NCBI GenBank assembly: GCA_965248265.1 | Contig: CBDFJF010000002.1 | Span: forward strand, 416,001 to 480,000 | Length of the DNA: 64,000 nt | Reading direction: 5' to 3' | Source: Candidatus Latescibacterota bacterium | GTDB lineage: Bacteria; Latescibacterota; UBA2968; UBA8231 | Program-made: the position numbers and the translations under genes | Notes under the pieces: generated by a model | Database searches by the model: none | What the model was told of the DNA's origin: nothing | The model's input: the letters and a program-made list of their open reading frames with translations, nothing else | Shown: piece after piece, positions 1-64,000 of the stretch | Position numbering within the stretch: position 1 is the stretch's first letter | Layout: each line of letters opens with the position of its first letter

Positions 1-656
1 TGGATCGTCTCGGTGGCCGTGACGTCTATAGCAGCAGCAAGGCCTGTTCGGAGTTAGTCACGGCGGCCTATCGAACATCGTTTCTCAACGGGGCCAAAGA
101 TGGCGCGGCCGTGGCTTCTGCACGGGCGGGAAACGTGATCGGCGGCGGCGATTGGTCCCCGGATCGGCTCGTGCCCGACACCATTCGATCCCTGTTGCGG
201 GGAGAAGCGGTAGTCTTGCGCTACCCAGCCGCGGTGCGACCCTGGCAGCATGTTCTGGAACCCCTGTCGGGCTATCTCCTGCTTGGAAGCCTCCTGATGC
301 AAGAGACAGAGCAGGGAGCCGCGAGCGAGACCAGTGTCGCGGAGGCGTGGAATTTTGGCCCCGATTCGGTGGATTCGATTACCGTCGAGGAACTCACTCA
401 ACGCCTGATTGAGCTGTGGGGTGAGGGATCGGTGATGGCGAAGCCAGACGAGAGCGCATGTCACGAGGCCGGCCAGCTGAGGCTGGACTGCTCCAAGGCC
501 AGGGAACGGCTTGGTTGGTATCCCCTCACGGACGTCGCAGAAGCTCTTACCCTGACCGTCGACTGGTATCGCAAGCAATCAGAGAATGAAACAGTGGCTC
601 GCGAACTGACAGAGCAACAGATACGAGACTATGTGGCTAGGAGGGCTGTGCAGTGA
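1..656 (+). CDS. rfbG: CDP-glucose 4,6-dehydratase (5' end outside the window)
   Basis: The frame is open from base 3: DRLGGRDVYSSSKACSE (YxxSK), ARAGNVIGGGDW, RPWQHVLEPLSGY and WNFGP are RfbG motifs; it sits with rfbF and rfbH. Confidence 0.93.
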   Translation, partial: DRLGGRDVYSSSKACSELVTAAYRTSFLNGAKDGAAVASARAGNVIGGGDWSPDRLVPDTIRSLLRGEAVVLRYPAAVRPWQHVLEPLSGYLLLGSLLMQETEQGAASETSVAEAWNFGPDSVDSITVEELTQRLIELWGEGSVMAKPDESACHEAGQLRLDCSKARERLGWYPLTDVAEALTLTVDWYRKQSENETVARELTEQQIRDYVARRAVQ

Positions 657-1594
657 GATTTGACGGCCCCGTCGTTGTCACCGGTGCAAGCGGATTCATC
701 GGCGGTGCCTTAGCTATGAGGCTTCTTGATGAGCAAGCGGATGTTTACTGTTTGCTGCGCCCAACGGGATTGGGGTCGGCGCGCGCGCGCGGAATACCGG
801 CCGACAGGATGATCGAGCTGTCGACGTTCGAACACTCGGACCTTGCTCCCGTCATGGAATCTCTGCAGCCGGCCTACGTCCTGCATCTGGCAGCCAGTGG
901 CGTCGATCCCCGATGCCTCGATCCCGAGGTCATTCTCGCAGGCAATGTGGATCTGGTGACCCAACTGCTGCTCGCCGTCCGTGCCTGTCCCGTCAAAAGG
1001 TTCATTCACACGGGCAGCTGCTTTGAGTACGCGATGCAGGCCTGTCCGGAGCGCCTGACAGAAGAGAGTCCGATCGCCCCTGAGACGCTATACGGAGCAG
1101 CCAAAGCAGCGTCTGTCCTGTGCGGCAACGCGCTCGCCAGGCAACTCGACAGTCCCTTCACCACCCTGCGCCTTTTCGGTGTTTTTGGTCCTGGAGAAGC
1201 GCCGGAGCGTTTGCTTCCCTACTTGATCGACCATCTTGTGGGTGGTCGCTCGGTGGATCTTACAGAAGGAGAACAGATCCGTGATCTGCTCTATGTCGAT
1301 GATGTCGTAGAGGCGTACCTGGCGTCAGTGGTCAGTCCTGATCTTGTCCCTTACCGGGTCTACAATGTCTGCTCAGGACGTGGCACGCGGGTCAAAGACC
1401 TGGCCCTGGCCGTAGCCCGATCCCTGGACAGGCCCCCGGCCCTGCTGGGCTTCGGAAAACGTCCTTACCGTGCAGAGGAATGCATGCGAATTCTCGGAGA
1501 CAACGCACGCTTCCTTCGAGACACGCAGTGGAAACCACGGACCAGCTTGCAAGATGGGATCAGTCGAACGATTGAAGCGGAGATGGCAAAGTGA
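653..1594 (+). CDS. NAD-dependent epimerase/4-keto reductase (CDP-abequose/paratose synthase-like extended SDR)
   Basis: TGASGFIG Rossmann motif, GSCFEY, YGAAK and RDLLYVDD; GTGA overlap with rfbG. Confidence 0.8.
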   Translation: MRFDGPVVVTGASGFIGGALAMRLLDEQADVYCLLRPTGLGSARARGIPADRMIELSTFEHSDLAPVMESLQPAYVLHLAASGVDPRCLDPEVILAGNVDLVTQLLLAVRACPVKRFIHTGSCFEYAMQACPERLTEESPIAPETLYGAAKAASVLCGNALARQLDSPFTTLRLFGVFGPGEAPERLLPYLIDHLVGGRSVDLTEGEQIRDLLYVDDVVEAYLASVVSPDLVPYRVYNVCSGRGTRVKDLALAVARSLDRPPALLGFGKRPYRAEECMRILGDNARFLRDTQWKPRTSLQDGISRTIEAEMAK

Positions 1595-2592
1595 CCACGA
1601 CGAGACCACTCATCTCGCTGGTAATCCCGGTGTACAACGAGGAAGACAGCGTCGAAACCGCTTACCACGCCTTGTGTGAGGTAATGCAGAAGATCGAGTC
1701 GCGATACGACTACGAGTTTGTCTTCACCGACAATCACAGTTCCGATCGCACCTTCGAGATTCTCAGACGATTGGCTGAACAAGATGTGCGAATACGCGTA
1801 TTCCGCTTCTCGCGCAATTTCGGCTATCAGCGCTCCATCAAGACAGGGTTCTTGAAAGCACGTGGCGCGGTGGCCATCCAGATAGACTGCGACCTGCAGG
1901 ACCCTCCGGAAATGATTCCCGATTTCATTCGCCACTGGGAGGAGGGCTGTCACGTCGTGTACGGCGTTCGCGAAAGCCGCAAGGAGTCGCTGGTCATTAC
2001 CTCTATTCGGCGAATTTTCTATCGGCTCATCAACTCGCTCAGCGATGACGAACTGCCTCCCGACGCGGGAGACTTTCGACTGATTGACCGGCGCATTCTG
2101 GAGGAGTTATCCAGAATCGATGACTCCCAGCCCTACCTGCGTGGCGCTATCGCGGCTATGGGTTTCCGGCAAAAAGGCATTCCCTACGAACGACATGCCA
2201 GGACACGGGGGGTCAGTAAGTTCTCCTTTTGGGATCTTGTCCGTCTGGGTCTGGACGGTGTCCTGAACCATTCCATCGTGCCGCTGCGCATCGCCTCCCT
2301 ATGCGGCGTCATCGTCACGGCGATTGTCTTCCTGGCGGCCGCTGGTTACATCGGAGGGCGAGTTCTGTTCGGCACCAACTGGCCGGCTGGATTCGCCACC
2401 CTCGCAGTGCTGACGCTAGCGGGCATCAGCCTGAACGCTTTCTTTCTTGGCATAATCGGCGAGTACCTGGGCAGGATTTATTTGCAGGTCAGAGCGCGTC
2501 CATTGACGATAATAGAACAAACGATTGAACCGCAGTTTCAAACCCAAGAGTGCAGTCAAAAAGAAAATGTGGCCAGAGAGGTTAGTCCATGA
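1591..2592 (+). CDS. GT2 polyprenyl-phosphate glycosyltransferase (GtrB/ArnC-like)
   Basis: IPVYNEE, FSRNFG, IDCDLQDPPE, GDFRLIDR, two C-terminal TM helices and the GIIGEYLGRIY..RP tail. Confidence 0.9.
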   Translation: MTTTRPLISLVIPVYNEEDSVETAYHALCEVMQKIESRYDYEFVFTDNHSSDRTFEILRRLAEQDVRIRVFRFSRNFGYQRSIKTGFLKARGAVAIQIDCDLQDPPEMIPDFIRHWEEGCHVVYGVRESRKESLVITSIRRIFYRLINSLSDDELPPDAGDFRLIDRRILEELSRIDDSQPYLRGAIAAMGFRQKGIPYERHARTRGVSKFSFWDLVRLGLDGVLNHSIVPLRIASLCGVIVTAIVFLAAAGYIGGRVLFGTNWPAGFATLAVLTLAGISLNAFFLGIIGEYLGRIYLQVRARPLTIIEQTIEPQFQTQECSQKENVAREVSP

Positions 2593-4106
2593 AAATCGCC
2601 CTGGTACGAGTTCCCACGATCATCGACGCTTCCGCGTCCACGGCGCCGGTGTGTCCACCTATCGGTATGGCGTACCTCCATACGATCTGCCTCAAACACA
2701 CATCTGACGTCAAGGTCATCGATTCCATCGGCAACTACCCTGGCACCAGAGCGGTCACGGGAGCCCATCATGATTTTCATCTGTTGGGACAGAAGAAGGA
2801 TGAGATCGCTGGAGAGATCGAGCCGGATACAGATATCGTCCTGGTCTCAGTCATGTTTTCTCAGGATTGGCCCTACACCAAAGAGCTGCTCACGGAGATA
2901 CGCAATCGGGTTCCCGCAGCCAAGGTGGTCGCTGGCGGCGAGCACGTCACCGGTGTTCCCGAATTCAGCCTCAGAAGCGCGCCCGAAATCGATCTCATCG
3001 TCCTGGGTGAAGGAGAGGACTGTCTCGACAGTATTCTCAGTTTCTACAGCGAATCGGGAGAGCTCCCCCGAGACGAGCCAGGTACCGCTTTCATGGTGGA
3101 TGGGGAGTTCGTCGGTCAATTGAGAAGGCCAAGGATCAAGGAACTCGATGCGATCGAGCGCCCGACCTGGGAGGGATTTCCCCTGGCGAATTACCTCGAC
3201 AACGGCCATGGATTTGGAGCCACCGGTGGCGGCCGCTCCATGCCCATCCTGGCCTCGCGCGGGTGTCCGTATCAGTGCACCTTTTGCTCAAACCCACTGA
3301 TGTGGACGACGGCATGGAAATGCCGGGATCCGCAGGATGTAGTCGATGAAATGGAAGGGTATATTCGAGACTATCAAGTCGACAACTTTGATTTCTACGA
3401 CCTCACAGCGATCGTCCGCAAGGATTGGATCGTCGATTTCACCAAGCTGCTGATCGAGAGAGATCTCGGAATTACCTGGCAGTTGCCCAGCGGTACTCGG
3501 TCAGAAGCCATCGACGGCGAGGTGGCACCACTGCTATACGAGTCGGGGTGCAGGAATCTTTCCTATGCTCCCGAATCGGGCTCCCCGGAAGTTCTGAAGA
3601 TGATCAAGAAGAAGGTCGACCTGGACCGGATGCTGGAGTCCATGAAGTGCTGTTCGACAAACAGAATGTCCGTCAAGGTCAACCTTATCAGCGGCTTTCC
3701 CAAAGAGAAACTTCAGCATCTCCCCGCGACCTTGAAATTCATCTGCAAGATGGCCTGGGTGGGATGCGATGACATGTCAATCAACCAGTTCTCTCCGTAC
3801 CCGGGCAGCGAACTGTTTGACGACCTTGTCGAGGCCGAGCGAGTGTTCCTGGACGAAGAATACTTTCGAGCACTTTCATTCTACAGTTCGATGACGAACG
3901 CCCAATCGTTCAGTGAGGGTCTTTCGAGCAAACAGATACTCGCATACAAATTCTTCGGAACAGCTCTTTTCTACTTCCTCAACTTTCTCTTCCATCCCTC
4001 CAGGGTGTTTCGAACGATCATTAACGTGTGGAAGAAAAACGATACTACACGATTGGAAAAAGCCCTCATCGCCTATCTCGCGCGGGGCAAATACGCCACA
4101 AACTGA
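2589..4106 (+). CDS. Cobalamin-dependent radical SAM protein (class B methyltransferase-like)
   Basis: N-terminal PPIGMAYL...GGEH...GEGE B12-binding domain; SRGCPYQCTFC CxxxCxxC motif; PESGS. Confidence 0.88.
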   Translation: MKIALVRVPTIIDASASTAPVCPPIGMAYLHTICLKHTSDVKVIDSIGNYPGTRAVTGAHHDFHLLGQKKDEIAGEIEPDTDIVLVSVMFSQDWPYTKELLTEIRNRVPAAKVVAGGEHVTGVPEFSLRSAPEIDLIVLGEGEDCLDSILSFYSESGELPRDEPGTAFMVDGEFVGQLRRPRIKELDAIERPTWEGFPLANYLDNGHGFGATGGGRSMPILASRGCPYQCTFCSNPLMWTTAWKCRDPQDVVDEMEGYIRDYQVDNFDFYDLTAIVRKDWIVDFTKLLIERDLGITWQLPSGTRSEAIDGEVAPLLYESGCRNLSYAPESGSPEVLKMIKKKVDLDRMLESMKCCSTNRMSVKVNLISGFPKEKLQHLPATLKFICKMAWVGCDDMSINQFSPYPGSELFDDLVEAERVFLDEEYFRALSFYSSMTNAQSFSEGLSSKQILAYKFFGTALFYFLNFLFHPSRVFRTIINVWKKNDTTRLEKALIAYLARGKYATN

Positions 4107-4196
4107 CCCCTGTGGATGGGTGCCTGTGAGCGGGCATCTGGCACCCGGCACTCGCGCACGGAAACATTCCCGCGACTCAGGCTCACGGAAAAGAAT

Positions 4197-4976
4197 ATGA
4201 AATCAGTCATTCTAGCAGGCGGTTATGGCACGCGCTTGTCAGAGGAGACCACGTCGATTCCCAAGCCGATGGTTGAGATCGGCGGTTGGCCGATACTCTG
4301 GCATATCATGAGCATTTTCGCCACCTACGGACACAAGGAATTCATCGTTGCATGTGGCTACAAGCAGGGGATCATCAAGGAGTTTTTCCACCATCTCTAT
4401 CTTCATCGCAGCGATATGGTAATAGATCTGCGGACCAACTCGAGCGAGACAACGGACGCTCGTAGCCCGGACTGGCGTGTCGGTTTATTCGACACGGGTC
4501 TGGATACAAAGACAGGTGGCCGGATCCTCCGATTGAAGGAGCACCTGGACCAGGAAACCTTCATGGTCACCTACGGCGACGGATTGAGCGATATCGACAT
4601 ATCGAAGCTCGTCACGTTCCATCGTGGCCACGGGAAAATCGCTACGCTGACAGCCGTCCGCCCGCCCGCTCGCTTCGGCGCCTTGTACCTGGATGGCGAT
4701 CAGGTCGCCGGTTTTTCCGAGAAGGCGCAAGCAAACGAAGGCTGGATCAACGGTGGTTTCATGGTTCTGGAGCCGGCCGTGTTCGACTATCTGACGGGGG
4801 ACTCCTGTGTCCTGGAGCGCGATCCCCTTGAACAGTTGGCAACCGATGGGCAACTCATGGCATACCAGCACGGCGACTTCTGGCAGCCGATGGATACGCT
4901 TCGCGACAAGCATCTACTGGAGGAGCTTTGGGAATCTGGCATGGCGCCCTGGAAGGCTGTGGAAGGGAGATACTGA
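4197..4976 (+). CDS. rfbF: Glucose-1-phosphate cytidylyltransferase
   Basis: MKSVILAGGYGTRLSEET..PKPMVEIGG, TGGR, TYGDG, INGGF and FWQPMDTLRDK; start moved to the ATG at 4197. Confidence 0.95.
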   Translation: MKSVILAGGYGTRLSEETTSIPKPMVEIGGWPILWHIMSIFATYGHKEFIVACGYKQGIIKEFFHHLYLHRSDMVIDLRTNSSETTDARSPDWRVGLFDTGLDTKTGGRILRLKEHLDQETFMVTYGDGLSDIDISKLVTFHRGHGKIATLTAVRPPARFGALYLDGDQVAGFSEKAQANEGWINGGFMVLEPAVFDYLTGDSCVLERDPLEQLATDGQLMAYQHGDFWQPMDTLRDKHLLEELWESGMAPWKAVEGRY

Positions 4977-6296
4977 ATGGACGTTCTGGAACAGAAGCGA
5001 CGGGAGATCGCAGAGCTTGTCAGGGCGTATCATTCCGCCGCGTTTCCGAGCACTGAGTTTGTGCCGGGAGAAACGCCGGTTCGTTATGCAGGTCGAGTGT
5101 TTGACCGCGAGGAATTGACCCATGCCGTTGATGCGGTCCTGGACTTCTGGCTAACCGCTGGTCGTTTCTCCGAAAGCTTCGAAGCCGATCTGGCGAATCT
5201 ACTGGATATCGACACCGCCCTTCTGGTGAACTCGGGTTCTTCCGCCAATCTCGTAGCTGTATCCTCCCTCACATCTGCTTCCCTCGGCGCCCGCCGGATC
5301 TGCCCCGGGGATGAAGTGATCACGGTAGCGGCAGGATTTCCGACTACGGTCAATCCAATTGTACAGAACGGGGCGACTCCCGTATTCGTGGACGTCGAAT
5401 TGGGCACTTATGTACCCACCTTCGAAGCGATCTCGGCAGCCGTAACTGCCCGCACCAAGGCCGTGATACTTGCCCATACGATGGGCGTGCCCTTCGAAGT
5501 GTCCGCCGTGAGCGAGTTTTGCCGCGAGCGTGGCATCTGGCTCATCGAAGATTGTTGCGATGCGCTTGGCGGCAAGGCTGATGGGCAATACCTGGGTACG
5601 TTCGGAGACATCGCGACGATATCGTTCTACCCCGCGCACCAGATAACGATGGGAGAGGGTGGGGCCGTTCTGACCAATGACGATCAGCTTGCCCGCATCG
5701 CCAGTTCGTTCCGCGACTGGGGGCGCGACTGCTACTGCAGTGGGGGAGAGAGCAATACCTGCGGCATGCGATTCAGCCAGCAGTTTGGCACGCTGCCCCC
5801 GGGTTACGACCACAAGTACGTGTATTCGCACATCGGCTATAACTTGAAAGTGACCGATATCCAGGCGGCTATCGGGTGCGCTCAACTGAAGAAACTCCCT
5901 GACTTCGTCGCCACTCGACGTCGCAACTGGACGGCGATGGGAGAGGCTATAGCGCCCTTCTCCAACCACCTGATTCTGCCCACAACGCCGGCGCGGAGCG
6001 AGCCGTGTTATTTCGGCTATGTCATCACCGTGGCTGATAACGCCCCGTTCACACGCAACCAGCTGACTGCGTGTCTCGAAGATGCGAGGATCGAGACGCG
6101 GAATCTCTTTTGCGGCAACATCACTCGCCAACCCGCCTATACCGAGGTAGAGTACCGGGTCGAAGGGAAACTGGAGAACACGGACAGGGTAATGAACAAC
6201 ACATTCTTCATCGGTGTGTATCCCGGAATCGGGGATTCGCAGATCCAGTACACCGCCAGTGTTTTTGAGAAGTTCATGGGAGAGCATGCCAGCTGA
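4977..6296 (+). CDS. rfbH: CDP-4-keto-6-deoxy-D-glucose 3-dehydrase (E1)
   Basis: NSGSSANL, AGFPTT, SFYPAHQITMGEGG (His in place of the PLP Lys), Fe-S motif RDWGRDCYC..C and YDHKY. Confidence 0.95.
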   Translation: MDVLEQKRREIAELVRAYHSAAFPSTEFVPGETPVRYAGRVFDREELTHAVDAVLDFWLTAGRFSESFEADLANLLDIDTALLVNSGSSANLVAVSSLTSASLGARRICPGDEVITVAAGFPTTVNPIVQNGATPVFVDVELGTYVPTFEAISAAVTARTKAVILAHTMGVPFEVSAVSEFCRERGIWLIEDCCDALGGKADGQYLGTFGDIATISFYPAHQITMGEGGAVLTNDDQLARIASSFRDWGRDCYCSGGESNTCGMRFSQQFGTLPPGYDHKYVYSHIGYNLKVTDIQAAIGCAQLKKLPDFVATRRRNWTAMGEAIAPFSNHLILPTTPARSEPCYFGYVITVADNAPFTRNQLTACLEDARIETRNLFCGNITRQPAYTEVEYRVEGKLENTDRVMNNTFFIGVYPGIGDSQIQYTASVFEKFMGEHAS

Positions 6297-7018
6297 TGGC
6301 TACACCTGTGAGGTTCCAGGCTGCAGTCGCTCGAATTCTCCGTCACAGTGACGACGATGTCACCTACGAATTTCGATACTTGGGGAACCGGCCACGATAC
6401 AGACCAGGCCAATTCCTGCACCTTGCCCTCGATCCCTACGATCCTTCAAAGCACTGGCCGGAGTCACGGGCATTCACGATCGCCAACGGAACCACAGATC
6501 GTGAGATCATCCGTCTGACGATCGCAGCCAAGGGTACCTTTACCCGGCGAATTATCGGCGAACTCCAGGTCGGCGATGAAGTCTGGATGAAGGCCCCATA
6601 CGGTACATTCATCGTCAAGACAGCGACAGAAACCGAAGCGGTTTTGATTGCCGGCGGAACCGGCGTGACACCCTTCGTGGCACTTATGGAAGACGCGCTC
6701 GTGGAAGGGCTTGAGGGTTCCGTAACTCTGCACTACGGCGCTCGCGTGCCCGAGCTTCTCGTCTTCAAAAAATTGGCCGATCGGTGCGTGAGTGAACTCC
6801 CCCTGTTTCGCGCATGCTACTACACCGAGTTCGGTTCCGCCGACGGTGTCACTGCGGGGCGCGTGGATTTGGATACTATCTGCTCCGGAGTAGCCGACAT
6901 CGCACGGTCTGTATTCTATCTCTGCGGTCCGGCGGAGATGGTAATGGCTTTCTCGGGGCGCCTTCAGGGCGATTTTGGCGTTTTACCCGAGTGCATACGG
7001 ATCGATGAGTGGGGCTAG
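6296..7018 (+). CDS. FAD/NAD(P)-binding ferredoxin-reductase-type oxidoreductase (probable E3 partner)
   Basis: PGQF, RAFTI, PYGTF, IAGGTGVTPF and YLCGP; 1-bp overlap with rfbH. Confidence 0.8.
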   Translation: MATPVRFQAAVARILRHSDDDVTYEFRYLGNRPRYRPGQFLHLALDPYDPSKHWPESRAFTIANGTTDREIIRLTIAAKGTFTRRIIGELQVGDEVWMKAPYGTFIVKTATETEAVLIAGGTGVTPFVALMEDALVEGLEGSVTLHYGARVPELLVFKKLADRCVSELPLFRACYYTEFGSADGVTAGRVDLDTICSGVADIARSVFYLCGPAEMVMAFSGRLQGDFGVLPECIRIDEWG

Positions 7019-7088
7019 CCTATCCGCTGACACCGAGGCGGCTGGGGAATGTCGGTGAGGCCACTAGTGCTCTGTTAAGAAATCGAGC

Positions 7089-7117
7089 TTGTACTTTGTC
7101 GTAAGTCGTGGTATCAT
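7089..7117 (+). promoter_or_regulatory. sigma70 promoter of the IS630 transposase
   Basis: TTGTAC-17 bp-TATCAT with an extended -10 TG; GGAGGG RBS ahead of the ATG at 7154. Confidence 0.6.
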
Positions 7118-7153
7118 GGATACATATGGTGAATCCTTCAGGAGGGTCATGCT

Positions 7154-8199
7154 ATGTGTCTCCATGCTCGTTCGCCGAACGCGGCGGAGTCTAAGGAACT
7201 GGGACGGTGGCTGAAACGGCCTCGCAACGCCGTGCAGATGCGCCGTGGGCAGTTGATCTCGTTCAGCGCCCAGGAGATCTCGGATACACTGCATCTGCAT
7301 GAGGAGTACGTTCGCCAGTTGATCCGCCAGTACAACGAAGGGGGATTGACGGTTTTGCGCACTCGGGCACGTCCGGGGCGTCCTTCGAAGTTGACGCCGG
7401 AGGACGAATCCGTGGTGGTGGAAATTGCCACGATGCCCCCCCGTGCATTCGGCCAGCCGTTCAACCAGTGGTCGTTGCGCAAGCTGACCGACTGCCTGGT
7501 GGGACGGCAGATGATTCCCGAGGTTTCGCATGTGACCATCGGAAAAATCCTGGATCAACATAAGGTTACCTATCAACGGACGCGCACCTGGAAAGAATCA
7601 AAGGACCCGGAGTTTGTCTCTAAAAAAAACGCATCAACCGACTCTACAAGCGGGCGCCGAAAGACACGGTCGTAGTCTGTTTCGACGAACTGGGACCAGT
7701 CCAGATCAAGCCGCATGCCGGTGCTTCCTGGGCCCCACACAAGCGCCCGGTCCGGCATCGGGCAACCTATAGCCGCCACGGCGGCGTCAGCTATTTCTTT
7801 GGAGCCTATAACGTCCATGAGGACATCCTGTGGATGCATCACAAACCCAAGAAACATGCGTCGGTCGTACTCGATTTCCTCAAGGCCATTCGGCTCCGCT
7901 ATCGCACGGCGGAGCGGATCTATGTCGTCATGGATAATCTGTCGACGCACAAGACACCGCCGATCCTGCGTTGGTGCCGACGAAACCGGGTCTCGCCGGT
8001 CTTCACCGCCACCAACGCGTCATGGATGAATCGGCTCGAATGTCACCTCACCGCAGCCCATTATTTCGTCATTAAAAACAGCGATCCCAACGATCATCGA
8101 GAAGTCGGCCAGCGCATGCAGGAGTACCTGAGGTGGCGAAACAAGAACACCGACAACGCCAAGCTGGCCAAAGTCCAAAACTCAATGCCCACTCTTTAA
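7154..8199 (+). CDS. IS630 transposase expressed through a -1 frameshift
   Basis: HTH ORF 7154-7675; after the A8 run (7622-7629) the -1 frame reads KKRINRLYKRAPKDTVVVCFDE...MDNLSTHK...SWMNRLE (DDE). Confidence 0.9.
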
Positions 8200-8206
8200 C
8201 AGAGCA

Positions 8207-8983
8207 CTAGCCGTAGGCACCCCTCGGCAGAAAGCCCAACAAACGTCGTCGACGCTCGTCGGCACCCTTGTAGACGTGCTCGGGCATCTGGTAATTCATG
8301 AAGGGATAGTACTTGTGGCCCACCAGCCGACGGGCGTAGCTGATCTGGGTGATGTAACGGGTTCGGTCACTGGTGTTCGGAGCGCCGCGGTGCCATACCT
8401 GGTTGTTGAACATGATGACACTGCCTGCCGGTCCGAGATTCGACACCACCTGATCTTCGTGACCGCTGTGTTCAATCGGATTGGGAGGTCCTGAGCCGAA
8501 CAGGTGGGACCGGGGCACCGTCTGGGTCGGGCCGTGGTCGACGGTATCGACATCGGTCAGATAGTAGTTGCAAGTGAACAGGAGTACAGGCAGGCGCACA
8601 TTGTCCGGCGGCTCCCCGTGGGTGATCTCGAAGTGCGGGGCATCGTCCTGGTGCCAGTTGCTGATGGCCGCCCCGGGCGGCGAGCGGAAGCTGTTGTTGT
8701 GGATTATATGACAATCGGGCGCCACCAGGCGCTCAGCAAAGGTGACGATTGGCTCGACGTCGAAGAGCCTGAGATTGGCGTCGCTGGTTTCGAACATGCG
8801 GTGGTGGATCTGGATTGTCGGCCTGATGTCACAATCGAGGGCGAGATCCAGGTCGTGGCTCAGCTCAGAGCACCAGCCGGGTGGCAGGACGTTGCGAAGA
8901 AAGAGGCAGCCGTCTCGATGGAATTGCTCGACCCAGCTGTCTATGAGCGCGTCGTCGGGGGGTTGGCCAGCGAGGTAGGTCAT
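8207..8983 (-). CDS. PhyH-family Fe(II)/2-oxoglutarate dioxygenase
   Basis: WHQD, GPTQTVPRSH, WHRGAPN..R. Confidence 0.88.
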   Translation of the reverse strand: MTYLAGQPPDDALIDSWVEQFHRDGCLFLRNVLPPGWCSELSHDLDLALDCDIRPTIQIHHRMFETSDANLRLFDVEPIVTFAERLVAPDCHIIHNNSFRSPPGAAISNWHQDDAPHFEITHGEPPDNVRLPVLLFTCNYYLTDVDTVDHGPTQTVPRSHLFGSGPPNPIEHSGHEDQVVSNLGPAGSVIMFNNQVWHRGAPNTSDRTRYITQISYARRLVGHKYYPFMNYQMPEHVYKGADERRRRLLGFLPRGAYG

Positions 8984-9999
8984 GGTGTCGGTGCGGTGTC
9001 GGGCAACAGCTGCTCGGACTTGAGCTCTGCCCAGAGTTCAGCCGGAATGCTCTGCTGCAAGAGCCGCGCGTTGTCCTCGACCTCGGAGACGTTCGAGGCT
9101 CCGGGAATGGTGGTGGAGACAGCCGGATGCGCCGAGACGAACTGCAGCGCCGCCGCCTTTAACTCGACCCCATGGCGGTCGCAGACCGCCTTGATGCTGC
9201 GGGCTTTGTCGACCATCTCGGAAGGAGCCGGCTGGTATTCAAAGCTCACCGGTTGATCGAGATCCCGCGCCAGGATACCGCTGTTGTAGGCCCCACCGAT
9301 CGACAATCTGACGCCGCGCTCTACGCATAATGGCATGAACTTGGGCAGGGCGGACTGGTCCAACAAGGTGTAACGACCTGCCAGCAGGATCAGGTCGAGG
9401 TCGAAGCGCTCAATCATGCGGGCGGTCACCTGCCACTGATTCATGCCCATGCCGATGGCTTTGACGACACCCTGTTCCCGCAGGTCGACGAGGGCTTCCA
9501 AACCCTCGGCAAACTGGTCGTCTGTATGCTGATCGGCGACGTCGCTGTCGTGCAGGTAGAGGATGTCGGCACGGTCCAGCTTGAGTCGTTCGAGGCTGGA
9601 TTCGAGGGTCTGGCGGATGCCGGTGGCGGTGAAGTCGAACTCGTATGTGTACTCAGGTATGCCGTCCATGTCATCAGCGGCCGGGTCTGGTTGGTTCGGA
9701 TCCGCGAGGACGAGGCGGCGTGACACCTTCGTCGACAGGCTGAAGCTGTCACGAGGCAGTTCGCTCAGAACGCGGCCGTAGCGCACCTCACTGCGACCCA
9801 GACCGTACAGGGGAGCAGTATCAAAATGACGGACGCCGAGCTCGTAGGCACGGCGGATGATGCGCAGGCCTTCCTCGGCGTCACTGCCCTGATAGATACC
9901 ATCGGCCAGCACCATGCCGCTCAAGCCGGCACCGCCAAGGCCCAAACGAGTGACGGTGGCGCCGGTACTGCCGATGACGACTGATTCGAATGGGTTCAC
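8980..9999 (-). CDS. Aldo/keto reductase (D-threo-aldose dehydrogenase-like)
   Basis: LGLGGA, FDTAPLYGLGRSE, LSTKV, SLERL, LAGRYTLLDQ; probable GTG start at 9999 after GGAAAG. Confidence 0.88.
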   Translation of the reverse strand: MNPFESVVIGSTGATVTRLGLGGAGLSGMVLADGIYQGSDAEEGLRIIRRAYELGVRHFDTAPLYGLGRSEVRYGRVLSELPRDSFSLSTKVSRRLVLADPNQPDPAADDMDGIPEYTYEFDFTATGIRQTLESSLERLKLDRADILYLHDSDVADQHTDDQFAEGLEALVDLREQGVVKAIGMGMNQWQVTARMIERFDLDLILLAGRYTLLDQSALPKFMPLCVERGVRLSIGGAYNSGILARDLDQPVSFEYQPAPSEMVDKARSIKAVCDRHGVELKAAALQFVSAHPAVSTTIPGASNVSEVEDNARLLQQSIPAELWAELKSEQLLPDTAPTP

Positions 10000-10213
10000 G
10001 TCGTCTTTCCGGTCTAGAAAAGGATGGGGCTCCTCACCACGTTGAAACTCGAAACAGATCATCCTGCGCACAACTTGGCGACGGCAGTGTGTCGCATCGT
10101 GTACCGTTGATGCCGCCGTCCATTCCCGATCCCGATGTGGTGCTGTCGGGGACAGGGGATCTTGTGCATCTTGAGGAGAATGTGGATGCAGTTCTGCCGG
10201 ATTTTCTCGGGAG

Positions 10214-11044
10214 GTGTACATGCCAATGATTGGAGCTGACGAACGGGAAATCTATGAACAGCAGGGGGTTCTGCGAGGGTTCAAGGTTTTTGAGGCAGAC
10301 ACGGTGGCGCGGTTTAATCGGGAGTATGAGCGGTTGGTGGGGCTTTTGCCGGAAGGGAAGACGGTGGGGGAGATTTTGAACTGGCATCATTATGATCGGT
10401 TTTTGTATGAACTGGTTTCGGAGGCGCGGATTCTGGACTATGTGGAAGATTTGCTGGGGCCGGATTTTTATGTGTGGGGGAGTCAGTTTTTTAGCAAGGC
10501 GCCGCATGATGAGACCCCGGTGCACTGGCACCAAGATGCGTTTTATTGGCCGTTGACGCCGCGGGAGACGGTGACGGTTTGGATTGCGTTTGGCGATTCG
10601 AGTGTGGGAAATGGGTGTATGCAGGTAGTGCCAGGGAGCCATCGGGCGGGGATGCTGAAGCATCGGGAGGCGTCGGGGCAGTCTACGGGGTTGTGGATTG
10701 AGTTGGAGGGCGGGCAATTTTTGGAGTCGGACGCGATGAATGTGGAATTGAAGGCGGGCGAGATTTCACTGCATGACGATCATATGGTGCATGGGTCCGG
10801 GGGGAATTTCTCTGACAGGGCGCGGGTGGGGCTGGCGGTTCGATATTCGCCCACGTATGTGAAGTGCGACACGACGATCTGGCCGAAGTTTGTGAGCCAC
10901 CTGGTGCGGGGGGAGGATCGATACGGGCACAATCCAAAGGGGGAGCCGCCTGTTGCGGCACTGGATCACTATGTGCAGGTGATTCCGCTGACGGCGCCTG
11001 ACGTGCGGCATAAGTTGCTTGAGATGCGGGAAGCGGGGCTGTAG
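10214..11044 (+). CDS. PhyH-family Fe(II)/2OG dioxygenase
   Basis: FFSKAP, WHQDAFYW, NGCMQVVPGSH, HGSGGN..R. Confidence 0.9.
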   Translation: MYMPMIGADEREIYEQQGVLRGFKVFEADTVARFNREYERLVGLLPEGKTVGEILNWHHYDRFLYELVSEARILDYVEDLLGPDFYVWGSQFFSKAPHDETPVHWHQDAFYWPLTPRETVTVWIAFGDSSVGNGCMQVVPGSHRAGMLKHREASGQSTGLWIELEGGQFLESDAMNVELKAGEISLHDDHMVHGSGGNFSDRARVGLAVRYSPTYVKCDTTIWPKFVSHLVRGEDRYGHNPKGEPPVAALDHYVQVIPLTAPDVRHKLLEMREAGL

Positions 11045-11167
11045 CCCTTGTGGTGAACATGAAACTGTAGTGCGTCCAAGCGACTGCATGGACTCATCCC
11101 GTTTCTTTACCATTAGCTCAACCCTACCGTAGGCGTTCGGTCACCTGACACACACGAGCGAGGAGAC

Positions 11168-11584
11168 ATGGGGGTCATCAGAGCCGAGGCGCGGCCGACC
11201 AAGGTGGGGGCGACAGAGCGTTTCACCGGGCAAGTCTGGCAGGACGAGCTCGTCGTCGGCACCACTCCATCTCGTTTACGTGCCTCTATCGTTTCGTTCA
11301 GCCCCGGTGCTCGCACCGCCTGGCATTCGCATCCCGTCGGGCAGACTCTCTACGTCGTATCAGGAATCGGGCGACTCCAGCTGGAGGGTGAGGGCGTGCA
11401 GGAGCTCAGACCTGGAGACACCGGGATCATTCCTTCCGATACCCGGCACTGGCACGGTGCCGGGCCGGATCGCTTCTTCGTCCATCTGGCGATGACGGAG
11501 GTCGATGACACGGGGGGCGTGACTGATTGGTTCGAGCATGTGACCGACGAGGTCTACGTTACCGCGCCAGACCCCGTTGCCTGA
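11168..11584 (+). CDS. Cupin-domain protein
   Basis: FSPGARTAWHSHPVGQTL...RHWHGA; AGGAG RBS. Confidence 0.9.
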   Translation: MGVIRAEARPTKVGATERFTGQVWQDELVVGTTPSRLRASIVSFSPGARTAWHSHPVGQTLYVVSGIGRLQLEGEGVQELRPGDTGIIPSDTRHWHGAGPDRFFVHLAMTEVDDTGGVTDWFEHVTDEVYVTAPDPVA

Positions 11585-12134
11585 GTGCGTTCGATGACCG
11601 TTCTCGTCATCGGCGGTGCCGGATTTATCGGACGGCGCCTGGTTGCCCTCCTGGTCGCGCGTGGCGAGCGGGTGGTGTTCATGGACATAAATCCGGCTCA
11701 GGCATCGTTTGAGCAGTTCGGTGAGGCCGTAGAAGTGGTGCACGGTGACGTCACCCAGTTCGATGACGTAGTCGGCACCATGACGATGGCGAAGCCCGAC
11801 CGTGTCCTCACCCTACCACATCAGCAGCGATCTGCCCCCGCATCAGGCCCTCAAGCTCAATGTGATGGGCATGGGCAACTGCTTCGAAGCGGCGCGGTTA
11901 TGTGAGGTGCCTCATACGGTCTATGCCAGCTCGGTCGCCGTCAACGGGTTGCAATCGCACTATGGGGACCGGCTGGTCCACGAAGACGGGCGCGAGCTAT
12001 GCGACAACTACCTCATCGACAATGCCCGACTGGTCGAGGAGTTCGGTGTGGAATTCCCACCATTCGAGGACCGGGTGCGGCAGACGATCAACGACGTGCG
12101 TCGAGCACACGACCTGCCAGCGATCGACTGTTAG
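11585..12134 (+). pseudogene. NAD-dependent epimerase/dehydratase, frameshifted and internally deleted
   Basis: GGAGFIG N-terminus; homology switches frame near 11815 (YHISSDLPPHQALKLNVMG..YASS); no YxxxK region before the C-terminal NYLIDNARLVEEFG. Confidence 0.75.
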
Positions 12135-13458
12135 GCAGATCATCCGGTACAAACCGGGTAGATTGGTAACACATCTGACCGGGTTGATGGGTGACACTCC
12201 TTCTACTTTTTGACCAACCCAATTGGGAGGTTGGTCGATGCCCTGGATGGAGACAGCACCCATGGAACAACGTAAGCGATTTATCGCCGACGATCAGCGC
12301 GGGCACTACTCGAGAGCGGAGCTGTGCGAGCGATACGGGATCAGCCGCAAAACCGGATACAAGTGGCTTCAGCGGCACGCCGAAGAGGGGGTGCCCGGGT
12401 TACAGGACCGCAGTCACGCGCCCCACACCTGTCCGCATCGCATGGCGCCAGAGATTGCCGAGCTCATTCTCGGAGCGCGCACACGGCACCCCGATTGGGG
12501 ACCGAACAAACTGTTGGACTGGCTGGCGCCTCGACATCCGCACATCTGCTCCTGGCCGGCGGTCAGTACGGCAGGCGATCTGCTGGTGCGCGAAGGCCTG
12601 GTGAAGAAGCGACGACGACGACGCCCACGTCAGCACCCCGGAGCCGTGCCGCCGACCACCGACAACCCCAACGATCTGTGGACGGCCGACTTCAAAGGCC
12701 AATTTCCTACCAAGAACGGAGTTTGGTGTTTCCCTCTCACCATCAGCGATCAGCACACTCGCTATCTCCTGACCTGCCGCGCCCTGCCCGACATCAAGAC
12801 CTTGCATGCGCGTCCGGTCTTCGAGAGAGCCTTCCGCGAATTCGGCCTGCCTCAGGCCATTCGCACCGACAACGGCGTTCCCTTTGCTTCCAGAGGATTG
12901 CATGGGCTATGCCGACTCAACGTTTGGTGGATGAGGCTCGGCATCGTGCACCAGCGGATCCGCCCGGCATCGCCGCAGGAAAATGGCGCCCACGAACGCA
13001 TGCATCGCACCTTGAAGGCCGCTACCTGTCGGCCACCCGCCGCCAACAAGGCCGCCCAGCAGCGATCCTTCCAGCGCTTCCGACAGCTCTACAACGACGA
13101 GCGTCCCCATGACGCCCTCAACGGCAAGACTCCTGGCTCCCGGTACCACCCATCACCCCGGCCCTATCCCGGCCGCATGCCGACCATTGAGTACCCCGGT
13201 CACTTCGTCATCAAGCACGTCACCCGAGCCGGGACCATACGCCTCGGCCACAAGCTCATCTTCATCGCTCAGTCTCTCAAGCATCTCGACATCGGTCTCG
13301 AGGAGATCGACGACGGCGTCTGGGCCATCTACTTCAACACCGTCCTCCTAGCCACCGTCGACGAGAGGGACATGATCGTACGGGAGTGAATTCAATCAAA
13401 ACAATAGTGTCACCCATCAACCCGGTTTAGACTGTTACCTATCAGCCCGGTTGCTGCA
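12129..13458 (+). mobile_element. IS481-family insertion sequence
   Basis: Perfect 21-bp subterminal inverted repeat (12178-12198 and 13406-13426) with further degenerate copies; TGT start; exact ends approximate. Confidence 0.85.
12238..13389 (+). CDS. IS481 transposase (rve integrase core)
   Basis: MPWMET start, ISRKTGYKW HTH, WTADFKG, IRTDNG and PQENGAHERMHRTLK; GGGAGG RBS. Confidence 0.95.
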   Translation: MPWMETAPMEQRKRFIADDQRGHYSRAELCERYGISRKTGYKWLQRHAEEGVPGLQDRSHAPHTCPHRMAPEIAELILGARTRHPDWGPNKLLDWLAPRHPHICSWPAVSTAGDLLVREGLVKKRRRRRPRQHPGAVPPTTDNPNDLWTADFKGQFPTKNGVWCFPLTISDQHTRYLLTCRALPDIKTLHARPVFERAFREFGLPQAIRTDNGVPFASRGLHGLCRLNVWWMRLGIVHQRIRPASPQENGAHERMHRTLKAATCRPPAANKAAQQRSFQRFRQLYNDERPHDALNGKTPGSRYHPSPRPYPGRMPTIEYPGHFVIKHVTRAGTIRLGHKLIFIAQSLKHLDIGLEEIDDGVWAIYFNTVLLATVDERDMIVRE

Positions 13459-13519
13459 TCCCGGTTGCTGCAATCCTGCAGACGGTGCCGAGCGAGCGGC
13501 GAGTGACCCTCAAAGCCCA

Positions 13520-13550
13520 TTGACAGAGTACCGATAACGCCGTTTATAAC
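13520..13550 (+). promoter_or_regulatory. Possible sigma70 promoter for the uxuA-like operon
   Basis: TTGACA followed 19 bp later by TATAAC; the spacer is longer than optimal. Confidence 0.3.
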
Positions 13551-13606
13551 CACCACCACCGCCAATACTCGCGTCTCCGACCGCAGGTACCTACCAAGGG
13601 GAATGA

Positions 13607-14596
13607 ATGGAATTGAAAATGCGTCCGGGCTTAGGCCAGTTTTCGGAGCTCACCGACGACATGTTGCGTTTCATCAAGCAGCTCGGTGCCGACGATTTCC
13701 TCATGAACAGGGCCAAGCTGCCCGGCGACCACGAGTGGTCGTATGAGGATCTCAAAGCACTCAAGGACAGAGCCGATGCCGCCGATCTGCGGCTGATGGC
13801 GCTCGAGAACGTGCCCATCGACTTCAACATAGACATCATGGTCGCCGGTCCAGCCAGAGACCAGCAGATCGGCCACATGGCCAACATAGTCCGCAACATG
13901 GGTAAGGCCGGCATTCCCATCCTCGGTTATCACTGGATGCCCAACCACGTCTGGCGCACCGAGCCCATGGCCGAGCTGCGGGGCGGTGCGCGGGCGACGC
14001 GCTTCGACATGGCCGAGCATGATCCCGTCGAGCTCACCCACGGCCGCGTCTATACCAAAGAGGAAATGCTTGAGAACTTCGACTATTACCTCGAACGCAT
14101 TCTCCCGGTAGCGGAGGAAGCCGGCGTAACCCTGGCGCTGCATCCCGACGACCCCCCGGTGGACTCGCTGGGCGGTATCGGACGCATCTTCGGATCGTTC
14201 GAGGAGTTCAAACGGGGTATCGACAAATTCGACAGTCCCAACCATCAGCTCGATTTCTGCATGGGCTGCTGGTCGGAGATGAGCGCTGAGGGCGCCATCC
14301 CCGCCATCAGTCATTTTGCCGAGCGCGATCGCATCGCCTACGTCCACTTTCGCTTTGTTCAGGGGGAAGTGCCCTGTTTCAATGAGTGCTTCATCGACGA
14401 GGGCAGCGTCGACCCATTCGAAGCCGTCAGGGCGTTGAAGGAAGCCGGTTTCACCGGGTTCTTGATCACGGACCATGTCCCCAAACTGGAAGGCGACACC
14501 ACCTGGGGCCATCGCGGACGGGCATACGCGCTGGGGTACATCAAGTGTCTGATTCAGTGGGCGGAGAGGTTAAATGGAGGGCGACACAATGCTTGA
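13607..14596 (+). CDS. Mannonate dehydratase (UxuA)-family protein
   Basis: GIPILGYHWMP, LALHPDDPP, FCMGCWSEM, YVHFR, DHVP and AYALGYIK. Confidence 0.85.
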   Translation: MELKMRPGLGQFSELTDDMLRFIKQLGADDFLMNRAKLPGDHEWSYEDLKALKDRADAADLRLMALENVPIDFNIDIMVAGPARDQQIGHMANIVRNMGKAGIPILGYHWMPNHVWRTEPMAELRGGARATRFDMAEHDPVELTHGRVYTKEEMLENFDYYLERILPVAEEAGVTLALHPDDPPVDSLGGIGRIFGSFEEFKRGIDKFDSPNHQLDFCMGCWSEMSAEGAIPAISHFAERDRIAYVHFRFVQGEVPCFNECFIDEGSVDPFEAVRALKEAGFTGFLITDHVPKLEGDTTWGHRGRAYALGYIKCLIQWAERLNGGRHNA

Positions 14597-15473
14597 AATG
14601 AGCGAACGTGAGAAGTTTCTGTTCGATCTGCAGGGATTCCTGCACGTGGGCGACTTTCTCACCGCCGACGAGGTCGGCGCCCTGAATGAAGCCGTGGATG
14701 CCAATGTCGTCCCCATGGAGGAGTACGACTATCCGGGACCCAATCAGTATGCCGGCGGCATGGACGGCAAATTCGGCGTCCGCTCCGAACACGGCATGCT
14801 GGCCTGGGAAAAGCCCTGGTGTCTGCCGTTTCGCGAGCTCATCGCCCATCCCAAGCTCATCCCGTACACGAACTCGATCTTCGGCCGCGGTTGGCGCCTG
14901 GATTCGGAGCCCGCCATCATTATGGCCCGCAAGGGTACGGGCGGACACGGTCTGCACGGCCATACCAGCCGGCGATGCGACGCGTCGCAGGGGTACGCCT
15001 TCGCCAACGGCGAGTTCCGCGGCGGCATGACGGTGTTTCAGTATGTGCTGCGCGACATGGGCGAAGGATCTGGTGGTTTCGCCTGCATTCCGGGCAGCCA
15101 CAAGGCCAACTTCAAGTGCCCGGAGGATATCATGCTCCACAACTGCGACCGCGAGGCCGTGCGCAGCGTGGCCGCCAAGGCAGGAGACCTGATCATCTTT
15201 CTGGAGGCCACCATTCACGGGTCGCTGCCCTGGCAGGCGGACTACGAGCGCCGGGTGCTCCTGTACCGCTACAGCCCCAAGTTCAGCAGCTTTCACAACT
15301 TGTGGGAAGTGAAGATGCCGGAGTGGGTCGACGAGCTCACCGATGTCCAGCGAGCGGTACTGGAGCCGCCGTACAATTCCCGGCGGCCATTGATAGAAGA
15401 CGACGGGACCACGCTGGTTCAGCCCTCGCAGGAGCCCAAGCCGTACATACCCCGCAAGCGTCACGAGATGTAG
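14589..15473 (+). CDS. PhyH-family dioxygenase with a non-canonical metal motif
   Basis: FDLQGFL, GGFACIPGSHK, AGDLIIFLEATIHG..RR; GLHGH where HxD is expected. Confidence 0.8.
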   Translation: MLEMSEREKFLFDLQGFLHVGDFLTADEVGALNEAVDANVVPMEEYDYPGPNQYAGGMDGKFGVRSEHGMLAWEKPWCLPFRELIAHPKLIPYTNSIFGRGWRLDSEPAIIMARKGTGGHGLHGHTSRRCDASQGYAFANGEFRGGMTVFQYVLRDMGEGSGGFACIPGSHKANFKCPEDIMLHNCDREAVRSVAAKAGDLIIFLEATIHGSLPWQADYERRVLLYRYSPKFSSFHNLWEVKMPEWVDELTDVQRAVLEPPYNSRRPLIEDDGTTLVQPSQEPKPYIPRKRHEM

Positions 15474-15500
15474 CAGCAAGCAAACCAAAGGAGAAACGTC

Positions 15501-16100
15501 ATGGGAGCTGATCCGAACAAAGTCCGCGTCAGCGGCGAAAACTCATTCTTGCGCCTGGGCGAGTCGGAGGACGGCGATCCGACGGTGGAGATGAGCCACT
15601 GGCGGGTGGTGGCATCCCCCAAGGGAGTCGGACACATCCTCTTTGCCAAGAGCGTCCTGTCGAAGGGCGAGCCGCGGATCTATTCAGACAACTTCGCTCT
15701 GGCACGTTGGCTCCAGGAAGGCGTCCAGGCTTCCATGCGCGACACCTATTCCGGCGACATCCCCATCATCGATGCCGAATTCTCGAAAAGCGGTGATATG
15801 TTGACCTGTTGGGTCGAACGCGTCGCCTCGCGGGATGAGGAGATCGTCCTGGTCTGGTCAGACTTCATGGCACCAGTCCAGGTCGCCAATCAGCCGTTCG
15901 ACAATCCCGAGCAGCCCCACGGCGTCTACAGCCTGTTGATTCCCGCCCGGCGGGCACAACTGACCATCAATGGCAACACCGCTCCGGGGCGCGTCCTGTC
16001 CAGAGACCTGTTCGGCAGGGAGGGCACCAGCTGCTGTCTGGCCCTTTCCGAGACCTGGACGATTCCGCCCGATCACGAATGGGCGCAGGATGCGCTATAG
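15501..16100 (+). CDS. Hypothetical protein
   Basis: AGGAG RBS, operon position and typical codon usage; no recognised motif. Confidence 0.75.
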   Translation: MGADPNKVRVSGENSFLRLGESEDGDPTVEMSHWRVVASPKGVGHILFAKSVLSKGEPRIYSDNFALARWLQEGVQASMRDTYSGDIPIIDAEFSKSGDMLTCWVERVASRDEEIVLVWSDFMAPVQVANQPFDNPEQPHGVYSLLIPARRAQLTINGNTAPGRVLSRDLFGREGTSCCLALSETWTIPPDHEWAQDAL

Positions 16101-16109
16101 AACCGTCTG

Positions 16110-17141
16110 ATGATTTCGCCGAGCAACAAGGCGTGGCTCGAGCGCACGGTTGAGGAGACGATCGAGCCGGCGCTGCCGATCTGCGATCCGCACCACCATC
16201 TCTGGGAGTTCCGCCACGAGCGGGTCGCCCATCGCTACCTGCTCGACGACCTCCTGGACGACGTCAACGCCGGCCACAACATCGTGTCAACCGTATTCAT
16301 CGAATGCGGCGCCATGTACCGCTCCACCGGCCCGGAGAGCCATCGCGTGATCGGCGAAACGGAGTTTGTCAACGGCATCGCGGCGATGAGCGCCTCCGGT
16401 CTCTACGGCCCGTGTCGCATCGCGGCCGGCATCGTTGGCACCGCGAACCTGAACCTCGGTGGAGCCGTGGGTGAGGTGCTCGACGCACACGTGCGGACCG
16501 GTGGCGGCCGGTTTCGCGGCATCCGTCACCAGGGCACCTGGGACTCCAGCGAAGCGGTGCCGAACGGCCGCAACGATCCGGGCCAGCACGCATTTCTGGA
16601 TCCGATTTTTCGCCAGGGGTTCGCCCAGTTGGCACCCCGCCGACTAAGCTTCGAGGGCTGGTGTTACCACCCCCAGATTCCCGACCTCACCGATCTGGCA
16701 CGCGCCTTCCCGGACACCACCATCGTGCTCAACCACTTCGGCGGTCCGCTCGGCATCGGACCCTACGCGGGCAAACGTGAGGACGCTTTCCCGGGCTGGA
16801 AGTGGCATGTGGCGGAGCTTGCGGCCTGCGACAACGTCGTGGCGAAGCTCGGTGGCATCAACATGGAGCTGAACGGCTTCAGCTGGAACGAGCAGGTGGC
16901 ACCGCCAACCAGCCAGGCGCTGATGGAGGCGACCCGGCCCTACTACGAGCACACCATCGACGTGTTCGGGCCGGACCGCTGCATGTTCGAGTCCAACTTC
17001 CCGGTGGACATGGTGACCTGCAGTTACAATCTATTGTGGAATTCGTTCAAGCGTCTCACGGCAGCGTACAGTGCGCAGGACAAGGCGAAGCTCTTCCACG
17101 ACACGGCCACCCGGGTCTATCGACTGGACTCGGCGGAATGA
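16110..17141 (+). CDS. Amidohydrolase-2 family protein (sugar lactonase-like)
   Basis: DPHHHLW, FRGIRH, VLNHFGGP, KLGG and MFESNFPVD. Confidence 0.9.
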   Translation: MISPSNKAWLERTVEETIEPALPICDPHHHLWEFRHERVAHRYLLDDLLDDVNAGHNIVSTVFIECGAMYRSTGPESHRVIGETEFVNGIAAMSASGLYGPCRIAAGIVGTANLNLGGAVGEVLDAHVRTGGGRFRGIRHQGTWDSSEAVPNGRNDPGQHAFLDPIFRQGFAQLAPRRLSFEGWCYHPQIPDLTDLARAFPDTTIVLNHFGGPLGIGPYAGKREDAFPGWKWHVAELAACDNVVAKLGGINMELNGFSWNEQVAPPTSQALMEATRPYYEHTIDVFGPDRCMFESNFPVDMVTCSYNLLWNSFKRLTAAYSAQDKAKLFHDTATRVYRLDSAE

Positions 17142-17184
17142 GCCCGCAATAAAGCTGCTCCCACCTCCAACAGGAGACTGTGCC

Positions 17185-17565
17185 ATGACCGATGTCAGCA
17201 CCATCGAAATGATCAGCGCCAGCGCGCCACAGGGCCCCCTTCCCGACATGCCCATCGATGCACAATTAGTCACGGCCGGCAGCCCGGTCGCCCGTGGCGC
17301 CGTCCTCAACCAGTCGGCCGACAAAACCCTTTCGAGCGGGCTGTGGACGTGCGAGCCGGGCGAGTTCGACTGGACCTACACCTGGGACGAGTTCGTTTAT
17401 GTGCTGGAAGGGGATGTGACGATCACCGAAGGGGGCGGCAGGAGCTACGACGTCGGCCCCGGCGACATGGCGCACTTTCCGATCGGGCTGAAGGCGCACT
17501 GGAACGTCAAGAAAGCTATGAGGAAGTTCTTCGTGCTGAAGACTACAGAGCCGCTGGAGTTATAG
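17185..17565 (+). CDS. Cupin_3/EutQ-like (DUF861) protein
   Basis: SGLWTCEPG, DEFVYVLEG, GPGD..FP.G..W..RKFF; CAGGAG RBS. Confidence 0.85.
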   Translation: MTDVSTIEMISASAPQGPLPDMPIDAQLVTAGSPVARGAVLNQSADKTLSSGLWTCEPGEFDWTYTWDEFVYVLEGDVTITEGGGRSYDVGPGDMAHFPIGLKAHWNVKKAMRKFFVLKTTEPLEL

Positions 17566-17615
17566 GTAGGCGCTGAGCCGACTGGCACCGGAAGGAGATC
17601 AACCGGTCGTACCGG

Positions 17616-18902
17616 TTAGTCCGTCGACTGAATCGGGGCGTAGGGATAGACGGCGACGGAGGCGGATGTGCTGCGGTCCCGCTCGAGCAGGGAGCGTGCT
17701 TCCGGCCATGTCTTGACGAAGGACACACCCTGGAAGTTGTCGCGGTCTGACTTTGTGGTGTAGGGGGAGCAGATGATGACCCGATCTGCGCCGCCAATTT
17801 TGAATTGCCGTCGTCCCGGCGACCATCCGCGGCCGCCGAAGGCAGTTCCGAAGCGGCCGAACAGATAGTGGGTATGGCTGAGGCCATTGTCGCTGTGTGA
17901 GAGGATGACGACATCTCCACCCGGTTTCACGGATTGACCAGCCAGCCAGAGCCCCTTGGTAGGTTGATCCTCCATCGGGTAGGCATTGACGACGACGATG
18001 TCCGATTCAGCCGCCACCGTCGTCGAGTAAATCCCCTTGCCGAAGGCCGAGGCGCGCCGATGGGTCTCGACGAAATCGCCGGCAAAAAGGCCAACAACCT
18101 CGCGACGATTATTCTGCACCAGGTCCACCTTCATGTCGAGTTCAGCGATTCGGGCGGCCTCTTCAATGTTGAGGCGTGGAAGCGGGATCTCGTCGGTGAC
18201 ATGCGGATCGGGCGGCCGGTCAGCGACCCGCTCCTGGAATTTCAGGTGATGGTCCGAGATCGTTTCAATGCCGGAAACGCCAGGCAACACAATCTTGCCG
18301 CCGCCGTTGTAGATGTGCTTCGAGTAGTAGGGAATGACGCCGCCGATGGCGACTCTCAGATCGCAGGAGGCGACCTCCCTGTTGATGTAAACGGGCGTGC
18401 CAAAACTGGTTTCGCCAACGAGGACTACGTTTTCATACACGTTGTGATTGTAGACGGCGTAGTTCTCGACGATCTCAGTCCCGAGTTTCTTGACGATCTC
18501 CGCCCGCATCATCGGCGCATGGGTACCGATGGCGGCGACAAAGCGGATTTGATCTTCCTCCATGCCGCCGCTGAGCAACTCTCCGAGCACAAAGGGAGCA
18601 ACGCGAGATACAGGTGTCGGTCGAATGAGGTCGTCGAACAGAATGGCGACCCGGCTGGCACTGGCGGCCATCTCACGCAGGCGCGCTGTTCCGTGTGGTG
18701 CCGCCAGGCTGGCGCGGATCTCAGCGTCGCTGAGGGCAAGTGCGTCGTGACCCAGCATGGTGCAGTTCGTCACGGTCCAGCTGTCGGGGAAGGTCAGATC
18801 GAGATCGGTTGTCTCGCCCCAGGCGGCAATCTGGACTGTAACCTTGTTTGAGATCACCGGGTCAGTCCGGGGGCTGGCCACTTCAGTCGAATGTTCTCCC
18901 AC
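17616..18902 (-). CDS. LarA-family (DUF2088) nickel-pincer racemase/epimerase homolog
   Basis: DDLIRPTP, AIGTH, GTPVYIN and GGGKIVLPGVSG. Confidence 0.82.
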   Translation of the reverse strand: MGEHSTEVASPRTDPVISNKVTVQIAAWGETTDLDLTFPDSWTVTNCTMLGHDALALSDAEIRASLAAPHGTARLREMAASASRVAILFDDLIRPTPVSRVAPFVLGELLSGGMEEDQIRFVAAIGTHAPMMRAEIVKKLGTEIVENYAVYNHNVYENVVLVGETSFGTPVYINREVASCDLRVAIGGVIPYYSKHIYNGGGKIVLPGVSGIETISDHHLKFQERVADRPPDPHVTDEIPLPRLNIEEAARIAELDMKVDLVQNNRREVVGLFAGDFVETHRRASAFGKGIYSTTVAAESDIVVVNAYPMEDQPTKGLWLAGQSVKPGGDVVILSHSDNGLSHTHYLFGRFGTAFGGRGWSPGRRQFKIGGADRVIICSPYTTKSDRDNFQGVSFVKTWPEARSLLERDRSTSASVAVYPYAPIQSTD

Positions 18903-18905
18903 GCC

Positions 18906-19725
18906 TTAAAGCCCCCGCATCACCTTCTCAGCTGTGCTGTGGAAGAGCCACTCCTTGTCATCCTCGGTGAAAAAGGGGATGTGGGTCCGCACCAGATCGA
19001 CGGCATTGGCGTAGCCGCACTTGAGCTGGACACCAGGGAAGTCGGTCCCCCATAACAGACGCTGCGGGCCGTAGAGATCATATATGCGGTGGATGAGGTC
19101 GTAGGTCGGGGAATGGGTAATCCTCCTGGGACTTGCCCTGCACGTTCGACACCTTCACATGTACGTTCGGGTACTTAGCAAGACGAATCGTGGCTTCGAT
19201 TAGGGGCGCCTGCTTTTCAGGGTCTATTGGCAAACCGTTGAGATGGTCAAGGAGGATGTTGACGCCGGGAAAGCGCTGTGCCATCGGCTCGACGCAGGAG
19301 TGATCTCTGGACGAGCCGAGAATGCCGAAGGCGACCCCCAACTCCTGGGCCCGCTCCCACAGCGGCCACCGATCCTGGCCGTGAAAATCGTCGAGATTCT
19401 TCTCCCATCCCAGTTCGAGACGCAGACCGCTGAAGCTGTGCTCGCGGATCAGTTCCTCCAACTTGCTGGGTCCCTCCGGTGAAACCGGATCGACGAGGCC
19501 CAGGGCGGTGAAGCGATCGGGGAACCGCTTGATACAGTCGGCGATATAGCGGTTGTCCCACGAGTAGGTCCGCGGCTGGACAATGACGGCCTTGTCGACG
19601 CCGGCTTCGTCCATTATCGGGAGCAGGTATTCGACCGAAGCGGGCCGGTTGGGCTTGCCACCGACGACATAGGGAAACTGGCTCTCGTCATCGGCGTAGA
19701 CATGCAGGTGTGAATCGATGATCAT
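18906..19725 (-). pseudogene. Amidohydrolase-2 family protein with one frameshift
   Basis: IDSHLH...LLDHL...KVS...YPFPD, then a second frame continues YDLIHRIYDLYGPQRLLWGTDFP...RGL to TAA at 18906. Confidence 0.8.
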
Positions 19726-19762
19726 GGGTTAGCTCCTTCTACCTTGACTTCTCGGGTCGAAA

Positions 19763-20152
19763 TCAGCTTGTCATAAGCTTGTGGCTGCCTTTGGTCCGTA
19801 TCAACTCAAAATGCGTGTCACGGCAGTAGACCGGCGTGTCATACACAAGCGCCGCACTGGCTACAAAGATGTCGTCGCGGGGAACCGTGATACCGCTTCC
19901 TCGAAGCGTACGTTCCAGTTCCGCGGCACGTCGCCAGCAGATTGACGAGAACTCGAGCATCGTGCAAAAAGTCATGGCCGTGCGGATGTCAGCGGTTTCG
20001 GCAGGACGGGCACCGGTGAGCAGTTCGAACTCGATGGGGCCGCATACTGCTGCCTGTCCCGCATCCAGATAGGAGGCTACGCGTCCTTTGACGTCGGGGT
20101 TGCCTGCACGCCGGAGGAACTCGACCCAGGCCGAGGTATCAATCAGCGTCAT
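19763..20152 (-). CDS. vapC: PIN-domain toxin
   Basis: LIDTSAWVEF, ELLTGA, DDIFVAS and RDTHF acidic PIN residues. Confidence 0.9.
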   Translation of the reverse strand: MTLIDTSAWVEFLRRAGNPDVKGRVASYLDAGQAAVCGPIEFELLTGARPAETADIRTAMTFCTMLEFSSICWRRAAELERTLRGSGITVPRDDIFVASAALVYDTPVYCRDTHFELIRTKGSHKLMTS

Positions 20153-20354
20153 AGGTCCCGCGGGCCTCTAACTCGTCATTCGTCAGTTTGTAGTCGACGC
20201 TCCCCTCCATCACCTTGAGCAGGAACTGTTTGCGCTTTCGCTCGGCCACGAATTCGTCCAAGGCTTGCCGGATTGCCGGCGACTTCTTCCGCTGTCCCGT
20301 GGCCTGCTGAATCGCGTGCAGTTGAGATTCATCAATATCGACAGTTATGCGCAT
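20139..20354 (-). CDS. vapB: VapB-type antitoxin
   Basis: MRITVDIDE ribbon-helix-helix-like N-terminus; 71 aa; overlaps the toxin start. Confidence 0.85.
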   Translation of the reverse strand: MRITVDIDESQLHAIQQATGQRKKSPAIRQALDEFVAERKRKQFLLKVMEGSVDYKLTNDELEARGTYDAD

Positions 20355-20371
20355 CTTTTCATACTCCTATT

Positions 20372-20407
20372 TGATGCGAATATACATAGATGGCGCATCA
20401 TCAGCAA
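20372..20407 (-). promoter_or_regulatory. vapBC promoter with overlapping operator inverted repeat
   Basis: TTGCTG-17 bp-TATATT on the minus strand; TGATGCG-N15-CGCATCA inverted repeat spans the -10. Confidence 0.65.
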
Positions 20408-20557
20408 TATCCCAATATCTATTTGAGCCAGTACCTGCGGCGCCATGGACTGTTGCCGCGAGAGTAAACGATGACACACGGGGCAGCCATCAGCGCTGCG
20501 ATGCCACCGATTCCAAAGGCCGTGATCGCATCGTACTGCAGTGGATCACCATCACCC

Positions 20558-21238
20558 TCATGCGCCGGGTGCTATCTGAAATTGGTGTTCTGAGTCGGCG
20601 TGGAGGAGAATCGCTGCATTGACCCTTGAGGGGATGACATTGTCCCGGGTATCCGGGATGATTCCCTCCGCCCAATGCTTTTCCATGTGCGCGGCGCTCT
20701 TGCTGACGGGCTTAGCGGCTTCCTGTTCGAAGCGCCAGCGCCTGCGGTCTTCGTCCGCCGCCTCGATGAAGACCGGTAGGTCGACGACATCGAGCAAGCT
20801 GCCAAGTCCGGGATCGCTGCTGACGGCGTAGAGGCCTTCCAATACCACGACGCTGATGTCATCGAGGACGATCGTCCACGGGTAGAGAGCCTTTTCCGGT
20901 AACCGTCGGTACTGCATGGTCTCCAGCGGGCTGCGGTCACCGGCGACGATGTGATTGAGGACGCGGCGCAACTCACTGAAGCGCACGTGGTCTGGACCCC
21001 ATTCGCCGAGTCTATCGCGATCTCGAGGATCTTTGAAGAAGCCATCGACGCCGATGATGAGGACGCGATGGTCCGCATGCTCCAGCAACCCGCGGATTCC
21101 GTGAGCCAGCGTTGACTTACCGACGCCGGAAGGGCCGCCGATGCCGATGACGAAAGGACGGGAACCGGACCAACCTCGAACCGCGTCGAGTAGCTGATTC
21201 TCGAGTTCTGGGGGTATCTGCAGCTTGCTCTCGGTCAT
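20558..21238 (-). CDS. Uridine kinase/phosphoribulokinase-like P-loop kinase
   Basis: IGIGGPSGVGKST Walker A, VDGFFK and VLEGLY; ATG at 21238. Confidence 0.8.
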   Translation of the reverse strand: MTESKLQIPPELENQLLDAVRGWSGSRPFVIGIGGPSGVGKSTLAHGIRGLLEHADHRVLIIGVDGFFKDPRDRDRLGEWGPDHVRFSELRRVLNHIVAGDRSPLETMQYRRLPEKALYPWTIVLDDISVVVLEGLYAVSSDPGLGSLLDVVDLPVFIEAADEDRRRWRFEQEAAKPVSKSAAHMEKHWAEGIIPDTRDNVIPSRVNAAILLHADSEHQFQIAPGA

Positions 21239-21246
21239 GCAGCAAT

Positions 21247-21448
21247 TAGTGTCCCGTCTCAGAAATACGTCGACATTCTTCCGCCGATCCATCCCTGCTC
21301 GCGGCGTGGGACCGAACTCTTAGAGTTCGGCCTCGTCCCTGAGCGCCTTCGCTCGCCGTATCCCACTGATACGACTCGCTCAGGCGCCTTGCGAGCAGGG
21401 CGCCTCGGCGGCCGAATTTTGTCAACCTATTTCTGAGACGGGACACTA
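21247..21448. mobile_element. 198-bp non-autonomous MITE with TA duplication
   Basis: TA-GTGTCCCGTCTCAGAAATA...TATTTCTGAGACGGGACAC-TA terminal inverted repeats; no transposase; nested internal stems. Confidence 0.85.
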
Positions 21449-22882
21449 GACATTCAGCACGATCAGCTTCGGCTGCGTCATCTCCTCGATCGAGTACTTC
21501 ACACCCCCCATGCCGAGGCCGGAATGATGCCGGCCTCCGAAGGGCATCCAATCGACGCGAAACGCGGTCGAGTCGTTGATCATCACCGCACTGAAATCGA
21601 GAGCCCTCGCGGCCTGGAAGGCGACGTTGACATCCCTGGTGAAAACGGCTGACTGGAAGCCGTTGGGACCGTCGTTGGCAGCCACGAGCGCCTCCTCGAG
21701 TTCGTCGTATACGAACAGACAGACCACGGGACCGAAGACCTCGCGGTCGACGACATCCATTCCCGGTTCGGCGTTCAGCAACAGGGTTGGTTCATAGCAA
21801 CTGTTGTCGAGTGTGTGTCCTCCCGTGAGAACTTGAGCGCCTCCGGCCACGGCAGCATCGACCCAACTGCTAACCCGTTCGACTTCGCGTGGCCGTATCA
21901 GAGGGCCGACATCCGTATCGGCAGAGGTGGGGTCACCGACCGTCAGTCCTTCCACGGCAGGCTTGTACATGCTGATGAATTCTTCCGCGATCGAACGGTG
22001 AAGGTAGATCCGTTGCACCGACACGCAGACCTGTCCCGCGTGGTAGTAGCCGCCACTGAGACAGACCCGCACCGCCTGCTCCAGGTCGGCAGCGGCGTCG
22101 ATGATGGCCGGGGCGTTGCCGCCGTGCTCCAGGCCAACTCTGGTGCCGTCGGCGGCAACCCGGCGCAGGTGCCAGCCGACTTTGGCACTGCCGATGAAGC
22201 TCAAATAATTGATACGCGCATCGGAGGCCAGCTGCTCGGCCACCGGTGGCTCGCAGGGCAGGATGGTCAGGAACCCGTCCGGGAGTCCGGCTTTGGCCAG
22301 CATTTCTCCCATCTTGAGAGCCGATATGGGGGTATCACCCGATGGTTTCAGCAGCACGGTGTTTCCGGCCGCCAACGGCGGCGCCACCTGATGGGCAATG
22401 AGGTTTACCGGATGGTTGAATGCGGAAATCGAGCTGACCACGCCTACGGGTTCGCGCAGGGTCATCGTCAGTTTGTTCTCGTTGCCTGCGGTGCCCCCCA
22501 TAGCTTGTTGTTCGCCGTCGAGCTCGGTTGCCGCTGCTGCCGACAGCGTGACGGTGTTGATGGCCCGGGTTACCTCGATGCGAGCATCCTTGAGCGGTTT
22601 TCCGCCTTCCTGCGCGATCGTCAGCGACAACTCATCATGACGAGTCTTCATCCGAGCAGCGAGATCCTCCAGGATGGCGGCGCGACGATGGGGCGGCATG
22701 CTTGCCCGCTCGCGCGCGAAGGTATCTGCCGACAGCTGCATGGCTGCCTCCACGGCGTTGGCATCAGCTTGCTCAACGCGGGCGATCACCGCGCCACTGA
22801 ACGGAGAAACGACATCCTGGAATTGACCGCCGCCCGTGACGCCGGGCACCTTCAAGGGATAGCTGTCGACTGAGTCAGACAT
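21446..22882 (-). CDS. Aldehyde dehydrogenase
   Basis: AFNHP, LKPS, FIGSAKVG, LEHGGN, GQVCVS, EVFGPV and PFGG; ATG at 22882. Confidence 0.92.
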   Translation of the reverse strand: MSDSVDSYPLKVPGVTGGGQFQDVVSPFSGAVIARVEQADANAVEAAMQLSADTFARERASMPPHRRAAILEDLAARMKTRHDELSLTIAQEGGKPLKDARIEVTRAINTVTLSAAAATELDGEQQAMGGTAGNENKLTMTLREPVGVVSSISAFNHPVNLIAHQVAPPLAAGNTVLLKPSGDTPISALKMGEMLAKAGLPDGFLTILPCEPPVAEQLASDARINYLSFIGSAKVGWHLRRVAADGTRVGLEHGGNAPAIIDAAADLEQAVRVCLSGGYYHAGQVCVSVQRIYLHRSIAEEFISMYKPAVEGLTVGDPTSADTDVGPLIRPREVERVSSWVDAAVAGGAQVLTGGHTLDNSCYEPTLLLNAEPGMDVVDREVFGPVVCLFVYDELEEALVAANDGPNGFQSAVFTRDVNVAFQAARALDFSAVMINDSTAFRVDWMPFGGRHHSGLGMGGVKYSIEEMTQPKLIVLNV

Positions 22883-22910
22883 CAATACGATCCTGTGTTC
22901 GGGAGGGGCA

Positions 22911-24215
22911 CTACGAGCTGTCGGCCAGCAGTTGCTTGACGTCGTTGACGAGGGCATCCTCGAGCTTGGCTCTGATGCCATCGATATCCTCCTGGGACAT
23001 CGACAGGGCCTCCAGGACAGCCGGGCTGTAGGTGACTTCCGGTTCCGGTGGGTACCCGAATCCCACTTCTTTACTGATGTTGTTCGCTATGTGCAGGAGA
23101 CATTGTAGATCCGAAGGCGATTCCGTGATGGAATCATGCGTCTTGACCCAGTCCGTTATCTGCTGGCTCATTCCGGCCTTCAGTAACAGCAGCTGTCCGA
23201 TGCGCTCGTGATCGGCGACATCGCCTCGCTTCTTCTCCGCCTCCCGGAAGGAAATTCCATCCATGACGGTGTCGCCCATGGCATCGGAGAAATGATTCCA
23301 GAAAAAGATTCCGAGCACGAGCTTGCCGATGTCGTGCATGAGAGCGCCGATCCAGTAGTCGAGAAACTCTACCGGCTCGGACAATTGCAGAAGCTTTTGC
23401 TTGTAGAGACGGTCCGCGGCCAGCGCGCTGCCGACAGAGTGTCCCCAGAATCTTCGGAAGTCGAAGAGGCTGTTGCCCTCGGTGACGAAGCCACTGACAA
23501 GCTTGACCTGCATCGCCAGCGCGCCGACCTCTCTCAAGCCCAGGCGTACGATGGCATCCTTGACCGACAGTTGTTGTTTGGCGCCCGAGCCGGCAAAGAC
23601 CGGTGAATTGACCGCCTGCTGTATCTTGTGGAGAATCGCAGGATCGGCCTGCACCGCCTCCTCCAACTCTTCCATCTTGGCTTCGGGATTAGCCACCAGC
23701 CGTAGAATACGCGCCACGGAGCCGGGCATGGTGGGGAGGGCGTCGAGATCGGCCATGCGCTCCTCGACCCGCTGTTGGAGTTCCTCGTGGGATAAGTCCT
23801 CGGAAAACGGATTGTGGATCCCGTTCTCAGTCAGAATCGACTCGATCAACTCTCGCAGGAAAGACCCGCCCTTGCGGAACGACTCTTCCCACGTACACAC
23901 ATGGGCATTTTCGATCCTGTTGCATTTGGCTTCGTAGTCTTTCGCTACCGTCGAAGGCACCACGCAGAACAGGGGGAACTGTCCGTTCATGTTGAAACCG
24001 GATATCCCTATGTCGGGAGGCACCAACCCGTTCTGGATCAAGATCGTACACTTTACGTCCTGGCCGTGCTCTGCAATCGCGGAGATGACCCCCTTGAAAT
24101 CGGTGGCGTCAACGGTCTGGATGCCGTAGTTGAAGTTGAACAGCAGGCCTACGTAGGAGTGCAGGAGGATCTGCGGCCGGGTATCGCCGTGGGAGATTAC
24201 CGCATATTCAGGCAT
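22911..24215 (-). CDS. HDOD-domain signalling protein with an unknown N-terminal domain
   Basis: LPTMP, DPAILHKI..VNSP, AIVRLG, FWGHS, LMHDIGK and DHERIG. Confidence 0.85.
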   Translation of the reverse strand: MPEYAVISHGDTRPQILLHSYVGLLFNFNYGIQTVDATDFKGVISAIAEHGQDVKCTILIQNGLVPPDIGISGFNMNGQFPLFCVVPSTVAKDYEAKCNRIENAHVCTWEESFRKGGSFLRELIESILTENGIHNPFSEDLSHEELQQRVEERMADLDALPTMPGSVARILRLVANPEAKMEELEEAVQADPAILHKIQQAVNSPVFAGSGAKQQLSVKDAIVRLGLREVGALAMQVKLVSGFVTEGNSLFDFRRFWGHSVGSALAADRLYKQKLLQLSEPVEFLDYWIGALMHDIGKLVLGIFFWNHFSDAMGDTVMDGISFREAEKKRGDVADHERIGQLLLLKAGMSQQITDWVKTHDSITESPSDLQCLLHIANNISKEVGFGYPPEPEVTYSPAVLEALSMSQEDIDGIRAKLEDALVNDVKQLLADSS

Positions 24216-24351
24216 GGTGTCGACTCATCCTATTGTCAGCCATGGCTCCACCTCGAGTTCGCGGCCGCCGCGGATAGACAGGCCGGTTACCCAATATAGC
24301 CTTCCAGCGGCGAGAGGGAGAGCCCCCTGGTCGCGTTAGTAGTCTGACGGC

Positions 24352-25179
24352 TCAGCCGTAGGCTCCCTTCTCGTGGCGGCCGAGCATACGCTGCAACCTG
24401 GGCGCAGCGCCTTCCCACACATGTTCCGGCATGCGATAGTCGATGAAGGGGTAGAATTTCTGGGCTACGAAACGCTTGCTATAGGTCACGCCGGCCATCA
24501 GCCGGGTCCGGTCAGAGGCGTTGGGCGCCCCACGATGCCACATCTGGTTGTTGAACAGGTAGGCATGGGTTTGCCGCGTCAAAAACGAATGCGGTCCGTT
24601 GCCATCGAACGCGGGATGATCCTGCACTTCTGGGTGGCGGCCCGAGTAGTGACTGCGGGGTACAACCTGAGTGGGCCCGTACTTGAGTTCCTCGACATCG
24701 CTCAGCGGGATGAAAACCTGCACCACGAAGCAGGGCAGTGGGACGGCGGGTTCGTGACGAGGAATGTCGGACGGCAACGGAAAGTGGACGAGATCATCGA
24801 CGTGCCAACCACCGGGGCCGTCGGCCACCGTCTCCGAGTCCGACGGAGTCACCAGGGCGTTCTGTGACATGCAATGGCAATCTTCGCCGAGGATGGCCTC
24901 GGCTAGACTGGCGAACGGTTCGCGTACGATCAGATCCCGGAAAGCGGTCGAGTATTCGAACATGCGCATGAGGTTGGTATTGCGAATTTGATCGAGTTCG
25001 GGTTCTCGCATGCGAGGATCGTCCCACTTGCGTTGCAGATCCGCGCGCAGGGCCTCGACTTCGTCTGTGTCCATTACGGGGCCAAAATCGAAGTAGCCAG
25101 CTTGCCTAAACTGAGCCACAATCCGCGCTGTCTCGGTTTCCGTGAACGGCTCACCAGCACGAATGGCACTGCTTGCCAT
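24352..25179 (-). CDS. PhyH-family dioxygenase (paralog of 8207-8983)
   Basis: WHVD, GPTQVVPRSH, WHRGAPN and a shared YPF..Y.MPEHV...GAYG tail. Confidence 0.88.
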   Translation of the reverse strand: MASSAIRAGEPFTETETARIVAQFRQAGYFDFGPVMDTDEVEALRADLQRKWDDPRMREPELDQIRNTNLMRMFEYSTAFRDLIVREPFASLAEAILGEDCHCMSQNALVTPSDSETVADGPGGWHVDDLVHFPLPSDIPRHEPAVPLPCFVVQVFIPLSDVEELKYGPTQVVPRSHYSGRHPEVQDHPAFDGNGPHSFLTRQTHAYLFNNQMWHRGAPNASDRTRLMAGVTYSKRFVAQKFYPFIDYRMPEHVWEGAAPRLQRMLGRHEKGAYG

Positions 25180-25308
25180 GGCGAATTCCTTCCCTTACGG
25201 CATACGAAAGCCACACTGACGTCGATAGTCCATGGCTACCAGTATACACGCTCCTAGGGTGCAAGGGCGAGGGTGCCGGACCGAGGGTGGTGAGGTCGGG
25301 TAAGGGAT

Positions 25309-28300
25309 CTACGCCGGGGCGGCTCGTCGCGGCTCGAGTCGCGGCTTCGCGGAAGAGCGCGGCGCCAGTTCTGTCTGCAGCATTCTATTGTCAGCAGGTA
25401 CCAGATTCTGTAACTGCCAACCGACGGGCAGCCGCATTCGGCCCTGTTCCTTGCGCTCGAACACCAGGTAACCCTTGTCGAGGCCGTGGCGGAAGAGGTC
25501 GCGGGTGATCTCGACGTCATGGCGACAGTATCTTGCAATTAGATCCAATCGCCCCTCCTTGTACCAGCGCAACGCTTGTAAACCGTCCGCCGTTTTCTTG
25601 GTGTTCAGGGTTGCTTGAGCGAGACCGTCGAGGCTGACGCGGTGGTTGAGGTGGGAGTGGACGTCACGCATGATGTCGAGGGTGTTGAGCTCGAGGAAAT
25701 CGAAGCGGGTGTAGCCGCGCAGGACGCTGTAGTCGAAGCCGATGATGTTGAAGCCGACGATGAGTTCGGCGCGTTGGAGATGGGCGACGAGTTTGTCGAC
25801 CTGGCCTTCAAAGTAGGTGGTGAAGCCGTCGCGGCTGTCCCAGACGATGCCGCATGACATGCGCATGAGGTAGCTCTTGTTCCAGCCGCCAACCTCGGCA
25901 GCGCTCAACTGGGTCTCCAGATCAAACACGACGACATGGGGTTCTGTCGGCCTGCTGGCCGCTGGGGGGGTGTCCGCATGAGCGCTTTCCCAGTCGGCGA
26001 ACTCAGGCGGTTCCTCCTCGATGTCGCTGACATCCATGGATTCGGCGTCGATGGCACGGTGTCCGCACAGCAGCTCGAGCAGGTGGATGGCGCCGGCCTT
26101 GTCGAGGGGGACGTTGCCGTGGCCGCAGGTGGCGAAGTGGATGCAGGAGGGACAGCCGGTCTCGCAGTCGCAGGCCTGTATCATCCGCAGCGTCATCTCG
26201 AACAGCCGGTCGAGCATGTGGAAGCCCTTTTCGGCCAGTCCAATGCCACCAGGGTACATGTCGTAGACGAAGATGGCCCCCTTGCGCAGTTGTGGGTGTA
26301 GCGGGTAGCAGATGCCGCCCACGTCCGTTCCCTTGCTCAGCGCCAGCAGCGGAAACAACGACTTCACCGCGTGTTCGACGGCATGCAGAGATCCCATGTG
26401 TTTGAAGCCGTTGCGTTTGAGCTGCTTCTTGAAGGGCGCGTCCATCTCCAGCCAGAAACCGATGGTCTCGAAGGTTTGCACCGGGCTTTCGAGCGGGTGG
26501 CGACTGAGAATCTGCTGATCACCGACGCGGACTTTTTCGTAGGCGACGACCTGGGAGCTGACAAGCAGGCGGCCCAACTTGGCGAGGTAGCCATGCATGG
26601 GTTTGGACTGCAGCTCTTCGAGAACCTCCGTCTCCTTTTCCTGCTTGGGCCGGGTGTAGTAGGGGACATCGACGAGCTCGGCCTGGATCTGCCGTTTGAC
26701 CGGGTTGCGCTCTCCGATCAGGTACTGGCGTCCGCGGTGGAGGTAGATGGCCCCCGCATGACATTCGGTGTAGAGCTGGCCGCCGCTGACCGTGCCAATG
26801 ACGCGGCGACTACCCTCGGGGTAGATGCTCCAGGACTCGCCGATGGCCCGCATGTTGACGAGTCGATGCGGTTGTTTGCGCGCAGCGAACCAGGCGTCGC
26901 CGTCGGCACTCTGCAACAGGTCACCGGATGCGGTCAGTTCCGCCAGCGCGGCGTTGTAGCCATCAATACGGTACTCGGGTTCATCCAGCGTCAGTGGCAA
27001 TTCACTGGCGGCGCAGGTGAGGTGGGCCTTCATGATGTGGCGATTCGACGGGTCGGCGACGGCGTCTTCGATGTCCCGGCCGAAAAAGAGCGATGGGTGC
27101 TTCATGAAGAACTGGTCGAGGGCATCGCGGCTGGCAACCAGGATGATCAGGGATTCGCGCCCGGAACGGCCGACCCGGCCAGCACGCTGCCAGGTGTTGA
27201 CGATGGATCCGGGGTAGCCGACGAGGACACATACGTCTAATCCACCAATGTCGATCCCAAGTTCGAGTGCCGATGTGGAGACGACACCGTAAAGCTCACC
27301 CGAGTGCAGAGCAGCCTCGATCTGGCGGCGTTCCTCCGGTAGATAGCCAGCTCTGTAGGAACTGATACGGTCACGCAGCTCGCGACGATTCTGGGTGGCC
27401 CAGCGGTAGATGAGCTCGGTGGTGACACGAGCGCGGGTGAAGACGATGGTGCGGAACTGCTTGACCACGCTCATCTGCAACAGGCGCGCCGCCACAGTGT
27501 TGGGGCTCTCCGATGGATTGAGAAAGACGAAGTGACGGGCCGCCATCGGGGCGCCGTTGTCGGTAACGGCGTGGAAGGGGCGGTTGAGCAGGCGGCCGGC
27601 GAGCTCCTGCGGGTTGCCGATGGTGGCCGAGCAGGTGATGTAGGTCGGCTCACTGCCGCAGCTGGCGCAGACGCGATTGATACGCCGGAACAGGTGGAGG
27701 ACGTGGGAGCCGAAGATGCCGCTGTAGGTGTGCAGCTCGTCGATGACGACGAAGCTCAGATTCTTGAGGAAGGTTTCCCATTGTTCGTGAAACGCCAGAA
27801 TACCAGAATGCAGCATGTCTGGCGTGGTGATAAGGATGTTCGGGGGATTCTCCCGGATTTTTTGTCTGATGTGCGGTTTGGTATCGCCGTCGTAGATCTC
27901 GGCCCGAAGGCTGCCGCCCAGCCGTGTCAGCAGGCTTTGTAGCTCCTCCAGCTGATCCTGCTCCAGAGCCTTGAGCGGGAAGATGTAGAGGGCGCACCGA
28001 TGCGGGTCCTCGAGCAGTTTGGAGAGCACGGCCGTGTTGTAGATGAGGGTCTTGCCGGAAGCCGTCGGGGTCGAGACGACGACGTTATGACCCTCCATGA
28101 TCTTGCGTATACTCTCCTCCTGGTGGGTGTAGAGGGCCTCTACGCCGGCGGCCCGCAACACGCGCTGGGCATTGGCCCCAAGGTGCTGACAGTCGTGAAC
28201 GAGGCGCTCCTCGACTGCCGGAAGGAGTTCGTGATGGACGATGGCATCGCCGATCAGATCTCGCTTGAGAAACTCGAGGAAAGTGGCAACTGACGTTGGG

Positions 28301-28344
28301 TCGGGAGAAGACAGAAACTCCTCTGCCGAGAGCTTTCTGATCAC
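25309..28344 (-). CDS. DEAH-box helicase with DUF1998 Zn domain fused to an RNase H-like DEDD exonuclease (MrfA/YprA plus YprB-like)
   Basis: TPTASGKT, DELH, SAT, ALELGID, QRAGR, CDCETGCPSC; C-terminal VFDLETQ..GFN..FD..YCRHDV. Confidence 0.9.
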   Translation of the reverse strand: MIRKLSAEEFLSSPDPTSVATFLEFLKRDLIGDAIVHHELLPAVEERLVHDCQHLGANAQRVLRAAGVEALYTHQEESIRKIMEGHNVVVSTPTASGKTLIYNTAVLSKLLEDPHRCALYIFPLKALEQDQLEELQSLLTRLGGSLRAEIYDGDTKPHIRQKIRENPPNILITTPDMLHSGILAFHEQWETFLKNLSFVVIDELHTYSGIFGSHVLHLFRRINRVCASCGSEPTYITCSATIGNPQELAGRLLNRPFHAVTDNGAPMAARHFVFLNPSESPNTVAARLLQMSVVKQFRTIVFTRARVTTELIYRWATQNRRELRDRISSYRAGYLPEERRQIEAALHSGELYGVVSTSALELGIDIGGLDVCVLVGYPGSIVNTWQRAGRVGRSGRESLIILVASRDALDQFFMKHPSLFFGRDIEDAVADPSNRHIMKAHLTCAASELPLTLDEPEYRIDGYNAALAELTASGDLLQSADGDAWFAARKQPHRLVNMRAIGESWSIYPEGSRRVIGTVSGGQLYTECHAGAIYLHRGRQYLIGERNPVKRQIQAELVDVPYYTRPKQEKETEVLEELQSKPMHGYLAKLGRLLVSSQVVAYEKVRVGDQQILSRHPLESPVQTFETIGFWLEMDAPFKKQLKRNGFKHMGSLHAVEHAVKSLFPLLALSKGTDVGGICYPLHPQLRKGAIFVYDMYPGGIGLAEKGFHMLDRLFEMTLRMIQACDCETGCPSCIHFATCGHGNVPLDKAGAIHLLELLCGHRAIDAESMDVSDIEEEPPEFADWESAHADTPPAASRPTEPHVVVFDLETQLSAAEVGGWNKSYLMRMSCGIVWDSRDGFTTYFEGQVDKLVAHLQRAELIVGFNIIGFDYSVLRGYTRFDFLELNTLDIMRDVHSHLNHRVSLDGLAQATLNTKKTADGLQALRWYKEGRLDLIARYCRHDVEITRDLFRHGLDKGYLVFERKEQGRMRLPVGWQLQNLVPADNRMLQTELAPRSSAKPRLEPRRAAPA

Positions 28345-28403
28345 TGATGAGTGCTCCGGACTGCGAATGGACGGTGGTCTGGGTCAGGGAGGCGTACGTC
28401 GTG

Positions 28404-28456
28404 TGCACAAACGTATACTTGCACATAAGTATAGCAGTGTCTGGCGTGGGGAACAA
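28404..28456 (-). promoter_or_regulatory. sigma70 promoter of the helicase with two overlapping operator boxes
   Basis: TTGTTC-17 bp-TATACT with extended TG; TGCAC-N4-GTATA at 28404-28417 and 28420-28433. Confidence 0.65.
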
Positions 28457-28495
28457 GGAATTTCCGGAGCTGCAGGGGTGGTGCGGAGGTCGGTG

Positions 28496-30346
28496 TTACT
28501 GGTCTCTGACTACGGCGAGCCGTTTCGTGGCGCGGTTTCCGTCTGCTTCGAGCACGTAGTAGTAGATGCCCGAACCAACCAGATCGCCACGCTGATTGCG
28601 CCCATCCCAGCTCACATCCTCGTACACCCCCGAAGAACGGCGATCCAGGTCGATGACGCGGACGAGCTGGCCGTCGAGCGAGAGGATGGACAGACGGGTG
28701 ATGAAACTGGGCGTGTTGAGGTCGAAGGGTAGCCAGGTTACGGAGTCGAGCCCGAGACGGAAGGGATTCGGGATGTTTTGCTTGAGTGAAAGCGCCACCG
28801 GCACTTCACGCTCCGACAGCTGACGGTCGTAGTCCGCCGTGATCTCATAGTCAAAACCCAAGCCGATGAAATCAGTGTTCGTCAACACGGTGACGATTTC
28901 GTCATAGGCGTCCCAGTCGAGCACTTCAGCTGGATCGCGGGCATCGAGGCTGCGCACGATCTCGACTGTATCCCTGCTCACGAGGGCAATCCTTCGCTGC
29001 CAACTGGGGCGTTGGCCCAACTCGTTCTCGATGAACACGCCGCCAGGCCGCAGGTTGGGCTCGATTCTGAAGTAGGCCGAGGTGAGGTGGTCGATGCTTC
29101 CGCTGTCGACGATCGTGGACTCGACCGCCGTACCTGTCGGTCCCACTGAGATCTCCGGCCACATGTTCCCCTCGTCGTAGAACTGCTCACGGTGGCGGAT
29201 GCCGGTGAAGTAATTCCACACCCCGAACTCCCCGACGGCGTCCGCCAGGCCTCCATTGTTGAGCGGGCGCAGAACGCGGTCGATGTTCGACAGGTCTGCA
29301 TTCGCCCACGTGGCGTGCTCTTCCCAAATCTGGCGAATGACATCCCGGCCGTAACGCTGATCGAGGAAGTGAGGAAACGCAGAGGCGCCGTAGATGTGGT
29401 TGTCCCTGCCCAGCGCCCGGCCACTGTCGAGCGAGCGGCTGTTTTCATGTAGGAAGGCACACAGGTAAATCAAATAGTCGTTGACTTCGGGGTAGGCGAC
29501 TTCCTCGATCCAGGTGGCAGTGGCTTCCTGCCACCAGGCTTCCTGTGGCTGGGGCTGGTAATAAGCGAAGTGGACGGCGTGGTAGAACTCGTGCGCCGCC
29601 GTCACCCGCAGGGCGTCGAGGCCCCGCGCCCCTCGAGCGCCATTACAACCGCTCGGCGTGCCGTAGCCCGAGTCGGTGTAGTCGTTGTCGATTTGTATGA
29701 AACTGGCCGTCGTCGTTGCACCGGGCGAGAGCGCAGTCGTGGTACCGTAAAAGTTGCTACCAGCTCCCCCGTATTCAATCACGTAGACGTCGTACTCGTC
29801 GCCGCCACCGGCGCCACTGTCCGAGGGTGGGACCCGGTAACCAAGCTCATCTACCTCAAGTCTCCAGGAGCTGTCCAGGGCGGCGGCGGCGTGGTCGATG
29901 TAATCGGGGATGCCGTTGCCGTCCTCGTCTGTCGAATCGACGGCATCGCCCCCGCTGAGTTCATAGTGAATGCGGAAATGTCCGGAGGGAGACAGCGTGG
30001 ACTCTTGGAGAATCGGGCGCTGCAGCGTCTTGAAGAGTTGCTGGCCGTACTCCGCGCTCGATTCATCAATGGCAGCCAGTGCATCGCTCACGACCGGCGT
30101 GCCGCAGGCAGCGATGCCACCGGAGGAGCCGCGGAACTTCGCTGGCACGGCAGTTGGGTTGACGGCTTCGTAGACCCGGTAGAGCCGCGTGGTCTCGAGA
30201 TCGATCGCCCCTGATTCGTATGCTTGCTCGATCAGGGGGCCAGCGGAGAGTCGTGCGACGGAGCATGCAAGAATGCAAACCAGTGCCAGTGCCTTTGACA
30301 GATTCAGCATGCGGTGATCGTTATTGGTATCAACCGGCGGCTCCAT
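28496..30346 (-). CDS. Secreted zinc metalloprotease (MXAN_6640-like) with FlgD-Ig C-terminal domain
   Basis: Signal peptide, HFRIHY, D.DGNGIPDY, TAAHEFYH, EATATW; tail PNPF..WDGRN..GSGIYYY. Confidence 0.82.
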   Translation of the reverse strand: MEPPVDTNNDHRMLNLSKALALVCILACSVARLSAGPLIEQAYESGAIDLETTRLYRVYEAVNPTAVPAKFRGSSGGIAACGTPVVSDALAAIDESSAEYGQQLFKTLQRPILQESTLSPSGHFRIHYELSGGDAVDSTDEDGNGIPDYIDHAAAALDSSWRLEVDELGYRVPPSDSGAGGGDEYDVYVIEYGGAGSNFYGTTTALSPGATTTASFIQIDNDYTDSGYGTPSGCNGARGARGLDALRVTAAHEFYHAVHFAYYQPQPQEAWWQEATATWIEEVAYPEVNDYLIYLCAFLHENSRSLDSGRALGRDNHIYGASAFPHFLDQRYGRDVIRQIWEEHATWANADLSNIDRVLRPLNNGGLADAVGEFGVWNYFTGIRHREQFYDEGNMWPEISVGPTGTAVESTIVDSGSIDHLTSAYFRIEPNLRPGGVFIENELGQRPSWQRRIALVSRDTVEIVRSLDARDPAEVLDWDAYDEIVTVLTNTDFIGLGFDYEITADYDRQLSEREVPVALSLKQNIPNPFRLGLDSVTWLPFDLNTPSFITRLSILSLDGQLVRVIDLDRRSSGVYEDVSWDGRNQRGDLVGSGIYYYVLEADGNRATKRLAVVRDQ

Positions 30347-32418
30347 CAGCGGATAATGGCGATCTTGTCTTGGCGCAGAAGATCTCCAGTAAAACTTCGA
30401 ATGGTGTAGACGTAGACACCGGACCCAACCAGGGAGCCGTCGTCATTCACCCCGGTCCAGCGAACTTCGTTTATCTGGTCGAGGGGGCTCTCCCGTTCCA
30501 AGCCACTCCAGATCGACTCTCCATTGAGCGTGGAGATAGTGATTTTGGCGGATGACAGGGCGGTACCACTGAACGCCAGGAATGGGTCAACGCCGATCTG
30601 GTACGGGTTCGGGAACACAGCGATCCGGTTCTGAGGCACGATTCTCAGATCGATGAACGAACGGTTGTCTTCTTCGCTGGCTTCAACAAGCTGGTCGTCG
30701 GGATCGACGTGGACGAGAAGGATTGCCTCGCCGATGCGATCCCATTCCACCGTGATGTCTTCGACGCCACCGGCCAGCAATGGTCCCGGGCGCTCGGCGT
30801 CGAAGAAGACGGCGCATCCGGTGGTATCCGGGTCGCAGTGTGCTACCTGAACCCGGTAGGATGTATCCAAGTCCACCGGCCCGATGTTGCTGACGCGGAT
30901 CGTCAGGTCGTCATCGCCATCGCCGCGGCCATCGCCGGAGAACACGGCCAGGTTCGGCAGCCCCTCTTCGTTACCGAACTGTGACAGTGTCGCTACCGTC
31001 AGACGGGTGACCCGGCCGACGAGTTCCCAATTGATGCTGTCGGCCACATCACTGACGCTGTGGTACTGTGAGTTGAGTCGATATATCCCTTCCCGCACGC
31101 CAACGCTGGTCGAATCGGTCGGTAGATAGTTCTCGATACCGAGAATGGCGTCGTAACCACGAGCCCAGAACGGGGCGTGGTCGCTGAGTCCGGCGAAGCG
31201 GTCATTGAGTACGTCAACCGTGAGGCCGACGTCGTACCGCTGGTTGGCGTCCTGCAACAGGCCGACGAGCCACGCAGAGGCAGGGTTGCTGACTAACTCT
31301 ATCCGATCGACGGTATCGTTGAAGCCGACCATGTCGAAGTTGAGCACGCCGAGGATTCGATGGTCCTCCTCCCGAGCGATTTCGGCGTAGTGCTGGCTAC
31401 CCCACAGCCCCAATTCCTCTCCCGACCAGGCGATGAAGCGGATGGACCAGGGAAAGGACTGCGTCGACAGCAGGCGAGCACTCTCCAATACCAGGGCCAC
31501 TCCCGAGGCGTTGTCATCAGCCCCGGGTGCCGGATCCTCACGCCAGTCCCAACCGCCGGGAGAGCGGGAGCCGATGGCGTCATAGTGAGCGCATATGACG
31601 TAGTAACCGGCCTCCGGATCGGTACCAGCATGCTCGCCGATGACGTTGTACAGTGGTATGGCGTCGCGCGCCGGTTGGAGGCCGGTGATTCGAGAGGTTG
31701 CCTGAAACGGATTGCCCGGGAATTCCTGAAGACTGACCGCATCGTCGCCGAGAGCGGTTGCAAGTTGAGCGCGTATGTATTCGGTCGATTCGAAGGTCTC
31801 GTCACGAAAGGCGAAGCGGGTTCTGATGTTGCCAGTCACCGAACCCAGCTGTGGGTCAACCAGGCTCAGACTCTCTACGTGGGCGCGAAGGCGCTCTTCG
31901 TCCACCTGGGCGATGAGATCGGCAACGGTCCCTGACTCGATCCGCTGCAGCGGCTTGGCCGACACCCCCGCGAGCAGACCGCTCGCGTCGTACTGCTGCG
32001 GCAGAGGCCAGAGAAAGTGATCGTGCTCCCAGACTTCACCGAAGCGATCGAGCGGAACCCGCAAGAGCGCCCAGCCAGACGGATCGTCGTACACAAGGCT
32101 GGCATGTTCGGAAATCGTCTCGTGGAGGTGATCGCACAGGAAATACTGCTCTCCGGCATCAGGAACATCGGTGAAAAAAGGCTCGATGCCGTGATTGAGG
32201 AGATGGGTCCGGGCTCGGTCTGTAGCGTCTATGAAGGCGATGCCGGGTGCAACATAGCGCAGCTGCACCGATGGATGTGCGAGGATCGCCAGATCCGCAT
32301 CCGTGCTGAATCGGATGGCGGCCAGCGACTGACCAGCGGATTCCGCAGCATCCAGGGGCGGTACAATGGTCGTGAGGGTCGCGAGGAAAATGGCGACAGA
32401 CAGCAGGATCAGTTTCAT
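30346..32418 (-). CDS. Secreted M28 peptidase with CARDB-like and FlgD-like C-terminal domains
   Basis: CAHYD, PGADDNASG, GEELGL, NFDM, SDHAPF and YHS; FPNPY..GSGVYVY tail; ATG at 32418. Confidence 0.88.
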   Translation of the reverse strand: MKLILLSVAIFLATLTTIVPPLDAAESAGQSLAAIRFSTDADLAILAHPSVQLRYVAPGIAFIDATDRARTHLLNHGIEPFFTDVPDAGEQYFLCDHLHETISEHASLVYDDPSGWALLRVPLDRFGEVWEHDHFLWPLPQQYDASGLLAGVSAKPLQRIESGTVADLIAQVDEERLRAHVESLSLVDPQLGSVTGNIRTRFAFRDETFESTEYIRAQLATALGDDAVSLQEFPGNPFQATSRITGLQPARDAIPLYNVIGEHAGTDPEAGYYVICAHYDAIGSRSPGGWDWREDPAPGADDNASGVALVLESARLLSTQSFPWSIRFIAWSGEELGLWGSQHYAEIAREEDHRILGVLNFDMVGFNDTVDRIELVSNPASAWLVGLLQDANQRYDVGLTVDVLNDRFAGLSDHAPFWARGYDAILGIENYLPTDSTSVGVREGIYRLNSQYHSVSDVADSINWELVGRVTRLTVATLSQFGNEEGLPNLAVFSGDGRGDGDDDLTIRVSNIGPVDLDTSYRVQVAHCDPDTTGCAVFFDAERPGPLLAGGVEDITVEWDRIGEAILLVHVDPDDQLVEASEEDNRSFIDLRIVPQNRIAVFPNPYQIGVDPFLAFSGTALSSAKITISTLNGESIWSGLERESPLDQINEVRWTGVNDDGSLVGSGVYVYTIRSFTGDLLRQDKIAIIR

Positions 32419-32440
32419 GACGCAACCAATATACCGTCTG

Positions 32441-34408
<1,968 letters not shown>

Positions 34409-34432
34409 GAAAACAGAATGTACGGCCCGGCG

Positions 34433-36031
34433 TCAGTCCTTGCCGGTGGCATCGGACACTTTGTGCACGAGGACCAGGTTGTCCATGTGGAAGCTCTCTG
34501 GATCGAGATGTGGATGAATAGAGACGTCGCCCTCTGCTCGCCAAAGCTGTCCGGCGAAGTAGTTCCAGATGTACAGGCTCTCAGCCTTATATTTGGGCAA
34601 TTTGTGACCGGAGTAGAAAGGATGGTAAGTGAGACGTCCATCGATGAAAGAGACCCCAGCGGCGCGGAAACCCGTGTTCTTGTGCGGAAGAAATTGAAGC
34701 TTCGATTCGCGGAGCCCGGGGTAATGGCTCTCGACTGCAGGGTTGAGAGACCATGTGTCTTCGAAAACCGAAACGGGACCGTGGTAGTTCGGTACGAGGC
34801 AAAGCACGATCGTGCGCTTTTTCAGTCCAGTTAGTTCCTGGTCAGGCACCAAGCCCATTACTTCGTTCTGCAACTGCCAGGATTTGTGCCAGTGGTACCC
34901 CTGAACAGCGGTCAATCCGCTTAGGATAATCAGAATCAACGCCGCCGCCGTCTTCGAGTAGTGGAGGAACCGGGGTTCGTGCTTCATCAACTGGAACCAC
35001 AGCAGAATGGTGAAAATGGATACACACATAGTGCTGCGGGACTCCAATCCGAACGGAAGTATTGAGTATCCTGCGCCCAAGTAGACGACTAAGGACAATA
35101 CAAGGCCGCCGAGAAATATCAGGATTTGCGCCTGACCATCATTGAGCTCGCCCGATCGCTGCCGTGAGCGCCTGATTGTCCGTAAGACGATCAGCGTGGC
35201 CACGGACACAATCGCGATCGGGATAAGGACGTCTACCAGAAAGCGCGAGTTCTGGATGACGGAGGTGATTCGAGTAAGGATGAAATCCAAGTCGAACGGC
35301 TTCCGTGGTCCTATTGTGGCCAAGCGGTTAAACGCGATTGCCGACACCTGGGCAAGGGAAAAGAGGGAGAGCCACAAGGTCCATCTCTTAACACTCAATT
35401 CTATAGCCGCATGCCATCTCAACAGAAGGGCGAACGGCACCAGGTACTGGAAGTAGAAACCCTCATGCGTTGCAAGGCTAAGGCAATAGCAAAGGAGAGC
35501 GGCCGTTGCGGACGGCCAGGCGAGGCGCGGATCCGTCACCAACAAAAGAAAGCTCAAAAGAAAAAAGACCATCACGGGCAGGTGAACGAGGAAAATCGGC
35601 CACGACATGAATCCAAAACTGGTTGGCAGCAGCCACCAAACGGCAACGAGCCACGCCAGCTGTCGATGGTCGAGTGGGTTCTCGATCCTGTTCAATCTTT
35701 CCAGGATCAACCACAACAAGCCACCCGTTATCAGGCTGATCACGGCAGAGACAGCATGCCAGAGAAAGGCGTGATCCTGCAACAGGAGGACATACACGAA
35801 TGCGACCAGACCGCTCACGGGTCTGTTCGAGAATGCCCGCATCTGGAAATCAAGCAATTGACTCGGTGACAGATCTCCTGAAACGGGTTGAAGAATCAGC
35901 AGGTAGTCATCGCTGTAAAAGCCTAACAGGAACGGCCGCCAAGCATAGGCGGCGAACCAAGCGGCCAGCAATATCCAGACGGTCTGCTGCGGTGGCAGGC
36001 AGGTCTTGAGGGATCGATCGGCTGGCAGCAT
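34433..36031 (-). CDS. Polytopic membrane protein, probable GT-C glycosyltransferase
   Basis: Many hydrophobic helices; GFYSDDY acidic pair after TM1, then RPV; soluble C-terminal domain. Confidence 0.6.
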   Translation of the reverse strand: MLPADRSLKTCLPPQQTVWILLAAWFAAYAWRPFLLGFYSDDYLLILQPVSGDLSPSQLLDFQMRAFSNRPVSGLVAFVYVLLLQDHAFLWHAVSAVISLITGGLLWLILERLNRIENPLDHRQLAWLVAVWWLLPTSFGFMSWPIFLVHLPVMVFFLLSFLLLVTDPRLAWPSATAALLCYCLSLATHEGFYFQYLVPFALLLRWHAAIELSVKRWTLWLSLFSLAQVSAIAFNRLATIGPRKPFDLDFILTRITSVIQNSRFLVDVLIPIAIVSVATLIVLRTIRRSRQRSGELNDGQAQILIFLGGLVLSLVVYLGAGYSILPFGLESRSTMCVSIFTILLWFQLMKHEPRFLHYSKTAAALILIILSGLTAVQGYHWHKSWQLQNEVMGLVPDQELTGLKKRTIVLCLVPNYHGPVSVFEDTWSLNPAVESHYPGLRESKLQFLPHKNTGFRAAGVSFIDGRLTYHPFYSGHKLPKYKAESLYIWNYFAGQLWRAEGDVSIHPHLDPESFHMDNLVLVHKVSDATGKD

Positions 36032-36034
36032 TCT

Positions 36035-37351
36035 TCAGGCCGGTGCCAGCGCTGACGCATTTCGGGCTATCTTCTCGAAGCCGTGTCGATACTGCTGGAT
36101 GAGTTCGTCAGCCGGTATACGAAAACCGGGCAGGGTGATGGTGTTGCGCGGGATGTCCGGGTTCTCGGTGACGGGCAGCGAGCCCGCGCCAGGGTAATTT
36201 ATGCGGTGGGCTGCCGGTCCGAGCGCCTCCCAGAGAAGCTCTCCGGTGCCGACGTCGTTTCCGGTGAACGCAGGGTGCAGGTGCAGGGCTCTGATGAGGT
36301 CGGTGCGCGGGATTCGGGAGTCCTTGCGAAGCGGCGAGGAGACCGAAATGCCTTCGGCAGCCAGAGCCTTGATCAAGGTTTCCTGGTCGATGCCGCTCAA
36401 GACATTGGGATCGAATCGGATCCAGCCACGCAGGTATTTCGATTCCACATAGTCGGGCACGTCAGGTACCGAAAACCCTTCGATCTGCTCGATGGCGTTG
36501 CCGAGCTTTTTGTAGCCGTCCTTCAGGCACTTCAACATGTCGTCCCAGTGGCCCATCTGCTTGAGTCCGACGACGGCGCACCAGGTCGCCATGCGGTACT
36601 TCTCGCCGAGGGCAAAGCCGGACATCTGTTGGTATTTCGGGTCGGGCAGCTCGTACAAACGCTCGTAATGGCCCAACGTGGCTCCCCGCTGGTAGTGTTC
36701 GTCGCTGTCGGTCAGGAACATGCCGCCATTTCCCGCCGAGGTCATCTTGCCGTCCTGGAAGGTAATTGCCGCCGCGTCACCGAGGGTGCCACACATTTCA
36801 CCACGGTAGAGGGTTCCCTGAGAGACACAGTTGTCCTCGACGACCTTGAGGCCGTGGCGATCGGCGACATCGTTGAGTGCGTCCATGTCGGCAGGCATGC
36901 CCTGCCAGTGGACGACGACGATCGCCCGGGTGCGGGAGGTGATGCGCCGCTCCACATCCTCAGGATCCAGCGTCAGGGTCTCGGCGTCGATGTCGGCGAA
37001 CACCGGCACGGCCCCGCAACCGATGATCGGCAAGCAGGCGAACGGGTGCACGGCGGACTGCACGATGACCTCGTCGCCAGGACGGACACCGACGGAGAAC
37101 ACGGCTGTCTTGATTGCTGACGTCCCTGAGTTGTGGTTGAGGGCATGCTTGACGCCCCAACGTTTGGCGATGACGAGTTCCAGATCGTACGCGGGATGAC
37201 CGGGCACGGGATAGCTGCCGTGGCGTCCTTCAGCGAAGTACTGCCGCAAGGCTTCGAGCTCCTCTTCGCCATAGCGCGGCCATTGGGTGTACGGCGTCTG
37301 GTCGATGGTGACTGCGGGGTTGCCTCCCAGCACCGCAGGTTTGTCCGTCAT
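36035..37351 (-). CDS. DegT/DnrJ/EryC1/StrS PLP aminotransferase
   Basis: NSGTSA, VPVFADID, VHWQG, EDNC and FQDGKMTSAGNGG. Confidence 0.88.
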   Translation of the reverse strand: MTDKPAVLGGNPAVTIDQTPYTQWPRYGEEELEALRQYFAEGRHGSYPVPGHPAYDLELVIAKRWGVKHALNHNSGTSAIKTAVFSVGVRPGDEVIVQSAVHPFACLPIIGCGAVPVFADIDAETLTLDPEDVERRITSRTRAIVVVHWQGMPADMDALNDVADRHGLKVVEDNCVSQGTLYRGEMCGTLGDAAAITFQDGKMTSAGNGGMFLTDSDEHYQRGATLGHYERLYELPDPKYQQMSGFALGEKYRMATWCAVVGLKQMGHWDDMLKCLKDGYKKLGNAIEQIEGFSVPDVPDYVESKYLRGWIRFDPNVLSGIDQETLIKALAAEGISVSSPLRKDSRIPRTDLIRALHLHPAFTGNDVGTGELLWEALGPAAHRINYPGAGSLPVTENPDIPRNTITLPGFRIPADELIQQYRHGFEKIARNASALAPA

Positions 37352-38067
37352 CTCGATCTTCCTTTCAGGCTGTGTCGAGGGGTGTGCGCGCGCGCCTGCT
37401 TGAACCCCAAAAAGATAGTGTGCCGGGCGCCGCCTTTCTTGAGGCGGGCGCGGACACGATCAACCCGGGCATCAAACCCATGGAAGCGGAGGCGATGCTC
37501 GAACTTGCGATCATCCCAGGCAGACCACACGGCAAGGGTCCCGCCAACTTTGAGTGCGGCATACGCCGCCGCGACGCCGCTGTTGTCGTACAGCCCTTGA
37601 TTGCCTGTCGCCGTGAACGCCGTCGGGCCGTTGTCTACGTCCAGCAACACAGCGTCGAAGTGGTCGGCGTTTGCTCGCATGGTGATACCCACGTCCTCCA
37701 CCTCGACTCGAACGCGCCGGTCTTTCAGCGGGCTCTCCGCCAACGGGGCCAATGGCCCGCGGTTCCATTCGACAATTTCAGGTACCAGCTCCGCTACCGT
37801 CACGCTCGCCTCTGACGGCAGCAGATTCAGCGTGGCACGCAAGGTGTACCCCATGCCCAGGCCGCCGATGAGCACGTGAGGAGGTTGCTCCAAGGTGGCC
37901 ACATGTTTGCATGCCAGCGAAGCCAGCGCCTCCTCAGACCCATGGGCACGGCTCGACATCAAGGTCTTGCCGTCCACGAGGATGACGAACTCGCCGTCTC
38001 GCGCCGTCAGGTGCATGTCGGTGCCGTCTGGAGTGCGTGTCTGGCCCAGCAGCTGCCATGGTTTCAT
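37348..38067 (-). CDS. Spermidine-synthase-like SAM-dependent methyltransferase
   Basis: LMSSR.HGSE, VLIGGLGMGYT, AELVP..WNR and LLDVDNGP; ATG at 38067. Confidence 0.85.
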   Translation of the reverse strand: MKPWQLLGQTRTPDGTDMHLTARDGEFVILVDGKTLMSSRAHGSEEALASLACKHVATLEQPPHVLIGGLGMGYTLRATLNLLPSEASVTVAELVPEIVEWNRGPLAPLAESPLKDRRVRVEVEDVGITMRANADHFDAVLLDVDNGPTAFTATGNQGLYDNSGVAAAYAALKVGGTLAVWSAWDDRKFEHRLRFHGFDARVDRVRARLKKGGARHTIFLGFKQARAHTPRHSLKGRSR

Positions 38068-38201
38068 TGGCGCAAGTCTCTCCGTGCTCCGGTTATTTTC
38101 AGCTTCTAAGAGTATCACGCACCGTCCAAGCACTGTCGAGCGGGTCGTGCGATGGCAGTTTCGTGAGGGCGGGGTTGCATTGGATGGTGGAATTAGCTGA
38201 A

Positions 38202-39351
38202 CTAGTGCTCTGTTAAAGAGTGGGCATTGAGTTTTGGACTTTGGCCAGCTTGGCGTTGTCGGTGTTCTTGTTTCGCCACCTCAGGTACTCCTGCATGCGC
38301 TGGCCGACTTCTCGATGATCGTTGGGATCGCTGTTTTTAATGACGAAATAATGGGCTGCGGTGAGGTGACATTCGAGCCGATTCATCCATGACGCGTTGG
38401 TGGCGGTGAAGACCGGCGAGACCCGGTTTCGTCGGCACCACTGCAGGATCGGCGGTGTCTTGTGCGTCGACAGATTATCCATGACGACATAGATCCGCTC
38501 CGCCGTGCGATAGCGGAGCCGAATGGCCTTGAGGAAATCGAGTACGACCGACGCATGTTTCTTGGGTTTGTGATGCATCCACAGGATGTCCTCATGGACG
38601 TTATAGGCTCCAAAGAAATAGCTGACGCCGCCGTGGCGGCTATAGGTTGCCCGATGCCGGACCGGGCGCTTGTGTGGGGCCCAGGAAGCACCGGCATGCG
38701 GCTTGATCTGGACTGGTCCCAGTTCGTCGAAACAGACTACGACCGTGTCTTTCGGCGCCCGCTTGTAGAGTCGGTTGATGCGTTTTTTTTAGAGACAAAC
38801 TCCGGGTCCTTTGATTCTTTCCAGGTGCGCGTCCGTTGATAGGTAACCTTATGTTGATCCAGGATTTTTCCGATGGTCACATGCGAAACCTCGGGAATCA
38901 TCTGCCGTCCCACCAGGCAGTCGGTCAGCTTGCGCAACGACCACTGGTTGAACGGCTGGCCGAATGCACGGGGGGGCATCGTGGCAATTTCCACCACCAC
39001 GGATTCGTCCTCCGGCGTCAACTTCGAAGGACGCCCCGGACGTGCCCGAGTGCGCAAAACCGTCAATCCCCCTTCGTTGTACTGGCGGATCAACTGGCGA
39101 ACGTACTCCTCATGCAGATGCAGTGTATCCGAGATCTCCTGGGCGCTGAACGAGATCAACTGCCCACGGCGCATCTGCACGGCGTTGCGAGGCCGTTTCA
39201 GCCACCGTCCCAGTTCCTTAGACTCCGCCGCGTTCGGCGAACGAGCATGGAGACACATAGCATCACCCTCCTGAAGGATTCACCATTATATGTATCCATG
39301 ATACCACGACTTACGACAAAGTACAAGCTCGATTTCTTAACAGAGCACTAG
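38202..39351 (-). mobile_element. IS630-family insertion sequence, copy 2 (inverted relative to copy 1)
   Basis: Same terminal repeats and CTAG ends; nearly identical sequence, 3 bp longer. Confidence 0.95.
38213..39258 (-). CDS. IS630 transposase (-1 frameshift)
   Basis: Identical HTH ORF; A8 run conserved; DDE portion differs by R to Q (ILRWC versus ILQWC). Confidence 0.9.
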
Positions 39352-39421
39352 GGAGGAATCAAGACTGAGCTCGAGAGACGGTTCAGAGCACCAAACCAAG
39401 TCCAGAGGCTGCGAGTTTTCT

Positions 39422-40285
39422 ATGAACTGGGAACAGTACTGCGCGAACGAAGAGCAGCTCCGGCAGTTCGATGAGGAAGGCTACCTGGTAGTCGAGGACG
39501 CCCTGTCGCCGGACATGGTGCAGCAGCTGACCAGCGTCGTAGACCGGATCGACGAGCAAGAGCGGGTTGAGAGGGGACTGAAGCCCGGCGAGATGATGGC
39601 GAAATTTCGTAGCGTCGTGGCGGATGATCTGTTTTTGGATTTACTCGACAATGAGAAAACCTTCCCGTTGTTGTGGGATATCCTGGGGTGGAACATCCAG
39701 CTCTACATCTCGCATCTGATCGTTTATCCACCTGAACTTGAGAATGCGGATCGCAGCCTCAAAGGCGTTCTGTGGCATCAGGATGGCGGCCGGCCGGTGG
39801 AGGAGATCGAGCGCCCCGCGCCCCGGCTGTCGCTGAAAATCAGCTACTGGCTCACCGACACGACGATCCCCGACTGCGGGGCGATGCGGATCTTGCCGGG
39901 GAGTCACCGGTTGGTGGATAAGCCGGCTCAACGTGATCCAACGGAGGATCCTGAGGGTGCGATTGAGATCAAGGTCAAACCCGGAACGGCCGTGTTGTTC
40001 GACCGCCGGTTGTGGCACTCGCGGGGGTACAACTACTCGAACCAGACCCGGAAGGTCCTCTTCTTCGGGTACAGCTACCGCTGGCTTCGTGGGTTGGATT
40101 ACAATGTCATGCCAGACGAGGTACTGGCAAAGTGCGATCCGATCCGGCGGCAGTTGCTGGGGGATGGAGTGGACATCAAAGGGTGGTGGCAGCCGACGGA
40201 AGAGGATGTGCCATTGAAGACGTGGATCCGGGAGCATCGGGGAGAAGAATTCCTCTACGACGTTTCGCAGCGCTACCAGGTATAA
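39422..40285 (+). CDS. PhyH-family dioxygenase
   Basis: FDEEGYL, WHQD, GAMRILPGSH and LWHSRG..R. Confidence 0.9.
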   Translation: MNWEQYCANEEQLRQFDEEGYLVVEDALSPDMVQQLTSVVDRIDEQERVERGLKPGEMMAKFRSVVADDLFLDLLDNEKTFPLLWDILGWNIQLYISHLIVYPPELENADRSLKGVLWHQDGGRPVEEIERPAPRLSLKISYWLTDTTIPDCGAMRILPGSHRLVDKPAQRDPTEDPEGAIEIKVKPGTAVLFDRRLWHSRGYNYSNQTRKVLFFGYSYRWLRGLDYNVMPDEVLAKCDPIRRQLLGDGVDIKGWWQPTEEDVPLKTWIREHRGEEFLYDVSQRYQV

Positions 40286-40294
40286 GCCGCGAAC

Positions 40295-41203
40295 ATGGTT
40301 GTCATTCCGGAGCGATTGAAAGAGTGTACACGCGGCTATTTCGGTGAAGATGCCGATGTTTGGCTGCAGCGGTTACCGCAACTGACGGCCGATGCAGTCG
40401 AGCGCTGGGAGCTGGAACTGGGCGATGTCTCTGAAACTGCCGGCACCGGATTGGTCTGCTTCGCAACGAGAGCGGGCAAAGACGTTGTCCTCAAGATCGC
40501 CTACCCGCACGGCGAGCATTTCACCGGGGTGGAGGCAATGCGTGTCTATGGGGGTCAGGCGTGTGTGTCGATGATCGATACCGCCGAGGAAGGCACGCAG
40601 GTGCTGATGGAGCGAATTCTGCCGGGGATGCACTTGTATGAGCTTGATAACGAGGATGAGGAAGTTTGTGCTGCCGCGGAGTTAATACGACGGCTGCAGT
40701 GCCCGGTTCCCGAACAGCACGAGCTGCCTCCTCACACCAGGTGGGTGGAGAATTCCCTGCGGCATATGGCGGCCAGCAAGGTCACGGATGAGTTGCTGCC
40801 GCCTGTACTCGTGAAGGCTCTCGAGCGCACCGTGGCTGATCTCGAGGCCCTGCGACGTCCCGTGGTCCTGCACGGTGACCTGCACCACGAGAACATTCTG
40901 CAGGATGCCACTGAGGGTTGGGTTGCCATCGACCCCAAGGGATTGACCGGAGATCCCGCTCTCGAGATCGGCCGCTACTGCGGCAATCAGCTGCACCGCG
41001 CCGAGGCGGCAGGCGGCTACGGGGTACTGACGGACCGAAGGATCGAGCTGTTCGCGCGAGAGCTGGGAGAGCCTCTCGAACGCATGCGCGCAGCGGCCGC
41101 TGTCGATCTCATCATGTGCATGGGGTGGGAGCTGGAGAACGAGGATTTCAACGTGGCAGACTTCGCCCGGAACCGGGATCGGGCACTGCATTTGGTTGGG
41201 TGA
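40295..41203 (+). CDS. APH(6)/hydroxyurea-kinase-like phosphotransferase
   Basis: VVLKI, LLMER-like LMERI, LHGDLHHENIL and AIDPKG. Confidence 0.85.
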   Translation: MVVIPERLKECTRGYFGEDADVWLQRLPQLTADAVERWELELGDVSETAGTGLVCFATRAGKDVVLKIAYPHGEHFTGVEAMRVYGGQACVSMIDTAEEGTQVLMERILPGMHLYELDNEDEEVCAAAELIRRLQCPVPEQHELPPHTRWVENSLRHMAASKVTDELLPPVLVKALERTVADLEALRRPVVLHGDLHHENILQDATEGWVAIDPKGLTGDPALEIGRYCGNQLHRAEAAGGYGVLTDRRIELFARELGEPLERMRAAAAVDLIMCMGWELENEDFNVADFARNRDRALHLVG

Positions 41204-41275
41204 TCGACGGGTTATAGCGATCGACGCAGACCTGCGCATCGACCAATAGATTTCATCAGACGAAAGGAAACGAAC

Positions 41276-42388
41276 GTGACGCAACCCCTCATCATCGATC
41301 TACACCTCGACCTCGCCTGGGACGCCCTGTTCTGGAATCGCGACCTGACCCAGACGGCAGAGCAGGTGCGCCGGCAGGAAGACAGTGAGATTCCGCAGGT
41401 AGCCGAGGGTTTTACCACGGGTACCTGCACGGTGACATTTCCCGAGATGCGACGAGGCAGCGCCGGTATCATGCTGAGTACCATCATGTCGCGAATCGAG
41501 CCTCGCTATCGCAGGAATCGCCGCGACGGCATGCGGACGCAGGAACAGGCGATGGCGGTCGGGCGTGGGCATCTGGCGTACTACCAGGCGATGGTCAGAA
41601 GAGGCGAGATTTCGCCGGTGTTGTCGCTCGATGATCTGGAGGAGGCCGTGCGCGTATGGGGTGAGTCTCCGAATGAAAGCACGCCCATCTACCACGTCCT
41701 GTCGATGGAGAGTGCCGACCCGATCATTGACGCCGATGACGTCGGCTTCTGGTGGGATGCAGGTCTCCGGGTCGTTGGGCCTGCCCACTTCGGTCACAAT
41801 ACATACATACACGGAACGTTCACCAGAGGCGGGTTGAAGCCGGCAGCCAAGCCACTCTACGCGGCGATGCGCGAGGCCGGGATGATTCTGGACATCACCC
41901 ACATGTCGGACCAGGCGGTATGGGAGTCGTTCGACTTATGGGACGGCCCGGTGATGGCATCACACTGCAACTGCCGGTCGCTCGTCAGAGGCCAGCGCCA
42001 CCTCACGGATGACATGATCAGCGAGCTCATCCGGCGCGACGGCATCATCGGCCTCGTGTTCTGCCAGAACTTCATCGACCCGGACATCATCTGGGAGAAA
42101 GCGCAGTTCGGGTCTTCGTCTGGCACGAGGTCGAGCTACGGTATGGACGGGCTCGTCCCGCACATCGAACGCATCGCCGATCTGGCGGGCGGATCATCCG
42201 CCAATGTCGCCATCGGCACCGACATGGATGGTGGCTTCGGCGCCGAGCTGACGCCGGTTGACGTGGACACGATTGCTGACCTACAAGGATTCCCCACGGT
42301 GCTGCGCAACGCCGGCATCGGCGATCCGGACATCGACGGCATCCTGCATGGAAACGCCTTGCGCTTTTTTCGTCAGGCGTGGTCCTGA
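41276..42388 (+). CDS. Membrane dipeptidase (M19) family
   Basis: DLHLD, SMESAD, LDITH, ASHCN and IGTDMDGG. Confidence 0.88.
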   Translation: MTQPLIIDLHLDLAWDALFWNRDLTQTAEQVRRQEDSEIPQVAEGFTTGTCTVTFPEMRRGSAGIMLSTIMSRIEPRYRRNRRDGMRTQEQAMAVGRGHLAYYQAMVRRGEISPVLSLDDLEEAVRVWGESPNESTPIYHVLSMESADPIIDADDVGFWWDAGLRVVGPAHFGHNTYIHGTFTRGGLKPAAKPLYAAMREAGMILDITHMSDQAVWESFDLWDGPVMASHCNCRSLVRGQRHLTDDMISELIRRDGIIGLVFCQNFIDPDIIWEKAQFGSSSGTRSSYGMDGLVPHIERIADLAGGSSANVAIGTDMDGGFGAELTPVDVDTIADLQGFPTVLRNAGIGDPDIDGILHGNALRFFRQAWS

Positions 42389-42410
42389 CAGCGCGGCCGA
42401 TGCCTCGTTT

Positions 42411-43544
42411 TCAACACGGCCAGTAGGGTCCATCCGTCTCGTACTTCCACGCGTACTTCGCAACCATATCTAAATCCAGCTCGATCCCCATCCCGGGTCG
42501 ATCGGGTACGGCGATATCGCCCCCCTCGAACACGAGCATTTCCGGAGGGACGATATCCCCCTCGTTGAGCTGGTGCATGACCTGGTGACCTGCCGTCTGG
42601 TTGGGGATCGTGGCCAGCACCTGCAGTGCCGTGAGCGTGCTGACACCCGTTTCCCCCATCACGCCGTGACGGCACACCGGCAATCCTCCCGCCTGCGCCA
42701 CCGCCGCCAGTTTCTTCATCCCCAGAACCCCTCCGGTCTCGTGCAGACCTGCGACGATGACGTCCGCCGCGCCTTTACGAATGACCTGCATGGCCTCTTT
42801 ATCCGTGAAGCATCCCTGATCGACGGCGATCGGCATCGGCACCGACGCCCGCACATGAGCCAGGCCGTCCAGATCCTGCCAGTCGATCGGTTGCTCGGCG
42901 AAGTCGATGTTGTAACGGGCGAGGGCGTTCAGTTCCTGAATCGCTTCACCCACCTGCCATGCCATGTTGGCGTCCACCCGTAAGCGGACGTCGTCCCCGA
43001 CTTGCTTGCGAATCGCTTCAACACAGGCGGCATCGCGTGACCGACCGCGTCCTACTTTCAGATAAAGGACACCGAATCCCTCGTTGGTCAGCTGCTTCGC
43101 GTGAGCCGCCAGTTTGTCCGGATCGTCGCCCTGCAGGAAACCGAAGTGGTTGATTCGTTGGTGGAAGGCGCCGCCGAATAGCTTGTGGACAGGCAGGTTG
43201 GCCACCTTGCCCGCGATATCCCAGAGCGCCGTCTCGACACCCGCGAGCGCCTGGTGGGCGAAACGACGCATGTCGTCCCACTTCGCCGCCCGGTAGAACC
43301 GGTGGAGGAAGGATTCGACCTCGAGCGGATCTTCACCTTCGAGCAAGCGAGCGGCCGCGCGAACGATGCCGAGGATCGCTTCAGCTGACCGGTCTCCGCA
43401 GGCCTCGCCGACACCGGTGATGCCCTCGTCGGTCTCGACCTCGACCAGCACGACGTTGATGCCCACGGCCACACCGTGGCTGTAGTAGTATGATTCCTTG
43501 AACGGGATCGCCATGGGCGTCGCTTTGACTTTCGTAACCTTCAT
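42411..43544 (-). CDS. Mandelate racemase/muconate lactonizing (enolase superfamily) enzyme
   Basis: TDEGITGVGE, ALWDIAGK, YLKVG, RVDAN, AEQP and PGMGIE; ATG at 43544. Confidence 0.88.
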   Translation of the reverse strand: MKVTKVKATPMAIPFKESYYYSHGVAVGINVVLVEVETDEGITGVGEACGDRSAEAILGIVRAAARLLEGEDPLEVESFLHRFYRAAKWDDMRRFAHQALAGVETALWDIAGKVANLPVHKLFGGAFHQRINHFGFLQGDDPDKLAAHAKQLTNEGFGVLYLKVGRGRSRDAACVEAIRKQVGDDVRLRVDANMAWQVGEAIQELNALARYNIDFAEQPIDWQDLDGLAHVRASVPMPIAVDQGCFTDKEAMQVIRKGAADVIVAGLHETGGVLGMKKLAAVAQAGGLPVCRHGVMGETGVSTLTALQVLATIPNQTAGHQVMHQLNEGDIVPPEMLVFEGGDIAVPDRPGMGIELDLDMVAKYAWKYETDGPYWPC

Positions 43545-43557
43545 GGACCGGCCCGTC

Positions 43558-44457
43558 TCATTGGACGTCGAAGTCCAGCTGCCCGAGTCCGGCGTGCAGG
43601 GCCGAGATCCCCGCCTCGTCGAGGGGAGGCACGACACGAGTCGGTCCCACGGGAGTGCCGCGATCCGCCAACATCTGCTTGATGGCCGGCAGCACGCCGA
43701 CTTCGATCAACAGACGGATCACGCGGTTCGCCTTCAGCTGGCACTCGCGGGCGACAGCGAGATTTCCGTCCTCGAAGGCGCGCCGCATCTGCAGGTATAG
43801 CTTCGGCATGATGTTGTAGGTGCTGCCGATGGCGGCATCGGCACCCATCACCATCGCCGGCAGCGCCATCTGATCGGGACCGGAGATGGCGTTGAGTTCC
43901 CCGCCCGAACGGTCGATCAGCTGGCCGAAGAGGTACAGGTCGTTGTCCGTAAACTTGACGCCGGTGAAGTTCGGAACAGCCCGCATCGCCTGCAGGAAGT
44001 GGTCTGCCGTGGCGGATGCGTCGGCTTCGTTTGCGAGCCAGTACACGAAAAACGGCAGGTCGCTGCCGGCACCGATTGCCGCATAGTGGGAGACTGCTGC
44101 CTCGAGGTCATTCGGAGCATCGACCGGAGCCACTGAAGCGACGCCGTCGATGCCCGGTACCTGAGCGGCATGCCGGGCCAATTCCACTGCGTCTTCGGTC
44201 GAAGTGCCGCCGACCTGCACGATGATCCGCACCGCTCCCGCAACCTCGTCAGCGACCATCTCGGCCACTTCCACGCGCTCAGCTACCGTCATCACTCTGC
44301 CCTCACCGGTGCCGCCGCAGACGAAAAATCCCTGAATCCCGGTATCAATATGCGCACGCACCAGGGCCCGTTGGCGAGCCGTGTCGACGTGCTCGCCACT
44401 GTCGTCAAAAGCCGTGCACAATGCCGGCCAGATCCCGTGTACCAGTTTCTCGCTCAA
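43558..44457 (-). CDS. DHDPS/N-acetylneuraminate lyase-family aldolase
   Basis: GGTGEG, VY, GVKFTD and GAIGSTYN-like AAIGSTYN; probable TTG start at 44457. Confidence 0.85.
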   Translation of the reverse strand: MSEKLVHGIWPALCTAFDDSGEHVDTARQRALVRAHIDTGIQGFFVCGGTGEGRVMTVAERVEVAEMVADEVAGAVRIIVQVGGTSTEDAVELARHAAQVPGIDGVASVAPVDAPNDLEAAVSHYAAIGAGSDLPFFVYWLANEADASATADHFLQAMRAVPNFTGVKFTDNDLYLFGQLIDRSGGELNAISGPDQMALPAMVMGADAAIGSTYNIMPKLYLQMRRAFEDGNLAVARECQLKANRVIRLLIEVGVLPAIKQMLADRGTPVGPTRVVPPLDEAGISALHAGLGQLDFDVQ

Positions 44458-44601
44458 CTCGATTCCCTCGGTTAAGTCATTCACACGCTTGCCGAATGCC
44501 GAAATGTCTGGGTAGCATAAGGCAATGATCAAGGCCGTGCTGAGTTGCCGAATGTACGTCATGTGGAGCTCCTCTCCCTAGCAGCTGCCCCATGACGCCA
44601 A

Positions 44602-44791
44602 TCAGTGGCGGATACTGCGAGACGTATAGATCTCGCGGTCCACGAGCCCTGGGCTAGCCACTTCCGTGTCTGGAGATCCACGGCATGTCCCGTGGCGATG
44701 CGGGTCACAGGGTTCGCGTCCGAAGGCCGAGGAATCTTCGTGGAGGGAGCAGGCGCAGGACCGACGGGAGTCGGTCTGATTCCGCCATTGA
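44602..44791 (+). ncRNA. Candidate structured non-coding RNA of unknown class
   Basis: 11-bp closing stem and six or more nested helices; wobble pairs are G-U only on the + strand; GCGA and GGGA GNRA tetraloops. Confidence 0.45.
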
Positions 44792-44850
44792 CGACCCCGC
44801 TGGCGCGTGTGTTTTATGTGGATGGCAGGTTCCGTGGACCGTGGGGCGGT

Positions 44851-45249
44851 CTACTTGACCAGCATCATCTTGCGGATCTGCGAGAATTCACCGGCTTCCA
44901 GGTTGTAGAAGTAGACGCCGCTGGCGACGGCCCTACCCTGGGTGTCGGCACCATCCCACTTGAACAGGTCCAGCGTGTCGGTACGGCCCGTGACGTAGCC
45001 AGGAGCCTTCACCGTCAACTCGTAGATTCCTGGTGGAATCTGGATGAGCTGGAAGGTGCCGAAGCTGTTCGCGGGCACGTTGACGGAGTCCTCGAGGACG
45101 CCGCCACCCAGATCCACTGGCGTGCTGTCGTTGGCTGCGATGTAGGCTTGGTCGGTGACGTCCTTGGTGCTACCGACCTCGCGTATATAGCACATCCATT
45201 GTGTCAGCGTAGTCCGAACGGCCTTTGGTGTTGATGTCGATTTCCCATG
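44851..45249 (-). pseudogene. Remnant of a large secreted protein with a FlgD/T9SS-like tail
   Basis: EIDINTKGRSDYADTMDV, a frameshift, then YIREVGS...PGIYELTVKAPGY...TLDLF joined abruptly to KWDGAD..ASGVYFY..RKMMLVK. Confidence 0.65.
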
Positions 45250-45319
45250 CTCGTCACGGTCAAGCTCATTAGTATGCGATCCCAGCGACTCGCCGGTCTG
45301 CTAAGCCCCGGGGTTTGGG

Positions 45320-47530
45320 TCATGAGCGCTCCGCCGAGTCTGTCGTACACCATACAGGACTGCCCCAGGCTTTTTCCTGGTTCACCTGGACCACGCGAAT
45401 CCAGTAAGCGTTGAGTCCCGGATTCGGCTGAGGGTCGTCGAACTCGAAGCTGGCGTCCCACGGCCCATCGGAGGCCGGGGCTGGCTCGACCTCGACGCGT
45501 TGTCCCAATCCCCCTGCGTCGATGGTGGTGGCCGTATTCAGAACTCCCGACACAGGCAGCGAGAACGTCGCCGGCCCGGTCGTTACCTGCAACGACCCGG
45601 TTGCGCCGCCGAGATCGAGCACGAAGCCGCGTGCGTCGCCGGCTGTGGAGATGTCCCAGGTGAGGCCGTTGTTTGCCGTCTGGGTGATGCGATCGCGGTT
45701 GTCGATGAGGGCGACTGGCTGCACCTGCCGCAGGAATACGTCGGTGAGTTGCAGTTCACCATCCCAACGAGTGGACCGGCTGCGTCCGCGGACGCGAGCG
45801 CCGGCGAACAGTACCCGCAACTGATGTCCATCCGCCGGCCGTGCGATCTGCTCAGTGTGAATGCACTCCATGCCACGGAACAAGTCGATGCGTTCGAGTG
45901 GTCCGGTGGCGTGAACGGAAACCCGGATTCGGGGCGGTCCCGTGATTTCGATCTCCTCGCCCGTCGGATGTCCGTCCACGGTGAAGTCGACGACGATGCG
46001 TTCGCCGCTGGTGGCATAGCATCGGCGCGCCATCGTCGAGTTCCAGATGGATTCGCGCGTCAGTTCCTCCACATAAAGCCCGGTCAGGCCATTGCGAGCT
46101 GCGAAATGGCCCAGGTGCGGCCCCGGGTAGCAGGCGCCCGGATGACCGTAGTGGTCGTCGCTGCCGCCGGCGAATCCGACCTTCAATTCTCGTTCGATGG
46201 CTTCCTCGATCATCCATTCGAACATGCCGTGCTTGGAGTGTACCTCAATGACGGGCTCGAGCTCGGGGTCGTGGAATTCCAGGTTTGCCGGCCTGCCACC
46301 GACATGCGGGTAGCTGATGGCACGGGTGCCGCGCAGGGTGTCATGGATCTTGGTAATGTGGTCGCGGTCGCTGGCAACGTCTCCAAAATCAGTTTGCAGC
46401 CAGTGGCAACAGCGGTGGAGGGGAGGATCATCGTCGAAAAAGAACAGGGCGTGATCACCACCCATCGGCGTTGTTCCGGACCACTCGTAACCGACGAAGG
46501 GGATGAAGCGCCCGGGCTCGTGATAGGCGCGGGTCTTCTCCTTCAGTTCTACCATATCATCGGCGGTGACTTCAAAGCAGTTTCCCTGGTGAGTCGTGAA
46601 CGCCAGGACGCCGACGTCGCGGGCGAAGCGATAGAACTGGTCGATGGAGCCAACGCCGACGGTGGCTCCGGTCTGGCCGCCGTGAAAATCGCCCCAATGC
46701 AGTCGCGGCCCATCGAGTTTTTCGTGGATGACCACTGGATTGCTCAGTGCTTCACGGCCCTGCGAATCGGTAGCCCGGATGCGGACGACGCCGGCTTCAT
46801 CGAATACGACCTCTTCGGTGCGCAGTACAGCGATGAACTCCCCAGAAAACTGCATGGACTGGGGCAGCTGTGTGCGCGCGCCCTCGGTTGAGAGACGGAC
46901 CTCGTCGGCATATCCGGTGGCGGGGTTGCCGTGCCGGTCCTCTGCTTTAACCACCAGCCATCCGCTTTCGCCGACGGCCACTTCAGACGGTGCGATGGCG
47001 ACGAGTCGTTGAGTCGGACCTCCGGCTACGCGCAAACGCGGCGACTGTGGCAGCGGCTGAAAGCTGCCGGTGCCAAACGGATCGATGAACAGCTTGAACT
47101 CAAATTCGCTCTCGTCGTAGGTCTGCGACGTCATCCCGGGACTGCCGGCCGAAGTGTCGCCGAGCACGATGGTGATGGTGTCTCCCTCCCACAGCGCATC
47201 GTCGTCGACATCGATGGTGAGGGCCTGGCGCCAATGACGGATGTATCCGCGCCATTCAAAACGGGATTGGAGCCGGGCGCCGCCGCGCGACTGCAGATGG
47301 ATGGTGGTGTAATCGGGTGCCTGAGGATCATCAAATTGAGGTGCGCCCCAGTCACTGACCTGACGCCATGCCAGCTTGACGGAGCCGCGCTCGTCGATGC
47401 CCCAGCGACCGACGCGAAAGGTGATGCGCCAGGTACCCAGTTCGCCGGCGACTGCATCGGCGGCCGGATCGACCGTCGCCGATCCCAGTTCATCCCTCCA
47501 TTGCTGTTGGGTCCACTCAGGTAAACGCAT
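45320..47530 (-). CDS. DUF3604-type PHP-like metallohydrolase
   Basis: WGDFHG, GYEWS..GGDH, PHVGG, EVHSKHG, GSDDH.GHPG, RRCYATSG and AWGSP. Confidence 0.8.
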   Translation of the reverse strand: MRLPEWTQQQWRDELGSATVDPAADAVAGELGTWRITFRVGRWGIDERGSVKLAWRQVSDWGAPQFDDPQAPDYTTIHLQSRGGARLQSRFEWRGYIRHWRQALTIDVDDDALWEGDTITIVLGDTSAGSPGMTSQTYDESEFEFKLFIDPFGTGSFQPLPQSPRLRVAGGPTQRLVAIAPSEVAVGESGWLVVKAEDRHGNPATGYADEVRLSTEGARTQLPQSMQFSGEFIAVLRTEEVVFDEAGVVRIRATDSQGREALSNPVVIHEKLDGPRLHWGDFHGGQTGATVGVGSIDQFYRFARDVGVLAFTTHQGNCFEVTADDMVELKEKTRAYHEPGRFIPFVGYEWSGTTPMGGDHALFFFDDDPPLHRCCHWLQTDFGDVASDRDHITKIHDTLRGTRAISYPHVGGRPANLEFHDPELEPVIEVHSKHGMFEWMIEEAIERELKVGFAGGSDDHYGHPGACYPGPHLGHFAARNGLTGLYVEELTRESIWNSTMARRCYATSGERIVVDFTVDGHPTGEEIEITGPPRIRVSVHATGPLERIDLFRGMECIHTEQIARPADGHQLRVLFAGARVRGRSRSTRWDGELQLTDVFLRQVQPVALIDNRDRITQTANNGLTWDISTAGDARGFVLDLGGATGSLQVTTGPATFSLPVSGVLNTATTIDAGGLGQRVEVEPAPASDGPWDASFEFDDPQPNPGLNAYWIRVVQVNQEKAWGSPVWCTTDSAERS

Positions 47531-47569
47531 GTAATCGTCTTTCTGGGTCCGTCGTCAGGATCAGGGGGT

Positions 47570-47585
47570 CCTGAGATATCTCAGG
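47570..47585. promoter_or_regulatory. Perfect 16-bp palindrome, candidate operator
   Basis: CCTGAGATATCTCAGG, 40 bp upstream of the DUF3604 start in a divergent intergenic region. Confidence 0.4.
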
Positions 47586-47822
47586 CTACCTTGAGGATGT
47601 CGCCTCGCTATCCACGGAGCGCTTTCCCTGTTGCGATAGTAATCCAGAATAACAGCCCAGGCGGGTCGGACGCACAAGTCGAGTTGGCCGTGGTGCCATG
47701 GGACACGCCCGAGCTGGCTGCGGCGCCGCTCGATCGACACCTGTTACCAGCACGGGACATCACTGTGTGCACGAAGACTCCCTTGCGCGTGGGGAATAAG
47801 CACCTGCGCACTGTCGCGGATG

Positions 47823-47839
47823 CTGGCATGAGCCTTGCA
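47823..47839 (+). promoter_or_regulatory. sigma54 (-24/-12) promoter
   Basis: CTGGCATGAGCCTTGCA: GG-N10-GC, about 60 bp upstream of the AAGGAG RBS and ATG at 47902. Confidence 0.7.
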
Positions 47840-47901
47840 AATCACGGACCCGGACCACTTGGTAAACCCACAGCGCCCCCGTACATTGCAAGGAGTAGAT
47901 T

Positions 47902-48480
47902 ATGTCCGAGCCTCCCGAGTCTACAGCCTCACAACCGCAACCTGAAGACATGCACTGGGCCGTATCATACCTGCGCGAGGATCTGCAGGACATCCGCAAC
48001 GAGACACGCGGACTCCACGAGCGGATTGACGACGCGCGCACCGCGGCCACTGGCGAAAGCCGTGATCTCCAAAAGCGAATCGACGACACAAGCGCGGCGG
48101 CGGCCAGCGAACGCCGTGATCTTCGTAAGCGAATCGACGAGTTAGGCGCCGAGGCCGTCCGTGAGCGCGGCGAACTGCGAAAGCGAATTGACGAGGTGAG
48201 CGCGGAGGCGTCCAACGAGCGCGGCGAGCTCCGAAAGCGAATTGACCAGGTAGGCGCCGAGGCATCCAACGAGCGCGGCGAGCTTCGCAAACGAATCGAC
48301 CAGGTAGGCGTCGAGGCATCCAACGAACGCGGCGAGCTTCGCAAACGAATCGACGACACGAACTCTTCGATGAATGCTCGGTTCGAGGCTCTTTCTACGC
48401 GTCTGGATACCCATTTCCGCTGGACCATGATGGCGATGATCAGCATAGGCGGCCTTCTGGCTGCCATGATCAAGCTGTAA
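47902..48480 (+). CDS. Membrane-anchored coiled-coil repeat protein (DUF1640/CCDC90-like architecture)
   Basis: Seven 18-aa repeats (NERGELRKRIDQVGAEAS type) and one C-terminal TM helix; AAGGAG RBS. Confidence 0.8.
   Translation: MSEPPESTASQPQPEDMHWAVSYLREDLQDIRNETRGLHERIDDARTAATGESRDLQKRIDDTSAAAASERRDLRKRIDELGAEAVRERGELRKRIDEVSAEASNERGELRKRIDQVGAEASNERGELRKRIDQVGVEASNERGELRKRIDDTNSSMNARFEALSTRLDTHFRWTMMAMISIGGLLAAMIKL
47998..48375 (+). repeat. 54-bp tandem repeat, about 7 units
   Basis: Recurrent AACGAGCGCGGCGAGCTTCGCAAACGAATCGAC-like unit; later copies are most alike. Confidence 0.9.
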
Positions 48481-48521
48481 GGAAATTCCCCAGGGATCAT
48501 CGAGCAGCCTGGCCCGGCTAC

Positions 48522-51500
48522 TCACTTCAGCAACAACAGCTTCCTCGTCGCAACATGTCCGTCACTTCTGAGGCGATACAGATATACTCCGGAAGCGACT
48601 GGCCGGCCTTCGTCGTCGCGACCGTCCCAGCGAACGGTGTGGCTACCAGCCTCCAGGATCGATTTGTGCAACATGCGAATTCTCTGGCCGGCCAGGTTGT
48701 AGACTGCAAGCGAGCCCTGGGCGCGAACTGGGATGGAGAAGCTCACGACCGTGCCGCTGTTGAAGGGATTCGGAAAATTCTGGTGAAGCTCGAAATCGTG
48801 GGGTACGGCTGTTGGCTCCTGTGTCACGGCAGTCTCCCTCCCATCCAGCCGGTACACACCCCACGACGTGGCGACGAACAGCGCGTCCGGATCCGCTGGA
48901 CTGACAGCGACATCGTTGAACCACGGATAACCCGCTATACCTGTCCCGATTGAATTCCAGCTCTCACCCCCATCGCGCGTTTCCAGCAATTCTCTCGGAG
49001 TTACAACGAAGAGCCGGTTGCTGTCGTGCGGATCGAAGCGGATGCGTACCGGATGGGGGATGCGTACCGCCGGGTCCTCTACCATTTCGATGAAGACCCA
49101 TTGCTGGCCAGCCTCGTGCATGAGCTTCCAGTCCTCGCCGTTATCGACGGAGTTGTAAACCCCTTCTGATGTAGCAGCCCACAGCCGCGTGGTGCCGGGT
49201 TGCGCCTCCAGCGTCAATAGATCGCCCTGTCCCGCCTCACCGGCGAGCACCCAATTCAGACCCTGGTCCGCACTGCGATAGATCCGGTTTTCGATCGCGG
49301 CATACAGCCTGCCGCCATCTCGCGTATCGAGTGCTAGTCCGGTCACTGATCCTTCTTCCGGGAGCGACCGCTCTTCCCATGATTCCCCGCCATCGTCACT
49401 GCGCAGGATAGTACCTGGCCGAGCAGAATAGAACACCCCTCGCTGCGTCGGATCGGCGATGATCGTCGGGGAAGCCGAGGCCTTCGAGGTCCCTTCTATC
49501 CACGTCGCACCGTCGTCCTCACTGACCAGGAGGTTGCCCTGCGCCAGACCGAGCAAGCGGCCACGATTGAAGAGATCGAGCTTCAGACTGGTGAACTTCC
49601 ATGACAGGTTGGACTTCCACATCCATGTGGCTCCAGCGTCCGAACTCACATAGATCGCGGCCTTTTCCTCTACATTTTCCAGCACCCCTGCGTACAGACG
49701 GCCGTCGGCATCGAACACAATCGTGCTTGCCGGTGCACCGGCGGGGTCTTCAAGCTGTGGATGGCTCCAGGTGCGGAAGGCATCACGTGAGTGCGGGATT
49801 GATAGCGTCCACCCTGTTGGGTACCCTCCACAACACTGCATCACGATCATGACGTGCTCGGGGTCATGCGGATCAATCACCATGTCCTCGATGTGGCCAT
49901 AATAGTCTAGCGATTCTGACCACCGCCGCTCTGATTGCTTCCAGGTCTCCCCACCGTCGCTGGACCGAGCGAAGTGGGACCAGGTATTGTGATCGTACAG
50001 AACAAACGGGCTGTAGCGAGGCGCTCGAACTTGGAAAATTCCCTGTCGTCGAGCCGGTTGGTTGGTCTTGCCAATGGACTGCCAGCTGCGTGCGTTGTCG
50101 GGGGATTCCCAGAGTTGCTTCGACTCATAATCGATAGCGAGGAGGCAGTCGGGACATCTAGGATCAGCTTCGATCGACCACCACCGCCCCGGCGGCTCGC
50201 CGCCTTCAATCCAGTTCATACCGCCATCAGCACTGCCGAACACGCGACCGTCATCGACAACGGCGTAGATCCAGTGGGGCTCCAATGGATGCACGAGTAC
50301 GGCCTGCCACTGCTCCAGCAATCCGGAGTCCCGCCAAGAATCACCGGCGTCGTCTGAAATCCACAACCTCTGGTCCCTCTGCGCGTACAGCCGGCTCCCT
50401 CTTGCTGGATCTACCGCCAAAAGGGCCACGTCCATTCCAGTTCCCGGAATTGAAATCGATTCCCAGGTCAGCCCTCCATCGCGACTGCGCAGCGGATGAA
50501 CGGTGATGTATACGGTGCTGGGATCGACGGCGTCTACGACAACCCCGTGCAGGGGAAGAGGCGACCACGGCGACACATAGAATATATCCTCCATGGACCT
50601 CTGTAACATGACGCCCATCGGATCCCAGGAGTCACCGCCATCGATGCTGCGCCACAAGGCTGTTTGGGTCGTCGCGTAGACGACACCCGGTGAGCTCGGC
50701 GAGAACGCGATGCCCGTGTTCGCCGACACCCAGTGATCCGACGGGGGGCCGACAAAGCGCCAGGAACCCGTGTTGTGAGGCGCCGGTCTCGACACCGGCG
50801 TGAAATTCAAAACCTGAAAGACACCGATCCCCTCGTTGCCGAACTCGTCCTCTGCCTGTGACTGGAGTAGATACAACCCATCGGGGATGTCGGACCATAT
50901 CGCTTCAAATCGACTCTCCATCCAATGCAAGGGAATACGGGCTATCTCGGTCGTATCTCGATACGCATAAGCAACGGCGTTTACCGAGCTGATCTCACTG
51001 CTTTCCTGGATATCAGCCATGGACATGCTCAGTAGTAGGCCATCTCCTGCCCTCTCGATTGCCAGCCTGGCCACTCGCGGCGCTGTCTCGTCTCCACCCT
51101 CGGCCACTTCCACGTATACCGTGTCTCTCCTGAGACTGACGCTTCCAGTTCTGACCAACAGCTCGAATCCGAGCATGTCTCCAGCCTCCACCCCGGACTG
51201 AATCATGAAATCGGAAGAGCGGATACGAGCCGTCGTCGCGCTCGCTTCGACACTCCCGCGAGCGCTCCCCAGTGCTACAGCGTCGGGATGCAGTGAGCGA
51301 AGGTCGAACGTCAGCGCGGCAAGCGCGTCCGGTGCCTTCACATCCAGGAGGAGTTCGAGATGAATAATCTCACCGGTCTGAGCTTTGCCATCCCCATCGG
51401 AAACACTGTCCACGATCCCCACTTCACGAATGGCCAGCCCCGGCGAGACTCCAGTGAGCATTACCTCTTGGACCCCCACCAGCTCCTCACCGACGTAGAC

Positions 51501-53213
51501 CTCGAGTGAGAGAGAGGCGGTGTGGGTACCGGCAAAGGCGTCTCTCAGACGGAGTGCAAGCCAATCGCCATCTGCCGTACGAGCACTAGCCCTCTGCCCA
51601 ATGTCCAAATCCCTCACGGTCACCTCTCTGCGCACTATCTCTACCAGAGGGTCCTGACTGCTCACCACCACCTTGATTCCTCTGGCTACAATGCCGCCAT
51701 CGTTCCGCAAGTCGAACAGCACTTCGACCGGTTCTCCCGCCATGACGATGCCGTCGCCGCTTGCGTCCACCAGGCGCACCCTTTCGTCGAACGTCAGGAT
51801 TACTGGCAAGTCTACCTGGGCGACGAGTTGGCCTTCATCGACATGGATATCGGAGATTTCGATACTTCGGTTTCCATCCGTGTCGAAAGATGCCGGATTC
51901 GTGTACGGTGTGAGGGCGACATACTCGACCCCGTCGAAGGGATCGGTTGCGTCCCCCCGGTTGCCGCCGTGGGTGGCGCTATAGGCTGCATCGTGCGCCC
52001 AGAAATCGAGATTGTCCTCGCCGCCATGCGGGTCTGGCACGTGGCCGAGCGGAAATCCCGCATCCGACCACCGACCATCAGCGCATTCCAGGTCAACCGA
52101 AGGTCCGTGGATATGCCAAATGAGCAGCCCTTCGGCCGGGATGCGACGGTCGTAGTAGCTGTGTCGCCGCGTGCGGTATTCCAGCAGGAAATACTCTTTC
52201 CGCCACGGCGTTACCGGCACCTTGTGCACGGCGGCAGCCGCGGCTCCTACTGGCCTCATGCGGACGGTCTGTAGCGCCTGGGATGGTTCGCTCACGTGTA
52301 TCCACCCCAGCATCATGCGGCTCCACGCCGAGAAACTGTTGGGACCATCATCGCCGTTCCAGCCATCGGCGCCCCAACCCATCAAGCCCCAGTTGCCGAT
52401 GCCGGCTGAATCGTGCTCGGGTCCCAGCGGCTCCTCGCTCCGCACAAATTTCGTGTTGTAGAGGTCGGGCAGCCCGAGAACGTGCCCGTACTCGTGTGCC
52501 ATCGACCCCACCAGGACGGCATACGAGGCCCCGGCTTGAATCGTCCCTTGTGCGGAACTTATCGCTACCGGAGTTCCCGCAGCGCCCGGGTCGTTCATCA
52601 TCAACTGACCACCCGAGTCTTCCTCAAATACTCCGAGACTGGCGATCCCCGTCGCTGATCCGCGCAGGAAGTTCGCTGGCGCCGACATCATCCCGATGAA
52701 GACGACATCCGCGACACCATCGTCGTCCCCTGAATCAGGGACTCCGTCGGGGCCCTCGTTGTCAAACTGCGAGAAGTCGATATCCTCATCAGCCTTGCGG
52801 AGGATTTCCCGGGAAAACTCGCCGAAGCGGCCGGGCTCAGTAGGGCTGTCAGACAGATAAAACTCCCGATCGCGATCCGATTCGTACCAGCGCGGAATCA
52901 CCTCGCCGTGCACCTGATGGCGACCCAGCGACATCTCGTTGTAGAAGTGGGTGAAGCTGCCAGGGTGGTTGGGGTCAAAGATCCCGTCAGCCCAGTCGGG
53001 CACCTGGCCGCCCACGGGTGCCTCGCCTTTGAAGGTGGCGAAGATCAACACCGCATTGCGGGTCTCCGTCTGTGTGGACTGGGTCGCCTTCGCGGCAATC
53101 GCATGTTGGGTCCACTGCGGCTCGTTAAGGCCGGCACAAACGAAGCTATCGGCTCGTGACTGTGATTGCAGCGTAGAGGCCAGCAGCAGACCGAGAATGG
53201 TGCGCCGGATCAT
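48522..53213 (-). CDS. Secreted M6 (immune inhibitor A-like) metalloprotease with Ig-like domains, BNR/VPS10-type propellers and a FlgD-Ig tail
   Basis: Signal peptide; HEYGHVLGLPDLY and WGLMG; many S.DGG.SW Asp-boxes; QNFPNPFN..WDGRD..ASGVYLY..KLLLLK; ATG at 53213. Confidence 0.88.
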   Translation of the reverse strand: MIRRTILGLLLASTLQSQSRADSFVCAGLNEPQWTQHAIAAKATQSTQTETRNAVLIFATFKGEAPVGGQVPDWADGIFDPNHPGSFTHFYNEMSLGRHQVHGEVIPRWYESDRDREFYLSDSPTEPGRFGEFSREILRKADEDIDFSQFDNEGPDGVPDSGDDDGVADVVFIGMMSAPANFLRGSATGIASLGVFEEDSGGQLMMNDPGAAGTPVAISSAQGTIQAGASYAVLVGSMAHEYGHVLGLPDLYNTKFVRSEEPLGPEHDSAGIGNWGLMGWGADGWNGDDGPNSFSAWSRMMLGWIHVSEPSQALQTVRMRPVGAAAAAVHKVPVTPWRKEYFLLEYRTRRHSYYDRRIPAEGLLIWHIHGPSVDLECADGRWSDAGFPLGHVPDPHGGEDNLDFWAHDAAYSATHGGNRGDATDPFDGVEYVALTPYTNPASFDTDGNRSIEISDIHVDEGQLVAQVDLPVILTFDERVRLVDASGDGIVMAGEPVEVLFDLRNDGGIVARGIKVVVSSQDPLVEIVRREVTVRDLDIGQRASARTADGDWLALRLRDAFAGTHTASLSLEVYVGEELVGVQEVMLTGVSPGLAIREVGIVDSVSDGDGKAQTGEIIHLELLLDVKAPDALAALTFDLRSLHPDAVALGSARGSVEASATTARIRSSDFMIQSGVEAGDMLGFELLVRTGSVSLRRDTVYVEVAEGGDETAPRVARLAIERAGDGLLLSMSMADIQESSEISSVNAVAYAYRDTTEIARIPLHWMESRFEAIWSDIPDGLYLLQSQAEDEFGNEGIGVFQVLNFTPVSRPAPHNTGSWRFVGPPSDHWVSANTGIAFSPSSPGVVYATTQTALWRSIDGGDSWDPMGVMLQRSMEDIFYVSPWSPLPLHGVVVDAVDPSTVYITVHPLRSRDGGLTWESISIPGTGMDVALLAVDPARGSRLYAQRDQRLWISDDAGDSWRDSGLLEQWQAVLVHPLEPHWIYAVVDDGRVFGSADGGMNWIEGGEPPGRWWSIEADPRCPDCLLAIDYESKQLWESPDNARSWQSIGKTNQPARRQGIFQVRAPRYSPFVLYDHNTWSHFARSSDGGETWKQSERRWSESLDYYGHIEDMVIDPHDPEHVMIVMQCCGGYPTGWTLSIPHSRDAFRTWSHPQLEDPAGAPASTIVFDADGRLYAGVLENVEEKAAIYVSSDAGATWMWKSNLSWKFTSLKLDLFNRGRLLGLAQGNLLVSEDDGATWIEGTSKASASPTIIADPTQRGVFYSARPGTILRSDDGGESWEERSLPEEGSVTGLALDTRDGGRLYAAIENRIYRSADQGLNWVLAGEAGQGDLLTLEAQPGTTRLWAATSEGVYNSVDNGEDWKLMHEAGQQWVFIEMVEDPAVRIPHPVRIRFDPHDSNRLFVVTPRELLETRDGGESWNSIGTGIAGYPWFNDVAVSPADPDALFVATSWGVYRLDGRETAVTQEPTAVPHDFELHQNFPNPFNSGTVVSFSIPVRAQGSLAVYNLAGQRIRMLHKSILEAGSHTVRWDGRDDEGRPVASGVYLYRLRSDGHVATRKLLLLK

Positions 53214-53274
53214 TTCGCTAAGTCCTCGTCCTCGGGGACGACGCTGCCGAGAGCCCTCCGGCACATTCCTCAGA

Positions 53275-54720
53275 CTACCGTACGAGCGACAGCTTTCGAC
53301 TCTCGGTGTAGTCCCCCGCGCGGAGCCGGTACATGTAAGTACCCGATGCCAGATCCTGTCCTGTCGCGTCGCGACCGTCCCAGCGGAGCGAATACATGCC
53401 GGCTTTACGGTGACCGTCGATGAGTGTCACGACCTTTTGCCCCGCCAGGTTGTAAATGGCTATGTCTACCCGGCTATCGAGGGGCAGGTCAAAGTGGATG
53501 GAGGTTTCGGCGTTGAAGGGGTTGGGGTAGTTCTGGGACAGGTTGAAGGACTGCGGCAGCGACTCATCGCGCACCTCTACCACGGTCGCGATAGCCGGAG
53601 TTACCCTACGAATTCGATGATTCCCAGCGTCGGCGATGAAGAGATTGCCCGCCGCATCGACGAACACGCCACCAGGACCAACCAACTCGGCCTCGGTGGC
53701 CGGGCCGCCGTCGCCGGAAAACCCCGCTGTGCCCGTGCCGGCCACGGTGGAGATGGTACCGGCCGGATCCACCTTGCGAACGCGATGATTGTCAGCGTCG
53801 CCGATGAAGAGATTGCCCGCCCCATCGACGAACACGCCAACAGGATCGTTCAACTGGGCCTCGGTGGCCAAGCGGCCATCGCCGGAAAACCCCGCTGTGC
53901 CCGTACCGGCCACGGTGGAGATGGTACCGGCCGGATCCACCTTGCGAATGCGATTATTGTTAGCGTCGGCGATGAAGAGATTGCCCGCCCCATCGACGAA
54001 CACGTCAATAGGAACGTTCAACTGGGCCTCGGTCGCCGGCCCGCCGTCGCCGGAAAACCCCCGTGTGCCCGTGCCGGCCACGGTGGAGATGGTACCGGCC
54101 GGATCCACCTTCCGAACTCGATGATTCCCACGGTCGGCAATGAAGAGATTGCCCGCGGCATCGACGAACACGTCCCACGGAAGGTCCAACTGGGCCGCGG
54201 TGGCCGGGCCGCCATCGCCGGAAAACCCTTCTGTGCCCGTGCCGGCCACGGTGGAAATGGTGCCGGCCGGGTCCACCTTACGAACGCGATCATTATCAAG
54301 ATCGGCAATGAAGAGATTGCCCGTCGCATCCACGAACACGCCAATAGGATGGTCCAACCCGGCCTCCGTGGCGGGGCCGCCGTCGCCTAACCCCTCGGTG
54401 CCTCCCCCGGCCACAATGGAGATGGTGCCGCTCGTGTCCACCCTTCGAACGAGCTGATCGTTGTAGCCGCCAATGAAGAGATTTCCCGCGGCATCGACGA
54501 ATACGTCACGAGGAGTATACAACTGGGCCTCGGTGGCCGGGCCGCCGTTGCCGGAAGACCCCGCTCTACCCGTGCCGGCCACGGTGGAGATGGTCTGTGC
54601 GAAGGCCGGTGTGCACAGGCCGAAGGTGACCGTCAGCAGAAAGGCGAGCCGGACGGCAAGGCCGGAAAAGAGCACGACACTGCAGGTGGTTCTGCGCACT
54701 GAGTGTATGCAGATGGTCAT
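53275..54720 (-). CDS. Secreted six-bladed NHL beta-propeller with a FlgD-Ig tail
   Basis: Signal peptide ending AFA-Q; six TISTVAGTG..GDGGPAT.AQL..P..VFVD.AGNLFIAD..N.RVRKV repeats; NYPNPFN tail. Confidence 0.9.
   Translation of the reverse strand: MTICIHSVRRTTCSVVLFSGLAVRLAFLLTVTFGLCTPAFAQTISTVAGTGRAGSSGNGGPATEAQLYTPRDVFVDAAGNLFIGGYNDQLVRRVDTSGTISIVAGGGTEGLGDGGPATEAGLDHPIGVFVDATGNLFIADLDNDRVRKVDPAGTISTVAGTGTEGFSGDGGPATAAQLDLPWDVFVDAAGNLFIADRGNHRVRKVDPAGTISTVAGTGTRGFSGDGGPATEAQLNVPIDVFVDGAGNLFIADANNNRIRKVDPAGTISTVAGTGTAGFSGDGRLATEAQLNDPVGVFVDGAGNLFIGDADNHRVRKVDPAGTISTVAGTGTAGFSGDGGPATEAELVGPGGVFVDAAGNLFIADAGNHRIRRVTPAIATVVEVRDESLPQSFNLSQNYPNPFNAETSIHFDLPLDSRVDIAIYNLAGQKVVTLIDGHRKAGMYSLRWDGRDATGQDLASGTYMYRLRAGDYTESRKLSLVR
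53600..54595 (-). repeat. About 168-bp tandem repeat (NHL blades), 6 units
   Basis: Near-identical DNA units such as GCCGGCCACGGTGGAGATGGTACCGGCCGGATCCACCTT and GATGAAGAGATTGCCC. Confidence 0.9.
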
Positions 54721-54768
54721 TGTCTTCTCTCCTTTGAACGAACAGCATGTTGGTGGAAAGCGCGCTTG

Positions 54769-56709
54769 CTACGGCGCGAACTTCTGAATCCGCTTGTTGC
54801 CGACGTCGGCTACGTAGATGAAGCCCTCGTCGTCGACAATGAGACTGCCAGAGAAGTCCTCTGGTCGATCGCCATCACGAAAATCGAACTGGCCATCGTC
54901 TGTGCCCCCATTGCCCCAATGCGTGATGTAGTTCCCTTCAGAGTCGAATGCCTGGATGCGTCTGTTGCCCGCGTCGAGGACGAAGATCCGGCCATCGCTG
55001 GCCACGTCGAACGACAGAGGATAGGAGAAGGCGCCCGGCTCCTGGCCCGGTGTTCCAACCGCGGTCGCCGTGCTTCCGGGGCCGAAGGGCCAGTTGATAT
55101 GCCCCTCCGAGAGCCCCGTGGGTGCGTAGAAAACCTGATGCTGATCTGGTACACAGATACCGATCTGCGGCTCCGAATCGGTTCCCCAGAGGCGCATTTC
55201 GCTGATTGGAAGGTCCAGAGCCATTGATTGGCCCGATGGCCGACTGACGCTATCCCCCCAGGCAAAGGCCCAGCTTTCCGCGAGAGAAATCAAGCTCATC
55301 GGACCAACCGCTGTGTCTGTTGTGACAGGCGTGTATTCAGAGGGCCAGGAGGAAGGAGACACGATTCCAGCCTGGACGAAGCCCTCGTCAATCTCAGCAT
55401 GCAGACGATAGGTAAGGCCAGTTGCAGCTGCGAAGGGTGATTCGAAATCTCGGGACTCCAAGCCGGAATCCGGCGGTGGGAGAATTGTCAGGGTCTTAGA
55501 GAAATCTCCCGTCTTAGATGAATTCTTAATTGCATCGAACTCTAGGTTGAATCCGAATGAAGTATGCGACGACATGGTCTGATGAAGCCGAAAAAAACTC
55601 TGCCCGGCCAGCGCGGTGTCGGCTTTCACGGCGATGTTAGCTGTAGGCCAGACCGACGAACCCGCAACGACGTCGGCTTCCAATCGTATATCGTGCCAGG
55701 ACGCTGTGACTTTTCTCCTGATCCACACGTTACCCGTAAGGCGCAACGCGCCACCTTCAACTTCGGCTTCACCCTCGATCACTTCCCATTCATGATCGGG
55801 CCCATCGAATTCATCGTCGATAAGAAGGCGATCATTCGAAGTAAACCGCACGTTGTCGAGAAAGGCGAGGTCGTGGACATGAAGGAGAATCTGACCTTCG
55901 ACCTCTGCTGCAGAGGGACCGAAGGATTCGAAGTTGTGCTCCAGCGGATGATCACGCAGCAGGGGCGCACCGTCCGCATCATAGGCCAGCACGTGTGGAA
56001 TCTGAAAACTTCTGCTAGCGTCGCTAGCGCTCTCCAAAGACAGACCCACAAGTCGCGTGCCGTCGGGAAGGATAGTGAGAGCGACAGTTTGCGGCGGTAT
56101 AGCCAGAGAAGGATTATCCAGCAACACCTGCTCTTCAATCGGATCTCCACCTGAGGCGAACGAGAGGAGCCGGACGCGGTTTTCTCCAGATATCAAGGCA
56201 AGGACGTCGTCGCCTTCCTTGTAGAGCCGGACGTATTCACCCTCCTCCATTTCGAGGGGCCAGCTGTGAAGGAGTCCATGAAGAGTTCCAGTCTTCGCAA
56301 GACCGGGAACGAGCTCATCTGCGTCGGTCACCACGACGACGTGGTAGGAGTACTCCTTGTTACCCGCCAGTCCGGTATCCACGAAGGAGGTATCGCTCCT
56401 GTCCTCGACCATGGCGGCCACCAGGGTATCGGATCCAGTTGTCCGCAGTAGGCGATAGGACGAGAAGTTCGGGTCGACGTATTGAGTCCAGGTGACCGTC
56501 GCCGATGCCGTTGCCGAGTCGAACGTCAGGTCACGAATCCCGAAGCCGTCCTCGAGTTCGCCCGGCGGAGTCAGCTCGGGCTCAAGCGGGTTGTTCCCCT
56601 TGTTGTCATCCCCGCATGCAACCAGAAGAAGAAGAAGCCCTGCCGGCAGCAGGCCAAAGCAAGAGAACGTGCCACACAGCCGGATAAAACAGTGAATAGT
56701 TGCGTTCAT
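54769..56709 (-). CDS. Lipoprotein: one Fn3-like domain, a propeller with inserted beta-sandwich, and NHL C-terminus
   Basis: LLVAC lipobox, NPLEPELTPP, Fn3 (W..Y..YR...Y.Y) and VLDAGNRRIQ/YVADVGNKRIQKF; GGAGAG RBS; ATG at 56709. Confidence 0.82.
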   Translation of the reverse strand: MNATIHCFIRLCGTFSCFGLLPAGLLLLLVACGDDNKGNNPLEPELTPPGELEDGFGIRDLTFDSATASATVTWTQYVDPNFSSYRLLRTTGSDTLVAAMVEDRSDTSFVDTGLAGNKEYSYHVVVVTDADELVPGLAKTGTLHGLLHSWPLEMEEGEYVRLYKEGDDVLALISGENRVRLLSFASGGDPIEEQVLLDNPSLAIPPQTVALTILPDGTRLVGLSLESASDASRSFQIPHVLAYDADGAPLLRDHPLEHNFESFGPSAAEVEGQILLHVHDLAFLDNVRFTSNDRLLIDDEFDGPDHEWEVIEGEAEVEGGALRLTGNVWIRRKVTASWHDIRLEADVVAGSSVWPTANIAVKADTALAGQSFFRLHQTMSSHTSFGFNLEFDAIKNSSKTGDFSKTLTILPPPDSGLESRDFESPFAAATGLTYRLHAEIDEGFVQAGIVSPSSWPSEYTPVTTDTAVGPMSLISLAESWAFAWGDSVSRPSGQSMALDLPISEMRLWGTDSEPQIGICVPDQHQVFYAPTGLSEGHINWPFGPGSTATAVGTPGQEPGAFSYPLSFDVASDGRIFVLDAGNRRIQAFDSEGNYITHWGNGGTDDGQFDFRDGDRPEDFSGSLIVDDEGFIYVADVGNKRIQKFAP

Positions 56710-56765
56710 GGTTGTCTCTCCTGTCTTTGTGTCCAATCCGCTATGGCGTACCCACAAAGACATAT

Positions 56766-56782
56766 CGCAAGCGGCGTGCCAG
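56766..56782 (-). promoter_or_regulatory. sigma54 (-24/-12) promoter
   Basis: The minus strand reads CTGGCACGCCGCTTGCG, a perfect TGGCACG-N4-TTGC. Confidence 0.85.
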
Positions 56783-56861
56783 CGCGGCGGATTCAGGCCT
56801 AAGCTGTTTGGTTATATGGGATTACGGAAAAGAAGTGGAGTCGGACAGACTCTACAACGGC

Positions 56862-56936
56862 GTCCAGTTTTCTGGAAAAATGGCCAGCAGAGTCCAGTTT
56901 TCTGGAAAAATGGCTGCTGAGTCCAGGATTCTGGAC
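56862..56936. promoter_or_regulatory. Three palindromic upstream activator (enhancer) sites
   Basis: TCCAG-N4-CTGGA at 56863, 56893 and 56922 (30 and 29 bp apart); the first two lie in an exact 23-bp direct repeat. Confidence 0.7.
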
Positions 56937-56994
56937 AGATGAGAACTCAGATGTGCGACACAACACCCATGATGTCGCGTATTCGATTGGGGTG

Positions 56995-59172
56995 CTACGG
57001 CGCGAATTTCTGAATTCGCTCGTTGCCGACGTCGGCTACGTAGATGAAGCCTTCGTCGTCAACGACGATGCTGCCGGAGAAATCCTCGGGCCGAAGGCCG
57101 CCACGAAAATCGAACTGGCCATCGTCTGTGCCCTCGTTGCCCCAATGCGTGATGTAGTTCCCTTCAGAGTCGAATGCCTGAATGCGTCTGTTGCCGGCGT
57201 CGAGGACGAACATCCGACCATCGATGCCCACGTCGAATGACAGAGGATAAAAGAAGCCGCCTGGCTCCTGGCCCGGCTCCTGGCCCCTAGTTCCGACGGC
57301 GATCGGGTCGTCGGAGGGGTCGAAAAGCCACCAGATAGAGCCGTTTGACAGGCGGGCCGGAGCGAAGAAAACCTGGTGCTGATCCGGTACACAGATACCG
57401 ATCCGCGGCTCTGAATCGGTTTCCCAGACGCGCATCTCACTGACTGGGAGGTCCAGGGCAAGGGTTCGGCCCGGTGGCCGACTGAGGCTATCGCCCATGG
57501 CAAAGGCCCAGCTTTCCTCGAAAGAAACCAAGCTCATCGAACCAATCACTCTGTCCGTGGCCCTGTTTTCAGAGGGCCACAAGGAAGGAGACGCAATCCC
57601 AGCCTGGATAAGGCCCTCGTCGATCACAGCATGCAGATGATAGGTAAGGCCAGTAGCAGCTGCGAAGGGTGAGTCGAATGGTTGTGGCTCCAAGCCGGAA
57701 TCCAGCGGTGGGAGAATCGTTAGGGTCTTGGACCGCAAATCACGCGTTGCTTCGAACCGCAGGTTGAGTCCGAATGAGGTATGCGACGTCATGGTCTGAT
57801 GAAGCCGATGATTACTCTGACCGGCCAGCGCGGTGTCGGCTTTCACAGTGATGCTGGCTATAACCCAGTCCGACGAATCCGTGACGACGTCGGCTTGCAA
57901 TCGTATATCGTGCCAGGACGCTGTGACTTTTCTCCTGATCCCCACGTGACCTGTCAAGCGCAACGCACCACCTTCAACTTCGGCTTCACCCGTGATCACT
58001 TCCCATTCATGATCGGGCCCATCGAATTCATCGTCGATAAGAAGGCGATCATTCGAAGTAAGTCGCACGTTGTCGAGAAAGGCGAGGTCGTGGGTATGAA
58101 GGAGAATCTGACCTTCGACCTCTGCTGCAGAGGAACCGAAGGATTCGACGCCGTGCTCCAGCGGATAATCACTCAGCAACGGCAAACCGTCCGCATCATA
58201 GGCCAACAGCTGTGGAAGCCGAAAACTTTTGCTAGAGCTGGTAAAGCTCTCCAAAGACAAGCCCACAAGCCGCGTGCCGTCGGGAAGGATGGTGAGAGCG
58301 ACAGTATGCGGCGGTATGTCCAGCGCAGGATTCTCCAGCAACACCTGCTCTTCAATCAAGAGTCCACCTGAGGAGAACGAGAGAAGCCGGACGCGGTTTT
58401 CTCCAGATATCAATGCAATAATGTCGTCGCCTTCCTTGTAGAGCCGCACGTATTCGCCGTCCTCCATGTCGAGGGGCCACGTATCCAGGTGCTCGTGGAA
58501 AACCCCACTGCGCTCCTCACTCTCGATCTCTTCATTCGCCGTAGTCAGTAAGACGACCCGGTATCGGTGCCTGGCGTTGCCGGTCAGTTCTTCATCCACC
58601 CAGGACGTAGTGGAAATGTCGTCGATCTCTTCGATTAGTTGAGGTGGCGCGTCACCGGTCCGTCGCACGATTCGATATGACCGAAAGCGAGAGCCGGTAT
58701 AGCGGGTCCAGCTGAGCGTGGCGGTTGCCGTTCTCGAATCGAATCGAACCTCCTCAATTTCGACCGCAGCAAGGTCGAGGAGCCGGACCGACTGAGGTTG
58801 CGACGGAACTTCGAGTCCCGCTGAGTTGATCACGGAAACTCGATACGAGTAGGTGGAGCCGGTCACGAGCGTCGAATCGACGAAGCTCGTCTCGTCGACA
58901 TCAGAAAAGATCTTGAGCGTGTCGATGACCTCTGGCATCTCCCCAATACGAATTACCAAATAGCCTGCAAACGGAACTTTGCCGTCATACGGCGTCCAGG
59001 TGAGGGTGGCGGTGCCGACCGAGTCGTCGAGGGCGACCTGTAGCTCCACAGGCGGGGTCAGCTCAGGATCGAGGGGGTTCGTCCGCTTGGTGTCGTGGCT
59101 ACAGGCAAGCAGAAGAAGAGGGACGAGTCCTGCGAGAGGCCAGGAGGATTTGGTGGGATTGGACGTGTCCAT
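56995..59172 (-). CDS. Lipoprotein paralog with two Fn3-like domains, propeller/beta-sandwich and NHL C-terminus
   Basis: LLLAC lipobox and NPLDPELTPP; the C-terminal ~500 aa are colinear with 54769-56709. Confidence 0.82.
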   Translation of the reverse strand: MDTSNPTKSSWPLAGLVPLLLLACSHDTKRTNPLDPELTPPVELQVALDDSVGTATLTWTPYDGKVPFAGYLVIRIGEMPEVIDTLKIFSDVDETSFVDSTLVTGSTYSYRVSVINSAGLEVPSQPQSVRLLDLAAVEIEEVRFDSRTATATLSWTRYTGSRFRSYRIVRRTGDAPPQLIEEIDDISTTSWVDEELTGNARHRYRVVLLTTANEEIESEERSGVFHEHLDTWPLDMEDGEYVRLYKEGDDIIALISGENRVRLLSFSSGGLLIEEQVLLENPALDIPPHTVALTILPDGTRLVGLSLESFTSSSKSFRLPQLLAYDADGLPLLSDYPLEHGVESFGSSAAEVEGQILLHTHDLAFLDNVRLTSNDRLLIDDEFDGPDHEWEVITGEAEVEGGALRLTGHVGIRRKVTASWHDIRLQADVVTDSSDWVIASITVKADTALAGQSNHRLHQTMTSHTSFGLNLRFEATRDLRSKTLTILPPLDSGLEPQPFDSPFAAATGLTYHLHAVIDEGLIQAGIASPSLWPSENRATDRVIGSMSLVSFEESWAFAMGDSLSRPPGRTLALDLPVSEMRVWETDSEPRIGICVPDQHQVFFAPARLSNGSIWWLFDPSDDPIAVGTRGQEPGQEPGGFFYPLSFDVGIDGRMFVLDAGNRRIQAFDSEGNYITHWGNEGTDDGQFDFRGGLRPEDFSGSIVVDDEGFIYVADVGNERIQKFAP

Positions 59173-59203
59173 GCAGCAGCACTCCGGTCGTCGAGACCAC
59201 TTT

Positions 59204-62125
59204 TCAGCGCACAGTCAAGGGCTCAGCTATACTTTCCACGAGATCGAGCAAATCGCGGACTCCTCTACCGCGAGGACTGGCTTCGAGCAGGTCCGTCAGC
59301 CGCCCGAGCGAGGTCAGCAGAGCCTGGTCGGCCGCAACGGTGCGCAATGACTCGTCGAGCTGGCGGCTGGTGGCCGCGTGGGCGGACAGATCCACGACGC
59401 TCGACAGTGGCACGCGCAGGGATCGGGCGGCCAGACCGCCGATTCTCAGGGTTTGGAGCCATTTTCCCATGTAGAAGAAGAGAGCAGCTTCCTCGCCGTG
59501 GCCCTGGACGAGTTGGGCCAGGGTCTGGTTTGCCTCGTTAAGGTTGGCGGCGAGTTCCGGCGTGGATTCAGTACCGGGCCGCAGATGCTGGGGCAAGTTT
59601 TCGACAGCCCTGCGCTGTGCCGGGCTTGGGTCGAAGTGGCTCAGCAGCTCGCTCAGGCGTTGTGCCTGGATTTGTGCGCCCGTCAAGTCACGGCTGAATT
59701 GCTGCAGGACCTTCAGTTTGATCCACAGCACTCCAGCTGTAAAGGCTGTTTGAGTTTTCGAGGGTTTGGCGAAAATCCCGAACTCGGTGGCCACTTCCCG
59801 GGTCAGGTCAGCGGCCATCAGCGACCACTCGCGGCCCTGAGCCTGCAGGGTCGAGTCGACGATGGACAGTTGGGCCATGCCAGAACCCAAAAGCATCATC
59901 TTGCCATTGGCCTCATACTGGTCGGGGACTTCCAGACGATACAGATACATTCCACTGGCCACCGGCTGGTGGTTCCCATCCTGCCCGCTCCACACCACCT
60001 CCTGCCTTCCCTCTGATTGATGTTCGTCGACAAGGGTACGCACCATCTGGCCGAGGCTGTTGTAGATGACCAGGCGTACCGGCCCCGAGGTGGCCAGTGT
60101 GTAGGGAATGGTGGTGCTGTAGTCGAAGGGGTTGGGATAGTTCTGCATCAGTTCGAATGCGACTGACTCCAAGGCGGGCGCGTCAGTAACGGCTGTAGCC
60201 ACCTGGGAGGCAAGGTAGTCCTCGTGGGTTAGAAAACCATGCTTGGTATCGCGGAGTACAAACCTCTCCTCCATAGGCTCGCGCAGGCCTGGGTCCGTAC
60301 TGCTGATGCGGATACCGTACCAGGTATCCCCGGGCACCAGGGCTTCAAACACGATGGGTGGAGGTACTATTTTTTCCAATTTTTTTGTTTCTTTGTTAAA
60401 ACGGGACGTCCGTTTCTGCCTTTCGATGCTCAGGTCGCCCTGGATGTCTATCTCGCAAAGCGCAGGATCCAGCCCGCCTCGGAGTCGATCGGTGCCGGCA
60501 AAGCGCACCCGAGTATGTTTGCTCACAAACAGCTTGCCTTCTGGTGCAATGGTCAGATCCCCATCCACAATGATCTCTCCGCCCCAGCTCACTTCGCCGC
60601 GAATGGTACCCGCCCAGTGAGTCGGTTTGATATCCACGACCATGTGAGGGCCCTGGCGGCGAATGTTCTCAAGGGCAAATCCTGTGTTTGCTTCGGCGTA
60701 CTGCCTCCACTGAACTGTTGCGGGATTCGATTGGCGATCCAGGCGCGTAAAGCGGTCGCCATCAAAGGGGTCCGTGGCATCGCCGAGGTTTCCGCCACGA
60801 GCGTCGCGGTAAGCGACATCGTGCGCCCAAAAATCGAGGTTGTCGCGCCCTTCGTGTGGATCAGCCACACCACCGAGCGGGTGACCCGCGTCGCTGTAGA
60901 GCCCGTCGGCACAGACCAGGTTGACTCGCTTGTTTTCCTCATGGTCGTTGGATGGGGTGAAGGTACGCACATGCCATGCCAGTAATCCCTCGGCCGGCAA
61001 GTTGCGATTATAGTAATGGGAGGTGCGGAGTCGCTGCTCCAGCAGGAGGTATTCAGGGACGGACGAGGTTAGCAATTCGATGTATTGCGTGTGCAGCGGA
61101 ATCCTGTAAATGAAGCCCTGCTGATACAGGTCCGAAATAACCAGTCCGGTTGTGTCACTGGACACCTCTATCAACCGCTCGTTGTTCAATCCAATCCAGC
61201 CCAGCTGTTCCAGACTCCATGGAGAGAAGGGGTTGGGGCCATCGTAGCCGTTCCAACCGGACGTGCCCTGTCCCATCAGCCCCCAGCGGCCAATGCCGGC
61301 GCTGTCTTCGGCCGGCGTGTCATAGCTTTTGTCGTAGAGGTCGGGCAGGCCCAGGGCATGTCCGAATTCGTGCGCCATGACCCCCGCCGTTTGGGCGAAC
61401 GAGCCTTCCTTCAGAATGGCGCCATGATACTGCTGGTAGCTGATGCGTGTGGGATTGCCACTGGCAGACACATCAGCCGATCGGTAATCGTCGATAAACC
61501 CCCCTAAATTGGCGATACCGGTTGCACCCTTTAAGAGGAAATCGCGGGGGGCAGAAAGCACGTTGACGAAGACGTAGTCAACCCGGCCGTCATCATCTCC
61601 GGAATCGGGTTCACCGTCCGGGCCGTCGTTGTCGAACGCCCGCAGATCGACATCCCGGTCCACTTTCCTCAGAATCTCCTGCACAAACTCGTTGTAGCGG
61701 CCGAACTCTCCCGACACTCGGGCACGATACGCTGAAGCCGGACGGTTCGAGGCATAGCGCTTGGGCACCACGGTGCCCTCAATCTGCAACTGGCCAAAGG
61801 ACATGGTGTCATAGAAGTGCGTGAAACTGCCCGGATGATCCCGGTCGAACAGCGCCTCTCCGTAGTCGGGGATCCGGTCATTGCCCGGGGCTTCGTCCTT
61901 GAACTTGGCGAAGATGACAAGGACGCCCACTTTGCCGCGAGAAGACACGACATCCGTCTGTGCTGCAAGCCCGAACTCCTCCTCAACCTGGAGCGGGGCC
62001 TCCTCAAAGATTATGTCCGGGGGTGCCGAGGGAGTTGTGCACCCCGTCGTGCAGAGGGTACCGAGCAGCAGCGCCAGGACGGCGCTGCAACGACCGTACT
62101 TCCACAGGAGACATAGATGGGTCAT
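59204..62125 (-). CDS. Secreted M6 metalloprotease with an internal FlgD-Ig domain and an extra helical C-terminal domain
   Basis: HEFGHALGLPDLY and WGLMG; QNYPNPFD..ASGMYLY..KMMLL followed by about 225 more residues; possible lipoprotein Cys (TTGC). Confidence 0.85.
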   Translation of the reverse strand: MTHLCLLWKYGRCSAVLALLLGTLCTTGCTTPSAPPDIIFEEAPLQVEEEFGLAAQTDVVSSRGKVGVLVIFAKFKDEAPGNDRIPDYGEALFDRDHPGSFTHFYDTMSFGQLQIEGTVVPKRYASNRPASAYRARVSGEFGRYNEFVQEILRKVDRDVDLRAFDNDGPDGEPDSGDDDGRVDYVFVNVLSAPRDFLLKGATGIANLGGFIDDYRSADVSASGNPTRISYQQYHGAILKEGSFAQTAGVMAHEFGHALGLPDLYDKSYDTPAEDSAGIGRWGLMGQGTSGWNGYDGPNPFSPWSLEQLGWIGLNNERLIEVSSDTTGLVISDLYQQGFIYRIPLHTQYIELLTSSVPEYLLLEQRLRTSHYYNRNLPAEGLLAWHVRTFTPSNDHEENKRVNLVCADGLYSDAGHPLGGVADPHEGRDNLDFWAHDVAYRDARGGNLGDATDPFDGDRFTRLDRQSNPATVQWRQYAEANTGFALENIRRQGPHMVVDIKPTHWAGTIRGEVSWGGEIIVDGDLTIAPEGKLFVSKHTRVRFAGTDRLRGGLDPALCEIDIQGDLSIERQKRTSRFNKETKKLEKIVPPPIVFEALVPGDTWYGIRISSTDPGLREPMEERFVLRDTKHGFLTHEDYLASQVATAVTDAPALESVAFELMQNYPNPFDYSTTIPYTLATSGPVRLVIYNSLGQMVRTLVDEHQSEGRQEVVWSGQDGNHQPVASGMYLYRLEVPDQYEANGKMMLLGSGMAQLSIVDSTLQAQGREWSLMAADLTREVATEFGIFAKPSKTQTAFTAGVLWIKLKVLQQFSRDLTGAQIQAQRLSELLSHFDPSPAQRRAVENLPQHLRPGTESTPELAANLNEANQTLAQLVQGHGEEAALFFYMGKWLQTLRIGGLAARSLRVPLSSVVDLSAHAATSRQLDESLRTVAADQALLTSLGRLTDLLEASPRGRGVRDLLDLVESIAEPLTVR

Positions 62126-62151
62126 AGGAAGCTCCTTATGGTGTATTGCCG

Positions 62152-63813
62152 TTACTCGTCCACGGCGTATGTCATCCAGCCCATCACTCTACCTGAAGCG
62201 GCCGTGAGAAAGATGACCCTGGCCGGTTCGTAGATGTGGTAGATCGATCGCGATCCCGATACGTGGCCGGTAGGTGAGCCATAGGCCTCCAGCACGTCCT
62301 CCAACTGTTGACCGATGCTCAGGCCACGGGCGCTGCGGCTGGTGTATCCGTTTTCGGTCTCCAGGAAGGTTATCGTGCTGTACCCGGTATCGATGGCGAG
62401 TGAGGACCATGTCTCGGCACGCTTCACGAAAATGTCGATGGCTGGTTGGCTGCGATTGAGCTTGGGCAGGGATGTCCTGGCATCGGGATCATCCATGATG
62501 GAGCTGGCTTCCGCGGCGCTCAATTCTCCTATGGTCTCCGGAGTGGCGAGCCGCACACGGACGCTCGCTGAATCCGCTGCGGCAGGGGCTGACGATGAGA
62601 GGGCGGCTAAGTTCAGGCTGGCCAGCAGCTGGTTGCCGTCCTGCGCCGCGCTGAAATCACGGAGGGCGCACTCCTCATCGGCCGGATCCCCGTGGGCGCA
62701 GGCAATGCCGCGGGCGATCAGCGCATTCGACAGGGATACCGGCTGATCGTCACGACGACCCGCCGACTTGACCGCTTTGCTGGCGAAGAACAGGGCCTCG
62801 TCGTGATCGCCCTGCATGTCAGCGACACACGCCGTATTGGTATAGGCCGCCGTGTACTGTGGATCTCTACTTCGAGCCTGGTCGAAGAAACCGGCAGCCT
62901 CGCTCAGCAGCTCGGATCGGTGGTCGATGCGCTCGTCTATCGAGCCGTAGGCTGCTTTGCGACCGCCCCGCAGACGCGTCGTCGGATCGAGCTCCAGGGG
63001 ATAGGCGAAACGGAGCTCTCCCGTTTCGAACAGTGCCATAGCCTGAAGGGCTCTGGCGACGCCTGCATTGTTGAGGATCTCGCGGCTGGGAAAGTCGCGG
63101 GCGATGTGGTCGAAACAGCGGGACGCCTCCTCGTATTTCGATATGAGCAGGAGCCGGTTGCCTGCCTCGAAGACCGGAACGAGTTTGTGCAGTCTCCGCA
63201 ACGAGCGGTGAGCGATCTCCTGTCGCTCTGAAAGGGCTGGATAACCCGGCAGGTCGTCACTCAACTCGTACTCGAGGTACACCGCTTCCAGGATGCTCGC
63301 GGCGACGCCCAGCGTGTTGTAGCCGGCGACGTATCCGCAAAACCCGCCGAAGTAGTCTGCCTCAGTCTCAATTTTCTCCATGCTGGCCACGCTGCTCCGG
63401 AGTCCGGCAATCGACTGTCCCACCGCCAGGTCGGCAAACCCATTGCCGAAGTCGCCGGGCCAGGCGTGGTCCTTGTAGTAGTGCGCCAGTTCGTGTCCGA
63501 GCAGGGCAGCCAGGGCATTGAGCGAATCGGGCCCGAGAGATACACACAGATCGTAAAGCCGCTCCTCCACTGTCAGGGTATTGCGCCCGGCGCTGTACCA
63601 GGCCGCCTTCATTCGACTGGATACACCGCGAGGCTGTACGTATAGCCTAGGTGCCGTGCGGCCATCGCCGATCGCACGGACCAAGTCATCGTAGACGCGC
63701 TTGGCGGTCCTGTACTTGGGATGGCTTCTGGGCAGGTGATCGGAAGCTGCGGTCACGGCGTCCGAACCGGATAGCAGCACGAGCAGAGGTATGAAGAGCG
63801 CCAGGGTTTTCAC
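62152..63813 (-). CDS. Secreted M48-like zinc peptidase with TPR repeats
   Basis: Signal peptide; LGHELAHYY, ETEADYFG and YPALSER; TPR-like EILNNAGVA and AAYTNTACV. Confidence 0.78.
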   Translation of the reverse strand: MKTLALFIPLLVLLSGSDAVTAASDHLPRSHPKYRTAKRVYDDLVRAIGDGRTAPRLYVQPRGVSSRMKAAWYSAGRNTLTVEERLYDLCVSLGPDSLNALAALLGHELAHYYKDHAWPGDFGNGFADLAVGQSIAGLRSSVASMEKIETEADYFGGFCGYVAGYNTLGVAASILEAVYLEYELSDDLPGYPALSERQEIAHRSLRRLHKLVPVFEAGNRLLLISKYEEASRCFDHIARDFPSREILNNAGVARALQAMALFETGELRFAYPLELDPTTRLRGGRKAAYGSIDERIDHRSELLSEAAGFFDQARSRDPQYTAAYTNTACVADMQGDHDEALFFASKAVKSAGRRDDQPVSLSNALIARGIACAHGDPADEECALRDFSAAQDGNQLLASLNLAALSSSAPAAADSASVRVRLATPETIGELSAAEASSIMDDPDARTSLPKLNRSQPAIDIFVKRAETWSSLAIDTGYSTITFLETENGYTSRSARGLSIGQQLEDVLEAYGSPTGHVSGSRSIYHIYEPARVIFLTAASGRVMGWMTYAVDE

Positions 63814-63830
63814 GGTGCCGATGATTTCCG

Positions 63831-64000
63831 TTATCGAGCCCAGTAGAAGTCGCGCTCGTCGAGCACCGCCGCGTCGCTTTTCAACTCGTCTGCACCCGAG
63901 CTCTCGCTCACTGCGCCTTCGGCGCGCTCTGCTCTGCCCATTGCCACCATGGCGCGATCGAGGTTGCGCTGGAACCCGCGGCTTTGCGGCTCGAGGTCCG
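63831..64000 (-). CDS. C-terminus of an upstream gene, possibly TPR-containing (partial)
   Basis: Open frame DLEPQSRGFQRNLDRAM...ERDFYWAR-TAA ends 18 bp before the next start. Confidence 0.55.
   Translation of the reverse strand, partial: DLEPQSRGFQRNLDRAMVAMGRAERAEGAVSESSGADELKSDAAVLDERDFYWAR

Follow-up and report, generated by a model that had tools for sequence, protein, structure and literature searches.

The closest described counterparts of the locus examined here are the regulons of NtrC-family enhancer-binding proteins, the nSTAND2 operons of predicted conflict systems, the E. coli metalloprotease BepA (YfgC), the M6 protease InhA of Bacillus and the type A cargo of type IX secretion (T9SS) in Bacteroidota and allied phyla. 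As set out in the nSTAND2 passages of Kaur et al. (2021; PMC8195603), nSTAND2 NTPases were defined in predicted counter-invader systems of two adjacent genes, one of which has eroded NTP-binding motifs and is fused to a GT4 or HEPN effector, and paired nSTAND2 proteins were proposed to form hetero-multimers. BepA is a periplasmic M48 metalloprotease with C-terminal TPR repeats and a reported role in outer-membrane protein quality control. No description of a cluster like the present one was found in the literature searched, in keeping with the sequence-only reading of this DNA, which had called it a candidate undescribed system. Literature searches on type IX secretion in Latescibacteria returned nothing, and those pairing immune inhibitor A with type IX secretion, or Latescibacterota peptidases with secretion, returned nothing relevant. 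The stretch is contained in four sequencing runs of one study, none recorded as RNA.

The window, the whole 64,000-nt stretch of DNA analysed, contains a block of seven co-oriented genes by ORF calling, all on the minus strand, of which the first extends past the window end (positions above 64000 are window-equivalent positions beyond it); the earlier count of at least seven is thereby confirmed. Tentatively, with a confidence somewhat short of even, we read the region as a two-promoter, sigma-54-dependent cluster of extracytoplasmic proteins that is part of a wider regulon and whose activator is encoded elsewhere. Unit 1, from a promoter at 66619-66633, would comprise an nSTAND2 membrane protein, a BepA-like M48/TPR protein, the M6 protease M6B and the lipoprotein LipoB; unit 2, from a promoter at 56767-56781, would comprise the lipoprotein LipoA and two proteins exported by T9SS, an NHL propeller and the protease M6A. 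Genes within each unit overlap or are separated by at most 51 bp. The exported-protease cluster is real and very probably co-regulated; it resembles kinds already described, and what is newest about it is the architecture of the candidate activator.

The internal promoter (P2; minus strand, 56767-56781) matches TGGCAC-N5-TTGC as TGGCACGCCGCTTGC between the LipoB and LipoA genes. It is the only match in the window, and at least one match occurred in 16 of 100 shuffles. Three enhancer-like 16-mer palindromes accompany it on the same strand (56862-56877, 56892-56907 and 56921-56936, spanning 56862-56936 at spacings of 30 and 29 bp); their TCCAG-N4-CTGGA sites, at 56863-56935, stand 96-155 nt upstream of the -24 element. 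Shuffles held a mean of 0.15 such palindromes and reached three in 0 of 100 cases, and the 7.3-Mb genome has only 19, three of them in the cluster. A consensus site with three palindromes between two lipoprotein genes bears out the internal promoter with enhancers that had been noticed from the letters. The first gene is preceded by a TGGCAT variant, TGGCATGCCTGTTGC (minus strand, L001:4619-4633, window-equivalent 66619-66633), with the palindrome GTCCTGAATCCTGGAC ahead of it at L001:4775-4790 by motif match. The palindrome GTCCnGAAnnCnGGAC is common to both cluster promoters, and enhancer palindromes lie 96-157 nt upstream of them, resembling NtrC-family regulons in the pairing of -24/-12 promoters with palindromes about 100-160 nt upstream. 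A genome-wide profile search revealed one copy of rpoN and 29 strong activator-domain matches. The cluster genes are very probably co-regulated by sigma-54, and the earlier claim of such regulation stands: one enhancer motif is shared by the two promoters, the genome encodes rpoN, and further copies of the motif occur at paralogous genes and in related genomes.

Across the genome under study (G000) the enhancer motif matched 29 times, with eight matches (five promoters) followed 40-260 nt downstream by a sigma-54-like site where about 0.07 coincidences were expected by our own estimate from site densities; these counts are partly circular because the pattern was built from the cluster's own sites and then loosened after the PEGA sites were seen, and the independent support for the motif is that of the relatives' matches. 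Six candidate promoters result, the cluster's two and four more, which precede a third lipoprotein paralog, a 528-aa protein with a T9SS tail, a PEGA gene adjoining the candidate activator and, for the sixth, read by eye, an esterase gene. In other genomes, lipoprotein homologs are preceded by the motif and/or sigma-54-like sites at six loci (L044, L048, L049, L050, L055 and L066), those of L044, L049 and L055 having been read by eye and that of L066 being a motif without a correctly spaced -24/-12 element.

The best candidate for recognizing the cluster's palindrome would be the activator encoded at C1:1375549-1377609, on a contig other than the cluster's. By its domain matches it shares Sigma54_activat, an AAA lid and HTH_8 with NtrC-family enhancer-binding proteins, whereas at the N-terminus, in place of a receiver, GAF or PAS domain, its sensory and regulatory module is formed by an nSTAND2 NTPase (E 2.6e-38), 47% identical to the nSTAND2 domain of the cluster's first gene. 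Fusion to a sigma-54 activator was present in 37 of 90 relatives of this N-terminus, which the sources name only generically, and no paper joining STAND NTPases with sigma-54 activators was found in the literature searched. Immediately downstream of the nSTAND2 activator gene, G000 and five of six relatives (G021, G023, G019, G164 and G008) carry the enhancer motif, and the sixth, G006, has only a sigma-54 site there. Full-length activators occur in 7 of 76 family genomes and the M48/TPR protein in eight (E ≤ 1e-100); six genomes hold both, an overlap of six in seven that overstates the support because kin genomes are not independent. The assignment draws on motif position and co-occurrence only, in a genome with 28 other strong activator genes. 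A search for an NtrC-family activator beyond the 64 kb, as had been suggested, gave none nearby: in the 18 kb that follow the window, 14 ORFs were scanned and all lack the Sigma54_activat domain, and the nearest activators on the cluster's contig are at distances of about 88 kb on the upstream side and about 380 kb on the downstream side.

The first gene (minus strand, window-equivalent 63831-66515, L001:1831-4515, with its 3' end in the window at 63831-64000) encodes 894 aa, with PF20702 nSTAND2 at residues 37-297 (E 3.5e-38), TPR matches, a weak Transglut_core match at 604-641 (E 0.0058) and one hydrophobic segment at 362-380 that indicates one membrane helix. The sequence-only reading, to which only the partial gene was visible, was right about the TPR repeats and missed the rest, a cytoplasmic nSTAND2 NTPase joined through one membrane helix to a transglutaminase-like (TGase-like)/TPR domain. 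All six aligned nSTAND2 paralogs and orthologs, including the cluster's, have intact Walker A (GxxxxGK[ST]) and Walker B motifs. Compared with the operons in the nSTAND2 passages of Kaur et al. (2021; PMC8195603), the NTPase family is the same and the hetero-multimer idea fits the several G000 paralogs with different outputs, whereas the cluster has a single nSTAND2 gene with intact Walker motifs and no eroded partner, fused to a membrane helix and a TGase-like/TPR module instead of GT4 or HEPN and encoded alongside exported proteases in a sigma-54 operon.

Next in the unit (minus strand, 62152-63813) is a 553-aa M48-like metalloprotease with TPR repeats and a C-terminal beta domain, called BepA-like from PF01435, motifs and a structural model. 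The PF01435 match, at 18.0 bits, falls short of the 20.3-bit cut-off (20.8 and 20.6 in the orthologs L037 and L038) and covers only about 25-35 residues around HExxH, and the TPR matches are weak. An M48 site consists of HExxH and a downstream Glu in an ExxAD-type motif, and here 8 of 8 orthologs keep HELAH and ETEAD (H107, E108, H111; E149, E151, D153) unchanged. For the AF2 model (pLDDT 77, below 50 in region 115-140) the top six Foldseek PDB matches are all E. coli BepA (6AIT/6SAR; E 1.3e-4 to 4.5e-4), with TM values of only 0.20-0.29 and rmsd of 15.6-18.6 Å; a PDB sequence search with the protein matched only TPR proteins and not BepA. Like BepA, the protein has a signal-peptide-like N-terminus, HExxH with a downstream acidic ExEAD-type motif and then TPR repeats; unlike BepA, it ends in an additional beta domain of some 120 aa, falls below the Pfam M48 cut-off, superposes with low TM and has orthologs (G157, G021 and G164) fused to caspase and FGE-sulfatase domains, with PEGA in between in G157 and G021.

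M6B (minus strand, 59204-62125; 973 aa), a probable lipoprotein with a lipobox-like TTGC by eye, and M6A (minus strand, 48522-53264; 1580 aa), which carries Sortilin/BNR propellers (Sortilin-Vps10 E 8.6e-27; BNR matches) and a C-terminal T9SS domain, score 46.7 and 44.2 bits with PF05547 (cut-off 22 bits), and 108.3 and 108.8 bits with TIGR03296, narrowly under its cut-off of 110.8. The M6 zinc-site motif HExxHxxGxxD is intact as HEFGHALGLPD in M6B and HEYGHVLGLPD in M6A. Their M6 domains are 47% identical (203/429), so their proposed kinship holds, as does the observation that the C-terminal cargo differs: Sortilin/BNR, WD40 and beta-helix domains are found among the M6 paralogs of a genome with seven M6-like loci, including a third protease, M6-WD40, 42% identical to M6A over 808 aa. 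The inserts singled out as unusual are not so, since motif 1 (FDN...DDDG) occurs in six M6 paralogs genome-wide and motif 2 (CADG...DPFDG) in four; they were rejected as a mark of M6A and M6B because motif 1 aligns with the same stretch of Bacillus InhA and both motifs are present in other paralogs. M6B matches the InhA structure 4YU5 at E 5.3e-5, and the likeness to InhA comprises the PF05547 score, the intact zinc site and this sequence match, including the acidic loop of motif 1. In contrast to InhA, only about 230 residues of the cluster proteins align, they have a lineage-specific downstream CADG...DNLDFW...DPF region, and M6 proteins in G000 have C-terminal propellers or a beta-helix and T9SS tails or a lipobox.

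By sequence prediction, M6A and the NHL propeller (minus strand, 53275-54720; 481 aa, six repeats, TEN_NHL E 6.1e-40, FlgD_ig match and a C-terminal T9SS type A sorting domain) would be exported by T9SS. As in the type A cargo of Bacteroidota and allied phyla, both end in TIGR04183, at 1497-1577 of 1580 (36.4 bits) and 398-477 of 481 (40.4 bits; cut-off 23), and the genome has three PorU proteins and SprA over cut-off. Differing from that pattern, a PorV-like gene adjoining a PorU gene scores 155.6 bits, below its cut-off of 250, and M6B, like its orthologs, has the sorting-type domain internally: TIGR04183 (29.2 bits) matches at 663-738 of 973, as part of a T9SS-type Ig-like domain at about 657-746, and behind it comes a helical tail, about 230 aa long, that is kept in 4 of 4 aligned orthologs. 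With this domain internal, M6B is probably not T9SS cargo. Complex predictions for M48/TPR residues 24-553 with M6B tail 745-973 gave 0.50, 0.01 and 0.00 in separate runs, with controls not folded, a result that weighs neither way on binding.

LipoB (minus strand, 56995-59172; 725 aa) combines two Fn3 domains with a beta-propeller region of NHL type that includes additional beta-strand segments; its AF2 model is all-beta (pLDDT 84.3), and Foldseek matches Fn3-plus-propeller receptors and NHL domains. LipoA (minus strand, 54769-56709; 646 aa, one weak Fn3 and NHL) is its paralog, 71% identical (421/594), which upholds the lipoprotein kinship assumed in the earlier layout. A ribosome-binding-site-like GGAGAG precedes the second ATG of LipoA (56709); with a start at 56763 instead, the longer reading frame would open just 4 nt past the promoter element, within the expected transcription-start region. 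By eye, lipoboxes (L-x-[AG]-C) read LLAC in LipoB (Cys24) and LVAC in LipoA; the Cys is shared by 5 of 5 family members and almost fully conserved across 29, and an NPLDPxLTP motif is conserved in the family. The M48/TPR protein, NHL propeller and M6A have signal-peptide-like N-termini. Judged by eye and a hydropathy script only, export signals, earlier ascribed to all the genes, hold for the six complete ones, whereas the partial first gene has no signal peptide.

Conservation among relatives is split. M6B and the M48/TPR protein are adjacent in five relatives (G008, G157 at two loci, G023, G021 and G011), and a TPR-module protein belongs to the same locus in G008, G157 (first locus), G023 and G011, with Reg_prop/Y_Y_Y domains in place of nSTAND2; the second G157 locus and a second locus in G008 each have an nSTAND2 gene next to them. 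By comparison, none of five lipoprotein loci from other genomes, in a search that used a 5-row alignment, has an M6, M48/TPR or STAND-TPR neighbour. The expectation of a conserved neighbourhood therefore held for the M6B-M48/TPR pair, often with the TPR-module protein, and failed for the lipoproteins. Given this split, the two-module layout of the sequence-only reading looks like a tandem duplication local to G000. In genus g13, the M6B orthologs have an anti-sigma zf-HC2 domain at their start and follow a sigma-70-region-4-like gene, so control of the core module is not fixed.

Under the favoured reading, the sigma-54 activator would bind GTCCnGAAnnCnGGAC, and the membrane nSTAND2 protein, with its TGase-like/TPR domain facing outward, may feed a signal to it through STAND-STAND association. 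The output would be cell-surface and extracellular proteolysis, with scavenging of protein or glycoprotein the likeliest use and the propeller proteins as possible binding parts; substrates and physiological role are guesses. A bolder extension, which we consider unlikely, is a new trans-envelope route to sigma-54 in which the membrane nSTAND2 protein co-assembles with the soluble nSTAND2 activator in place of phosphotransfer. The outward domain of the membrane protein would sense a cue from the envelope or from outside the cell, perhaps one generated by the adjacent M48-like and M6 proteases, and the activator would switch on a regulon of T9SS cargo and surface lipoproteins that includes the membrane protein's own operon, giving positive feedback.

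A doubtful alternative is that the TPR module, the M48/TPR protein and M6B form a regulated-proteolysis cascade that senses and relays an envelope or invader signal rather than feeding the cell. Its proteases would cut one another or a membrane regulator, with the lipoproteins and the T9SS cargo as downstream outputs. The definition of nSTAND2 in predicted counter-invader systems (the cited passages of PMC8195603) speaks for it, together with the caspase and FGE-sulfatase fusions of three M48/TPR orthologs, the zf-HC2 and sigma-70-region-4-like context in g13, the exchange of sensors between genomes (nSTAND2 in G000, Reg_prop/Y_Y_Y elsewhere) and the many signalling outputs of nSTAND2 relatives (SpoIIE, wHTH, kinase and CHAT). 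However, the G000 M48/TPR protein lacks the caspase fusion, the catalytic motifs of M6 and M48 proteins do not by themselves reveal substrates, the domain matches in the window include no known defence domain, and the single nSTAND2 gene with intact Walker motifs departs from the paired active and eroded genes with GT4 or HEPN in those passages.

Chance assembly of independent exported-protein genes, with the internal promoter and palindromes serving LipoA only, is improbable. The genome is rich in T9SS cargo (at least 47 tail-like matches, with 51 of 119 candidates scored) and in M6-like loci, and the right half of the cluster is poorly conserved, as such an assembly would allow; yet the tight spacing within units, the same rare palindrome at both promoters and the M6B-M48/TPR adjacency kept in five relatives argue against it. 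The model of the sequence-only reading, in which LipoA, LipoB and the NHL propeller capture targets for paired M6 proteases activated by the M48/TPR protein in two modules, seems distinctly improbable: it accords with the tandem LipoB/LipoA adjoining M6B and M6A, the third lipoprotein paralog about 5 kb from M6-WD40 with an IS3-type element between, a lipoprotein fragment about 4 kb from an M6B-like gene in G157 and the varied C-terminal domains of the M6 paralogs, but not with the lipoprotein loci of other genomes (0/5), a fourth G000 lipoprotein paralog without an M6 neighbour or three other M6 paralogs without a lipoprotein neighbour.

The sigma-54 reading offers a testable regulon for a phylum without a cultured model, made up of an enhancer motif of 16 bp, six candidate promoters and a single named activator, and points to a class of sigma-54 activators with a STAND NTPase as sensory module, a combination not found in the literature searched. 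The conserved envelope trio (BepA-like M48/TPR protein, M6 protease with internal T9SS-type domain, TGase-like/TPR module) appears to be wired to different sensors in different genomes, namely nSTAND2, Reg_prop/Y_Y_Y or an anti-sigma zinc finger. Should the proteases serve nutrition, the cluster is relevant to protein degradation by these bacteria in their habitat; if they signal, it would represent a new regulated-proteolysis pathway.

At the far end of the block, the span had earlier been started at 47823; the segment 47823-48521 lies outside the operon and carries a small opposite-strand repeat ORF. The 246-aa minus-strand ORF at 47760-48500 was rejected as a gene, being low-complexity and the reverse frame of that repeat ORF.

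From position 48522 through the window end, the minus strand carries seven long ORFs arranged head to tail, confirming the co-oriented genes proposed by the sequence-only reading. With domains assigned from Pfam and NCBIfam, the order of transcription is an nSTAND2 membrane protein gene (63831–66515, numbered on past the window end at 64000 and equivalent to L001:1831–4515 in the extracted locus; 894 aa, start outside the window), an M48-like/TPR protein (62152–63813; 553 aa), the protease M6B (59204–62125; 973 aa; Peptidase_M6), the lipoprotein LipoB (56995–59172; 725 aa; fn3 + NHL), its paralog LipoA (54769–56709; 646 aa counted from the ATG at 56709; fn3 + NHL), an NHL propeller (53275–54720; 481 aa; Teneurin-type NHL, E 6.1e-40) and a second M6 protease, M6A (48522–53264; 1580 aa; Peptidase_M6, Sortilin-Vps10 and BNR). 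The Peptidase_M6 domains score 46.7 (M6B) and 44.2 (M6A) bits against a Pfam cut-off of 22 and share 47% identity, and LipoA and LipoB are 71% identical. A 288-bp gap separates LipoB from LipoA, with intergenic spacing of ≤51 bp, or overlap, inside each half of the cluster. The first gene, previously described as a partial TPR-like gene, does encode TPR repeats, but it also encodes a cytoplasmic NTPase of the nSTAND2 family (E 3.5e-38), whose Walker motifs are intact, followed by a single hydrophobic helix at 362–380 and, beyond the helix, a weak transglutaminase-core match together with the TPR repeats.

The proposed internal sigma-54 promoter with enhancers was recovered as TGGCACGCCGCTTGC (56767–56781, minus strand), ~55 nt upstream of the second ATG of LipoA, with three TCCAG-N4-CTGGA palindromes 96–155 nt upstream of it at spacings of 30 and 29 bp. 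Shuffled sequences contained a mean of 0.15 palindromes and none of 100 shuffles reached three, and only 19 such sites occur in the whole source genome (G000; 7.3 Mb, two contigs; window at C2:416001–480000). At the level of sequence, this promoter and its enhancers are real features. A separate sigma-54-type promoter, TGGCATGCCTGTTGC (window-equivalent 66619–66633), precedes the first gene, and 157 nt upstream of it lies the palindrome GTCCTGAATCCTGGAC, which differs by one base from the internal palindrome GTCCAGAATCCTGGAC; the cluster therefore consists of two sigma-54 units that share an enhancer motif. Under these promoters stands a set of predicted exported proteins: M6A and M6B, both intact as M6 metalloproteases, the BepA-like M48/TPR protease, LipoA, LipoB and the NHL propeller as propeller-type proteins, and the membrane STAND protein.

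G000 encodes one rpoN and yields 29 strong Sigma54_activat matches; no activator was found in the 18 kb past the window end, where the sequence-only reading had suggested looking. A candidate lies on the other contig (C1:1375549–1377609; 686 aa; nSTAND2 + Sigma54_activat + HTH_8), its N-terminus 47% identical to the first gene of the cluster. The motif GTCCnGAAnnCnGGAC has 29 matches in the genome, both strands counted, and eight of these have a sigma-54-like site 40–260 nt downstream, at five promoters, against ~0.07 such pairings expected by our own estimate from site densities. Besides the two cluster promoters, these pairings are found 5′ of a third lipoprotein paralog (C2:3922259), of a gene for a 528-aa T9SS-tail protein (C1, about 198400) and of a PEGA-domain gene directly downstream of the candidate activator; a sixth promoter, identified by eye, precedes an esterase gene adjoining the third lipoprotein paralog.

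The motif pattern was partly derived from G000 sites, so the independent test lies in relatives. Full-length activators are present in 7 of 76 family genomes, and the motif lies directly downstream of the activator gene in G021, G023, G019, G164 and G008; in G006 that position holds a sigma-54 site only. Motif and/or sigma-54-like elements, some read by eye, also occur 5′ of lipoprotein homologs at six other loci, and at locus L066 the motif occurs with no −24/−12 element at the proper spacing. The M48/TPR protein was found in 8 of 76 family genomes (E ≤ 1e-100) and in none of 92 genomes of other families; six of the seven activator-bearing genomes also have it, a co-occurrence that is suggestive only because kin genomes are not independent.

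On balance, we slightly favour a mechanism in which the nSTAND2 activator would bind the enhancer motif. With less assurance, the membrane nSTAND2 protein would signal to the activator via STAND–STAND assembly, which Kaur et al. 2021 (PMC8195603) proposed for paired nSTAND2 proteins. The output, more tentatively than binding, could be surface and extracellular proteolysis serving scavenging.

The locus around the activator (G000:C1:1373338–1383846; L014:7338–17846) contains a divergent Fn3 lipoprotein-like gene with its own TGGCAC-N5-TTGC site. After it come the activator gene, one for a PEGA/CarboxypepD_reg protein and a tandem pair of nSTAND2 genes, the first encoding 341 aa and the second a 596-aa fusion to a SpoIIE phosphatase; this gene set largely recurs in G021, G006 and G008. 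Among 90 relatives of the activator N-terminus, 37 show the fusion of nSTAND2 to a sigma-54 activator, and sources give these only generic names. Fused outputs among relatives of the activator's nSTAND2 domain include sigma-54 AAA+, DUF4384, SpoIIE, OmpR-type wHTH, protein kinase, CHAT, FliM/N and TPR, a diversity characteristic of general-purpose input modules in signalling.

A T9SS type A sorting domain (TIGR04183) was detected in M6A, the NHL propeller and M6B. Judged by their terminal domains, M6A and the NHL propeller are predicted type IX secretion cargo; G000 encodes the corresponding machinery (three PorU genes, SprA and one PorV-like gene) and at least 47 further T9SS-tail-like matches. 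In M6B the sorting-type domain is internal (663–738 of 973) and is followed by a helical tail kept to the last residues among orthologs. The LipoB model is of good quality (pLDDT 84.3, pTM 0.80) and all-beta, with two Fn3 domains and then a propeller region finishing in two NHL blades; its Foldseek matches are Fn3+propeller receptor ectodomains and NHL domains. The M48/TPR model (pLDDT 77) had E. coli BepA as all of its best six PDB matches, with modest scores, and its HELAH and ETEAD motifs are invariant in all eight orthologs.

The proposed conservation of the M6, lipoprotein and M48/TPR neighbourhood held for its left part, with M6B adjoining M48/TPR in five relatives (G008, G157 at two loci, G023, G021 and G011), but not for its right part. 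A protein with a C-terminal 490-residue TGase-like/TPR module accompanies the pair in G008, G157 (first locus), G023 and G011, and stands beside M48/TPR without M6B in G019; in these relatives Reg_prop/Y_Y_Y sensor domains replace nSTAND2. An nSTAND2 gene adjoins the second G157 locus and a second G008 locus, the latter also with the motif and a sigma-54 site.

The conserved trio of TPR-module protein, M48/TPR and M6B could alternatively act as a signalling or conflict module. Pointing that way, three M48/TPR orthologs are fused to a caspase and an FGE-sulfatase, and M6B orthologs of genus g13 carry an N-terminal anti-sigma zf-HC2 domain, with a sigma-70-region-4-like gene preceding. The fused orthologs (~1000–1100 aa; L041, G157:C163; L036, G021:C5; L042, G164:C173) have an N-terminal signal sequence and the Peptidase_C14 and FGE-sulfatase domains at the C-terminus, with PEGA between in G157 and G021, and each is a predicted exported caspase-like fusion. 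The zf-HC2-type orthologs (L039:1459–4557, L040:136–3237, L041:4448–6889; zf-HC2 27.8 bits in L041) also carry a membrane helix, and would be M6 proteases built as anti-sigma factors; the preceding gene encodes 326–336 aa with a weak sigma-70 region 4 match.

The sequence-only reading had envisaged capture-and-degrade pairs of lipoprotein and protease in two modules. In keeping with it, three of the four full-length lipoprotein paralogs within G000 lie ≤5 kb from an M6 gene. Against it, none of five lipoprotein loci from other genomes (L020/L044, L045, L047, L050, L052), two of which span <9 kb, has an M6, M48/TPR or STAND-TPR neighbour. Members of the lipoprotein family are rare: of 5.8 billion proteins, 34 match at E ≤ 1e-10, none informatively named, and only one of 40 relatives (G019) has a full-length member. 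The right part of the cluster is not conserved, so local duplication is the best account of the two-module appearance. The supposedly unusual M6 inserts proved to be family features, motif 1 occurring in six M6 paralogs and aligning with the matching loop of InhA 4YU5, and motif 2 in four. Mere co-location of the cluster genes would accommodate this unconserved right part and sits poorly with the shared enhancer motif and the recurring M6B–M48/TPR pair.

A second, looser copy of the M6 + lipoprotein theme (G000:C2:3913774–3926485; L012:5774–18485) places a 1248-aa M6 protease with a WD40 propeller and the third lipoprotein paralog on opposite strands, with an IS3-type element and genes for a phosphotransferase and a PLP enzyme between them, and then the esterase gene with its own motif and sigma-54-like promoter.

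Every component of the cluster is of a known kind; what is new is the regulon with its enhancer motif, the recurring M6B–M48/TPR–TPR-module trio with interchangeable sensors, and the nSTAND2-fused sigma-54 activator. A literature search of incomplete coverage found no paper tying STAND NTPases to sigma-54 activators; the nSTAND2 architectures listed in the source data of PMC8195603 may bear on this novelty.

The genes on both flanks look metabolic and unrelated to the cluster: one side (45320–47530, minus strand) has a metallohydrolase of the DUF3604/CehA type and an enzyme of the DHDPS family, the other (L001:4826–7179) a creatininase and an M81/MlrC peptidase. Just downstream of M6A, on the opposite strand, a 192-aa ORF (47902–48480, plus strand) contains a tandem repeat (48072–48356; 54-bp or 18-aa unit, 5.3 copies) of an ERGELRKRID-type coiled coil and ends in a hydrophobic tail. 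The M6B-like operon of G157 is adjoined by a tail-anchored coiled-coil ORF of 171 aa that resembles this one weakly (E 1e-5; possibly a compositional match).
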